This document shows positions 1 to 37,070 of a DNA stretch of 37,070 nucleotides, in pieces. This DNA is from Candidatus Ryanbacteria bacterium. GTDB taxonomy: Bacteria; Patescibacteriota; Minisyncoccia; Ryanbacterales; GWA2-47-10b. How positions within the stretch are numbered: the stretch's first letter is position 1; each line of letters starts with the position of its first letter. The stretch is taken from contig SICQ01000003.1 in the NCBI GenBank assembly GCA_009691385.1, forward strand, positions 1 through 37,070, written 5' to 3'. Under the pieces are notes generated by a model. It worked only from the letters and a program-made list of their open reading frames with translations, ran no database searches and had not been told where the DNA came from. Made by a program: the position numbers and the translations under genes.

Positions 1-170
1 TGCTCGTGTGGTAAATCGAGCAAAGTTTCTGCGTGCGTTTTTGGTATCACCATTGTATGCCCTAGTGTGCGCGGATGAATATCGAGAAACGCAAAGACGG
101 CATCGTCCTCATAGACTTTATCCGCAGGAATCTCACCTTTGGCGATTTTGCAAAAAATACAGGTTTCCAT
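1..170 (-). CDS. hinT: HIT family nucleotide hydrolase (5' part; runs off the left edge)
   Basis: Not in the ORF track. Manual minus-strand translation from the ATG at 170 gives METCIFCKIAKGEIPADKVYEDDAVFAFLDIHPRTLGHTMVIPKTH..., the typical HinT N-terminus (CxFC, FLDI.P...GH..VIPK.H). Confidence 0.93.
   Translation of the reverse strand, partial: METCIFCKIAKGEIPADKVYEDDAVFAFLDIHPRTLGHTMVIPKTHAETLLDLPHE
137..161. repeat. Direct repeat copy 1 (hinT codons CIFCKIAK)
   Basis: ctttggcgattttgcaaaaaataca, 24/25 identical to 528-552. Confidence 0.92.
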
Positions 171-171
171 T

Positions 172-501
172 TCACCAGTGCCACCCACTACCACCAAAAA
201 TAAAAATACTAGTAAGAAGTAAAATAATACTGATTATGAGTAAAGACGAATACAAGAAAGAATGAAAGGGTTGTTCGTCTTCTCTAATCCATCTCCAAAG
301 TGCTACCAAAAATGGTGGTAGCCCAATGAGAAGCGAGAATAGTATAAAAAAGGATGATATGCCAACATAAGCGCCGAAATCTAAAAACCCTCGTTTATCA
401 TAATTAAAAAACCAATCATAAAAATTAAGTAATACAAGTACCCCATTTACAATAGAAAGTATTTTTATAAGCCAGTAATTTCCGTTGAGTATTTCTTTCA
501 T
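172..501 (-). CDS. Small AT-rich integral membrane protein, unknown function
   Basis: 109 aa with about 3 hydrophobic segments; TATAAT lies 6 nt before the ATG. Confidence 0.75.
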   Translation of the reverse strand: MKEILNGNYWLIKILSIVNGVLVLLNFYDWFFNYDKRGFLDFGAYVGISSFFILFSLLIGLPPFLVALWRWIREDEQPFHSFLYSSLLIISIILLLTSIFIFGGSGWHW

Positions 502-519
502 ATCCTTATTATAGGGCGT

Positions 520-561
520 TTATTTTTCTTTGGCGATTTTGCAGAAAATACAATTTACCAT
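520..561 (-). pseudogene. Truncated duplicate of the hinT 5' end (MVNCIFCKIAKEK-stop)
   Basis: The minus strand reads ATG GTA AAT TGT ATT TTC TGC AAA ATC GCC AAA GAA AAA TAA and contains repeat copy 2 (528-552). Confidence 0.85.
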
Positions 562-791
562 ACAAAAAAGAGGTTACTCAAGATAAAAAGCATAGAAACT
601 ACAATAATAGCTAACACGATTGTACCAACACGCCAAATACTTTTCATGACGCTTTCTTTTCGTGTCTTTCTTAGAAAATATGAAAAAGTGGTCAACAACA
701 AGACAGCGACTATAACAAAAAAAATAAAGCTTACCCAGAAAAGCCCTGCTCCATAGAACATATCGCTTTTCAAATATGCCATGTTGCTCAT
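555..791 (-). CDS. Small 2-TM membrane protein, unknown function
   Basis: 78 aa with two hydrophobic helices separated by a basic loop (RKTRK). Confidence 0.7.
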   Translation of the reverse strand: MSNMAYLKSDMFYGAGLFWVSFIFFVIVAVLLLTTFSYFLRKTRKESVMKSIWRVGTIVLAIIVVSMLFILSNLFFVW

Positions 792-805
792 GATATTAGA
801 CTAAT

Positions 806-1645
806 TTACAAACGCTTTTTTGTATATACTTCGTGCATTGCACTCACATCATCGTGGAGGCGTACGATGCGTGGGCTCAAAGTCTCTACAATGTACTGCA
901 TAAGCGCTTTGAGATCTTCTAATTTTTTGCGCGTTGAGATATTGCCCTGCGTATAAATATACAAATGCGTACCCTGAAAACCAAACTCAAAAGACTTTGC
1001 CTTATCCAAAAGAGCCTCTGCAACCTCAGGTGTAAAAATCTGGAGCGCCTCTACCTCGTAATCTTCTTGAACATACAAAGTGAACTGTTTATCAAACGCA
1101 TTGTGTAGTTGTAGCTTTTTTTGCCCGCGAGATACAAACTCATTGGCATCCCAAAAACCGGCTTTTTCTACAGATATTGTAGGAAGAGCTCCGCTATACT
1201 CAATCTCACAAACCGTGTACGGATGATGCTGACGATTTTTACCCGAACCAGTAGAAAAATCATAATAAAATATACGTATCGGGTTGTCTCGATACCTACC
1301 ACTCACTACATCAGTCATCTTGCGTCCATTGCCCCTTTGGAAAAGTGCGCCGTCCAAATTCGTAAGCGATCCGTAATATGCATAGATAAAATTGTTCGCG
1401 CGGGCGAATTGTTGCATAAAGAGATGTGACATTTTGTTACGCACATACATCCATGTGGCAAGCGGAATAAAAAATACAATACCGAGCGAGTCGTGAGTAT
1501 ACCCCTTGTATATAAGAAAAAATCCGAGCATGAGCGGTAGTATGCCCAAAAAGAAAACCCCGAGCGGGTGATCTTTTATATATTTAAATGTGCTCTTATT
1601 GACGTCCTCGATCGTCTCGGTGATCAAATCGTTTTGTTCGGTCAT
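806..1645 (-). CDS. Membrane-anchored hypothetical protein (DUF3137-like)
   Basis: 279 aa with two N-terminal TM helices, then a soluble domain (YDFSTGSGKN, FDKQFTLY...EVEALQIFTPE). The family is recalled, not searched. Confidence 0.65.
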   Translation of the reverse strand: MTEQNDLITETIEDVNKSTFKYIKDHPLGVFFLGILPLMLGFFLIYKGYTHDSLGIVFFIPLATWMYVRNKMSHLFMQQFARANNFIYAYYGSLTNLDGALFQRGNGRKMTDVVSGRYRDNPIRIFYYDFSTGSGKNRQHHPYTVCEIEYSGALPTISVEKAGFWDANEFVSRGQKKLQLHNAFDKQFTLYVQEDYEVEALQIFTPEVAEALLDKAKSFEFGFQGTHLYIYTQGNISTRKKLEDLKALMQYIVETLSPRIVRLHDDVSAMHEVYTKKRL

Positions 1646-1647
1646 AT

Positions 1648-4065
1648 CTAAAGACCTGCGATATCTTCAGCGCTAAATCGAAACGTATCACCGCGTTTAA
1701 GCTTTCCTTCCAAAATCTTTTTGGCGATCACTTGTTCGACACGGTCAGCAATAGCTCTCCGCATAGGACGCGCGCCAAATGTCGGATCGTACCCGATCTC
1801 AACGACACGCGCGGCAAGCTCTGGTGTCGGCTCAAAGATAATTTCTTGTTTTTGAAGTCTCTTCATTAAATCTTGCAAAAGCAACATTGCTACTTGGGTC
1901 AACTCAGACTTGTCGAGCGGGCGGTATACAATAGTCGCGTCAAAACGATTTAAAAGTTCGGGTGAGAAAATGCGCTCTCTTCGAATCGCATCGATCACGC
2001 GCCCTTCGATATCTGCGAGCTCTTTTCCTTCTTTGAGTAAGTCCCAAATAATATTGGCGCCTGCATTTGAGGTGGCGATAATCATCGTCTCGCGCGCAGA
2101 AACTTTTTTACCTGCACCATCGGAGAAAAGCCCTTCATCGAGAATCTGTAAAAAGAGATTATGAACTTCGTGGGATGCTTTCTCAAACTCATCAAACAGC
2201 AACAGAGAAAAAGGTTTTTCGCGAAGGCGTGATACGAGAATACCGGGATCGTGCGCATCGCGCGAACCAATCAGTTTTTCAATACCATCAACGCCTTGAT
2301 ATTCAGACATATCAAACCGAAACATTGATTCCTCCCCACCAAAATAGGTAAATGCCAACGCTTTTGCGGTCTCGGTCTTGCCAACGCCCGTAGGTCCTAA
2401 AAATAAAAATGATCCTACGGGTCGCGTGCTGGCACGAAGCCCTGAGCGCGCTCTGCGCAACGCATCAGATACTGCATGTACTGCTCGCGCCTGCCCGATC
2501 ACGCGGGCGCCTATCAATTCTTCGAGATGCAAAAGCTTTGACCTCTCTTCTGGCTCGGCAATGGTCGTAGGTATATGCGTCTTTTTTTCTACCACCGTAT
2601 CGATATCAGAAGGCATAATCACAATACGATCGGTCGGTACCGCTGATGCGGCTTGCTGTAAAAGATCGATAGCCTTTTCAGGCATAGCACCAGTTGTGAT
2701 AAATCTATCGGCGAGTTCATAGGCACGCAAAAGCGCGGGATAGGTAAAAAACTTTCTTGTATGTGGCTCGATGACACCGAGCGCATCTTGCAACATACCG
2801 AGCGTACGCTCCCGCGTGGGCTCTTCGAGTGTCACTTTTTCAAAAAGCTTCATAATCTTGCCGTTTGATTCGAGATCGCGATGAAATGAATCTGTATCAG
2901 AGAGCGCTACTATCTGTATCGCTGAACCAGCCATATATGGCTCGAGGAGTGTGACTACATCGACGCCAAGCTCATGGGCTGAGGCAATAAAGCTCGGAAA
3001 GTTTTCTATAACCAAAAGGATATTGCCAGCACCAACCGCTTCGTTAAACATTTGAATCATCAAACTCTCAAAGGCGCCTTTGGTCTGCGCTCCAGCAACA
3101 ACCGACGAGCTATCAAAAAATACCACCCGTTTGTGTTCGAGCGCCGGATGCGCGTGACCAGTGCGAATCCACTCTGCGAGACCCTCAAGTACCGCGTGCT
3201 TGCCCGAACCCTCCTCACCTACCAACAGCACATTGGCTTGCGCGTTGCGTGCCAGCACTTCTTCTACGCGCTCAATCTCATCTTTACGCGCTTCTCGTGC
3301 AAAATGCGTCGTGCCGTATGAAAGATCATGCGAATACTGATTAAGCGTCCATGTGTAACCGTATCCCAAATCTTTTCCAATGCCCGGTATACGCGCGAGT
3401 CGAGCGCGGCTCCACCAGCGTGTGCGTGCGTATTCTTCTTCAAATTCGGCCTCTACCCACAAAGCCGCCCCTTCCAAATCTTCGCGCTTTACCTCGTGCG
3501 CAAATAAAAATTCGGCAAATGATGTATCTGCGTCAATCGCAAATACCAGTACGCGCGCAACTGACAATGCATGACTCTCTCCTACGATCGCCTCAATAGT
3601 TGCTTGCGGCGCGTTTGATGTTTGATATATTTTAAACCACGCATCAAAATCCCCGCGCGCGATACCAAGACGAAAAAGCAAAAGATGAAACGCGTCGGTG
3701 TCTGCAAGCGCGCGCCACCATTCACGAAATGAAAGCTTGTCATCGGGCCCACGTGGCATGAGCGCCCACAGGCGTAGTATCTCGGAAGATACCTTGATGC
3801 GCCCCGAGCCAATCGAGACCATCTCGCCCGTGAGCGCCGTACGATAATAAAACTCAAGAAACCCAAAAAAGAAGAAAAATGAGAATGCTATGAGCCCCAT
3901 GCCTCCCGCCACATTGATATATGGAATGTTGACGGGCAATATGTTTGCCGCAACAAAAAATCCAACACCCGCGATACCTACAAATAAAAATATTTTGACG
4001 AGCATCCCACGCGCGCCCGTCGAGAGGGCCTGCTCAATGCGTAAAATATGTCTCTGCGGGATCAT
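1648..4065 (-). CDS. Membrane-anchored ClpA/ClpB-like (Hsp100) double AAA+ ATPase
   Basis: D2 has GPTGVGKT, FDEFEKA, TSN, PELLNRFD and GARPMRR; D1 has GEEGSGKH; two N-terminal TM helices. The likely start is the ATG at 4065, 1 nt after the upstream stop; the track start is 4077. Confidence 0.9.
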   Translation of the reverse strand: MIPQRHILRIEQALSTGARGMLVKIFLFVGIAGVGFFVAANILPVNIPYINVAGGMGLIAFSFFFFFGFLEFYYRTALTGEMVSIGSGRIKVSSEILRLWALMPRGPDDKLSFREWWRALADTDAFHLLLFRLGIARGDFDAWFKIYQTSNAPQATIEAIVGESHALSVARVLVFAIDADTSFAEFLFAHEVKREDLEGAALWVEAEFEEEYARTRWWSRARLARIPGIGKDLGYGYTWTLNQYSHDLSYGTTHFAREARKDEIERVEEVLARNAQANVLLVGEEGSGKHAVLEGLAEWIRTGHAHPALEHKRVVFFDSSSVVAGAQTKGAFESLMIQMFNEAVGAGNILLVIENFPSFIASAHELGVDVVTLLEPYMAGSAIQIVALSDTDSFHRDLESNGKIMKLFEKVTLEEPTRERTLGMLQDALGVIEPHTRKFFTYPALLRAYELADRFITTGAMPEKAIDLLQQAASAVPTDRIVIMPSDIDTVVEKKTHIPTTIAEPEERSKLLHLEELIGARVIGQARAVHAVSDALRRARSGLRASTRPVGSFLFLGPTGVGKTETAKALAFTYFGGEESMFRFDMSEYQGVDGIEKLIGSRDAHDPGILVSRLREKPFSLLLFDEFEKASHEVHNLFLQILDEGLFSDGAGKKVSARETMIIATSNAGANIIWDLLKEGKELADIEGRVIDAIRRERIFSPELLNRFDATIVYRPLDKSELTQVAMLLLQDLMKRLQKQEIIFEPTPELAARVVEIGYDPTFGARPMRRAIADRVEQVIAKKILEGKLKRGDTFRFSAEDIAGL

Positions 4066-4066
4066 A

Positions 4067-4456
4067 TCAAAAAACAATCATCCATACGCCACTGATAAAA
4101 AGTGCGGGAATGGCTATGGGACTCAAAAGTGCGGCGGCCACAACGATAAAGCCGATTACAAACGCCCCTACTTGCACAACTAATCCTGCGCTAATAAAAA
4201 CCAGCCGTACGAGCGCGCCCACCACACGCATCAAGATATTGACTGCAAATACTTCAAAAATATCTTCGAGATCAAACCCTTGTTTTTTCTGTTCGCGCAT
4301 ACGGTGAAAGGGCGCGAACAGACTACGGGCAAGTTCGGGAACGGAAAAGAAATGCAGTAAAAACCACTGCACATTCATCCACGCCTCAAACATCAGCACG
4401 AGCCCCGCCTCGTACTGCCACCAAAGATATTCCCCCGCAATGAGGGCACTATTCAT
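4067..4456 (-). CDS. Small membrane protein coupled to the Clp-like ATPase
   Basis: 129 aa with a Trp-rich amphipathic N-terminus (YLWWQY, FFSVPELARSLFAPF) and a long hydrophobic C-terminus; TGnTATACT lies 6 nt before the ATG. Confidence 0.8.
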   Translation of the reverse strand: MNSALIAGEYLWWQYEAGLVLMFEAWMNVQWFLLHFFSVPELARSLFAPFHRMREQKKQGFDLEDIFEVFAVNILMRVVGALVRLVFISAGLVVQVGAFVIGFIVVAAALLSPIAIPALFISGVWMIVF

Positions 4457-4468
4457 ATAAATAGTATA

Positions 4469-5158
4469 TCACGCGCCAAATCTTCGTTCACGGCTTTTGA
4501 AATCTTTTATAGCACCTTCAAAGTCATCAGGCGTAAAATCGGGCCAAAGCTTTTCGGTGAAATACAACTGCGCGTCCGCTGTATCCCACATCATAAATCC
4601 CGCTGATAAGTGTGAATCACCGCCGGTACGAATCACGAGATCTACGGGCGGAAGATCGCGCGTCCATAAATATTCTTTTGGAGAGGTAAATGGTTTATCA
4701 GACGCCACAGCCGCTTCAAATGCTCGCGTCATTTCTGTCTTGCCGTCGTAACACAGCATTAAATTCATGACATGTTTTTTACGGTCTTTGGTCTCTTTTA
4801 TAAGTCGCTCGCCAGTCTCTACCAGTTTTTTAGGAAACAACGAACGCCACTCGCCTACAATCGATATGCGTACATCGTTTTCTTTGAGTCGTGGATTTTC
4901 AAGCGCGTCTAAAAGAGCCTTTGAGAAAGCTTTGAGGAGAAATTCGACTTCAGCAGCTGGGCGTTTTTTGATATTATCGACGCTCATCCCCCAAAAAGAC
5001 ACACAAAAGATATTGAGTTCGAGCGCGCGATCAATGACTTTTTCATATGCGGTAATACCTTCTTTGTGTCCGAGCCACGGGAAGAGACTTCGTTCCTTTG
5101 CCCACCGGCGGTTGCCGTCAGGAATGATAGCTACATGCCCTACGGAGTAATCTTGCAT
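4469..5158 (-). CDS. uppS: Undecaprenyl diphosphate synthase (cis-isoprenyl transferase)
   Basis: Motifs HVAIIPDGNRRWA, DLVIRTGG...LSAGFMMW, LWPDF and RERRFG. The start is either MQDYS (5158) or 5179. Confidence 0.95.
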   Translation of the reverse strand: MQDYSVGHVAIIPDGNRRWAKERSLFPWLGHKEGITAYEKVIDRALELNIFCVSFWGMSVDNIKKRPAAEVEFLLKAFSKALLDALENPRLKENDVRISIVGEWRSLFPKKLVETGERLIKETKDRKKHVMNLMLCYDGKTEMTRAFEAAVASDKPFTSPKEYLWTRDLPPVDLVIRTGGDSHLSAGFMMWDTADAQLYFTEKLWPDFTPDDFEGAIKDFKSRERRFGA

Positions 5159-5254
5159 GATGTTCTCTAGTATAGCCATAGAACGCTTTGTAGGGAAGAT
5201 TTGGCTCGGGACTTTTCGTATGAGGACAAAAATGATACGATGACCGCGTCATAC

Positions 5255-5326
5255 GGCCCTATCGTCTAATGGTTAGGACAGCGCTCTTTCAAGGCGTAAA
5301 TCCGGGTTCGATTCCCGGTGGGGCCG
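5255..5326 (+). tRNA. tRNA-Glu(TTC)
   Basis: Acceptor stem GGCCCTA/TGGGGCC, anticodon loop CT-TTC-AA, T-loop GTTCGATTC; no encoded CCA. Confidence 0.95.
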
Positions 5327-5361
5327 CTTATAAAAATAAACGAGCGTGATACACTATATCT

Positions 5362-5619
5362 ATGAATATGGAAATACCAAAAAATCCCAATGAAGAGTTA
5401 GGCGAATCTCAGGAAGCCGCCCCTCGCCTTGAGGTGGGGGCAACTGTTCGCGTACCGAGAAACAATGGTGAATATATTGAGGAAGGCTGGAGAGTGCTCG
5501 GCTACAATCCAGACAACGATACCTACTCTGTGCTAAAAGTGACTAGTATAGAAGGTACCGACAATGCGAAATTTGAGAAAAAGGCGGTGCGGCGCGCGGA
5601 GCTGGAAAGTCTCAACTAA
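5362..5619 (+). CDS. Small acidic hypothetical protein (possible SH3/Tudor-like beta-barrel)
   Basis: 85 aa (LEVGATVRVPR...GWRVLGY...TYSVLK); TGnTACACT lies 6 nt before the ATG; located between two tRNAs. Confidence 0.7.
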   Translation: MNMEIPKNPNEELGESQEAAPRLEVGATVRVPRNNGEYIEEGWRVLGYNPDNDTYSVLKVTSIEGTDNAKFEKKAVRRAELESLN

Positions 5620-5646
5620 ATACTCTAGAATAAACGCGTTGTTTTT

Positions 5647-5718
5647 GCGCCCTTAGCTCAGTGGTAGAGCGTTTGCATGACACGCAAAAGGCCGGAAGTT
5701 CGATCCTTCCAGGGCGCA
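5647..5718 (+). tRNA. tRNA-Val(GAC)
   Basis: Acceptor stem GCGCCCT/AGGGCGC, D-arm TAGCTCAGTGGTAGAGC, anticodon arm TTTGC-AT-GAC-AC-GCAAA. Confidence 0.95.
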
Positions 5719-5734
5719 CACTTATTAAATTTAG

Positions 5735-6193
5735 TTAAACAGCTGGAGTTGAAGACTGGGTCGAGACGACAGCCTCTTCAGTATTAGTTACAAACTTTTT
5801 GCTTACCAGATAAAATGCTGCCAGGCGAAAAATGTAGTCCGCAATATTCCATAAACTAGAAACTCCAAAAAACGATCTAGTAAAGGACCCCATCGCCACG
5901 AATGCCCCCGTAACTAAAAAGAAGTAAATGCTCGATAACAAGACTATTTTGTCTTTTTCCTGGATTATATATGTCTTTTGTAAATATCGAGCCGAATAAA
6001 TCACTCCGAGTACTATAGCGAGAATACTTATAACAAGCTCGACTACCCATAAAACCGTTGAGTCAATCGAACCTATTTTTGGAAAGATCATAAAACTATA
6101 AACCAAACTCACGATAAGTGGCACAACGAAACCCGCGGTTAGGTAATGCGTTGCGGCGATATACCAACTCGCAGAGGCTTTTTTTGTTTTCAT
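5735..6193 (-). CDS. 4-TM membrane protein, unknown function
   Basis: 152 aa with four hydrophobic segments; AT-rich; convergent on tRNA-Val. Confidence 0.75.
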   Translation of the reverse strand: MKTKKASASWYIAATHYLTAGFVVPLIVSLVYSFMIFPKIGSIDSTVLWVVELVISILAIVLGVIYSARYLQKTYIIQEKDKIVLLSSIYFFLVTGAFVAMGSFTRSFFGVSSLWNIADYIFRLAAFYLVSKKFVTNTEEAVVSTQSSTPAV

Positions 6194-6285
6194 AAAAGTT
6201 TCTACTTTTAAATAATTAGCCGACTTACTGTCAGTATATCAATAACTAGCTATCACTATAAAGGTAAATTTGTTAATATCCCATC

Positions 6286-7350
6286 ATGCTTAAAGGTAGC
6301 CAAGACCTTACAATCTTAGGCATCGAGACCTCGTGCGATGAAACCGCCATCGCGGTTGTTGACGCGTCGGGCGGGCTTGCCTCACCTAAGTTTCGTGTGC
6401 GCGCAAATATCATCTCCTCGCAAATCAAAATGCACGCGCCCTATGGTGGCGTGGTACCAAACCTTGCCAAGCGCGAACATATCCGTAATCTGCCAATTAT
6501 CCTTGAACAAGCGCTCCGTAAGGCTGGTATTGGTGATCCGCAAAAAGAAATAAATGCGATAGCAGTCACCGTAGGCCCCGGCCTTGAACCCGCACTTTGG
6601 ACCGGTATTACCTTCGCCCAAAAATTAACACAAGAATGGAATCTGCCGGTGGTGGCAGCCAATCATATGGAAGGGCATTTAGTAACACCGCTTCTGGGCC
6701 CGCGTGTATCAAAAGTGGCCTTCCCGCTCATAGCACTCTTAGTGTCAGGTGGTCATACCGAGATCGTACTTGTAAAATCATGGGGTAAATATCAGGTGCT
6801 GGGTGAGACGGTAGACGACGCCGCGGGTGAAGCATTTGATAAAGTAGCACGCATGCTCGAGCTACCGTATCCGGGTGGACCCGAGATAAGCCGTCTCGCG
6901 CGTACCGGCAACCGCTACAGCTTTTCATTCCCCCGCCCAATGTTACAACAAAAAAATTATAACTTTAGTTTTTCAGGCCTGAAAACCGCCGTACTCTACC
7001 AACTGCGTGATTTGCGTGAACAAAAAATTCCTTTTAGTAAAAATGATATTGCCGCATCGTTTGAAGATGCGGTTATCGATGTACTTATGCTCAAAACCAT
7101 GCGTGCGGCAGCCGAACACAAAGCAAAATCCATCATCGTTGGCGGAGGAGTCGCAGCAAACACGCAGTTGCGAGCACGCATGCGCGATGCGGTAAAAAAA
7201 GAAAAACAAAACCGCGCGCTCTATTTGGCACCGCTCTCGATGACGGGAGACAACGCGGCAATGATCGCGGCATCGGCATATTTTCATGCGGTTTGTGATG
7301 ATTTCGCCAACTGGAAAAAGCTCGAAGCGCATGCTACGCTCCCCTTATAA
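6286..7350 (+). CDS. tsaD: tRNA N6-adenosine threonylcarbamoyltransferase
   Basis: Motifs LGIETSCDET, GGVVP, GPGL, NHMEGH, LLVSGGHT, DDAAGEAFDK, FSFSGLKT, GGVAAN and DNAAMI. Confidence 0.97.
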   Translation: MLKGSQDLTILGIETSCDETAIAVVDASGGLASPKFRVRANIISSQIKMHAPYGGVVPNLAKREHIRNLPIILEQALRKAGIGDPQKEINAIAVTVGPGLEPALWTGITFAQKLTQEWNLPVVAANHMEGHLVTPLLGPRVSKVAFPLIALLVSGGHTEIVLVKSWGKYQVLGETVDDAAGEAFDKVARMLELPYPGGPEISRLARTGNRYSFSFPRPMLQQKNYNFSFSGLKTAVLYQLRDLREQKIPFSKNDIAASFEDAVIDVLMLKTMRAAAEHKAKSIIVGGGVAANTQLRARMRDAVKKEKQNRALYLAPLSMTGDNAAMIAASAYFHAVCDDFANWKKLEAHATLPL

Positions 7351-7361
7351 TAAAAGTACAA

Positions 7362-9521
7362 ATGAAACTCGAAGACCTCCCAAAAAGTTACGAAGCGTCC
7401 GCACACGAAGACGAAATCTTTCGCCTCTGGGAATCCTCAGGGCTTTTTAATCCCGATACCCTTCCTGACGCCGGCGCACGTCAACCATTTTCACTTATGA
7501 TGGCGCCGCCCAATATCACCGGGCACATCCATGTAGGCCACGCGCTCGAAAATATCATCTCTGATGTCATCGTCCGCCGAAAACGCGCGGAGGGTTTTCG
7601 TCCCCTCTTTTTACCGGGCAAAGACCATGCGGGTATCGCGGGTCAATTCGCGGTTGAAAAAGAACTCAAAAAAGAAGGGGTGACGCGTCAAACGCTTGGT
7701 CGCGAAAAATTTGCCCTGCGCGTCTGGGAATATATGCGTGAGATTGGATCAAATATCGATCAAGAACTCAAGCACCTCGGTATCTCTGCTGATTGGTCAC
7801 GTGCGCGCTTTACGATGGATGAAGAGTACCAACACGCCGTCGAACAAGTATTTTTGCATTATCACGAAAAGGGTTATATCTATCGTGGTAAGCGCGTGGT
7901 CAATTGGTGTTCTCGTTGCCAGAGCACCATCTCGGATCTCGAGATAACCTACAAAGAAGAACAGGGTAAGCTCTATTTTATCCAATATGGTCCGGTAGTT
8001 GTCGCGACCACCCGCCCCGAGACCAAGCTCGGTGACACCGCACTCGCGGTAAACCCCAAAGATGAGCGTTACAAAGACTATACGGGCAAGACGATGACCA
8101 TCGAATCAGTCGACCCTGATACCAAAGCTGGCAAATCACCGCGCAAAAAAGAATACGAATTGCCAGTCGTAGCCGATGACGCAGCTGATATGTCATTTGG
8201 CTCAGGTATCATCAAAGTCACCCCTGCGCACGATGTCGCTGACTTTGAGATTGCTTCCCGTCATCCAGAAATCAAAACGCTTGAGATCATCGGCACCGAT
8301 GGCCGTATGACCGAAGCTGCAGGCGCGCGTTTCGCCGGCATGAAAGTTGCCGAGGCCCGTGAAGCACTGGTAAAAGATCTAGAAGAACTTGGATTACTTG
8401 TAAAAATAGAAGACCTTGATCACTCGATCGGTATTTGTGATCGCTGCGAGACCGTCATCGAACCACTACTCTCTGACCAATGGTTTGTAAAGATGGACAA
8501 GCTCGCCGACAAAGCTCGTAAAGCGATTGAGAAAAATAAAGTCACTTTTGTACCACCCAACCGCAAAGACATGATGCTCGATTGGGCAAAAAATCTGCGT
8601 GATTGGAATATCTCGCGACAGCTGTGGTGGGGTCACCGCATCCCCGCGTGGCACTGCGAATGCAAAGAAAACGAAGAATGGCGCGTGGGACTCGTAGCGC
8701 CCGCTGATCTCTGTCGCCGTTGTAAAAAACCGTGGAGTCAGACTGATGATGTGCTTGACACATGGTTTTCGTCAGCTCTCTGGCCCTTTGTCACCCTTCA
8801 TTGGCCGGATCAGACTACTGATCTGAAAGACTACTACCCTACCGCACTCATCTCCTCTGCGCGTGAGATTTTTTATCTGTGGATTTTCCGCATGCTGTTT
8901 TCTGGTCTCGAGTTTATGGATGATGTGCCATTTAAAACTGTCTATACCCACCCGACCATCCTCGATAAAAACGGCCGTAAGATGTCAAAATCAAAAGGCA
9001 ATGTCGTCGACCCGATGAAATTGATTGAAACATACGGCATTGATGCTATGCGTTTTGGTATTATTTGGCAGGCCATGGGTACCCAAGACATTCATTGGAC
9101 GGAAGACCCGCTCCGTGCCGGTAAAAAATTCTTAAACAAGCTTTGGAACTCATCGCGCTTTATCATGGTACAGATCGGCACTGACCCGCGCGAGATTAAA
9201 CGCCCAAAACCGAAAGACGATGCATCAAAAAAAGTGCTAGAGGCATGCGACGCGATGGAGAAAGCGGTCACCGACTCAATCGCCTCGTATGAGTTTGGTC
9301 AAGGGTTGCATGCTGCCTATGATTTCTTTTGGAATGACTTTTGCGCAGTGTATATCGAGGAGGCGAAGAAAAATCCTTCGCGCGAGACTCGCGATATGCT
9401 CTTTTATATACTCGCGACCTCACTTAAAAATCTTCATCCGTTTATCCCATTTGCTACCGAATACATCTGGGGACTTCTTCCGTTTGCAGAAAAGCGCCTT
9501 TTGATCGCAGAAAGGTTATAA
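7362..9521 (+). CDS. valS: Valine--tRNA ligase (short form)
   Basis: Motifs PPNITGHIHVGH, DHAGIA, TTRPET, KVTPAHD, DWNISRQLWWGHRIP, DVLDTWFSS and KMSKS. Confidence 0.96.
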   Translation: MKLEDLPKSYEASAHEDEIFRLWESSGLFNPDTLPDAGARQPFSLMMAPPNITGHIHVGHALENIISDVIVRRKRAEGFRPLFLPGKDHAGIAGQFAVEKELKKEGVTRQTLGREKFALRVWEYMREIGSNIDQELKHLGISADWSRARFTMDEEYQHAVEQVFLHYHEKGYIYRGKRVVNWCSRCQSTISDLEITYKEEQGKLYFIQYGPVVVATTRPETKLGDTALAVNPKDERYKDYTGKTMTIESVDPDTKAGKSPRKKEYELPVVADDAADMSFGSGIIKVTPAHDVADFEIASRHPEIKTLEIIGTDGRMTEAAGARFAGMKVAEAREALVKDLEELGLLVKIEDLDHSIGICDRCETVIEPLLSDQWFVKMDKLADKARKAIEKNKVTFVPPNRKDMMLDWAKNLRDWNISRQLWWGHRIPAWHCECKENEEWRVGLVAPADLCRRCKKPWSQTDDVLDTWFSSALWPFVTLHWPDQTTDLKDYYPTALISSAREIFYLWIFRMLFSGLEFMDDVPFKTVYTHPTILDKNGRKMSKSKGNVVDPMKLIETYGIDAMRFGIIWQAMGTQDIHWTEDPLRAGKKFLNKLWNSSRFIMVQIGTDPREIKRPKPKDDASKKVLEACDAMEKAVTDSIASYEFGQGLHAAYDFFWNDFCAVYIEEAKKNPSRETRDMLFYILATSLKNLHPFIPFATEYIWGLLPFAEKRLLIAERL

Positions 9522-9528
9522 TAAAAAA

Positions 9529-10323
9529 ATGGATTGGCTTGCCCAAGCGCTCAAACCCGTTGAGAGCTTAAACCTCGAACCGCTCGCGTGGGCGTTTGCC
9601 GCCGGATTTCTTGCCGCGTTTGTTTGGCTTTGGTTTTGGCTCAAAGAAGACGAATCGCCTGAACCGCGCCGGCTCATCATCCTCGCTTTTGTAGGAGGTA
9701 TGCTCGCAATTCCCTTGGCACTCGTCATGCAATGCTCATGGCTCTCTGGCGTACTCGAATACCTCAACTACAGCGATACCGATTGCACAAAAGGGGTGCC
9801 TGCTGAACTCTCTGGTAACACGAGTCTCCTACTCCTTATCGGATTTGCGGCTATCGAAGAGTTTGTAAAATATTTCGCAGTCCTCGTGCTCATCTTTTGG
9901 CGGCGTGAATACGATGAACCGGCAGATGCCATGATCTATCTCATCACCGCGGCACTTGGATTTGCAGCGGTTGAAAACGCCTTTTATCTTTGGAATCCGT
10001 TTCAGACAGCGCTCTTGCACGGCTTTACTACCGCCAACCTTCGGTTTTTGGGCCCTACCTTGCTCCACACCCTTTCATCAGGGATTTTCGGCTATTTCAT
10101 AGCAAAAGCATTTCTTTCTGGCTGGCTTCGTGAGGAATTTGACGCGATTTTGGGATTTTTAGCGGCAACGGTATTGCACTCGCTCTTTAATATTTTTATA
10201 CTAAGGTCAGAAGGGCACAGGATCGAACCCGCCCTGCTCCTGCTCATCGTCTCTGGTATTTTTATCCTCTTTTCGTTTGAGCGCATTAAGCATACAATTA
10301 AAAAATATTATGCCAAAAGATAG
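9529..10323 (+). CDS. prsW: PrsW family glutamic-type intramembrane protease
   Basis: Multi-TM protein with EEFVK, GFAAVEN, LLH and LHSLFN motifs. Confidence 0.9.
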   Translation: MDWLAQALKPVESLNLEPLAWAFAAGFLAAFVWLWFWLKEDESPEPRRLIILAFVGGMLAIPLALVMQCSWLSGVLEYLNYSDTDCTKGVPAELSGNTSLLLLIGFAAIEEFVKYFAVLVLIFWRREYDEPADAMIYLITAALGFAAVENAFYLWNPFQTALLHGFTTANLRFLGPTLLHTLSSGIFGYFIAKAFLSGWLREEFDAILGFLAATVLHSLFNIFILRSEGHRIEPALLLLIVSGIFILFSFERIKHTIKKYYAKR

Positions 10324-10840
10324 AAGATCATTTTTTGAACGCCTGACAGGTACTGTCGCGGCACCTCAACAACAAGAAGATTATTTTGAGGAAGAAGAGG
10401 TTGAGTCGGAGCCACAACCGCCCCGCGCGCATTTGGCTGTCACCCATACCAAGCCTCGTGCCAAATCAGCACCCATCAAAAAAGAAGAAGACTGGATGAC
10501 ACCAGAAGAAGAGGGTCAGCTCACCGTTGATGTCTACCAAAAAGATGATGAGATTGTCATCCAATCAACAGTTGCGGGCGTCCGCCCTGATGATTTGGAT
10601 GTGCAGATCACTCGTGAGATGGTCACCATACGCGGAAAACGCGAGCAAGCGCGCGAAATCGCGCATGATGACTACTACTACCAGGAACTGTATTGGGGTA
10701 GCTTCTCACGATCAATCCTGCTCCCCTGCGAAGTCGATGTAGATGGGGCTGAGGCATCACTCAAAAATGGCTTGCTCACGGTAAAGCTTCCTAAAATGGA
10801 CAAAAATCGTAGCGAGCGCATCAAGGTAAAAAACGAATAA
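10310..10840 (+). CDS. Hsp20/alpha-crystallin small heat shock protein
   Basis: Motifs VDVYQ, AGVRPDDLDV, ELYWGSFSRSILLP and ASLKNGLLTVKLPK. The ATG at 10310 overlaps the end of prsW. Confidence 0.93.
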   Translation: MPKDRRSFFERLTGTVAAPQQQEDYFEEEEVESEPQPPRAHLAVTHTKPRAKSAPIKKEEDWMTPEEEGQLTVDVYQKDDEIVIQSTVAGVRPDDLDVQITREMVTIRGKREQAREIAHDDYYYQELYWGSFSRSILLPCEVDVDGAEASLKNGLLTVKLPKMDKNRSERIKVKNE

Positions 10841-10852
10841 CAATAGCATCTC

Positions 10853-10887
10853 AAACAAAAAAATCCCCGTACGGGGATTTTTTGTTT
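10853..10887. terminator. Bidirectional intrinsic terminator
   Basis: aaacaaaaaaatccccgt-acggggattttttgttt, between the convergent hsp20 gene and tRNA cluster. Confidence 0.88.
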
Positions 10888-10888
10888 C

Positions 10889-10908
10889 TGGTGCCGCGGG
10901 GGTGAATC
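10889..10908 (-). repeat. Displaced duplicate of the tRNA-Phe 3' end, with CCA
   Basis: 10891-10908 equals 11003-11020 (gtgccgcgggggtgaatc, 18/18); the minus strand reads ...GCGGCACCA. Confidence 0.9.
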
Positions 10909-11003
10909 ATTTCTCTCCTCAACAAATACGGGGATCCTCGCTCGAACCGGTGGCGCTCGAATCCCTTCGATTCATTTTTATTTATATTGTCGTTCCGACA
11001 TTG

Positions 11004-11075
11004 TGCCGCGGGGGTGAATCGAACACCCGACACGACGCTCTTCAGGCGTCTGCTCTACCACTGAGCTACCACGGC
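11004..11075 (-). tRNA. tRNA-Phe(GAA)
   Basis: Minus strand GCCGTGGTAGCTCAGTGGTAGAGCA-GACGC-CT-GAA-GA-GCGTC...GTTCGATTCACCCCCGCGGCA. Confidence 0.95.
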
Positions 11076-11118
11076 GTGCGTAGAAAGATAATAGCAAACT
11101 CCAGACAGATTTCAATTC

Positions 11119-11193
11119 TGGTGCGCGGTGAGGGATTCGAACCCCCGACCTTTGCTGTGTAAAAGCACTGCTCTACCACTGAGCTAACCGCGC
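11119..11193 (-). tRNA. tRNA-Val(TAC)
   Basis: Minus strand GCGCGGTTAGCTCAGTGGTAGAGC...TGCT-TT-TAC-AC-AGCA...GGTTCGAATCCCTCACCGCGCACCA. Confidence 0.95.
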
Positions 11194-11230
11194 ATTGTCC
11201 CATCATTCTACACATTTCTATAAAAAAATA

Positions 11231-11276
11231 AACCCCGCCCACAATCGCCATGATGGCGATTGTGGGTCTGGGGTTT
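11231..11276 (-). terminator. Long hairpin/terminator with TCA loop
   Basis: 13-bp perfect stem cccacaatcgcca-(tga)-tggcgattgtggg plus an outer aacccc/ggggtt stem; a T-run follows on the minus strand. Confidence 0.8.
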
Positions 11277-11285
11277 TGACCGCAT

Positions 11286-11702
11286 TTACGCGGCGGTTTC
11301 GGCCGCTCCTCCCGTCTGACGGGAGGTCGTCGCTAGACGACTCCTATGAGCGCGGCGAGCCTGCTCTTGCGCCTCACGCCCAGTCAGCACAGAAAAACCG
11401 AAGTGCTGAGCGAGACGAATTGCCTCAAGACGATTCTTGTTGTGCTCCTCGTAGTTGCTCAGATCCTGTGTGCGCTTGAGGCTAAGCGCCATGATGACGG
11501 TCTTGACCCGCGCGATAGCCTCCGCGCGACCAGTGTAAGCTGAGATGCCAAAAACTTCTTTGAATCTTTCTACCGCGGCAGCCTTATGGGCCGCCTCGCT
11601 GCGGGCACGGTCCTTGCGGGCACGAACCACTTGCAGCAGAAAGATGAAAAGAAATAACACGCAAAAACCGGCAACGACATACGCGAGCATATGCGAGTAC
11701 AT
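11286..11702 (-). CDS. Orphan single-TM protein
   Basis: 138 aa with an N-terminal TM helix; strong SD (AAGGAGGGAGG) before the ATG and its own sigma70-type promoter. Confidence 0.75.
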   Translation of the reverse strand: MYSHMLAYVVAGFCVLFLFIFLLQVVRARKDRARSEAAHKAAAVERFKEVFGISAYTGRAEAIARVKTVIMALSLKRTQDLSNYEEHNKNRLEAIRLAQHFGFSVLTGREAQEQARRAHRSRLATTSRQTGGAAETAA

Positions 11703-11757
11703 GGTATACCTCCCTCCTTGGAGTCTGTGAGCTAAAAGAACGAATCTCCTAGCTCAA

Positions 11758-11786
11758 ATAATATCAAATATAGCAGTTTTCGTCAA
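11758..11786 (-). promoter_or_regulatory. Sigma70-type promoter TTGACG-17-TATTAT
   Basis: -35 at 11781-11786, -10 at 11758-11763, 17-nt spacer. Confidence 0.7.
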
Positions 11787-11808
11787 GTACCCTGTTGAAA
11801 ACTCCTTG

Positions 11809-11880
11809 TGTCCTCGGCAGGAATCGAACCTGCACCACCTCCTTCGGAGGGAGATATTCTATCCATTGAACTACGAGGAC
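11809..11880 (-). tRNA. tRNA-Arg(CCG)
   Basis: Minus strand GTCCTCGTAGTTCAATGGATAGAATA-TCTCC-CT-CCG-AA-GGAGG...GGTTCGATTCCTGCCGAGGACA. Confidence 0.95.
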
Positions 11881-11889
11881 ATTACTTTT

Positions 11890-12417
11890 TTAGGTGTGGC
11901 GATCAGCAACTACCGAGGCGCCGTACGAATATGGCTTGATGACGGGCACAAACCCAAATCCCCGCACCATACCAGCAATACTATCAATAAATGACTTGGT
12001 AGGGCCATTGAGACCCATATCAAGGTGTATACAGCGCACCTCAAGGCGATCTTCCCAAAACACCTCGTCGCCAATCACCTCGCGTACCGTACTACGAATC
12101 TCTTGCGCGAGCATGATGGAGAGAAATGCTTCTTTCCATATACGATCGCGGAGCCCATGGAATTCTTGATTGTTGCGTGTCCAAAAATAAATAGCGCCGT
12201 TGCCTACTTTGCGCACGACAATTGCGGTCACAAACGCAGCACTGCCACTCTCGGCAGCCTGTGAATCGCTCCCCACCACAATCTCGTGGGTAGCGAGCCT
12301 GTCGAGTGCGATTTTATCGCGAATGCGTAGCACAACATCGCGAAGGGAGAGTTGCTCCCCTGCATCATTGCGAAATATTCGCTCATTGTTTTTGTCAGAT
12401 AAGGCTTCCTTGGACAT
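11890..12417 (-). CDS. RNase H-like YkuK (DUF458) family protein
   Basis: Motifs IVVGSDSQ, FVTAIVV, RIWKEA, IHLDMGLNGPT and IKPYSYGASVVADRH. Confidence 0.85.
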   Translation of the reverse strand: MSKEALSDKNNERIFRNDAGEQLSLRDVVLRIRDKIALDRLATHEIVVGSDSQAAESGSAAFVTAIVVRKVGNGAIYFWTRNNQEFHGLRDRIWKEAFLSIMLAQEIRSTVREVIGDEVFWEDRLEVRCIHLDMGLNGPTKSFIDSIAGMVRGFGFVPVIKPYSYGASVVADRHT

Positions 12418-12976
12418 ATGGTTCCCTCTCTCGCGGTTTTATATCAGACCACCTGACCGGTATGCGTATACGCCCCCGATCACGCGTGTCGCCTAAGACA
12501 AATCCTCGTTCTTTACCGAACTCGTAGAGGTCTCGGGTAAGCGTAACATCTTTTAGACAATATTCCTTCACCTTGTCTTTTAAGCCATCGCGCCACCACC
12601 AGATCGCATCGAGCCCGTAACCGATTTTCCCCGCGCCCAGCGTCGCTCGCGTGAGGTTATCAAGAGAAAGACGAAAGCCGGCAGATTTCTCAATATCTTC
12701 CATCAAGTCGAGTACATGCAGTTTTTGCAGATCAATACCTACATGCGGCTGCAATACCGGCAAGTCAAAGTGATTGATATTAAACCCTATCAAAAGACCG
12801 GAGTTTTGAAGTAGTGGTTCGAGCTCGCCAAACTCATGCTTTTCGTAGGCATACGCGCGCTTGGTACTATACGCGTAGGTACCTACTACTGTCACGCCGA
12901 GCATCTGCATATTTTGTTTCCCACCAACTTCCTTAAATTCCTTCTCTGTTTCTATATCAAGAACTATCGTTTCCAT
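12395..12976 (-). CDS. Stand-alone DEDD/RNase H-like 3'-5' exonuclease (YprB/RNase_H_2-like)
   Basis: ExoI VLDIET, ExoII GFNINHFD and ExoIII YCLKDV motifs. Confidence 0.85.
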   Translation of the reverse strand: METIVLDIETEKEFKEVGGKQNMQMLGVTVVGTYAYSTKRAYAYEKHEFGELEPLLQNSGLLIGFNINHFDLPVLQPHVGIDLQKLHVLDLMEDIEKSAGFRLSLDNLTRATLGAGKIGYGLDAIWWWRDGLKDKVKEYCLKDVTLTRDLYEFGKERGFVLGDTRDRGRIRIPVRWSDIKPREREPYVQGSLI

Positions 12977-13042
12977 AATGTGTATGTATCTATTTCTATC
13001 ACGCGGGGTGTTCGAGCGTCAAAACGCTGATATACTATCACT

Positions 13043-13930
13043 ATGAATCAAGACGTGCTCTTGCTTGCCGTGGTGGTTATTGGACTTCTCGCGGTTGCGC
13101 ACTTTACCACGCTCGGCGGAGGCATCGCGGGCGGCGTCATCACACCCCTTAACCCCAAAGCTGAATTTGGCGTGATCCGCATGCAAGAATCTATACTACG
13201 CGGACCACGCGGTAGCACGGGCACCACCCCACCTCCTACCATAACTCTCACACCTCCTCCTGCCGTACCACAAGATATTCTTGCGCGCTCATTTGCACTC
13301 TCAACGCGCAATGCAAAATCACGCAATATCAATGAAGAGTATGTAGAGATAGTTTACGCGCCCACTAAAAATGCCGCGCCGGTTGATATTAGTGATTGGA
13401 TGATTGCTGATAGCAAGGGTGAATCATATAAGCTCGGGGGCATATCGCTCATACCCGGAATCTCTTCCCTCTATAACCAAGATCGCCTTATACTGCGGGG
13501 TTCTGCGCGAATCCATGTTGTTACGGGTCGTAGCCCCTTGGGTGAAAACTTTCGCCTTAATAAATGTGCGCCGTATTTTTCTCAATATAAAACCTTTACT
13601 CCACGCATTTCAGATTCATGCCCCTCGCCTTCACGCGAACCGGGGCAAGATAGCTTGAGTGATACCTGCTACCAATATATAAAAACGATTTCTGCCTGTC
13701 GCATACCTACCAATATCCCATTTTTCCTCGACAATACCTGCCGTGAGTTTATACAAAAAAACGCAAGCTATGATGCCTGCGTAAAAAATCACAAAAGTGA
13801 TACGGATTTTTATGGTGATGAATACTGGGTGTACCTCAATCGCCCCGAACATATCTGGTCAGATATACGCGACTCGGTGATACTCAAAGACGCGCGTGGA
13901 TCAGTCGTCAAAGCTATCTCGTATCAGTAA
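13043..13930 (+). CDS. Membrane-anchored/secreted lamin-tail-like domain protein with a Cys-rich insert
   Basis: N-terminal hydrophobic helix, Pro/Thr linker, EYVEI...VDISDWMIAD and WSDIRDSVILKDARG LTD-like motifs, 6 Cys. Confidence 0.7.
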   Translation: MNQDVLLLAVVVIGLLAVAHFTTLGGGIAGGVITPLNPKAEFGVIRMQESILRGPRGSTGTTPPPTITLTPPPAVPQDILARSFALSTRNAKSRNINEEYVEIVYAPTKNAAPVDISDWMIADSKGESYKLGGISLIPGISSLYNQDRLILRGSARIHVVTGRSPLGENFRLNKCAPYFSQYKTFTPRISDSCPSPSREPGQDSLSDTCYQYIKTISACRIPTNIPFFLDNTCREFIQKNASYDACVKNHKSDTDFYGDEYWVYLNRPEHIWSDIRDSVILKDARGSVVKAISYQ

Positions 13931-14390
13931 GTTTATATACTGCAACGCCAACCGCAACCGACACATTGAGTGATTCTTTTTTGCCACGCATCGGCAGTAC
14001 AATGCTCGCATCGACTTTTTCTAAAAGCGCACCTGATAACCCACGCACTTCATTGCCAGCGATGAGTGCTACCGGAAATTGTGGATAAAACTCTCGATAA
14101 TCTTTCGCGTCATCACTCTGCTCAAGCGCTACGATCGAAAACCCTTCTTTTTTGAGCTTTGTGATCAAACGAGAAATGTCCGCCACACATTCCCACGCAA
14201 CAGAGTTTTCAGCGCCAAGCGCGGTTTTGGCGATCTCCTTGCGTACCCTGCCCATCTCGTCAGTAGGACTCGGTGTATACCCGGTCATATATACTTTTGC
14301 CACACCTGCGCCGTCAGCCGTACGCAATACGGAGCCTACATTGTGTAGGCTCCGTATATTGTGCAGAACTATGACAAGCTCTTCGCGCAT
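13914..14390 (-). CDS. SpoU/TrmH family RNA methyltransferase
   Basis: Motifs LHNIRSLHNVGSVLRTAD, GNEVRGL and PMRGKKESLNVSVA. Confidence 0.93.
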   Translation of the reverse strand: MREELVIVLHNIRSLHNVGSVLRTADGAGVAKVYMTGYTPSPTDEMGRVRKEIAKTALGAENSVAWECVADISRLITKLKKEGFSIVALEQSDDAKDYREFYPQFPVALIAGNEVRGLSGALLEKVDASIVLPMRGKKESLNVSVAVGVAVYKLTDTR

Positions 14391-14392
14391 GC

Positions 14393-15220
14393 TTACTTGA
14401 TCTCGTAGATGAGCGAGACCGACGCTACAATCTCGTTTTCTCCTGGCTGAATGCTCGGTACGGGTGCGGCCATACTCTTTGTATCGCCACCCAAACCCAT
14501 TTCCCGAGCATAATACATTGGAGGCATGCCACCACCATTCTCAGAAAACCCAGTGAGCTTACCAAGTCGTACACCGAGGTTGCCCGCGAGTACTTTTGCC
14601 TCGGCACGCGCTTTGGTGATAGCCGCCTCACGCGCCTCGGCGCGCAATTTTTCTACTACCTCATCGTCAACCGTAAACTGGAGTTGACCAATCTGGTTTA
14701 CTCCCGCCTCGGTAGCACCTGTAGTGATCTTGCCGATGTCGTCGAGCTTGCGCACTTTGACGGCAATAGTCTCTTCAATGACGAACTTTTTGGTACCTTT
14801 GCGTGGAGGGCAGATGACACTCGCGCCTTCAGTACTTACACATGGACGATAATCATACTCTTCAGACGGATAAATGTTGTATGAAGTCGTCTTGATATCA
14901 CGACTCTCTACGCCATTCTTTTTAAGAAAATCGATGACACTTTGCGATTTTTTCGATGCAGCATCGCGTGCTACCTCCAGTGACGCATTCTCCTCACGAA
15001 TCGTAAACGAGATAAGACCGATATCAGGCTTTACGACACGCTTTTCTTCGGCGGATACTGAGATGGTGCGTGATGGATAATCATTTTGTCGGTAGGTGCT
15101 CTTTGCCGTAACCAACAAAAAGATAGCCAATGCCGCGAGCACGCCGATAATAAGCCATCGCATAAGCCCGCCAGCAGACGAACTGATAGATACTTTGAAC
15201 CCTTCTTTTTCTTGTTCCAT
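14393..15220 (-). CDS. SIMPL (DUF541, YggE-like) domain protein
   Basis: TM anchor plus ISVSAE..VKPD, DIKTTSYNIYP, AREAAITKARAEA..LA..LGVRLG and IQPGENEI..SVSLIYEI. Confidence 0.9.
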   Translation of the reverse strand: MEQEKEGFKVSISSSAGGLMRWLIIGVLAALAIFLLVTAKSTYRQNDYPSRTISVSAEEKRVVKPDIGLISFTIREENASLEVARDAASKKSQSVIDFLKKNGVESRDIKTTSYNIYPSEEYDYRPCVSTEGASVICPPRKGTKKFVIEETIAVKVRKLDDIGKITTGATEAGVNQIGQLQFTVDDEVVEKLRAEAREAAITKARAEAKVLAGNLGVRLGKLTGFSENGGGMPPMYYAREMGLGGDTKSMAAPVPSIQPGENEIVASVSLIYEIK

Positions 15221-15356
15221 AAAATATTATTAAATAGTAATCAATAAAGATGACCCTTGTCTCTATTCTAACGGTCTAGGGACGGTTTTGCTACGCTTGA
15301 CCGTAAGGCAAAGAATCGGTATCGTAGCTTGGAACTCTCGTACCAAAGGAGGACTC

Positions 15357-15527
15357 GTGGCAAAGAAAAGGGGCGATACGGGTCGCGCGGCGTATTGCTC
15401 GGTTTGCGGCCTCAAACGAAGAGGTCGGCATCGCACGCAAGAAGACTGCCAAAAAGCCATCGAAGCGTATCTCAAGACGCGCCCTCAACGCCAACTCAAG
15501 ACCGATCGAAGAAGGTTTGGGTGGTGA
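15357..15527 (+). CDS. 56-aa basic microprotein with a CxxC...H...C motif
   Basis: AAGGAGG-actc-GTG start giving MAKKRGDTGRAAYCSVCGLKRRGRHRTQEDCQKAIEAYLK...; hairpin terminator downstream. Confidence 0.65.
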   Translation: MAKKRGDTGRAAYCSVCGLKRRGRHRTQEDCQKAIEAYLKTRPQRQLKTDRRRFGW

Positions 15528-15554
15528 TCATAAAAACCAAATCTTACACACACG

Positions 15555-15589
15555 CAGCCGTATCCTATCATGGGGTCGGCTGATTTTTT
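15555..15589 (+). terminator. Hairpin terminator with TCA loop
   Basis: cagccg-t-atccta-TCA-tggggt-cggctg followed by atttttt. Confidence 0.75.
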
Positions 15590-15592
15590 ATT

Positions 15593-16852
15593 TTATGACT
15601 TATTTATTATATTGCGCGCAATAGCACGATCATCCCACGGGATTTTTTTGCCACCGGCGAGTACCATGAGCGGTTCGAATCCTTTACCGGTGATGATGAT
15701 AGTATCGCCAGCGTTCGCCTTTTGTATCGCTATCTCAATAGCTTTTTTACGATCAAGCTCGATGACCGCTTTGTGCGTAGTAATCCCCTTTGAAACTTCA
15801 TCGGTAATGGTTTTTGGATCTTCGTCATATGGATCTTCATCGGTCAAAATAATCTCATCGCAAAACTGGTCGGCGATCTTGCCTAACTCAGGGCGTTTCC
15901 ATTTGTCACGCCCGCCGCCAGCGGCCCCCAACACGCATACAAGATGCTTTGCTTGCGGCTTAAGTGTTTGATATACCTTTTCGAGTGCGTCGGGTGTATG
16001 CGCATAATCAACCACCACCGCAAACGGTTCGCGTGAGATATATTCAAGACGGCCCGCGACACCGAGTACCTTACCAATACCTTGGCGTATTGATTCGGGC
16101 GGGACATGGTGAGCTGATGCAACCGCAATCGCGCACAAGATGTTTTCAAGATTAAATTCGCCTTCCAGCATTGACTCAAAATATGTCCTTTCAATCATAA
16201 AAGAGACGCCGCGCTCAAACGAAACATCCGTAGGTGATACCGCGTGAAGTGAACTCTCAAGTAGCTTTGCATCTCGTGCGTATTCCCATACCTCTGCGTG
16301 AGGAGCAGCATCAAGAAACATCTTGGCATCGGTCATTGTCGCGTTGACTATAATATGTTTTTTCTTTTTCCACGAATTGTTAAGCGCGCGGAAAATCTTG
16401 AGCTTGGCTTCACGATACTGCTCAAACCCGCCGTGCGACTCGATATGCTCGGGCGTCAGATTAGTGATCGCAACGGTATCAAATGCAATGTGCGCGTGGC
16501 GAAATTGCCGCGCACCTTCACTGGTCGTCTCCAAAATCACCACATCACACCCTGCCGCCTTGGCATCGAATAAAAACTTTTGCACAAAAAAGCGTCCTGG
16601 CATGGTCATTTTTTTATCATTAACCACCTCCTCACTACCGATGCGAAAACGGAGCGATGAGGCTGACGCCGTCTTATGCCCTGCTTCTTCAAAAACATGA
16701 TGTAAAATCTCAACGGTGGTTGATTTGCCATTGGTACCCGTCACGCCAATAACCGTAAGCTTGCGTGATGGAAACTGATACCAGAGAGCGGCGGTGAGCG
16801 CCATGCACCAGTGATATACCAGCATGATAGGTTGAGGAATAAGTTTTCTCAT
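15593..16852 (-). CDS. murE: MurE-like UDP-MurNAc-peptide ligase (no N-terminal domain)
   Basis: Motifs GVTGTNGKSTT, TNLTPEHIESH, GRLE, VDYAHTPDAL, GGGRDKWKRP and GKG.E. Confidence 0.88.
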   Translation of the reverse strand: MRKLIPQPIMLVYHWCMALTAALWYQFPSRKLTVIGVTGTNGKSTTVEILHHVFEEAGHKTASASSLRFRIGSEEVVNDKKMTMPGRFFVQKFLFDAKAAGCDVVILETTSEGARQFRHAHIAFDTVAITNLTPEHIESHGGFEQYREAKLKIFRALNNSWKKKKHIIVNATMTDAKMFLDAAPHAEVWEYARDAKLLESSLHAVSPTDVSFERGVSFMIERTYFESMLEGEFNLENILCAIAVASAHHVPPESIRQGIGKVLGVAGRLEYISREPFAVVVDYAHTPDALEKVYQTLKPQAKHLVCVLGAAGGGRDKWKRPELGKIADQFCDEIILTDEDPYDEDPKTITDEVSKGITTHKAVIELDRKKAIEIAIQKANAGDTIIITGKGFEPLMVLAGGKKIPWDDRAIARNIINKS

Positions 16853-17424
16853 GACTTATGTCTACCTAACATCTTGAGCGCCTCCTTGATCTTGCCATCA
16901 ATGCTTTCGATATCGCGAGGCAACTTGTGGAGCGTGTCTCTCGCTTCGCGCACATTGTAACCAAGCGATACGAGTGCATCGAGCGCGTCAGATTCTTCCG
17001 ATGAAATAGTGACACCGTCTGCGCCGCCAAGTTTGTCTTTGAGCTCGAGCATTATTTTCTCAGCCGTCTTCCTGCCAATACCTGATATTTTTGTTAGATA
17101 CACTGTCTCGCCTGACGCGATAGCGCGCCGGAGCGAATCGAGGGGCGCTACTGAAAGTATGCCGAGGGCAGATCGCGGACCAATACCGGAGATACCAATA
17201 AGCATTTCAAACATCTCAAGCTCTGACATGGTAGCAAAACCGTAGAGTTCGAGTGCTGTCTCACGCACCGCAAGATGTGTAAAAAGCTCGACGGGCTCGC
17301 CTTTTTTGGGCAGTGTCTTTGCCGTCTCGAGTGAGACTGATACTTTGTAGCCAACACCACCTACATTGATGATGAGGTGCTTGGTACCACGAAACGCAAG
17401 AATGCCGGAGAGGTATGCTATCAT
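16849..17424 (-). CDS. ruvA: Holliday junction branch migration protein A
   Basis: MIAYLSG...VGGVGY...LYGF...ISGIGPRSAL...GIGRKTAEKIMLELKDK; the start is placed at the conserved MIA. Confidence 0.96.
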   Translation of the reverse strand: MIAYLSGILAFRGTKHLIINVGGVGYKVSVSLETAKTLPKKGEPVELFTHLAVRETALELYGFATMSELEMFEMLIGISGIGPRSALGILSVAPLDSLRRAIASGETVYLTKISGIGRKTAEKIMLELKDKLGGADGVTISSEESDALDALVSLGYNVREARDTLHKLPRDIESIDGKIKEALKMLGRHKS

Positions 17425-17437
17425 TGCTTTCATCGTA
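17416..17437. promoter_or_regulatory. Interlocked divergent -10 elements for uvrB and ruvA
   Basis: Plus strand TGcTATCAT at 17416-17424; minus strand TACGAT at 17432-17437, 7 nt before the ruvA ATG. Confidence 0.55.
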
Positions 17438-19383
17438 TGTCATTTCGTCTTGTCTCACAATTCAAACCGTCTGGCGATCAACCTCAAGCAATTGAGAAAC
17501 TTTCACGCGGGCTTCAAGATGACAAACAATACCAAACACTCTTGGGTGTTACGGGTTCGGGTAAAACTTTTACCATGGCAAATATCATCGCAAATACTGG
17601 TAGACCCGCGCTCATCCTCTCTCACAACAAAACTCTTGCCGCACAACTCTACGAAGAGTTCAAAGAATTTTTTCCTGACAGTGCTGTGCATTATTTTGTC
17701 AGCTACTACGACTACTACCAACCTGAAGCATACATGCCAAATACGGATACCTATATAGAAAAGGACGCAAAGATCAATCAGTTTATCGACGAGCTCCGCC
17801 ACGCAGCGACCCAAGCAGCACTCACCCGCAAAGATTTGATTATCGTCGCCTCCGTATCGGCTATCTACGGCATCGGCGCGCCAGAGGCCTATTTAGATTT
17901 TTCATTTATCATGCGGCGAGGCGAGCGCATGAGTCTCAAAGCGCTCTCAGGCAAACTTGCCGAACTCCAATACATACGAAACGACATCGAGCGCAAACCT
18001 GGCACTTGGTCACGCAAGGGTGATTCGGTCATTATCGCGCTGCCGTCGGGCGATCGTGTATTGCGTATCAACTTTTTTGGTGATGAGGTAGAAGAAGTAT
18101 TAGAAGGTCCTCTGGCGTTCGACTCACAACTCGTATCCCAATCAGAAATCCGCATATTCCCTGCCAAACACTTTATGACGCCTGAAGATGATATTAAGCG
18201 CGCGGTAGTGGCTATAGAAAAAGAATTGACAGAGCGAACAGGTGAGCTTGAGCAAAATGGTAAAGAGCTGGAAGCTGAACGATTGCGTAGGCGCGTTCGT
18301 TATGATCTCCAGATGCTGCGCGAGACAGGATACACCTTGGGTATTGAAAACTATTCGCGGCACCTCGCAGGCCGCGCGCCTGGTGAGCCGCCAACCACCA
18401 TGATCGACTATATGCCGAAAGGTTTTATCACCTTCGTTGATGAGTCACATATGACGCTTCCCCAGATCAGAGGTATGCAGGCCGGAGACCGTGCACGCAA
18501 AACAACGCTCGTTGATTTTGGCTTTCGTCTACCATCAGCGCTCGATAATCGCCCGCTCACTTTCGATGAGTTCAAGAAAAAAGTAGGTCAGACCATTTTC
18601 GTCTCCGCGACCCCGAGTGCGTATGAGATAGCGCACGGCAATATCGCCGAACAACTTATACGCCCGACGGGCCTTTTGGATCCTACGGTAGAAGTGCGCC
18701 CTGCGGGTAAGCAGATCGCGGATACAGAAAAAGAAATCGTCATCCGTGCCAAGAAAAAAGAGCGATCACTTGTCATAGCGCTCACCAAAAAGATGGCTGA
18801 AGATATCGCTGAGTATTTGGGCGAACGCGATCTGAAAATCGCATGGCTTCACTCGGAGGTCAAAACGATCGAGCGCTATGAGATTTTACAGCAACTCCGC
18901 CGTGGCGATGTTGACGCAGTGGTAGGCATCAACCTCCTTCGTGAAGGACTTGATCTGCCCGAAGTATCGCTCATCTGTATATTGGATGCGGATAAAGAAG
19001 GTTTTTTGCGCAATGTCACCTCATTTATCCAAACCATGGGTCGTGCCTCACGCCATCCTGACGGCCATGTCATTTTGTACGCAGACAAGATGACTGACTC
19101 GATGAAAACAGCGATCAGTGAGACCACGCGCCGCAGATCATACCAAGAGGCGTATAACAAAGCACATGGCATCACGCCAACCGCGCTCGTCAAAGAAATA
19201 CGCAAACCGCTTTTTGCAGGCAAGAAAAAAATAGTCAAAGATGATGTACTCGCGATGTTTGGCAAAGACAAACGATCAGCCACAGAACTCAAGCGTGAGG
19301 TGGAGGCAGAGATGCTCGAAGAGGCCGCTCGCCTCAATTTTGAGCGCGCTGCCGAACTGCGCGATATATTAAAAAACTTATAA
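17437..19383 (+). CDS. uvrB: Excinuclease ABC subunit B
   Basis: MSFRLVSQFKPSGDQPQAI, LLGVTGSGKTFT, YFVSYYDYYQPEAY, DESH, GINLLREGLDLPEV and a C-terminal UVR motif FERAAELRD. Confidence 0.97.
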   Translation: MSFRLVSQFKPSGDQPQAIEKLSRGLQDDKQYQTLLGVTGSGKTFTMANIIANTGRPALILSHNKTLAAQLYEEFKEFFPDSAVHYFVSYYDYYQPEAYMPNTDTYIEKDAKINQFIDELRHAATQAALTRKDLIIVASVSAIYGIGAPEAYLDFSFIMRRGERMSLKALSGKLAELQYIRNDIERKPGTWSRKGDSVIIALPSGDRVLRINFFGDEVEEVLEGPLAFDSQLVSQSEIRIFPAKHFMTPEDDIKRAVVAIEKELTERTGELEQNGKELEAERLRRRVRYDLQMLRETGYTLGIENYSRHLAGRAPGEPPTTMIDYMPKGFITFVDESHMTLPQIRGMQAGDRARKTTLVDFGFRLPSALDNRPLTFDEFKKKVGQTIFVSATPSAYEIAHGNIAEQLIRPTGLLDPTVEVRPAGKQIADTEKEIVIRAKKKERSLVIALTKKMAEDIAEYLGERDLKIAWLHSEVKTIERYEILQQLRRGDVDAVVGINLLREGLDLPEVSLICILDADKEGFLRNVTSFIQTMGRASRHPDGHVILYADKMTDSMKTAISETTRRRSYQEAYNKAHGITPTALVKEIRKPLFAGKKKIVKDDVLAMFGKDKRSATELKREVEAEMLEEAARLNFERAAELRDILKNL

Positions 19384-19397
19384 TTATAAATAAAAAT

Positions 19398-19421
19398 GGA
19401 GCCGTTCTGCTGAATGGCTCC
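19398..19421. terminator. Hairpin between convergent uvrB and the orphan gene
   Basis: ggagccgttc-tgct-gaatggctcc, with a T-run on the minus strand. Confidence 0.7.
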
Positions 19422-19428
19422 TAGTCTT

Positions 19429-19653
19429 CTACGCCTGCGCCCTGAGTTGTGGAGTTTGCCTCTCAGCATCATGTCTGCGAAACTCTGCGTTCATACGATT
19501 GAGAGTTGCGTTCAACTCCTTGAGCTCTGAGGCAAAACCTTCTGCGACAAAACCCGCCTTGTTGTCTCCGAACTGCATTGTTCGTAGCGCCAACAGTGCC
19601 GTGACGCGCGCACGAAGCGCTTTGCGCCTTTCGGTCTTCTCGGTCGATTCCAT
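19429..19653 (-). CDS. Orphan 74-aa helical protein
   Basis: SD GGGAGG before the ATG, promoter TTGCGT-17-TAATCT (19686-19714) and a downstream hairpin. Confidence 0.6.
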   Translation of the reverse strand: MESTEKTERRKALRARVTALLALRTMQFGDNKAGFVAEGFASELKELNATLNRMNAEFRRHDAERQTPQLRAQA

Positions 19654-19738
19654 ACCACCCTCCCGATTGGAACTCGTTTAGAAAAAGATTACCGACAAAC
19701 GGCAAAATACGCAAGAGACTACATCCTTTCATAAAATA

Positions 19739-19767
19739 TTGACGGACAAGGAGAAAACAGGTACTCT
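19739..19767 (+). promoter_or_regulatory. rpsT promoter TTGACG-17-TACTCT (leaderless spacing)
   Basis: -35 at 19739-19744, -10 at 19762-19767, ATG 7 nt later. Confidence 0.75.
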
Positions 19768-19774
19768 AGAACCC

Positions 19775-20038
19775 ATGCCAAACACTGCATCAGCAACCAA
19801 GGCTCTACGCCAATCAGAGCGCCGTCGTGTACTCAATGTACGCCGCAAGCGCTCGCTTCGTGATGTCCTCAAAGGGTTTGAGAAGGCCATCCTTACCAAA
19901 AATAAGGCTGAGGCCATTAAGCTCTTGCCCGCCGTGCAAAAGGCGCTCGATAAGACCGCGAAGTCAGGCCTCATCAAGAAAAACAACGCCGCGCGGAGAA
20001 AATCGCGCCTTGCCGCACAAATTAAAAAACTCGCCTAA
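19775..20038 (+). CDS. rpsT: 30S ribosomal protein S20
   Basis: MPNTASATKALRQSERRR...ALDKTAKSGLIKKNNAARRKSRL. Confidence 0.96.
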   Translation: MPNTASATKALRQSERRRVLNVRRKRSLRDVLKGFEKAILTKNKAEAIKLLPAVQKALDKTAKSGLIKKNNAARRKSRLAAQIKKLA

Positions 20039-20913
20039 CGAGTAGGGGTGAGTAAAAACTGAAGAAACCTTGTCTCCAAGGTTTCTTTTTTTCTCATATC
20101 GCTCATCTCAATCAAATCAAGATATGCCCCTTCAATCTGTCCGCGTGAAAAATTACGCATCTGTGTCTTTGCCTTACCAAGCACAAAAGGCTTTACGCCT
20201 GCCGTATTGCCCGATGCCACTCGCGCAAGATTTTTGATATGCCACAAAAAGGGGCGTAGTACATCGTCTGGTTTAAAACCTGCGCTCATAAACCGCTCAA
20301 ACAACAATGCCGCGCGCACCCTCTCCCCCGATCCCCATAGGTCGCCTAACGAGAACAAATCATTGTTCGTAGGCGCCGGAGCTTCGTGCTGATGCGACTC
20401 TCCTCCCAACAATACTTTTTCGAGCTCTCGGGCGAATCTCTCGGGTGTATTAGTATACAAAAACCAAAGTGATTCTTTGGTAGGAGGACTGACTGTAGCA
20501 TCTACTTCTTTTGCCGCCGCATCGATGTATGCTGAAAATTTTTGACGGGTAAAATCAGTAAACTCCTCTTTTTTGTTCGCATATTTTTCAATATCACTAA
20601 AAATCTTATTTTTGGTTGGCGTCCCCTCCTCCCAAAATACGACGACTGAATCATCCTGGGCCCACCGTTCAAGATGAGACTTGAGCGCGTCACGCATATC
20701 GGCGTCCAAATCTGATGCGCGCTTGATGATATAAAAATCTTTTGAACCAAAGAGTGACCCTGAACCAATCTGTGAAAGACGCTCGCCCCGTGCCTCATCA
20801 TCGCAATCGATCATCTCCCACGCGGGTCCGGCCTCACGGCGAAAGCGTACGGCAAAACGCTCCAACATCTGACGCGATGCGGTAGTATTCGATCCGTACA
20901 ACAGATAGATCAT
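20035..20913 (-). CDS. holA: DNA polymerase III delta subunit
   Basis: MIYLLYG, SLFGSK, ELEKV and DLFSLGD pattern; the holA-rpsT adjacency is widely conserved. Confidence 0.8.
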   Translation of the reverse strand: MIYLLYGSNTTASRQMLERFAVRFRREAGPAWEMIDCDDEARGERLSQIGSGSLFGSKDFYIIKRASDLDADMRDALKSHLERWAQDDSVVVFWEEGTPTKNKIFSDIEKYANKKEEFTDFTRQKFSAYIDAAAKEVDATVSPPTKESLWFLYTNTPERFARELEKVLLGGESHQHEAPAPTNNDLFSLGDLWGSGERVRAALLFERFMSAGFKPDDVLRPFLWHIKNLARVASGNTAGVKPFVLGKAKTQMRNFSRGQIEGAYLDLIEMSDMRKKETLETRFLQFLLTPTR

Positions 20914-21344
20914 TTTCCTATGTAGTTTGCCTCGAGTACTTTTTTGATCGTCTCTACGATTTCCTGTGGAGTATGATGCGCCTTGATCATAAACTCTGCA
21001 GCGCCCAATTTCATCGCTTGGTCTACATCATCACGAGAACCGAGGTTTGAGATTATAATAATGGGAATTGATGCGTAGTCATGCTGCGCTTTGAGCTCAG
21101 TGAGAATCTCGAAACCACCTTTGCCCGGCAATATTAAATCAAGCAAGATGATGTGTGGCGGATTTTTGTGAACTGCGGCAAATGCTTCGTCCGCATTGAT
21201 GGCTTCGGTGACGGTAAATCCTTCGTGTTTAATCTTTTCTACTAATAGCCCACGTAAAAACTTATCATCTTCAACGACGAGTATTTTCATTTCATTTCGT
21301 TTGAGCATTGACGCGATTGGCATCGATGAGTCGTCTGTTGTCAT
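20910..21344 (-). CDS. Single-domain response regulator (CheY-like)
   Basis: Motifs KILVVEDD, LLDLILP, IIISNL and GAAEFMIK; no output domain. Confidence 0.93.
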   Translation of the reverse strand: MTTDDSSMPIASMLKRNEMKILVVEDDKFLRGLLVEKIKHEGFTVTEAINADEAFAAVHKNPPHIILLDLILPGKGGFEILTELKAQHDYASIPIIIISNLGSRDDVDQAMKLGAAEFMIKAHHTPQEIVETIKKVLEANYIGK

Positions 21345-21361
21345 AGGGCTAGACTAGCATA

Positions 21362-22516
21362 CTAGAGTGCAGCCACAAAGGGTTCGGTAGGTGGATTGAC
21401 GGGACTCTTGAGTGTTGAGGCGCGCGGGATACGGATAAGAAAAGTCGTCCCCTTACCTTCTTCCGAATGAAACGAAATCTCGCCACCGTGCGCGGTAATA
21501 ATATTTTTTGTAATAAAAAGGCCGAGCCCCGTGCCTTCCGTCTCCATATGCATGACATTGGAACCGCGATAAAAGCGGGTAAACATACGCGGCTGATCTT
21601 CTTTGGAAATGCCGATGCCGGTATCGCTAATCTTGAGAACAACAGACACGCTATCGGCCTCGAGTCGTACTGATACCGTACCGCCCGCCGCTGTATAACG
21701 AATAGCATTTTCGGTAATATTGCCAATGGCGATAGAAAGACGATCAGGATCAGCGTTGAGGATGATAGGGTCGTCTGACACTTTGCCGAGCGTGAGTGTG
21801 ATATTTTTTGCTTTTGCTAAAATCATCTTTTCATCGACAATCTTTTTGGTAAATATGATGATATCAATCTCTTCAAATTTGTAACCAAACTTTCCCTCTT
21901 CGATGCGAGCGGCATCCAACAAATTATGCACGAGTCGTATCATTGATTCATTGGCGATCGTACCCTTCTCAACCGCTTCGCGCTGATTTTTGGTTATCTT
22001 ACCAAAATCACCGTCTTTAATCCCTTGATATACCCACTTTTGGATCGAGAGCGGCGTACGAAGCTGGTGTGCGGCGATTGAGATAAACTCTGATTTGAGT
22101 TTTGAAATTTCTTCTTGGCGATCTTTTGCTTCTTGAATGCGTTCTGCCATTTCATTAAAAAAAGTGCCGAGTACACCAACCTCATCTTTACGCGAGACAG
22201 TGATGTGTACCTTAAAGTTCCCTGCACCAATTCGTTTGACCGCTTCGGTCAGCACCGACAGAGGCCGTGTGATATACCGCGTAACCATAATAGCGGCAAA
22301 CGAAGCGATAATAAAGACAAAAAGAAAGATGAGTATAAATTGTATACTAATAGTCTCGATAAGAGCGGTGGCATCCCTCGGGGCTAGTACTGCGCGAATA
22401 CGCGACTGGTAGGTAGCGACAAAAAAGAGTGATGCGATCCCCATAGGGAAAATACCGAGCGCGAGCAGGGTAAGAAAAAATCTAAAGAACAGTGAATGCC
22501 GAATCTTTGGATTCAT
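21362..22516 (-). CDS. HAMP-HisKA-HATPase sensor histidine kinase
   Basis: Two TM helices, HAMP (ITRPL...DEVGVLGTFFNEM), AAHQLRTPL, NAIRY, DTGIGI, FYRG and GTGLGL. Confidence 0.95.
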   Translation of the reverse strand: MNPKIRHSLFFRFFLTLLALGIFPMGIASLFFVATYQSRIRAVLAPRDATALIETISIQFILIFLFVFIIASFAAIMVTRYITRPLSVLTEAVKRIGAGNFKVHITVSRKDEVGVLGTFFNEMAERIQEAKDRQEEISKLKSEFISIAAHQLRTPLSIQKWVYQGIKDGDFGKITKNQREAVEKGTIANESMIRLVHNLLDAARIEEGKFGYKFEEIDIIIFTKKIVDEKMILAKAKNITLTLGKVSDDPIILNADPDRLSIAIGNITENAIRYTAAGGTVSVRLEADSVSVVLKISDTGIGISKEDQPRMFTRFYRGSNVMHMETEGTGLGLFITKNIITAHGGEISFHSEEGKGTTFLIRIPRASTLKSPVNPPTEPFVAAL

Positions 22517-22537
22517 ACAAGTATCTTTAGTATATCC

Positions 22538-25078
22538 TTAAAAGACCATTGAGGTCATCTCCTGCCAGTTTGCACCTCGCTTCACCTCAGCGATGATTGG
22601 TACTGAAAACTCTGGCACCCGCTCCATGATCGCCTTGATCGTACTTACGGTCTCGGCGATTTTTTCTTTTTTAATTTCAAATACAAGTTCGTCGTGCACC
22701 TGCAGCAGCATGCGCACATCATGGTTATCGCGCGAAAGCTTGAGCTCATGCGCGATATCAATCATCGCGCGCTTTACAATATCGGCAGCGGTTCCTTGTA
22801 CGGGCGCGTTGACCGCCATGCGCTCGGATTCTTTGCGTATATATTCAAATGATGAACGGAGGTTGGGTAAAAACCGCTTGCGGCCAAAAAATGTTTTGAC
22901 ATATCCTTTCTCTCTTCCCTCATGTATCGTACGCTCGCGGTATTCTTCAATACCTGGAAACTCTTGCAAATAGTTATCGAGCGCCGCCTCAGCTTCCGCG
23001 ACAGTCATGTGACCTGTCTCGGCGAGTGAGCGTGCACCCATGCCATACAAAATACCAAAGTTAACCGTCTTGGCGCGTCTACGCATCTCACTTGTTACCT
23101 CACCTGTCGCCACATGAAAAATCTCTGATGCGGTACGGGTATGGATGTCTTCACTAGTTTGAAAGGCGTGCGTGAGTTTTTTATCGCCTGAAAGTTGTGC
23201 TGCAATTCTGAGCTCGAGTTGAGAATAGTCAAACGCAAGAAGCTCATATCCCTTGGGTGCGACGAACGCGCGACGGATGCTACGACCAAGCTCTGATTTT
23301 ATCGGAATGTTTTGAAGATTAGGGTTTGACGATGAAAGACGCCCTGTGGCCGCCCCTGTCTCATTAAATGTCGTATGCACCCGACCATCGGACCCGATGA
23401 GCTTTGGAAGTGCCGTAATATAGGTAGAAAGCAATTTTGAAATCTCGCGATATCTAATCAACATATCAATGATCGGGTGGAGTTCACGCAATTTTATGAG
23501 CTCTGAGAATTGCGTTGATACCGCCTTGGTAGAAGTTTTGCGAATACCCTTGGTAGATAATCCGAGTTTTTCAAAAAGTATTACCGAGAGTTGTTTTGGC
23601 GAGTTGATATCAAACTCTTCTCCCGCCGCCTTCCAAATATCAGCTTCGAGTACATGCTCTTCATGCTCCGCCTCTTTTGATAGTTTTGCGAGTACCGCAG
23701 TATCGAGCGTGATGCCCGCCTCCTCCATCTCAAATAAAATCGCCACGAGCGGCAATTCAAAATCAAAATATATGGGTGCGAGATCCTCTTTCTCTATTTT
23801 CTTTTTGAGAGTATCTGCGAGGCGCACAACCTCGGCGATAGTTAACGGTTTACCTTCGAGCAAATCGCCGAGCGACAATCCGCGCTCATCGGGATTGAGT
23901 ATCCACGCGCCAAGCTTTGTATCAAATGACACCGGAAAGCTCGCGCCCAAAAATGTCATGAGCGCGTGTGCGTCGTGCACGATTACTTCTTTTGAATCGC
24001 CCAAAAGCGCCAAAAGTACCGCGCGTTGCGCCTGCGGCACACTATATGTATTTGCATCAACACCGAGTATCAACCCATCTTCACCAAAGAAAAGCGCCGC
24101 GCGCGCGCCTGCCTCTACACTGTCATCGAGCTCCTTGTGCACCACTATTGGCTTTTCTTCTTCTTTCTTTGGTGGGGCGCCAGCATCTTGCAAACGCGAG
24201 ATAAGACTGGGGAAATGAAACTTGCGAAAAATCTTTGATACTTCTTCGATAGGAATACTCGCAAATGCCATACTACCCAAATCCGCTTCCACCGGCGCGT
24301 CTCGGCGAATTGTTGCGAGTTCTTTTGAAAAGAGTGCGTCTTCTTCACCTTCGATTAGCAATTTTTTGATGCGATCCTTGAGAAATGCTGGTGATTTTTT
24401 CTCTTTTTTAAGTTTTATATACATCTCTTCGATCGAACCGTAGTGTTTAATCAGATCGGTAGCACTCTTCTCGCCAATCCCCTTGATGCCGATAATGTTA
24501 TCGGATGGATCGCCTTTCAAGCCCTTATAGTCAGCAATGAGTGTAGGACCAAAACCAAATCGTTCGAGCACCTTCTCTTCGTCATACAATATCGTATCTT
24601 CGATGCCTTTGCGGAGCGTGTAGACCATCACGCGCTTATCGTCGATGAGCTGCATCGTATCCATATCACCCGACGCGATGATGATGGTCAAATCTTTTTC
24701 TTTTTTGAATTTCTCGACGAGCGTGCCCAAAATATCATCTGCCTCAAAACCGGGTGCCTCGAGTATCGGTATGCCAAACGCACGAAATACTTCTTTTACT
24801 TTATCGAACTGTGGGATGAGATCGCTCTTGGTCTCGGATCTCGTCGCCTTATAATTTTCATACACAATATGCCGAAAAGTAGGCTCCTCTCTATCAAACG
24901 CGGCGACGATGTGTGTAGGGCGCAGATCGCGAATCAATTTTAACAGCACCGCTGACACACCGTAGACAGCGCCAAGTGGCTCACCGGACGGTGACGCAAA
25001 TGACGGCAACGCGTGAAATGACCGGTGGATGAGCGCGTGCGCATCGAGGATGACTAATTTTTTTAGTTCACGCGCCAT
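22538..25078 (-). CDS. polA: DNA polymerase I
   Basis: 5'-3' exonuclease (LDAHALIHRSFHA, EADD, GDPSDNI) and PolA motifs (TGRLSSSNPNLQNIP, DYSQLELR, RRRAKTVNFGILYG, QVHDEL). Confidence 0.97.
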   Translation of the reverse strand: MARELKKLVILDAHALIHRSFHALPSFASPSGEPLGAVYGVSAVLLKLIRDLRPTHIVAAFDREEPTFRHIVYENYKATRSETKSDLIPQFDKVKEVFRAFGIPILEAPGFEADDILGTLVEKFKKEKDLTIIIASGDMDTMQLIDDKRVMVYTLRKGIEDTILYDEEKVLERFGFGPTLIADYKGLKGDPSDNIIGIKGIGEKSATDLIKHYGSIEEMYIKLKKEKKSPAFLKDRIKKLLIEGEEDALFSKELATIRRDAPVEADLGSMAFASIPIEEVSKIFRKFHFPSLISRLQDAGAPPKKEEEKPIVVHKELDDSVEAGARAALFFGEDGLILGVDANTYSVPQAQRAVLLALLGDSKEVIVHDAHALMTFLGASFPVSFDTKLGAWILNPDERGLSLGDLLEGKPLTIAEVVRLADTLKKKIEKEDLAPIYFDFELPLVAILFEMEEAGITLDTAVLAKLSKEAEHEEHVLEADIWKAAGEEFDINSPKQLSVILFEKLGLSTKGIRKTSTKAVSTQFSELIKLRELHPIIDMLIRYREISKLLSTYITALPKLIGSDGRVHTTFNETGAATGRLSSSNPNLQNIPIKSELGRSIRRAFVAPKGYELLAFDYSQLELRIAAQLSGDKKLTHAFQTSEDIHTRTASEIFHVATGEVTSEMRRRAKTVNFGILYGMGARSLAETGHMTVAEAEAALDNYLQEFPGIEEYRERTIHEGREKGYVKTFFGRKRFLPNLRSSFEYIRKESERMAVNAPVQGTAADIVKRAMIDIAHELKLSRDNHDVRMLLQVHDELVFEIKKEKIAETVSTIKAIMERVPEFSVPIIAEVKRGANWQEMTSMVF

Positions 25079-25526
25079 GTCTAAATCTCACCATGCGTTC
25101 AGCGCGCGCGATATGTCTAAACGAGATCCAAACGGTATCTTTGGGAAATATTTTTTTGGCGCGCTCCGCCCACTCGACGACCACGATATTTTTTGGATCT
25201 AAAATAATTTTTTTAAAGGCGATTGCGTCGAGCTCGCGTGGCGACTTGATACGATATAAATCAAAATGCCATACATTTTTAAATGTAGAACCTTTGAGTG
25301 CGTAGCGTTTTGCTATCACGAAAGTTGGCGACTGAAGTCGCCCGCGCACGCCAAGGCCGTTCGCGACACTCTGCGTAAAAAAAGTTTTACCTGCACCAAG
25401 CTCGCCCGAAAGCGCGAGGCAAAGGGCGTATTTTTTATTTCTGGCAACTGTCTTAATCTGGGCGCCAAAGAGTTTGCCGAGCGCGCGTGTCGCCTCGGGA
25501 GTTTTGAGTGCATAGGTAAGCTCCAT
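25068..25526 (-). CDS. tsaE: tRNA threonylcarbamoyladenosine biosynthesis ATPase
   Basis: Motifs LSGELGAGKT, QSPTF, HFDLYR and VVEWAE. Confidence 0.95.
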   Translation of the reverse strand: MELTYALKTPEATRALGKLFGAQIKTVARNKKYALCLALSGELGAGKTFFTQSVANGLGVRGRLQSPTFVIAKRYALKGSTFKNVWHFDLYRIKSPRELDAIAFKKIILDPKNIVVVEWAERAKKIFPKDTVWISFRHIARAERMVRFRHGA

Positions 25527-25564
25527 CGTGCCTCCAGCGTAGCAATCTTATGCTGAAAAGCAAA

Positions 25565-25627
25565 AACGACCGTTCCCATGATTGGGTTCGGTCGTTCTCG
25601 GTTGGGAGCCCCGTATGACGGGGCTCC
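25565..25627 (-). terminator. Tandem hairpins, both containing TCAT at the apex
   Basis: Minus strand: ggagccccgT-CAT-acggggctcc (25605-25627), then aacgaccg-aa-ccca-ATCA-tggg-aa-cggtcgtt (25565-25596) running into Ts. Confidence 0.75.
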
Positions 25628-25631
25628 ATGT

Positions 25632-26138
25632 TTATTCATCTTCTGACTCGACATCCTCCTCGCGGATACCGGCTGCCGGCTCGACGGTGCGTCCGCTGTT
25701 GCGGATCGCCTCATCGTAGGTGGCGCGATACTCGTCAGACTCGGTCGCATCTGCGACAGCAGACTTGCCGTCGTAGCGACCGTCTGCGCGCCCCTTGGCA
25801 CGATGACAGGCAATGTCATCATCAGCACAGCTGGTGTCCACCAACTTGGTACGGCCAAAGACAAGGCCGAGACTGAAATTGACGATCCCGAGTGGAACAT
25901 CGATCAGCCCTGGCTCGCGCTCGACCCGAATGTTTGGGTCTCTACGCTGGACCACGATCACGCGATCATGGTGACGGTAACCGCCGTTGTAGCGATTGCC
26001 ACCACCGTTCCAGCGACTGCTGTGCGAACGGCCTCCGCGCTCCCAGCACATGTTGCCGTAGGTGCAGCGGGCTTCCGCTGCAATCGGTGCGATGAGCGTC
26101 ACCATCAGAAGAATCAAGATTGAAAGAACAGTCTTCAT
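25632..26138 (-). CDS. Orphan secreted protein with a Gly/Arg/Asn-rich segment
   Basis: GGAGG SD before MKTVLSILILLMVTLIAPIAAEA (signal peptide ending AxA); consensus promoter upstream. Confidence 0.75.
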   Translation of the reverse strand: MKTVLSILILLMVTLIAPIAAEARCTYGNMCWERGGRSHSSRWNGGGNRYNGGYRHHDRVIVVQRRDPNIRVEREPGLIDVPLGIVNFSLGLVFGRTKLVDTSCADDDIACHRAKGRADGRYDGKSAVADATESDEYRATYDEAIRNSGRTVEPAAGIREEDVESEDE

Positions 26139-26199
26139 CGTAACCTCCATATCTCAGCCGAGACGCCATGCCTCGGCTAGCAGTTCAGTGTACATGGCT

Positions 26200-26228
26200 A
26201 TTATACTACCAAAAATACCTTTTGTCAA
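26200..26228 (-). promoter_or_regulatory. Perfect consensus promoter TTGACA-17-TATAAT
   Basis: -35 at 26223-26228 and -10 at 26200-26205 on the minus strand. Confidence 0.85.
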
Positions 26229-26269
26229 TACCTCCAAAAGCCCTTATTATATGCTAGGAATAAGACAAT

Positions 26270-27127
26270 ATGGGTGATTTAAAGTCAGCAATCGCATCAG
26301 CATCAGCGGTACTCATCGTACTCCCCGACTCGGTGCGTGATAAAGATTATTTGGCGGCTTTGCAGATACAGAAAATAGCGCCACAAAAAACAGAACTTAT
26401 CGCACCTGAGGCAAAAGAGCTCGAATGGAAAGATACCTTTGGTCTTGAACGCGGCAAGCGTGAATTTGTTATTGATATCAACACAGCACTCACGCCCGTA
26501 GATGAACTCCGTTACGAAAAGACTGATACTACCCTCTCGATCTACCTCTCACATAAAGGCGCCTTTAATGAAAAGGCACTTTCATGGGGTGAGCATCGCG
26601 CGCCTGCCGATCTTTTTATCACTCTTGGTTTTTCATCGGAAAGTGAGGCAAAAAAAGCAATCGAAAACCTTCCTCGCAAGGGAGCTGCGCGACATATCTG
26701 GGTAGAAGGAGATACCAATGGCCACAGTGCGCCCGCTACCACGAAACTCTCGACGATATCGGCGGGTCTTTTGGGAAGATTGGTTGTCCGTTCACGCATT
26801 GATACTGATACCAATACTCTTTGGTCATTCATCACCCGTGATGATTTTGCAAAGACAAATGCGGGTCCGCACGAACTCCCCAGTCTTATGGCTACCTATG
26901 CGTCACTCGCGTCACTACCCGAACACGCCTTAGTCTTTTGGCAACATGATGACGCGGGTACCCAAGGATTTTTTAGATCAGAGAACGCACAACTAGTGAA
27001 TGATATCGCGCGACACCTCGGGAAAATGCCAGAAAACCCACACTATGTGACACTCGCTTCGTTTGCCAACTTTATCGAGGCGGAGATGGAGACACGCAAA
27101 TTGCTCCGTGAACTCAAAGTGCGCTAG
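26270..27127 (+). CDS. Hypothetical protein, possibly a degenerate DHH/NrnA-like phosphoesterase
   Basis: The N-terminus (AIASASAVLIVLPDS..DKD) and DLFITLG resemble the DHH fold, but no DHH motif is present. Confidence 0.55.
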   Translation: MGDLKSAIASASAVLIVLPDSVRDKDYLAALQIQKIAPQKTELIAPEAKELEWKDTFGLERGKREFVIDINTALTPVDELRYEKTDTTLSIYLSHKGAFNEKALSWGEHRAPADLFITLGFSSESEAKKAIENLPRKGAARHIWVEGDTNGHSAPATTKLSTISAGLLGRLVVRSRIDTDTNTLWSFITRDDFAKTNAGPHELPSLMATYASLASLPEHALVFWQHDDAGTQGFFRSENAQLVNDIARHLGKMPENPHYVTLASFANFIEAEMETRKLLRELKVR

Positions 27128-27136
27128 AATAGAAGC

Positions 27137-28807
27137 GTGGCATTTGACGAAGAAGAACAAAAAGAAAAGCTCAGTCAACTCCAACAAAAAGAGGAGGAAG
27201 ATTTAGCTCAACTGCTTGCTAAAAGATATAAAACTCCTTATCTCAACTTGGGGCGTGCCTTTATTGATCTTGATGCGCTTAAACTTGTACCGAGAGATCG
27301 CGCCGAGGCGGCTGGTCTTGCGGTCGTACAATCAACTGGCAAAAAACTACAAATCGCTGTCAAAAATCCAACACTCGATAAAGCAAAAGAAATAGTGACC
27401 GAACTACGCCGCGATGGCTATCAGCCACAACTTTTTTTGGTATCCATGCGAAGCTTAAAACATGCGTGGGTTCGCTACGAGGAAGCTGGCGAAGAAACCC
27501 CGAGCATTACCAATGTCATTGATATTTCAAAAGATAAGATTGTTGAATTCCGCCGTGAGATAAAAACGACAAAAGATTTTGAACGGATGTTGAGTGAAAA
27601 AATCTCACAGGGTAAAACCAAACGAGTGACTGACTTGCTTGATTATGTATTAGGAGGCGCATTTGAACTTGTCGTCTCTGATATCCATGTCGAACCGGCA
27701 GAAGATGCCGTACATATGCGCGTTCGTCTCGACGGTTTACTCCAAGATATCGTGAGCTTCTCACACGATATGCACAAAATGCTATTGGTGCGCATCAAGC
27801 TTGTCTGCGAACTCAAACTCAATATTCATGATAAATCACAAGACGGCCGCTTTACTATTCGCGCAGGTGAATCTGATGTGGAAGTGCGCGTCTCAACCCT
27901 CCCCGGCCCCTATGGCGAATCGATTGTCATGCGTATTTTGCACCCACGCGCCATTGAGACATCGTTTGAAGATCTCGGTATCCACCCCGTACTTCTTGAA
28001 CTTATTGAAAGAGAAATCCAAAAACCAAATGGCATGATCATCACCACCGGCCCTACCGGATCTGGTAAAACCACCACACTCTATGCGTTTATCAAAAAAC
28101 TCAATGAGCCGGGGGTGAAGATTATCACCATCGAAGATCCTATTGAATATCACATCAAAGGCATTACCCAGACGCAAATCAATAAAGAAGCTGGCTACAC
28201 CTTTGAGACAGGGCTCTCGGCAATCGTGCGTCAAGACCCTGATATCATTCTAGTCGGTGAGATGCGCAACCGCGAAACCGCGGAGATTGGCATGCAGGCG
28301 GCACTCACTGGTCACCTCGTATTCTCCACACTCCACACCAACAACGCACCTGGCACCATCCCCCGCCTTATTGATCTTGGTGTACCACCAAATATCATCG
28401 CGCCTGCCATCAACCTTGCTATCGCCCAGCGCCTCGTGCGTATCTTGTGTCCGCACTGCAAAAAACAAATGCCGCCGACACCCGAACAAATGACAACAAT
28501 AAAAAAACTGATGGAAACTTTGCCCCAAAAATATACGCGCCCGACGCTCGACAATATATCACTCTGTACACCGGGCGGATGTGGTGAGTGTAACTTTCTC
28601 GGATACAAAGGACGCCTCGCGGTCTTTGAAGCATTTTTAATTGATGACGATATGGAGCGCCTTATCTTAAAAAATCCTTCGGAAGCAGCGGTACGCGAGG
28701 CCGCAATCGCACAAGGAATGGCAACACTCGAACAAGATGGCATCTTAAAGCTCTTGCAGGGCATCACCTCGTGGGACGAACTCAACCGCATCGTCGGTTT
28801 AATCTAA
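27137..28807 (+). CDS. pilB: GspE/PulE/PilB family type IV pilus assembly ATPase
   Basis: Motifs SDIHVEP, QDGR, TGPTGSGKTTT, TIEDPIEY, RQDPDIILVGEMR, TGHLVFSTLHTN and a CxxC...CxxC Zn motif. Confidence 0.93.
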   Translation: MAFDEEEQKEKLSQLQQKEEEDLAQLLAKRYKTPYLNLGRAFIDLDALKLVPRDRAEAAGLAVVQSTGKKLQIAVKNPTLDKAKEIVTELRRDGYQPQLFLVSMRSLKHAWVRYEEAGEETPSITNVIDISKDKIVEFRREIKTTKDFERMLSEKISQGKTKRVTDLLDYVLGGAFELVVSDIHVEPAEDAVHMRVRLDGLLQDIVSFSHDMHKMLLVRIKLVCELKLNIHDKSQDGRFTIRAGESDVEVRVSTLPGPYGESIVMRILHPRAIETSFEDLGIHPVLLELIEREIQKPNGMIITTGPTGSGKTTTLYAFIKKLNEPGVKIITIEDPIEYHIKGITQTQINKEAGYTFETGLSAIVRQDPDIILVGEMRNRETAEIGMQAALTGHLVFSTLHTNNAPGTIPRLIDLGVPPNIIAPAINLAIAQRLVRILCPHCKKQMPPTPEQMTTIKKLMETLPQKYTRPTLDNISLCTPGGCGECNFLGYKGRLAVFEAFLIDDDMERLILKNPSEAAVREAAIAQGMATLEQDGILKLLQGITSWDELNRIVGLI

Positions 28808-28838
28808 TAGCTGACTACGACAACTACTTCACTAACCG

Positions 28839-29120
28839 CTATTTGAGCAGTCTGAATACCAGCGAAACGGTTTCTCTCCGTAATATCCAAAACACCCAAG
28901 TCAGAGCTGTAGCGAACGCCAAGTTAATGGCTGCGCCGAGATAATCGAATTCTATATTGGAACCGTTATATTCTCCCTTAAATATATAAGAATTCATTGG
29001 CCATCCATAGTCTCCCCTGCAGCCAGCAATACAATCAACTGGTGCTATGGTCGCAAAAGATGGGTAGACAAAAATACCAAATAAAATTAAGAATGTGACA
29101 AATGTTAAAATATATTTCAT
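28839..29120 (-). CDS. Small AT-rich membrane protein
   Basis: 93 aa with two hydrophobic segments around a loop containing CIAGC and YGWP; TGnTATAAT upstream. Confidence 0.65.
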   Translation of the reverse strand: MKYILTFVTFLILFGIFVYPSFATIAPVDCIAGCRGDYGWPMNSYIFKGEYNGSNIEFDYLGAAINLAFATALTWVFWILRRETVSLVFRLLK

Positions 29121-29201
29121 TTGAACTTTATTATATCACTTCCTCTCGAAAGCGAATAGGAAGCTTTCTCGCAAGAATCTCCAGACAATGTGCCCATGCG
29201 C

Positions 29202-29242
29202 ATAAATGAAATGGACGTCCGACATCCATTCATTTCATTTAT
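29202..29242. repeat. REP-like palindrome, left
   Basis: aatggacgtc-c-gacatccatt (29210-29230) nested in ataaatgaaatg...catttcatttat. Confidence 0.85.
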
Positions 29243-29884
29243 CTATTCCAGCAAGGACCCTTCGAGCTCTTTGGATAAAGATTTGCGTGCAATAATATCG
29301 GCGAGGGATGCTCGCGCAAAATCCTTGTACTCCCTCGCGTCCTGAAACTGCTTGAGTATTATTGCGGTGTTACATAATTTTTTATTTGTGTTGCCAATAT
29401 ATTCTTCCCAACTACTCTTGATAGCTTGCTTAATCCCGTGCACCTCATTGTTAAGATTAATATATGCGCTCACATGAAGTAGATATTCGTTTGAGACAAT
29501 GTGAGTTGAACGAAATTTACCAGCAAACAAAACGCCGCTTCTGTTGTGTCGGTGGTTAAAATATTTTGTGTAGCCACCAACCAATCTTTTAACAAATTCG
29601 CTTACGCCGTTTTCTACCTGTTGCCGCACGAGCAAATGAAAATGGTTTGGGTTAAGACAATAACAAACGATATCTACCAATCGACCTTTACGAGATGTTA
29701 CACGACCAAGTCTTCTGTCGAGCATGTATTCGTAAATACTTCCAACGGGCTCAATCGTGTTGAAAATCTCAACGCTCTTGAGAAATCTGTTGAGATCTTT
29801 TCCATCCATGAATATCTTCCTTTTATCAACCCCGCGATTGCAAATATGATAGTGCTCCCCAGCAGCAAAGATTGTCTTTCCCAT
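29243..29884 (-). CDS. REP-associated tyrosine (Y1/HUH) transposase
   Basis: YHICNRGVDKRKIF, HUH motif YCLNPNHFHLL, YTKYFN...RSGVLF..KF and the catalytic Tyr in AYINLN. Confidence 0.92.
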   Translation of the reverse strand: MGKTIFAAGEHYHICNRGVDKRKIFMDGKDLNRFLKSVEIFNTIEPVGSIYEYMLDRRLGRVTSRKGRLVDIVCYCLNPNHFHLLVRQQVENGVSEFVKRLVGGYTKYFNHRHNRSGVLFAGKFRSTHIVSNEYLLHVSAYINLNNEVHGIKQAIKSSWEEYIGNTNKKLCNTAIILKQFQDAREYKDFARASLADIIARKSLSKELEGSLLE

Positions 29885-29901
29885 GTCTTACATTGTACCA
29901 A

Positions 29902-29922
29902 AATGGACGTCGGACGTCCATT
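29902..29922. repeat. REP-like palindrome, right (abuts the transposase -10 box)
   Basis: Perfect aatggacgtc-g-gacgtccatt; TGgTACAAT on the minus strand at 29892-29900. Confidence 0.88.
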
Positions 29923-30027
29923 ACATTACATAAAAAACAAAAATGCCCGCAGGATGTTCCGTGCGAGCCTTGAGTGAGAAAATGCGGACTCACCCCTTCG
30001 GGCTACCGTTAAAGAGTCACTTATTCA

Positions 30028-30265
30028 CTTTCTCGCAAGAATCTCCAGACAATGTGCCCAGGCATGGGTGCCACAGGCTGAAGGCCTCTTCGAGGAGCAA
30101 TCGCGCCGACCCCTCCTCGCAGAGCGCAATATGCTTTAGAATAAAGCTACATTATGCGCTGTGAGGAAGGGGACCAGATTGTCCGTGTACTAAAAGAAGG
30201 CCCAGATAAGGTAAACCTCAATTGTCTGGAGATTTTCAGGAGAAAGCCTCTTCTGAAGAACAATG
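30028..30265 (-). ncRNA. Rod-shaped structured RNA, candidate 6S RNA
   Basis: End-to-end pairing on the minus strand: ctttctc/gagaaag, 14-bp aatctccagacaat/attgtctggagatt, a central bubble, ggcc-tctt/aagaggcc, ccccttcctc/gaggagggg, gcgca/tgcgc and gcttta/taaagc. TATAAT at 30272-30277 on the minus strand. The 6S identity is inferred. Confidence 0.55.
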
Positions 30266-30293
30266 ACCACTATTATAGCTAAAATATAGCCAC

Positions 30294-31298
30294 ATGTCAA
30301 TACCAGCCCAAAAACTCGATGACCGCTCGCTCGACAGCACCTTACGCCCCGCACGCTGGGACGAATACATTGGCCAGCACCAGATAAAAGAGAATTTGGC
30401 TATTTTGATCGAAGCTGCTAAAAAACGAGGTGAGCCGCTCGAACATTTACTCTTTTATGGCCCTGCCGGCCTTGGTAAAACGACACTCGCCCACCTTATC
30501 AAAAACGAAATGGGCGCCCAGATGAAAATAACTTCGGGCCCTGCGATCGAACGGGTGGGAGATCTTGCCTCAATCCTCACCAATCTTTCTTCGGGTGATA
30601 TTTTGTTTATTGATGAAGTACACCGGCTCAACAAACTTATCGAAGAGATCCTCTACCCCGCCATGGAAGCTCGGTCACTCGATATCATCATTGGCAAAGG
30701 GCCTGCTGCGCGCACCATACAGCTCGAGCTCCCCTCTTTTACTCTTATTGCGGCTACTACCCGCGTAGCACTCCTTTCCTCGCCGCTACGCTCACGCTTT
30801 TCGGGTGGCACCTTCCGACTCGAGTTTTATTCGGAAGATGATCTCAAAGAAATCTTACGCCGTTCGGCAAAACTTCTTGGTATCGCCGCCGAACAAGACG
30901 CGCTCACTGAAATCGCCAAGCGAAGCAGGTTTACACCGCGTGTTGCCAACCACCTTCTCAAGCGTTGTCGTGATGTAGCAGAAGTCAGGGGTGACGGTGT
31001 CATCACTGATAGAATCGCGCGTATGGCGCTCGAACTTCTTGAAATTGACGAAGTAGGACTATCGTCAGAAGATAGACGCATACTCGATATATTGATAGAA
31101 AAATTTGCTGGTGGGCCCGTAGGGGTCGCGACACTCGCCGCCGCATCATCAGAAGAAGTGAGTACTATCGAGGAGATCCATGAACCGTATCTCATGCGTC
31201 TTGGTTTTATTGAACGAACACCACGAGGTAGGATGGCTACGCGTCGCGCCTATGAGCACCTAGGTGCTACGCCACCCGCAACCCTTTTCAATACATGA
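30294..31298 (+). CDS. ruvB: Holliday junction branch migration ATPase B
   Basis: Motifs LRP...[40 protein letters not shown] and EPYL...RTPRGR. Confidence 0.97.
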
Positions 31299-31513
31299 TA
31301 ACTATTTTCGCCACTATTGCGTTCGCACTTTTTGTGGGACTCTACACCCTCGGTATTTGGATGGCTACTTGGCAAGAAGAGGAGCTTTCTCTCTCACACG
31401 AAAAAGCGGTGCATATGAATATTATTATCATCGCCATTTCTTTTGTACTCCTTGTTATAGCACTCTGGGCGTTTATCCATATCAATTGGGATACTCTCAT
31501 CCTCACCCTCTAA
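31295..31513 (+). CDS. Small 2-TM membrane protein
   Basis: 72 aa; ATGA overlap with ruvB and TAATG overlap with the next gene. Confidence 0.7.
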
Positions 31514-32028
31514 TGGTCACTCTTCAACCGAACGAAAAAATATTGATGACAATTCACAAACACTGGTTTGTCTTTTTTGGTCGCATGCTCGCCTTGCTCT
31601 CGGTGGGTGTCGTGCCACTCTTTGGATTTTTGTTTGCGCCTGAGCTCGGATCTTTTATCAACCCAGACTCACTCTGGTACCTCCTTCTCTTTTTTGCCAT
31701 GATCTGGTGGCTCGTACTACTCTTTCTCTTTTTTATTGAATGGCTTGATTATTGGCTTGATGCATGGATAATTACCGATCAACGAATTATTGATATTGAA
31801 CAAAAAAGTCTCTTCCGACGCGAGGTATCCGAATTCGTCATCGCGCGCATTCAAGATATCAAGATTGAGACACCGGGATTTATTGGTACTGTACTCAAAT
31901 TTGGTAACATCCGCATACAAACCGCTGGCGAGGAAAGTTTTACGATTGAGACGGTGCCCCATCTCAACGAGATAAAAAATCTTATTATGTCATTCGCGCA
32001 CAAAGGCGCGATACGCGACCCCGACTAA
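31513..32028 (+). CDS. Membrane protein with a bacterial PH (bPH_2) domain
   Basis: LQPNEKILMTIHKHW, two TM helices, WIITDQRII, IQDI and FGNIRIQTAG; real start is the ATG at 31513. Confidence 0.85.
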   Translation: MVTLQPNEKILMTIHKHWFVFFGRMLALLSVGVVPLFGFLFAPELGSFINPDSLWYLLLFFAMIWWLVLLFLFFIEWLDYWLDAWIITDQRIIDIEQKSLFRREVSEFVIARIQDIKIETPGFIGTVLKFGNIRIQTAGEESFTIETVPHLNEIKNLIMSFAHKGAIRDPD

Positions 32029-32042
32029 TACAACCAAACCAT

Positions 32043-32591
32043 ATGTCAGGACATAATAAATGGGCCCAGATCAAGCGCCAGAAGGCTGTGACTGACGGCA
32101 AGCGTAGTAAGATGTTTGGTAAAATTGCACGCATCATCAGTATTGCCGCACGCGATAAGGGCCCCGACCCGAGCCTCAATATATCGCTCAAATCGGCGAT
32201 GCAAAAAGCGCGTGAGGTAAATATGCCGCAAGACAATATTGATCGTGCCATAAAAAAAGGTGTGGGGGGTGGCGAGGGGGTAACTCTTCAAGAATTTGTA
32301 TATGAAGCGTATGGGCCAGGTGGGGTAGCACTCCTTATGACGGGCATTACCGACAACAACAACCGAACTTCAAATGAAATAAAACATCTCTTATCGGAGC
32401 GTGGTGGCAAATGGGCAAACCCTGGAAGCGTACTTTGGGCATTTGAGAAAAAAGAAGCTGAATGGATCCCCCAAGAATATAGTCTTGTTGAAATCTCACC
32501 TACGGACACCGAGGCACTCTATAAACTTATGGACGCACTCGATGAGCATGATGATATCCAAGATATCTTTGTAAACAATAAAGAATCATGA
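32043..32591 (+). CDS. yebC: YebC/PmpR family protein (short form)
   Basis: Motifs MSGHNKWAQIKRQK, NMPQDNIDRAI, YEAYGPGG, TDNNNRT and LDEHDDIQDIF. Confidence 0.95.
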   Translation: MSGHNKWAQIKRQKAVTDGKRSKMFGKIARIISIAARDKGPDPSLNISLKSAMQKAREVNMPQDNIDRAIKKGVGGGEGVTLQEFVYEAYGPGGVALLMTGITDNNNRTSNEIKHLLSERGGKWANPGSVLWAFEKKEAEWIPQEYSLVEISPTDTEALYKLMDALDEHDDIQDIFVNNKES

Positions 32592-33049
32592 GAGTTCTTG
32601 GGGTTGACCCTGGTATTGAACGTGTCGGATGGGGTATCGTCGATACGATAGGGGCGGTATCGACCTACTACGACTGTGGGCGGATCACTACTCCACGCAC
32701 ACTCTCCCACCAGGGACGGCTTGAAATGATCGCGCAAGAACTTGGCACTATTATCAAAACAGCAAAGCCCGAGTGCGCGGTTGTTGAACGACTCTTTTTC
32801 GCAAAGAATAAAAAAACAGCGCTTGCGGTAGCGGAGGCACGGGGGGTTATCATGCTCACCTTATCGGCAGCTTCACTCCCGACGCAGGAATTTACCCCTA
32901 TGGAGGTTAAAATGGCGGTAACGGGCAATGGTAGAGCAGAGAAAAAACAGGTAGCGTGGATGGTACACAATATTTTGAAGGTACCATCTGAGGTCACCTC
33001 GGATGACGCGTTAGACGCGCTTGCTCTTTGCCTTATGATAGCAAAATAA
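32588..33049 (+). CDS. ruvC: Holliday junction resolvase
   Basis: Motifs VLGVDPG, VERLFF, ARGV, VKMAVTGNGRAEK and DDALDALA. Confidence 0.96.
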   Translation: MRVLGVDPGIERVGWGIVDTIGAVSTYYDCGRITTPRTLSHQGRLEMIAQELGTIIKTAKPECAVVERLFFAKNKKTALAVAEARGVIMLTLSAASLPTQEFTPMEVKMAVTGNGRAEKKQVAWMVHNILKVPSEVTSDDALDALALCLMIAK

Positions 33050-33051
33050 GG

Positions 33052-33060
33052 TTATCCACA
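33052..33060 (+). promoter_or_regulatory. Perfect DnaA box
   Basis: TTATCCACA in intergenic DNA, 10 nt before a TTGCCC-17-TATGTT promoter candidate (33071-33099). Confidence 0.6.
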
Positions 33061-33159
33061 GAGTCTTGTATTGCCCTTTTCGCCAGCTCTCGGTATGTTC
33101 TTGGTATTAGATACGCAAGGTCGTAGATACTAGCAATAAATTAAGTACTTTTTGGGGAT

Positions 33160-33294
33160 ATGATACTACACACACAACCTTGGGCCGCAGACGACGAAAA
33201 GGAGTTCGCCGATGAAGATGAACTGACCGATGAAGAAGTGAGTGAAGACGACGCGGATGATGACGATGATACTTTTGAAGAAGAAGGCGTATAG
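33160..33294 (+). CDS. 44-aa hyperacidic microprotein
   Basis: MILHTQPWAADDEKEFADEDELTDEEVSEDDADDDDDTFEEEGV (22/44 Asp/Glu), between a promoter candidate and a terminator; below the track cutoff. Confidence 0.7.
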   Translation: MILHTQPWAADDEKEFADEDELTDEEVSEDDADDDDDTFEEEGV

Positions 33295-33299
33295 TCCCT

Positions 33300-33327
33300 A
33301 CACCCCCGCAGTTGCGGGGGTGTTTTC
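33300..33327 (+). terminator. Intrinsic terminator
   Basis: acacccccgca-gt-tgcgggggtgt followed by tttc. Confidence 0.8.
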
Positions 33328-33362
33328 TTGAAAAAAGGCCTTATTTTTGATATAAAAGGTGT

Positions 33363-35837
33363 GTGATTTTTCGATCGTTACGCAAAAGGCGCAAACACAA
33401 ACTACTCCTCACTATCCTCGCTGTCATGACTGCCGGTGTATTTCTTTTTATACTGGCGGGCGCCCTTTTGTTTACATTCATCAAAATACCTACTCTTGAA
33501 GATTTCCGAGAACGCAAGGTAGCTGAGTCGACAAAGATCTATGACCGCACGGGTAAAGTGCTTTTATGGGAAGTCCATGGGGAGGAACGCCGTACGGTAG
33601 TGCTATTTGAAAATATCTCACGCAATGTAAAAAATGCGACTATCGCTATCGAAGATTCAAACTTTTATTCGCATCATGGTATCAGCCCCCTTTCTCTCTT
33701 TCGTGTCGTCTTTCTTAATATCTTTCAGGGTAAGCAAGTAGGTAGTGGTGGATCAACTATCACTCAACAACTTGTCAAAAACACTTTGCTGACGCGTGAG
33801 CAAACCCTTATCCGTAAAGCAAAAGAAATCATTATCGCGATCAAACTAGAATCCGCCTACTCAAAAGACGATATTCTCAACCTCTATCTCAACGAAATCC
33901 CTTATGGATCAAATACCTATGGTATTGAATCTGCCGCACAAAACTTTTTTGGTATATCAGCGTCCGATGTGTCACTCGCCGAGGCAGCGTATTTAGCAGC
34001 CCTCCCCCAAGCCCCCACTCGCTATTCACCTTATGGCAATAATCGAAAAGATTTGGAAGCACGCAAAGATCTTGTACTCGAACGAATGCGCACCCTTCAG
34101 TATATTTCGACGGAAGAATATGAGAGTGCCAAAAAAGAAAAGGTGGCATTCCTCCCCCAACGCAAACAGGGGCTCCTCGCACCACACTTTGTGATGTATG
34201 TCCGTGAGATGCTCAATGAAAAATATGGCGAAGATGTTGTAGAACAGGGTGGCTTAGAGGTTATCACAACCCTTGATGCGAGTTTGCAAGCAACCGCTGA
34301 AGAAATAGTTGCGCGTCGAGCGCCTGATATGCAGAAAAATTTTAATGCATCAAATATAGCACTGACCGCTATTGACCCGAAGACCGGCCATATCCTCGTT
34401 ATGGTTGGCTCGCGTGATTATTTTGATGTCAATAATGATGGTAATTTCAATGTGGCACTCGCGCGCCGCCAACCCGGATCCACTTTTAAACCCCTTGTCT
34501 ATGCGACCGCCTTCAAAAAAGGAATTACACCGGAGACGGTAGTATTTGATCTTGAGACAAATTTTGCGGCAGCTGGCGACCCATATGTGCCACAAAACTA
34601 TGATGAAAAATATCGCGGTCCCATCACACTTCGTCAAGCGCTCGCTCAATCTCTCAACATACCTGCGGTAAAAACACTCTATCTCGCGGGTATCGGCGAT
34701 TCTATTGAGACTGCGCGTGATTTTGGGATAACCACTCTTACCAACCAAAACCGCTATGGCCTTACCCTCGTGCTTGGTGGTGGAGAAGTATCTCTCTTAG
34801 AACTTACCTCTGCGTACGGTGTGTTCGCGAATCAGGGGGTGAAAATAAATCACCACCCTATTATTCAAATCAAAGATAAGAACGGGACTATTTTAGAAGA
34901 AGAAAAAATACAATCCGAACCAGTCATAGACGCCAATATCACCAATATGATCTCGAGCATCCTCTCTGATAACATCGCGCGTACACCAGCATTTGGTGCG
35001 CGCTCTCCTCTTTATTTTGATGGGATGTCTGTCGCTGCGAAAACTGGTACTACCAACGACTATCGTGATGTCTGGACAATTGGGTATAACCCTAATATTG
35101 TTGTTGGGACTTGGGCGGGAAATAATAACAACTCTTCGATGACCAAAAATGTCGCAGGTTTTATCATCGCGCCACTCTGGCGCGAATTTATGGATACAGC
35201 GCTCGCACAGGTAGAAAAAACTTCTTTTACCCCACCTCAACCAACTGGTGCCAAAAAACCAGTATTACGCGGTGTTTGGCGTGGATCGCGTGCCTATGAG
35301 GTTGATAAGATATCAGGTAATCTTGCCACCACCTTTACTCCTCAAGACCAGCGAGAAGAGCGAGTAACCCAAGAAGTCCATTCGATCTTGTATTGGATTA
35401 ACAAAGACAACCCTGATGGACCTATACCTACCAACCCTGCGCAAGACCCTCAATTTTCACTTTGGGAGGCCCCTGTACGCGCTTGGGCGGAACAAAATGG
35501 ATATAAAGATGGTGATAGTTTAGGAAAACCGATTGAGTATGACTCTTCTCACTCGCCTGAAAACTGGCCTGTGATTTTATATCCAAAAGATGAAGAGCAG
35601 AAAATATTTAACTATGGGGATGATATTATCTTCCACCCAACTATTACCGGTAAATATTTTGTTATTGATATTGAGATATTTGTTGATGGCGAATATGTGC
35701 GATCGGAAAAACGAACACCTCAAAATCTTGAGATTGGAGACTATGAAAGTGGTGAACACACCTTAAAACTTAAGGTGTATGATAGTATTGGAAACAAACA
35801 AGAACGAGAGATATCTTTTATTATCGCGGCCCCTTAA
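33363..35837 (+). CDS. Class A penicillin-binding protein (PBP1A family) with a C-terminal Ig-like domain
   Basis: TM anchor; glycosyltransferase motifs EDSNFYSHHG, GGSTITQQLVKN and YLN; transpeptidase motifs STFK, SLN and KTGT. Confidence 0.95.
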   Translation: MIFRSLRKRRKHKLLLTILAVMTAGVFLFILAGALLFTFIKIPTLEDFRERKVAESTKIYDRTGKVLLWEVHGEERRTVVLFENISRNVKNATIAIEDSNFYSHHGISPLSLFRVVFLNIFQGKQVGSGGSTITQQLVKNTLLTREQTLIRKAKEIIIAIKLESAYSKDDILNLYLNEIPYGSNTYGIESAAQNFFGISASDVSLAEAAYLAALPQAPTRYSPYGNNRKDLEARKDLVLERMRTLQYISTEEYESAKKEKVAFLPQRKQGLLAPHFVMYVREMLNEKYGEDVVEQGGLEVITTLDASLQATAEEIVARRAPDMQKNFNASNIALTAIDPKTGHILVMVGSRDYFDVNNDGNFNVALARRQPGSTFKPLVYATAFKKGITPETVVFDLETNFAAAGDPYVPQNYDEKYRGPITLRQALAQSLNIPAVKTLYLAGIGDSIETARDFGITTLTNQNRYGLTLVLGGGEVSLLELTSAYGVFANQGVKINHHPIIQIKDKNGTILEEEKIQSEPVIDANITNMISSILSDNIARTPAFGARSPLYFDGMSVAAKTGTTNDYRDVWTIGYNPNIVVGTWAGNNNNSSMTKNVAGFIIAPLWREFMDTALAQVEKTSFTPPQPTGAKKPVLRGVWRGSRAYEVDKISGNLATTFTPQDQREERVTQEVHSILYWINKDNPDGPIPTNPAQDPQFSLWEAPVRAWAEQNGYKDGDSLGKPIEYDSSHSPENWPVILYPKDEEQKIFNYGDDIIFHPTITGKYFVIDIEIFVDGEYVRSEKRTPQNLEIGDYESGEHTLKLKVYDSIGNKQEREISFIIAAP

Positions 35838-36117
35838 AAGCAACTCTTTCTACAATACCTTGTGGCGTGCTATCACGAAGCTTACCAAGTATCTCGTGTT
35901 GGCGTTGATGTACATAATGTTTTAAAATCGCTGACGCAGTATAGATGATAACTGTCTCGTCGCGATATTCAGCTTGATATTGCCCTTCGTATCCAACTAA
36001 AATCGCTTGGAGTGCTTTGGTGATTGTTTCGTTTGATCGTTTTCTTGTAAGCTCATATGATCTATCAATCCGAGTAAATGCGTCTGGTAGAAGGACGAAA
36101 ATGCGATTAAAACTCAT
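35821..36117 (-). CDS. DciA (DUF721)-like protein
   Basis: 98 aa with the pattern VIIYTASAILKHYVHQRQHEILGKL; coupled to the 3' end of dnaN. Confidence 0.6.
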   Translation of the reverse strand: MSFNRIFVLLPDAFTRIDRSYELTRKRSNETITKALQAILVGYEGQYQAEYRDETVIIYTASAILKHYVHQRQHEILGKLRDSTPQGIVERVAFKGPR

Positions 36118-37070
36118 ACATTACCCTTCATTGGCATTACAATATAAATTGATCCTTCACGGTTAGTTGGTTTAATAAGGAGTGGTTGTGATTCAGAATT
36201 GAATCCAAAAAATAATTTTTCTTCACTATATGATTCGACTCCTTGAAGGAGGTATTGGAAATTAAAAACAATAGAAACATCCTCGCCATCGAACTCACCC
36301 CTCATAACACCTTTATAGGTACCTTGATTATTCTTACTCTCAATCGTGATAGTTTTGTTTTTTATATCGAGTGCGAAAGACACGCTATTGAGTTTATTTG
36401 CAAAGATACTCGCTCGTCGTAATTGAGCTACAATCTCTTGGCGTACAACTGTGCCATGAGTTTTAAATGTCTTGGGGATAATCTGTTGATAATCTGGGAA
36501 ATTCCCCTCTGTAAGTCGTGAATAAAGTGTTATATCTCCAAATTTAAATAATCCCTCACCCTTACCTATTAAAAACTCTACCTTATCACTATCACTCTGA
36601 TCGGTAAGGCGAATAATCTCTTCAAATGTTCGTGATGGGAGTAAAAAGATTTCTTTTGGATTTTTTATAGATAGTGCCGCGAGCTTTAACCTCTCTTCAC
36701 CTAAACGAAAACTATCCGTAGAAGCTATAAGGAGTACTTCCTTTTCAAGAACCGCTAATACACTTGCGAGCTCTGGTTTGATGGCGCTTTTTGATACAGA
36801 AATGAGAACTCGAGAGAAAAATTGTGATATATCTTTTTTAAAGATGGTCGCCTTATACAACTCTTTAAGTGTGGGAAATGGAGGAAAATCTTCTTGCGGG
36901 TATCCTTTTATATTCGTTTCCTGTCCTTGTACAGTAAGGATAATATCAACACCACTACTCTCAATGGTAATCTTTTCATCTTTAGATAATGTAGATACAT
37001 AAGAGAGAAATTGTTTTGATGGCACTACTACACTACCTTGTTCACTTACTGTACAGCGAACTGTTGTTTG
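36114..37070 (-). CDS. dnaN: DNA polymerase III beta sliding clamp (5' end outside the window)
   Basis: Motifs EDFP, STDSFRL, SRLTEGNFPDY, FNFQYL and YIVMPM; the frame stays open to the window edge (QTTVRCTVSEQGSVVVPSK). Confidence 0.95.
   Translation of the reverse strand, partial: QTTVRCTVSEQGSVVVPSKQFLSYVSTLSKDEKITIESSGVDIILTVQGQETNIKGYPQEDFPPFPTLKELYKATIFKKDISQFFSRVLISVSKSAIKPELASVLAVLEKEVLLIASTDSFRLGEERLKLAALSIKNPKEIFLLPSRTFEEIIRLTDQSDSDKVEFLIGKGEGLFKFGDITLYSRLTEGNFPDYQQIIPKTFKTHGTVVRQEIVAQLRRASIFANKLNSVSFALDIKNKTITIESKNNQGTYKGVMRGEFDGEDVSIVFNFQYLLQGVESYSEEKLFFGFNSESQPLLIKPTNREGSIYIVMPMKGNV

Follow-up and report, generated by a model that had tools for sequence, protein, structure and literature searches.

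Examination of a 37,070-nt stretch of the Candidatus Ryanbacteria contig SICQ01000003.1 (the window) reveals three places at which the end of a conserved gene is duplicated around a short insert. We propose, with confidence that is about evenly balanced, that these are separate gene-preserving additions that arose by recombination anchored in a conserved gene end. The three direct repeats at gene termini previously pointed out in a sequence-only reading of the window are all present (site 1, 137-170/528-561, here 34 nt at 88%, offset 391; site 2, 10891-10908/11003-11020, 18 nt exact, offset 112; site 3, 29164-29196/30028-30060, 33 nt exact or 36 nt at 97%, offset 864), and its remark that the host genes stay intact is borne out at all three. 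The inserts are absent from same-genus genomes and differ in kind, so that they are not one type of thing: the cargo is an orphan membrane-protein gene at site 1, a ~95-nt two-hairpin element at site 2 and a Y1/HUH cassette with an orphan gene at site 3. In the process that we envisage, incoming DNA would carry a functional gene end with it or join beside one, and the other copy of that end would be left as a short dead stump. One side would form by recombination in the conserved gene and the other by an illegitimate joint, amounting to homology-facilitated illegitimate recombination or to its equivalent, the integration of a small circle by one crossover, with DNA of a related lineage bearing a different cassette at the same spot as the probable donor.

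Ultra-small bacteria of this type have almost no spare intergenic room, which raises the question of how they can acquire genes and yet leave the essential ones unharmed. The footprints described here offer one answer, namely that new DNA arrives next to a conserved gene and provides it with a fresh end, and the leftover stumps would record past exchanges between lineages. The source genome (G000), that of a groundwater bacterium, is a fragmented, metagenome-derived assembly of 634 kb in 46 contigs that is 85% complete.

At site 1 an orphan membrane-protein gene is stacked before hinT, with the following arrangement:

3..170, minus strand: 5' part of hinT (HIT family; Pfam HIT 2e-11; ORF list), running off the contig, with the start codon at 170 intact
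137..170, minus strand: working hinT start, copy 1 of the site 1 repeat (repeat family D2)
172..501, minus strand: ORF109, an orphan small membrane-like protein without a Pfam or NCBIfam match, the site 1 cargo
528..561, minus strand: hinT-start stump, an ATG and 11 codons followed by a stop, overlapping the stop codon of ORF78
555..791, minus strand: ORF78, a small membrane-like protein, older cassette (ORF list)
806..1645, minus strand: ORF279, resident cassette between clpC and hinT, which G005 has in the same position as well
1648..4077, minus strand: ClpC/ClpB-like AAA+ gene (Pfam; synteny in relatives)

No homologue of ORF109 was found in the nine other genomes of the family, and in the empty form, seen in five relatives (G001, G003, G006, G007 and G008), clpC lies 4-9 nt from hinT. 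Among the 14 genomes of the order with an identified hinT, 3 carry stumps of the hinT start, and the cargo is different in each. Besides the 34-nt stump of the source genome, there is a 46-nt stump in G015, lying between two paralogous cassettes, and an exact 24-nt stump in G004, where the cargo comprises a gene for an antitoxin and a truncated PIN gene that ends directly at the hinT ATG, between the exact repeats. A second copy of the G004 insert was not found in that genome; its arrangement needs an already rearranged donor or another mechanism. At site 1, in G015, at site 2 and at a further locus of the source genome, C10, the stump sits between the old and the new cassette on the recipient-side flank. 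The hinT spot and both families of hairpin element described below recur with the same footprint.

C10, the fourth locus, has the order gene end A, ORF200, X', gene end B, X, with a repeat of 167 nt at 92% and an empty form in G001; the flanking X and X' look like two alleles. Here, as at site 2, the stump runs directly into the native flank. Working copy and stump were compared codon by codon at ten loci, and the stumps have retained both frame and stop codon. Synonymous differences number 48 and non-synonymous ones 17, so that 48 of the 65 differing codons are synonymous; by locus, the synonymous and non-synonymous counts are 14 and 3 at C10, 7 and 2 at L032, 5 and 1 at L034, 2 and 0 at L141, 4 and 1 at L118, 1 and 1 at L170, 8 and 5 at L101, 3 and 0 at L168, 3 and 2 at the G015 hinT locus, and 1 and 2 at that of G000. 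Outside this total stands L049, with 5 synonymous versus 20 non-synonymous differences over 37 poorly aligned codons. Since the copies at the longer repeats differ mainly at synonymous sites, they are alleles of different lineages rather than duplicates made on the spot; the three repeats of the window are too short or too alike for this comparison. The absence of the inserts from same-genus genomes and the synonymous pattern at comparable loci support two parts of the earlier suggestion, namely that these are gene-preserving additions and that import was anchored by homology.

At site 2, the insert of 94 nt is devoid of an ORF:

10891..10908, minus strand: spare 18-nt terminus of tRNA-Phe, spanning T-loop to 3' end and directly adjoining the native flank downstream
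10888..10982, minus strand: tRNA-tail element with two hairpins (76.8 bits with covariance model R1)
10983..11002, minus strand: element spacer; G004 has a related one after tRNA-Leu, and in G002 a remnant of 13 nt follows tRNA-Phe
11003..11075, minus strand: intact tRNA-Phe(GAA) (tRNA prediction)

The element matched no Rfam family, and 17 strong copies of it are seen in 8 genomes, all of ~95 nt and with a common conserved fold. They lie behind many different tRNA genes, each element being matched to its own tRNA: the cognate tail is repeated over 16-19 nt in 6 of the 13 tRNA-linked copies, and an inverted match of 9-14 nt to the cognate T-loop is seen in 11 of the 13. Empty alleles, which the sequence-only reading had suggested seeking in relatives, exist at all three sites; here the terminator abuts tRNA-Phe in G001 and G003, though the empty tRNA-Phe site of G002 looks like a secondary deletion. 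A contig joint from run X4 that skips 10909-11000 was considered as an empty site 2; its shorter side has only 22 letters, and the joint probably stems from the tRNA-Phe of other organisms, so that it was left out of the evidence.

Site 3 is arranged as follows:

27137..28807, plus strand: PilB-like T2SSE ATPase gene (Pfam), left border of the site 3 block
28808..30027, no strand assigned: site 3 block of 1220 bp, missing in G001-G003 and in the co-occurring allele, which have a 10-nt spacer instead
28839..29120, minus strand: ORF93, orphan gene in the block (ORF list)
29164..29196, no strand assigned: stump, repeating the first 33 nt of the structured RNA and ending 5 nt before the left hairpin; a diverged version of the 10-nt spacer stands in front of it
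29202..29242, no strand assigned: left hairpin of the Y1 cassette (palindrome)
29243..29884, minus strand: Y1 (HUH) transposase-like gene, 213 aa (Pfam Y1_Tnp, PF01797, 33.4 bits, cut-off 23)
29902..29927, no strand assigned: right hairpin of the Y1 cassette, sharing its palindrome core with the left hairpin
29928..30027, no strand assigned: linker of 100 nt between the Y1 cassette and the intact RNA (sequence)
30028..30250, no strand assigned: conserved structured RNA of ~220 nt (fold z -5.8 and -7.0), always adjoined by ruvB

The structured RNA matched no Rfam family, and no homologue of ORF93 was found in 200 other genomes of the class. The RNA terminus is duplicated as had been claimed, though its labelling as the 3' end is not established because the strand of the RNA is not settled. 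Both the HUH transposase and the pilus ATPase of the earlier account are present: the ATPase gene directly abuts the insert, and the Y1 gene lies inside the third repeat pair, a position that this account did not state, so that the HUH gene is itself cargo. In the empty form, a gap of 11 nt separates pilB and the RNA in G001, G002 and G003, and in contigs of the metagenome runs X1 and X2 positions 28807 and 30028 are linked by 10 different letters. Filled and empty forms were assembled as separate contigs in both of these runs (depths of 4.1-7.1 for the filled form, and of 11.1 and 16.3 for the empty form), and site 3 is polymorphic in nature. The flanks of filled and empty contigs are identical, with 0-3 differences over kilobases and no visible donor tract, which counts against anchored import. 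The 2-kb stretch 30028-32050, which is 95-98% identical to G001 versus about 80% elsewhere, was rejected as such a tract because the empty allele of the same runs shares it without differences. Integration of a circle by one crossover within the 33-nt homology was likewise rejected, as it does not produce the observed gene order.

Comparable architectures are known from other systems. For stacked modules with orphaned gene ends, homology-facilitated illegitimate recombination is put forward in the part of Kirchberger et al. (2017, PMC5361080) that deals with such arrays. In the 'sequential displacement' arrays of T6SS effector-immunity modules and Rhs/CDI orphan ends treated there, a conserved gene likewise acts as the anchor, each new cassette comes with its own copy of the anchor end while the old end and cassette are pushed aside and kept, and the copies that a genome holds stem from several strains rather than from duplication. 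Unlike in those arrays, it is housekeeping genes or RNAs whose ends act as anchors here (the start of hinT, the end of an ABC permease gene, the tail of a tRNA and the structured RNA), the stumps span 18-167 nt, the cargo consists of orphan small proteins or hairpin elements, and the host is an uncultured reduced-genome bacterium known from sequence alone. Campbell-type crossover of a circle similarly duplicates the homologous stretch directly on both sides of the insert, and the portion of PMC3240628 on single crossovers in an E. coli lacZ test gives duplications of 109-950 bp in 56 of 60 clones; the homologies here, of 18-167 nt, are in contrast much shorter, and the order at site 3 misfits the simplest circle. 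As for the machinery, the source genome encodes RecA, DprA and the PilB-like ATPase, whereas a search for the Pfam family of ComEC gave no match in the 85%-complete assembly; the DNA may have entered by uptake. The illegitimate joints show microhomology of only 0-1 nt by eye, which, like the missing ComEC family and the counts at L049, speaks against the anchored process; the hairpins or the Y1 enzyme could have had a part in making them. We infer that the same anchored process lies behind all three short repeats of the window.

The principal alternative, which we consider possible albeit improbable, is that the elements make the repeats themselves, with the Y1/HUH enzyme or another partner inserting single-stranded hairpin elements at gene ends. 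The target stretch might be copied, or a replacement gene-end 'patch' might be carried in the mobile unit, and the antisense arm of the tRNA-tail elements might be a guide to the T-loop. One pointer in this direction is the spacing of stump and hairpin, with the stump ending 3-19 nt from the hairpin at site 3 and at L032, L034, L141, L168 and L170; this closeness in most repeat-bearing Y1 loci suggests that the element's own ends take part. Further, a gene-end repeat accompanies Y1 at 4 of the 14 Y1 loci in the order and at 6 of 71 in a wider sample, and hairpin-only inserts in G002 are flanked by 11-nt copies of the 5' ends of tRNA-Phe and tRNA-Val. The tRNA-tail copies add their tail repeats and inverted arms (at least 9 nt), and plain anchored recombination does not explain the inverted T-loop match. 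Against this reading, 65 of the 71 Y1 cassettes are without a gene-end repeat, repeat lengths spread from 11 to 167 nt, the copies differ as selection-shaped alleles, and no hairpin element or Y1 gene was found at site 1, at C10 or at the hinT loci of G004 and G015. Moreover, the source genome has a single Y1 gene, whose hairpin occurs nowhere else in it. At 49 of the 71 Y1 relatives the flanks of the same locus match each other, mostly as the same palindrome on both sides, and Y1 paralogues in relatives are 35-58% identical. Comparison of the two L032 copies with G009 (54 and 55 of 75 positions identical) does not tell which is native.

The site 3 Y1 protein resembles IS200/IS605 and RAYT proteins, as characterized in the sections of Quentin et al. 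(2018, PMC6006769) on these families, in having a Y1_Tnp domain with HUH and Tyr motifs and in being bracketed by hairpins. Its translation shows by eye an HFH and a downstream Tyr, which we take to be these motifs, and subterminal hairpins are present at both ends; the missing traits are insertion without target duplication and several near-identical copies per genome. It scores 24.9 bits against the RAYT model NF047646 (NCBIfam), below the cut-off of 80, and unlike RAYT/REP systems it is single-copy, with the hairpin beside the gene only and not dispersed as REP. Some Y1 copies are flanked by duplicated gene ends, which neither IS200/IS605 nor RAYT is known to make, and no description of such duplications beside Y1 cassettes or tRNA-tail elements was found in the literature searched. 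We tentatively raise the prospect that small hairpin elements of reduced-genome bacteria and archaea form a class with integrase-free, gene-preserving insertion, to which Y1/HUH cassettes would belong, as would the two-hairpin modules that lie behind tRNA genes and encode no protein. Such elements would settle at essential gene ends carrying or copying a replacement end, with the antisense arm of the tRNA-tail elements recognizing the T-loop. If hairpin elements do make the joints themselves, this would be a new integrase-free way of DNA insertion.

An unlikely explanation is that the repeats are attL/attR scars of tyrosine or serine recombinase islands that decayed to 94-1220 bp. Islands and prophages at tRNA genes and icd (e14, phage 21) supply a replacement gene end, with the old end staying as a partial copy, which is the layout seen here. 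Williams is said to have described, in 2002, a tRNA repeat that extends from the T-loop as far as the 3' end as the classic integrase footprint, and the 18-nt repeat at site 2 has just this extent. The bounded DNA there nevertheless lacks an integrase, and a Pfam scan of 40 ORFs in the window detected no integrase or resolvase domain, in agreement with the sequence-only reading that no tyrosine or serine recombinase is encoded in it. The single tyrosine recombinase of the source genome lies elsewhere, on contig C34, and no integrase or island encoding one, the alternative which that reading had named, occurs at sites 1-3 in any relative examined. In contrast to integrase islands, many tRNAs each have a matched element, of uniform length and fold, and the stumps of the hinT start and of gene 3' ends diverge as alleles rather than preserving a fixed core site.

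Equally doubtful is an origin in local replication errors of one lineage (tandem duplication or template switching) followed by insertion or deletion. The exact repeats, of 24 nt in G004 and of 18 and 33 nt in the window, are what a fresh one-step duplication would give. Yet the longer repeats differ mostly at synonymous sites, X and X' at C10 have the look of alleles, and the genome that holds the cargo lacks another copy of it, none being found in the source genome for any of its inserts.

A scan of the genome against a shuffled control shows an excess of repeats: exact direct repeats of at least 16 nt and at most 3 kb apart number 12 in the 634-kb genome versus a mean of 0.7 per shuffle (ten dinucleotide shuffles), and those of at least 18 nt number 8 versus a mean of 0. 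Chance or an artefact of the fragmented metagenome assembly is very improbable given this excess, the differing copies at site 1 (a k-mer loop would give identical ones), the recurrence of these architectures in independently assembled relatives and the separate assembly of both site 3 alleles in two runs. A further repeat, at C4, is 69 nt long at 83%, in a region absent from relatives. Gene-end repeat loci of this kind total only about five or six in the whole assembly. This count, the many repeat-free Y1 cassettes and the assignment of sites 2 and 3 to two specific hairpin-element families argue against the single general route that the earlier reading had put forward.

The three direct repeats at gene termini claimed in the sequence-only reading are all present, at the start of hinT, the 3' end of tRNA-Phe and one end of a structured RNA; the last had been called the 3' end of the RNA, which is not established. 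They lie among ordinary housekeeping genes on contig C28 of a metagenome genome (634 kb, 46 contigs, 85% complete). Short-range direct repeats exceed a shuffled control: the whole genome contains 12 exact direct repeats of at least 16 nt within 3 kb, against a mean of 0.7 per shuffle in ten dinucleotide shuffles of the genome. Four of the 12 fall inside the window, one being the mere likeness of tRNA-Phe and tRNA-Val. The gene-end repeat phenomenon is real but rare, with about 5 or 6 loci in the assembly. The repeats in the window and on other contigs of the genome are:

Window, 137-170 and 528-561: 34 nt at 88%, overlapping the hinT start (site 1)
Window, 10891-10908 and 11003-11020: 18 nt, exact, overlapping the tRNA-Phe 3' end (site 2)
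Window, 29164-29196 and 30028-30060: 33 nt, exact, overlapping one end of the structured RNA (site 3)
Contig C10 (L182), 1192-1358 and 2005-2171: ABC-2 permease gene, terminal 167 nt, 92%
Contig C4 (L181), 6731-6795 and 7467-7535: 69 nt, leader-like, 83% (genome census)
Contig C44: 286 nt at 72% (genome census)
Contig C30: 17 nt, offset 23 (genome census)
Contig C1: 16 nt (genome census)

The 740 bp enclosed by the C4 repeat include a Cys-rich ORF of 93 aa, and the region is absent from relatives.

Comparison of the end of the intact gene (the working copy) with its dead spare copy (the stump), in ten cases of sufficiently long, coding repeats, showed that 48 of 65 differing codons are synonymous, with aligned stretches set by eye, boundary codons omitted and locus L034 limited to 15 codons. 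The very diverged L049, with 5 synonymous versus 20 non-synonymous differences over 37 codons, stands outside this sum. The stumps retain the reading frame and stop codon. On C10 the permease end recurs after an inserted 200-aa ORF, and the 33 nt following the gene are also present as a second diverged version; the site has an empty form in the same-genus genome G001. Given the mainly synonymous differences, the kept frame and stop and the double divergence on C10, the copies compared look like two alleles from different lineages, unlike an in-place copy left to decay.

At site 1 the window has the order ORF279, ORF78, hinT stump, ORF109 and hinT, with no hairpin at the junctions, and the clpC-hinT gap is 4-9 nt in five relatives. 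ORF279 is also found in the relative G005. In G004 exact 24-nt hinT-start repeats enclose an antitoxin gene and a cut PIN gene, an insert with no second copy elsewhere in that genome. A 46-nt hinT stump separates two paralogous cassettes in G015, and in G009 a cassette occupies the hinT spot with the stump absent.

At site 3 the pilB stop lies 11 nt from the structured RNA in three same-genus genomes, and the window has 1220 extra bases. In this order they hold an orphan ORF93, a diverged spacer copy that leads into the RNA's first 33 nt, and a Y1/HUH transposase-like gene (Y1) with a hairpin on either side; a 100-nt linker completes the block. Contigs from two runs of one study, possibly the source of the assembly, carry both forms: in the empty one 28807 is joined to 30028 via 10 other letters (per-contig mean depth 11.1 and 16.3), and the filled one is on separate contigs (4.1-7.1). 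The RNA itself (30028-30250, about 220 nt, conserved, directly upstream of ruvB) matches no Rfam family; BLAST detected it in 13 of the 61 genomes searched, the 9 other members of the family all among them. The RNA, ruvB and the following gene (30028-32050) share 95-98% identity with G001, compared to about 80% on both sides, and the left edge of this stretch is the pilB/RNA spacer. It is a recent exchange between species-level lineages, separate from the site 3 event; as donor tract of that event it is rejected, since the filled and empty forms have the same flanks.

These duplications are best fitted by recombination that uses the conserved gene as its anchor and forms an illegitimate joint on the far side, or alternatively by the single crossover of a small circle. 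Illegitimate recombination with a one-sided anchor and single crossover of circles are described in PMC5361080 and PMC3240628 as leaving such duplications or orphaned ends. The genome encodes RecA, DprA and a PilB-like ATPase, with no ComEC family found in the 85%-complete assembly. The gene-preserving acquisition route proposed from the sequence is partly supported: the allele-like copies speak for it, and the small number of loci speaks against its being general. One tyrosine recombinase is encoded elsewhere in the genome, and no integrase island was seen at the three sites in any relative examined. An element-driven insertion mechanism is kept alive by the G004 hinT junction, which is hard to derive under anchored recombination, and by two features which the latter leaves unexplained, namely stumps close to hairpins and a matched inverted arm in the tRNA-tail elements.

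The nearest relatives of the window's Y1 gene in named records are from Parcubacteria, for example Giovannonibacteria; in the order, 16 of 22 genomes carry relatives, with several diverged copies per genome, each flanked by two copies of its own palindrome. Gene-end repeats lie outside the hairpins at 4 of the 14 Y1 loci examined in the order and at 6 of 71 named-genome loci (80 fetched, 71 with enough flank). Own flanks match at 49 of these 71, versus 4 of 71 in a control with mismatched flanks, most own-flank matches being the hairpins themselves. Where a gene-end repeat is present, the working gene end adjoins one hairpin, and in most cases one edge of the stump is 3-19 nt away from a hairpin. 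Many relatives' Y1 genes hold a third copy of the flanking hairpin within the coding sequence (L032, 1671-1695; L049, 1667-1686; L047, 1947-1967, among others).

The 94-nt site 2 insert has a conserved core that recurs behind other tRNA genes as an element of about 95 nt. Its three-way fold is supported by a 10-copy alignment in which 12 pairs change on both sides, with a covariation score matched by none of 500 shuffles. A covariance model gave 17 matches of at least 50 bits in 8 of 10 genomes of the family, 10 of the 17 being training copies. Thirteen of the 17 follow a tRNA on the same strand at a distance of 0-149 nt (Phe, Tyr, Val twice, Ser, Gly twice, Arg three times, Asp, Leu and Gln); 6 of these are closed by an exact 16-19 nt copy of the cognate tRNA tail, and 11 open with an inverted match of at least 9 nt to the cognate T-loop and T-stem, which partly reflects the palindromic T-loop. 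The window's spare tRNA-Phe tail abuts the native terminator just as in the same-genus G003. Some copies are orthologous across genera, as in tRNA-Arg(TCG)-element-tRNA-Lys of G007 and G009. A 13-nt remnant of the element spacer persists behind tRNA-Phe in the same-genus G002, so that from sequence the element may be old in the genus and then lost in relatives, and an empty site is no proof of recent gain.

Several variants of these elements were observed. Near-identical copies L068 and L080 lie 1.7 kb apart on a G001 contig (C2, 36894-36989 and 38583-38678), one without a preceding tRNA and the other behind a tRNA-like 3' fragment with no ARAGORN call. The interval between tRNA-Leu and the element at 7088-7183 in G004 (L075, contig C53) holds a related element that is shorter and has other hairpins; it duplicates 18 nt of the tRNA-Leu tail and has its spacer in common with the window's element. 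On contig C4 of G002 the tRNA-Phe and tRNA-Val genes each have a short palindromic hairpin inserted at the 5' end (L063 and L069), flanked on either side by an 11-nt copy of that end.

Follow-up and report, generated by a model that had tools for sequence, protein, structure and literature searches.

A transposase unit between two copies of a structured RNA gene end in a Candidatus Ryanbacteria genome: possible homology-guided insertion that restores its target gene

A stretch of 37,070 nucleotides from the genome of a Candidatus Ryanbacteria bacterium, referred to here as the window, carries a block of 1220 nt (28808-30027) that is present in some strains and missing from others. The block is made up of an ORF of 93 residues, a displaced copy of the last 33 nt of a structured RNA gene, a hairpin-flanked HUH transposase unit and a spacer that bears a terminator-like element. 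It is situated between two core genes assigned by profile search, namely a type II/IV secretion ATPase (PilB-like; 27137-28807, plus strand) and ruvB (30294-31298, plus strand). Homology-guided insertion-duplication, possibly helped by the transposase, is the explanation that we tentatively prefer, at a probability that we put somewhat below even.

An earlier note on this DNA, made from the sequence alone, had described a perfect repeat of the RNA end at a distance of 864 bp. The repeat search does return 33 identical nucleotides at a spacing of 864 (29164-29196 and 30028-30060), and a longer match of 36 nt (29164-29199 and 30028-30063) has a single mismatch beyond the identical first 33 nt. 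The interval so bracketed has the content that had been described, comprising one ORF of 213 residues coding for a Y1 HUH transposase, two related REP-like palindromes, one on either side of it (29202-29242 and 29901-29930), and a spacer of 97 nt with two hairpins (29931-30027, minus strand). Direct repeats of this kind are rare in the genome concerned, as a self-BLAST of its 634 kb yields only 7 nearby pairs (at least 25 nt long and 150-4000 nt apart). The unit had been described within 29140-30265; comparison with the empty alleles sets the inserted block at 28808-30027 and brings in the 93-residue ORF (ORF93; 28839-29120, minus strand), which is outside the repeat pair. ORF93 has a hydrophobic N-terminus and has been assigned to no family of Pfam or NCBIfam, and its only match in 21 other genomes of the order is at chance level (16.8 bits). 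Neither the spacer (29925-30030) nor the ORF93 segment (28808-29165) shows similarity to the homologous loci fetched or to other parts of its own genome.

The repeat corresponds to the entire 3' arm of the closing helix of an RNA of about 220 nt (30026-30248, minus strand). The RNA forms a four-way junction that consists of the closing helix P1, a small hairpin P2, a long helix P3 with a variable tip and a hairpin P4. The rod-shaped RNA proposed earlier proves to be real: the minimum free energy is -102.8 kcal/mol (z = -6.8), compensatory changes are seen in 22 of 70 consensus pairs among 10 genomes, and many of its G-U pairs are valid on the minus strand only. It occupies the pilB-ruvB interval in all 10 genomes of the family. 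A search with a 30-nt motif of the RNA identified it in 10 of 10 genomes of this family (f1), in 1 of 3 genomes of a further family (f4) and in 0 of 388 other genomes searched in the class. In Rfam 15, which includes 6S, SRP, tmRNA and RNase P, the window has no relevant match at the gathering score or at E-values up to 10, and six homologous loci have none at E-values up to 1. A promoter-like site (30272-30300, minus strand) with TTGACA, 17 nt and TATAAT is recognised by its match to the consensus, at 12 of 12 positions. The loci thus bring to light a structured RNA that is confined to one lineage, has no Rfam match and is preceded by a promoter-like site in perfect agreement with the consensus.

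The two copies of the repeat have different surroundings. The proximal copy (30028-30060, minus strand) is the 3' arm of P1 joined to the RNA body, and is read as the copy brought by the insert. The distal copy (29164-29196, minus strand) is a 3' arm of P1 left as an orphan, and it probably represents the original end resident at the site. Its start on the minus strand is 5 nt behind the extended downstream palindrome, and a hairpin CTTCCT...AGGAAG (29139-29163, minus strand) follows immediately behind it. On the plus strand the distal copy is preceded by AAG and followed by GC, in agreement with the empty alleles, and the proximal copy has neither. This fits the earlier remark that pairing with the 5' end of the RNA extends further for the distal copy. 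The three extra shared bases AAG point to the distal copy as the one of resident type. Both copies have G where every empty allele has A (30039 in the proximal copy and the matching position in the distal one). In the empty alleles the RNA terminates in a U-tract of its own, 10-12 nt from the pilB stop codon. A terminator-like element in the spacer, formed by the second hairpin (29945-29969, minus strand) followed by AUUUUUGUUUUUU and missed by a simple scan that allowed loops of 3-8 only, takes the place of the U-tract lost from the RNA end. The allele alignment and the inspection of the spacer support a reading in which the distal copy is the apparent original end and the RNA is restored by the proximal copy together with the new terminator. 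As with att-type repeats, the direct repeat takes in the end of its target gene, which is thereby restored.

That the block has been inserted, as also proposed earlier, follows from empty sites in 3 of 3 congeners and in a near-identical strain which co-occurs in the same two sequencing runs (X1 and X2). In the empty alleles AAATAAAAAG or AAATAAAAAAG is found in place of the block. Contigs of the empty allele from X1 and X2 join 28807 to 30028 through AAATAAAAAG, alongside unitigs of the filled allele. The unitigs common to both alleles stop at 28791 and resume at 30040 with zero differences from the window, and from these unitig ends the alleles would differ only within 28792-30039. The borders of the block in homologous flanks suggest that it is exchanged as a whole, through ordinary homologous recombination. 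The evidence from sequencing runs consists of Logan unitigs of k=31, to which a repeat of 33 nt is invisible, and all 31-mers across it are common to a circle, to the excised and to the integrated form; the gaps in the cover of the block in X2 and X3 carry no weight as evidence.

The ORF of 213 residues (29243-29884, minus strand) belongs to the Y1_Tnp family of Pfam (PF01797; 33.4 bits against a cut-off of 23, E-value 5.5e-8) and is of the RAYT type. The HUH motif is at H81 and H83, and all 8 homologues aligned have these residues and Y141 unchanged; from its position Y141 is the probable nucleophile. The structure model (pLDDT 82.6) has a long C-terminal helix predicted at residues 183-212, and a Foldseek search of the PDB gives 4ER8 as the best match (E-value 1.8e-5), followed by IS608 and ISDra2 TnpA, among 25 matches at E-values up to 0.001. 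The score against the NCBIfam equivalog for RAYT (NF047646) is 24.9 bits, which is under its cut-off of 80. The gene is preceded by the upstream (LE) palindrome AAATGGACGTCGGACGTCCATT (29901-29930), overlapped by a promoter-like site for the transposase detected by a consensus scan (29920-29892, minus strand), and is followed by the downstream (RE) palindrome (29202-29242), whose extended outer arms of 12 nt (29202-29213 and 29231-29242) are 100% complementary. This organisation is common to the homologous units, as hairpins occur on both sides at 142 of 164 loci, with 114 of those pairs alike, and the upstream hairpin ends a median of 14 nt before the start codon while the downstream one starts a median of 1 nt past the stop codon.

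Within its own genome the palindrome of the window is restricted to the pair beside the gene; another 20 matches listed there carry 1-2 mismatches and do not resemble the palindrome. Sister genomes have about 3-7 solo REP copies as against 0-1 in the control, and such solo palindromes, few in number, are confined to genomes that hold the cognate gene. The transposase family is widespread in Patescibacteria with a patchy distribution and up to 7 divergent copies per 0.8-Mb genome. The genome of the window has 1 copy, three others (G002, G003 and G005) have 4, 7 and 5, and four other genomes have 0. The gene tree disagrees with the insertion sites, and transposases that share a site do not group as sisters. 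A unit of G005 (L007/L022) in the same RNA-pilB spacer was considered for shared ancestry with that of the window and rejected, being 56% identical, not a sister, at another position and without a repeat. The closest relatives of the transposase are 57% identical in genome contigs and 61% in metagenome contigs; with none above 61% and the REP restricted to the unit, there is no sign of recent transposition here.

The earlier suggestion that the flanks of homologous transposases be inspected for direct repeats has proved fruitful. Gene-end repeats with a length of 35 nt or more have been identified at 6 of 16 usable loci of sister genera (L017, 73 nt; L019, 44; L024, 63; L025, 88-93; L027, 47; L030, 39) as against 4 of 183 control ORFs, which were drawn from more distant Patescibacteria loci. 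Others are found elsewhere in Patescibacteria (L066, L091, L100, L126, L129/L130 and L141). The repeats at homologous units are 39-200 nt long and imperfect (77-95% identical), copy the end of the neighbouring gene and bracket intervals of 0.5-1.2 kb. Most homologous units have no flanking gene-end repeats. In two wider samples the script criterion (repeat of at least 35 nt) gives 10 of 72 and 5 of 52 loci, which become about 3-4 of 72 and 4 of 52 after removal by eye of mere extended hairpins, so the excess over the controls is small in these samples.

Some gene ends are used more than once, in lineages that are unrelated: the start of trpS at L019, L025 and L141, the end of SMC at L017 and L126, and the end of an ABC-2 permease at the C10 module of the window's own genome and at L030. 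Gene 5' starts serve as sources of repeats as well as 3' ends, and no shared cleavage or target motif was seen by eye at the repeat borders. In the three coding pairs counted the copies differ by 17, 9 and 8 codons, with 3, 2 and 0 residues changed, respectively. These differences are mostly synonymous, which is not the pattern expected from decay of a dead copy. Where empty alleles exist, the distal orphan is of the resident type and the functional copy of another type in C10 compared with G007, in L017 compared with G006 and in the window. The distance from the downstream hairpin to the start of the orphan behind it is -2 to 33 nt in 7 of 7 cases where the script found both a downstream hairpin and a repeat near the unit, and the other copy in these cases is 2-434 nt from the upstream hairpin. 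In 3 of 13 repeat cases (L024, L025 and L100) the second copy is 100-472 nt from the stop codon, and the side of the functional copy varies relative to the orientation of the transposase (L024, L027).

Modules of similar organisation that lack the transposase have also been identified. The C10 module encodes an ORF of 200 residues, has no RAYT or REP, and is flanked by a repeat of 167 nt (92% identical). The repeat has a mosaic structure, as its copies agree completely over the first ~100 nt but show 13 differences in the final 67 nt. The C4 module of the same genome and a module of L017 with an ORF of 373 residues have the same architecture without the transposase or its hairpins; in L017 the SMC end is present in three tandem copies. 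A hicAB module is situated between copies of the RNase J end with a solo REP at one border, and solo REPs adjoin repeat junctions in L238 and L025. In all, the window's own genome has only 3 repeat-flanked modules. As three modules without transposase or hairpins share the architecture, the transposase is not required for it.

A compact unit of hairpin, transposase and hairpin is lodged in the RNA gene at a distance of 33 nt from its 3' end. In the explanation that we prefer, the unit has supplied a replacement for these last 33 nt together with a terminator of its own. The RNA would stay complete because the insert carries both, and the resident 3' arm would be left as an orphan just past the downstream hairpin. 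The incoming DNA would consist of the unit and a patch of the end of its target, and would join the chromosome by homologous pairing on the side of the patch, with the second junction arising beside the downstream hairpin. This could proceed either by single-crossover integration of a small circle or by one-ended strand transfer, the left side being resolved by recombination. We infer these intermediates, as well as any catalytic role of the transposase, which would most plausibly make the hairpin-side end or the circle and leave the rest to host recombination. The finished block would then pass as a whole from one close strain to another through ordinary recombination between the flanks. It is established that circular DNA integrating by a single crossover duplicates the homology, over 109-950 bp (PMC3240628). 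Homology-facilitated illegitimate recombination was considered as a source of the repeats and set aside, as according to the same paper it yields deletions, in contrast to the duplications from single crossovers.

A competing explanation, which we regard as somewhat unlikely, leaves everything to host recombination with the transposase as a passenger. Circularised DNA from related strains, carrying cargo and the end of a conserved gene, would integrate by one Campbell-type crossover that duplicates the homology, and RAYT units would simply be the commonest accessory cargo in these genomes. This agrees well with the RAYT- and REP-free modules flanked by repeats (C10, C4 and the 373-residue ORF of L017), with the hicAB module in spite of the solo REP at its border, with the tandem stacking of the SMC end in L017, with repeats at unrelated genes that have no motif in common, and with the mosaic of C10 and the borders of the window block within homologous flanks; single-crossover duplications also have the experimental precedent outlined in PMC3240628. 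Against it, RAYT units are over-represented (6 of 16 sister-genus loci and the window, compared with 3 modules in the whole of its own genome), both repeat copies close against the hairpins of the unit, solo REPs adjoin the junctions in L238 and L025, and the origin and travel of non-replicating circles are left unexplained. Improbable, in our estimate, is duplication in situ, by which IS200-like transposition would have been followed by a long target duplication, or by a template switch of replication at the hairpins, that copied the 33 nt. As the copies in the window are identical (33 of 33), this could account for this one locus, where both copies also share the G against the A of all empty alleles and are near hairpins. 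The copies at homologous loci, however, are only 77-95% identical, their 34 codon differences with 5 residue changes are mostly synonymous (three coding pairs), and the copies of C10 and L017 match alleles of different lineages. We know of no target duplication in IS200/IS605 transposition.

Recombination of att sites by an integrase, acting in trans or since lost, would make the repeats attL and attR. A repeat of an RNA-gene 3' end, restoration of the gene end, longer imperfect repeats and tandem arrays are indeed classic for integrase-borne elements, as exemplified by phage 21 and e14 in icd. Yet no recombinase is present among the 4 ORFs of the locus or among 31 other long ORFs scanned in the window (Pfam, E-values up to 1e-5), the 85%-complete genome has one match to PF00589, on another contig and at a contig end, and the intervals are just 0.5-1.2 kb and occur at many unrelated genes with no common core. 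We consider this explanation very improbable. The proposal of site-specific integration without an integrase accordingly stands for its second part as far as the window goes. Its first part fails, since repeats at unrelated genes with no common sequence are not site-specific in the att sense, and the reading as a whole, a restored end without an integrase, is partly supported. Least probable of all, and hardly to be credited, is an artefact of assembly, whereby a separate 864-nt element with 33 nt of the RNA end would have been misthreaded into the chromosome. The unitigs of k=31 do break at the repeat, none crossing 29196/29197 with at least 31 letters on each side, and unitig depth in X1 is 4.1 on the ORF93 segment against 7.0 on the transposase segment, a difference that is not interpretable. 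Other unitigs, however, link pilB to the block (28762-29196) and the spacer to the RNA (29438-30069 in X2; 29938-30114 in X3, from another study) with no differences, and many independent assemblies show the same architecture. Modern assemblers generally use words longer than 33.

The genomes of Patescibacteria are very small and tightly packed, as is seen in the 10-12 nt between the pilB stop codon and the RNA end, and an insert in such a genome survives only when it mends what it breaks. A recurrent solution is found in accessory modules, mostly a hairpin-flanked HUH transposase, that bring with them a duplicate of whichever gene end is displaced. A more general proposal, rather unlikely in our judgement, is a hybrid mode of movement for the REP/RAYT units of Patescibacteria, a homology-addressed and gene-restoring transposition free of integrases. 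The HUH transposase would cut at the downstream hairpin and release or circularise a piece with the end of the neighbouring conserved gene; this patch would serve as the address, at which host recombination places the piece, a few dozen bases into the same gene of another genome, and would keep the target gene intact. If true, this route accounts for the repeated use of the trpS start, the SMC end, the ABC-2 permease end and the RNA end. If the transposase does help to make such pieces, it would represent a new way for HUH enzymes to insert DNA at a chosen place and a handle on gene exchange in the mostly uncultured Patescibacteria. If it is not involved, these loci are nonetheless hot spots at which genes are gained through homology.

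Among the known systems closest to the unit are the RAYTs (REP-associated tyrosine transposases, TnpA_REP; structure 4ER8), with which it shares the Y1 HUH fold, the invariant HUH and Tyr motifs, a gene placed between its own palindromes, and the few solo palindromes found only together with the cognate gene. It differs from them in its score below the NCBIfam cut-off and in its length of about 210 residues, as against 125-165 in the solved Y1 transposases matched. The REPs, with 0 solo copies in its own genome and about 3-7 in sister genomes, are not dispersed in many copies, and some units are bracketed by gene-end repeats. RAYTs have been characterised as single-copy genes that are vertically inherited, in the summary of Bertels et al. 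2017; here some genomes have several divergent copies (4, 7 and 5 in the three genomes above) and others one or none, with a gene tree that does not follow the sites. Among the listings and abstracts searched, and by a term search within PMC6006769, neither a RAYT or IS200-like unit bracketed by gene-end repeats nor a description of such units in Patescibacteria was found.

With the IS200/IS605 family (TnpA of IS608 and ISDra2) the unit shares the enzyme fold and the subterminal hairpins at both ends. At the window unit, as in IS200, the transposase gene is preceded by a hairpin that resembles a terminator, and the intermediates of the family are single-stranded circles. The unit differs from this family in the lack of near-identical copies and of tnpB, in palindromes that are perfect and alike at both ends, and in the 33-nt repeat. 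Integrase-borne elements at the 3' ends of tRNA, tmRNA or protein genes resemble the present loci in carrying a surrogate gene end, with the original orphaned downstream, and in imperfect repeats, and the tandem modules observed here have a copy of the gene end after each. The present loci differ from them in the lack of an integrase, in inserts of 0.5-1.2 kb, in the lack of a common core and in the use of 5' starts as well. Minimal mobile elements are, to our knowledge, without flanking repeats; they resemble the present loci in having different cassettes between the same conserved genes of related strains, with borders in homologous flanks. Campbell-type integration, as outlined in PMC3240628, likewise duplicates a homologous patch and would leave two hybrid copies of it around the insert. 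A mosaic is seen in C10, while the identical copies of the window allow none to be read. The loci described here differ from both of these in that their junctions are close to the hairpins of the transposase and that such units are over-represented.

The repeat of 33 nt with a spacing of 864, reported in the earlier note, is real: a repeat search of the window gives a direct repeat of 36 nt with one mismatch, at 29164-29199 and 30028-30063, the first 33 nt of which are identical. Nearby direct-repeat pairs number just seven in the whole genome (634 kb, 46 contigs). The content described for the interval also holds, namely a transposase ORF of 213 aa (29243-29884, minus strand), which is the sole ORF between the copies, two related palindromes (29202-29242 and 29901-29930) and a 97-nt spacer with two hairpins between the RNA and the transposase unit. 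The 33-nt repeat comprises the whole 3' arm of the closing helix of the RNA and five bases of its last hairpin. Folding of the spacer places AUUUUUGUUUUUU after its second hairpin, and together these can presumably terminate the RNA transcript, the native U-tract being gone. The window also contains five tRNA genes in two groups (5255-5718 and 11004-11880), and its remaining genes are of housekeeping type: a ClpB-like ATPase, uppS, tsaD, a class I aminoacyl-tRNA synthetase, ruvA, uvrB, polA, ruvB, yebC, ruvC, a penicillin-binding protein and dnaN.

The RNA (minus strand, about 30248-30026) folds at -102.8 kcal/mol (z = -6.8) and has been identified by BLAST in 10 of 10 genomes of the family, each time between the gene of a PilB-like ATPase and ruvB. 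Compensatory changes are present in 22 of the 70 consensus pairs in the alignment of the ten genomes, and numerous G-U pairs become mismatches if read on the opposite strand. Fold and covariation thus bear out a structured RNA, whereas the plain rod proposed previously is replaced by a four-way junction with a long closing helix and a variable tip. A promoter-like site (TTGACA-17-TATAAT) with 12 of 12 consensus positions lies just upstream, at 30300-30272 of the minus strand. The closing helix in three congeners is followed by GC and a U run, a terminator-like end situated 11-12 nt from the pilB stop codon. No Rfam family matches the RNA of the window or of six homologous loci. Among 401 genomes of the class its 30-nt core motif occurs only in this family and in one of three genomes of the sister family, and is not found in the 388 others. 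The RNA is unclassified and lineage-restricted.

The 213-aa protein scores above the cut-off of Pfam Y1_Tnp and below that of the NCBIfam RAYT model. The HUH histidines and one tyrosine are invariant in eight homologues, and the predicted fold (pLDDT 82.6) best matches the E. coli REP-associated transposase 4ER8, followed by the transposases of IS608 and ISDra2. Relatives are found in more than 586 candidate stretches of genome_contigs and 473 of metagenome_contigs; nearly all named records are Patescibacteria MAGs, a few bearing other automatic labels. Hairpins lie on both sides in 142 of the 164 loci with sufficient flank, the two being alike in 114 of those; the median distance is 14 nt from the end of the upstream hairpin to the start codon and 1 nt from the stop to the start of the downstream hairpin. 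The window palindrome occurs in its own genome only at the unit. Sister genomes with such genes have a few solo palindromes, and gene-less genomes at most one doubtful match. The unit is therefore RAYT-like, nearly without dispersed REPs, and the protein is a divergent Y1 HUH transposase nearest to RAYTs by fold and flanking palindromes. The -35 hexamer (TGGACG) of a promoter-like site of the transposase (29892-29920, minus strand) falls within the upstream palindrome, and an enzyme binding its own hairpin could thereby regulate itself. A third palindrome copy has been observed inside the transposase reading frame in L017 (1671-1693), L007 (2483-2501), L018, L024, L025, L026 and L027, where by our reading it contributes some 7 residues to one of two variable loops; the gene of the window has no such copy.

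The earlier note had proposed that the flanks of homologous transposases be searched for similar repeats. Direct repeats of at least 35 nt outside the hairpins flank the unit at 6 of 16 usable loci of the sister genera, a count that leaves out L023 and L026, which are cut by contig ends. They are those of L017 (73 nt, 85%), L019 (44 nt, 86%), L024 (63 nt, 79%), L025 (88-93 nt, 90-92%), L027 (47 nt, 91%) and L030 (39 nt, 95%). Of the 72 usable loci in the wider genome set, 10 reach the threshold; six or seven of these are by eye extended hairpin repeats only, leaving L066, L091, L100 and perhaps L088. The metagenome set gives 5 of 52 (L126, L129, L130, L141, L200), where L130 has the same coordinates and repeats as L129, and the repeats of L200 adjoin gene ends like extended hairpins in our reading. 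Control ORFs of 150-300 aa at the same loci have a repeat in 4 of 183 cases. The excess is therefore strong in the family of the window and weak elsewhere; no P-value is attached to it, because kin are not independent.

The repeated stretches are taken from the ends of neighbouring genes, which are unrelated to one another. They are the 3' end of SMC in L017 and L126, of RNase J in L025 and of an ABC-2 permease in L030; reading by eye assigns an internal stretch near the 3' end of miaA to L024, the 5' start of trpS to L019, L141 and an orphan copy in L025, and the 5' start of murC to L027. Transposases at recurring gene ends are 52-61% identical, no closer than random pairs, and are not sisters in the tree. 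A REP palindrome also lies inside the reading frame of what we read as murC (L027 470-499, contig C9 of the related genome G002), its type being that flanking another transposase of the same genome. The transposases of L185 (3921-4688) and L141 (3451-5051) are 87% identical and share an RNase J / trpS spacer. One of these loci is without a repeat; the other has a 68-nt, 94% trpS-start repeat and an extra 103-aa ORF and is about 290 nt longer. The pair should reveal how the repeat originates.

Modules of the same layout have also been identified without a transposase. In the genome of the window, contig C10 (1192-2181, locus L114) has a 167-nt, 92% repeat of an ABC-2 permease 3' end around a 200-aa ORF without Pfam family, with neither RAYT nor REP; the empty site is present in G007, and the orphan copy starts immediately behind the palindrome GGCTGATTATCAGCC. 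In G003 (L030) this permease end is likewise duplicated, around a membrane ORF and a RAYT. On contig C4 (6731-7535; locus L115 1732-2536) a 69-nt, 83% non-coding repeat encloses a 93-aa ORF that has cysteine pairs and belongs to no Pfam family. The second and third SMC-end copies of L017 enclose a 373-aa ORF. In L025 (2190-2880, G005 contig C63) a hicB-hicA toxin-antitoxin pair is placed between orphan and partial RNase J 3'-end copies, with a solo REP at one border directly behind the stop codon of the orphan; in G006 the site is empty, RNase J and trpS being about 50 nt apart. L238 has a 37-nt repeat around a 105-aa ORF and a solo REP. The architecture therefore needs no transposase gene in cis.

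Empty alleles, which the earlier note had suggested be sought, are found for the window in G007, G008 and G009, where only AAATAAAAAAG (G008: AAATAAAAAAAA) separates the pilB stop from the RNA 3' arm, and in contigs of the public sequencing runs X1 and X2, both of one study that is possibly the assembly source. The contig joins 28807 to 30028 via AAATAAAAAG at depths of 11.1 and 16.3, respectively, and is 11,168 nt long in X2. Filled-allele unitigs (28762-29196, 29167-29849, 29438-30069) occur alongside it, and a unitig of X3, from a different study, spans the spacer-to-RNA junction (29938-30114). Unitigs common to both alleles end at 28791 and resume at 30040, each matching the window without difference across 3.9 kb; judged by where they break off, the alleles appear to differ only within 28792-30039. 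This interval takes in the last 16 nt of pilB, a 1220-nt block and the initial 12 nt of the proximal repeat. Three pilB-side allele differences lie somewhere within 28762-28807. Both block borders fall within homologous sequence, and near-identical strains therefore gain or lose the block as a whole, including the two repeat copies it already contains, through ordinary recombination in the flanking DNA. No relatives of its 93-aa ORF (28839-29120) are present in 21 further genomes of the order. The order from distal repeat to transposase is that of the submitted assembly, since 31-mers cannot resolve a 33-nt repeat and no unitig bridges there. Within 28762-29849, unitig depth in X1 is 4.1 over the segment of the 93-aa ORF and 7.0 over that of the transposase; in X2 the former is uncovered and 29438-30069 is covered at 7.1. 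This pattern, not interpretable from contigs, could reflect extra unit copies or filter holes.

The copies themselves suggest their origin. Coding repeat pairs differ by 17, 9 and 8 codons with 3, 2 and 0 residue changes, and the pair of L019 by 5 codons with 1 change (by eye). A dead copy decaying in place would not show such a mostly synonymous pattern, and both copies were working gene ends in separate lineages for most of their divergence. In C10 the arrangement of G007 is seen in the orphan copy and the sequence that follows it, and the gene-attached copy ends like G008 and G009. Of the three SMC-end copies in L017, the most distal (about 35 nt) has the G006 type and adjoins the next gene, as it does in that genome; the two proximal ones are of another type. 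The distal copy of the window has three extra bases (AAG) in common with the empty alleles. In these three cases, as the earlier note had supposed for the window, the distal copy appears to be the resident original end, orphaned by an insert that brought the gene-completing copy.

Repeat-to-hairpin distances were obtained by script for 13 repeat cases, in 10 of which a downstream hairpin was detected. Seven of the ten have the start of the second copy -2 to 33 nt behind that hairpin (13 nt in the window, 5 from the extended palindrome) and the end of the first copy 2 to 434 nt ahead of the upstream one; in the three cases without a detected downstream hairpin the second copy follows the stop codon by 18-31 nt. 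The exceptions are L024, L025 and L100, at 100-472 nt from the stop; the orphan trpS start of L025 begins 5 nt behind the hairpin. Both repeat borders hug the unit, the downstream one more tightly. In E. coli, single crossovers of circle and chromosome yielded 109-950-bp duplications, and one-sided illegitimate recombination gives deletions (PMC3240628). By analogy, a patch duplicated around an insert would be the outcome of such a crossover, which would explain the unrelated genes, the variable lengths, the tandem stacking, the C10 mosaic and the mostly synonymous differences. It leaves unexplained the frequent transposase cargo in the family of the window and the junctions at hairpins. Patch integration independent of the transposase would accommodate the modules devoid of such a gene and share both shortcomings; we regard it as a serious, if rather unlikely, alternative.

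Y1 transposases such as those of IS608 and ISDra2 cut single strands beside hairpins and form circles. The transposase may supply the hairpin-side end or a circle, sometimes including a neighbouring gene end, and host recombination would integrate the piece through the gene-end patch. This is the simplest model that combines the two and is tentatively preferred, the catalytic role being putative. The two copies of the window are identical, and the argument for an imported patch therefore rests on the relatives and the three extra bases; duplication in situ, set against the synonymous pattern of the coding pairs, is improbable. An unseen integrase is still less probable: the four ORFs of the locus encode none, nor do 31 other long ORFs of the window, and the single PF00589 match in the genome is on another contig, all genomes being metagenome bins and that of the window 85% complete. 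An assembly artefact is given the least credence.

The architecture was not found described in the literature searched, mostly listings and abstracts, and may have been described before. From RAYTs the unit differs in the profile cut-off, the dispersed REPs and the single vertical copy, and from IS200/IS605 elements in the repeated identical copies and the insertion without duplication that characterise them. The proposal of site-specific integration without an integrase stands as far as the window encodes no integrase, and falls short in that the repeats have no common core. Integrase-borne elements, which have both, are alike in restoring the gene end at which they insert.
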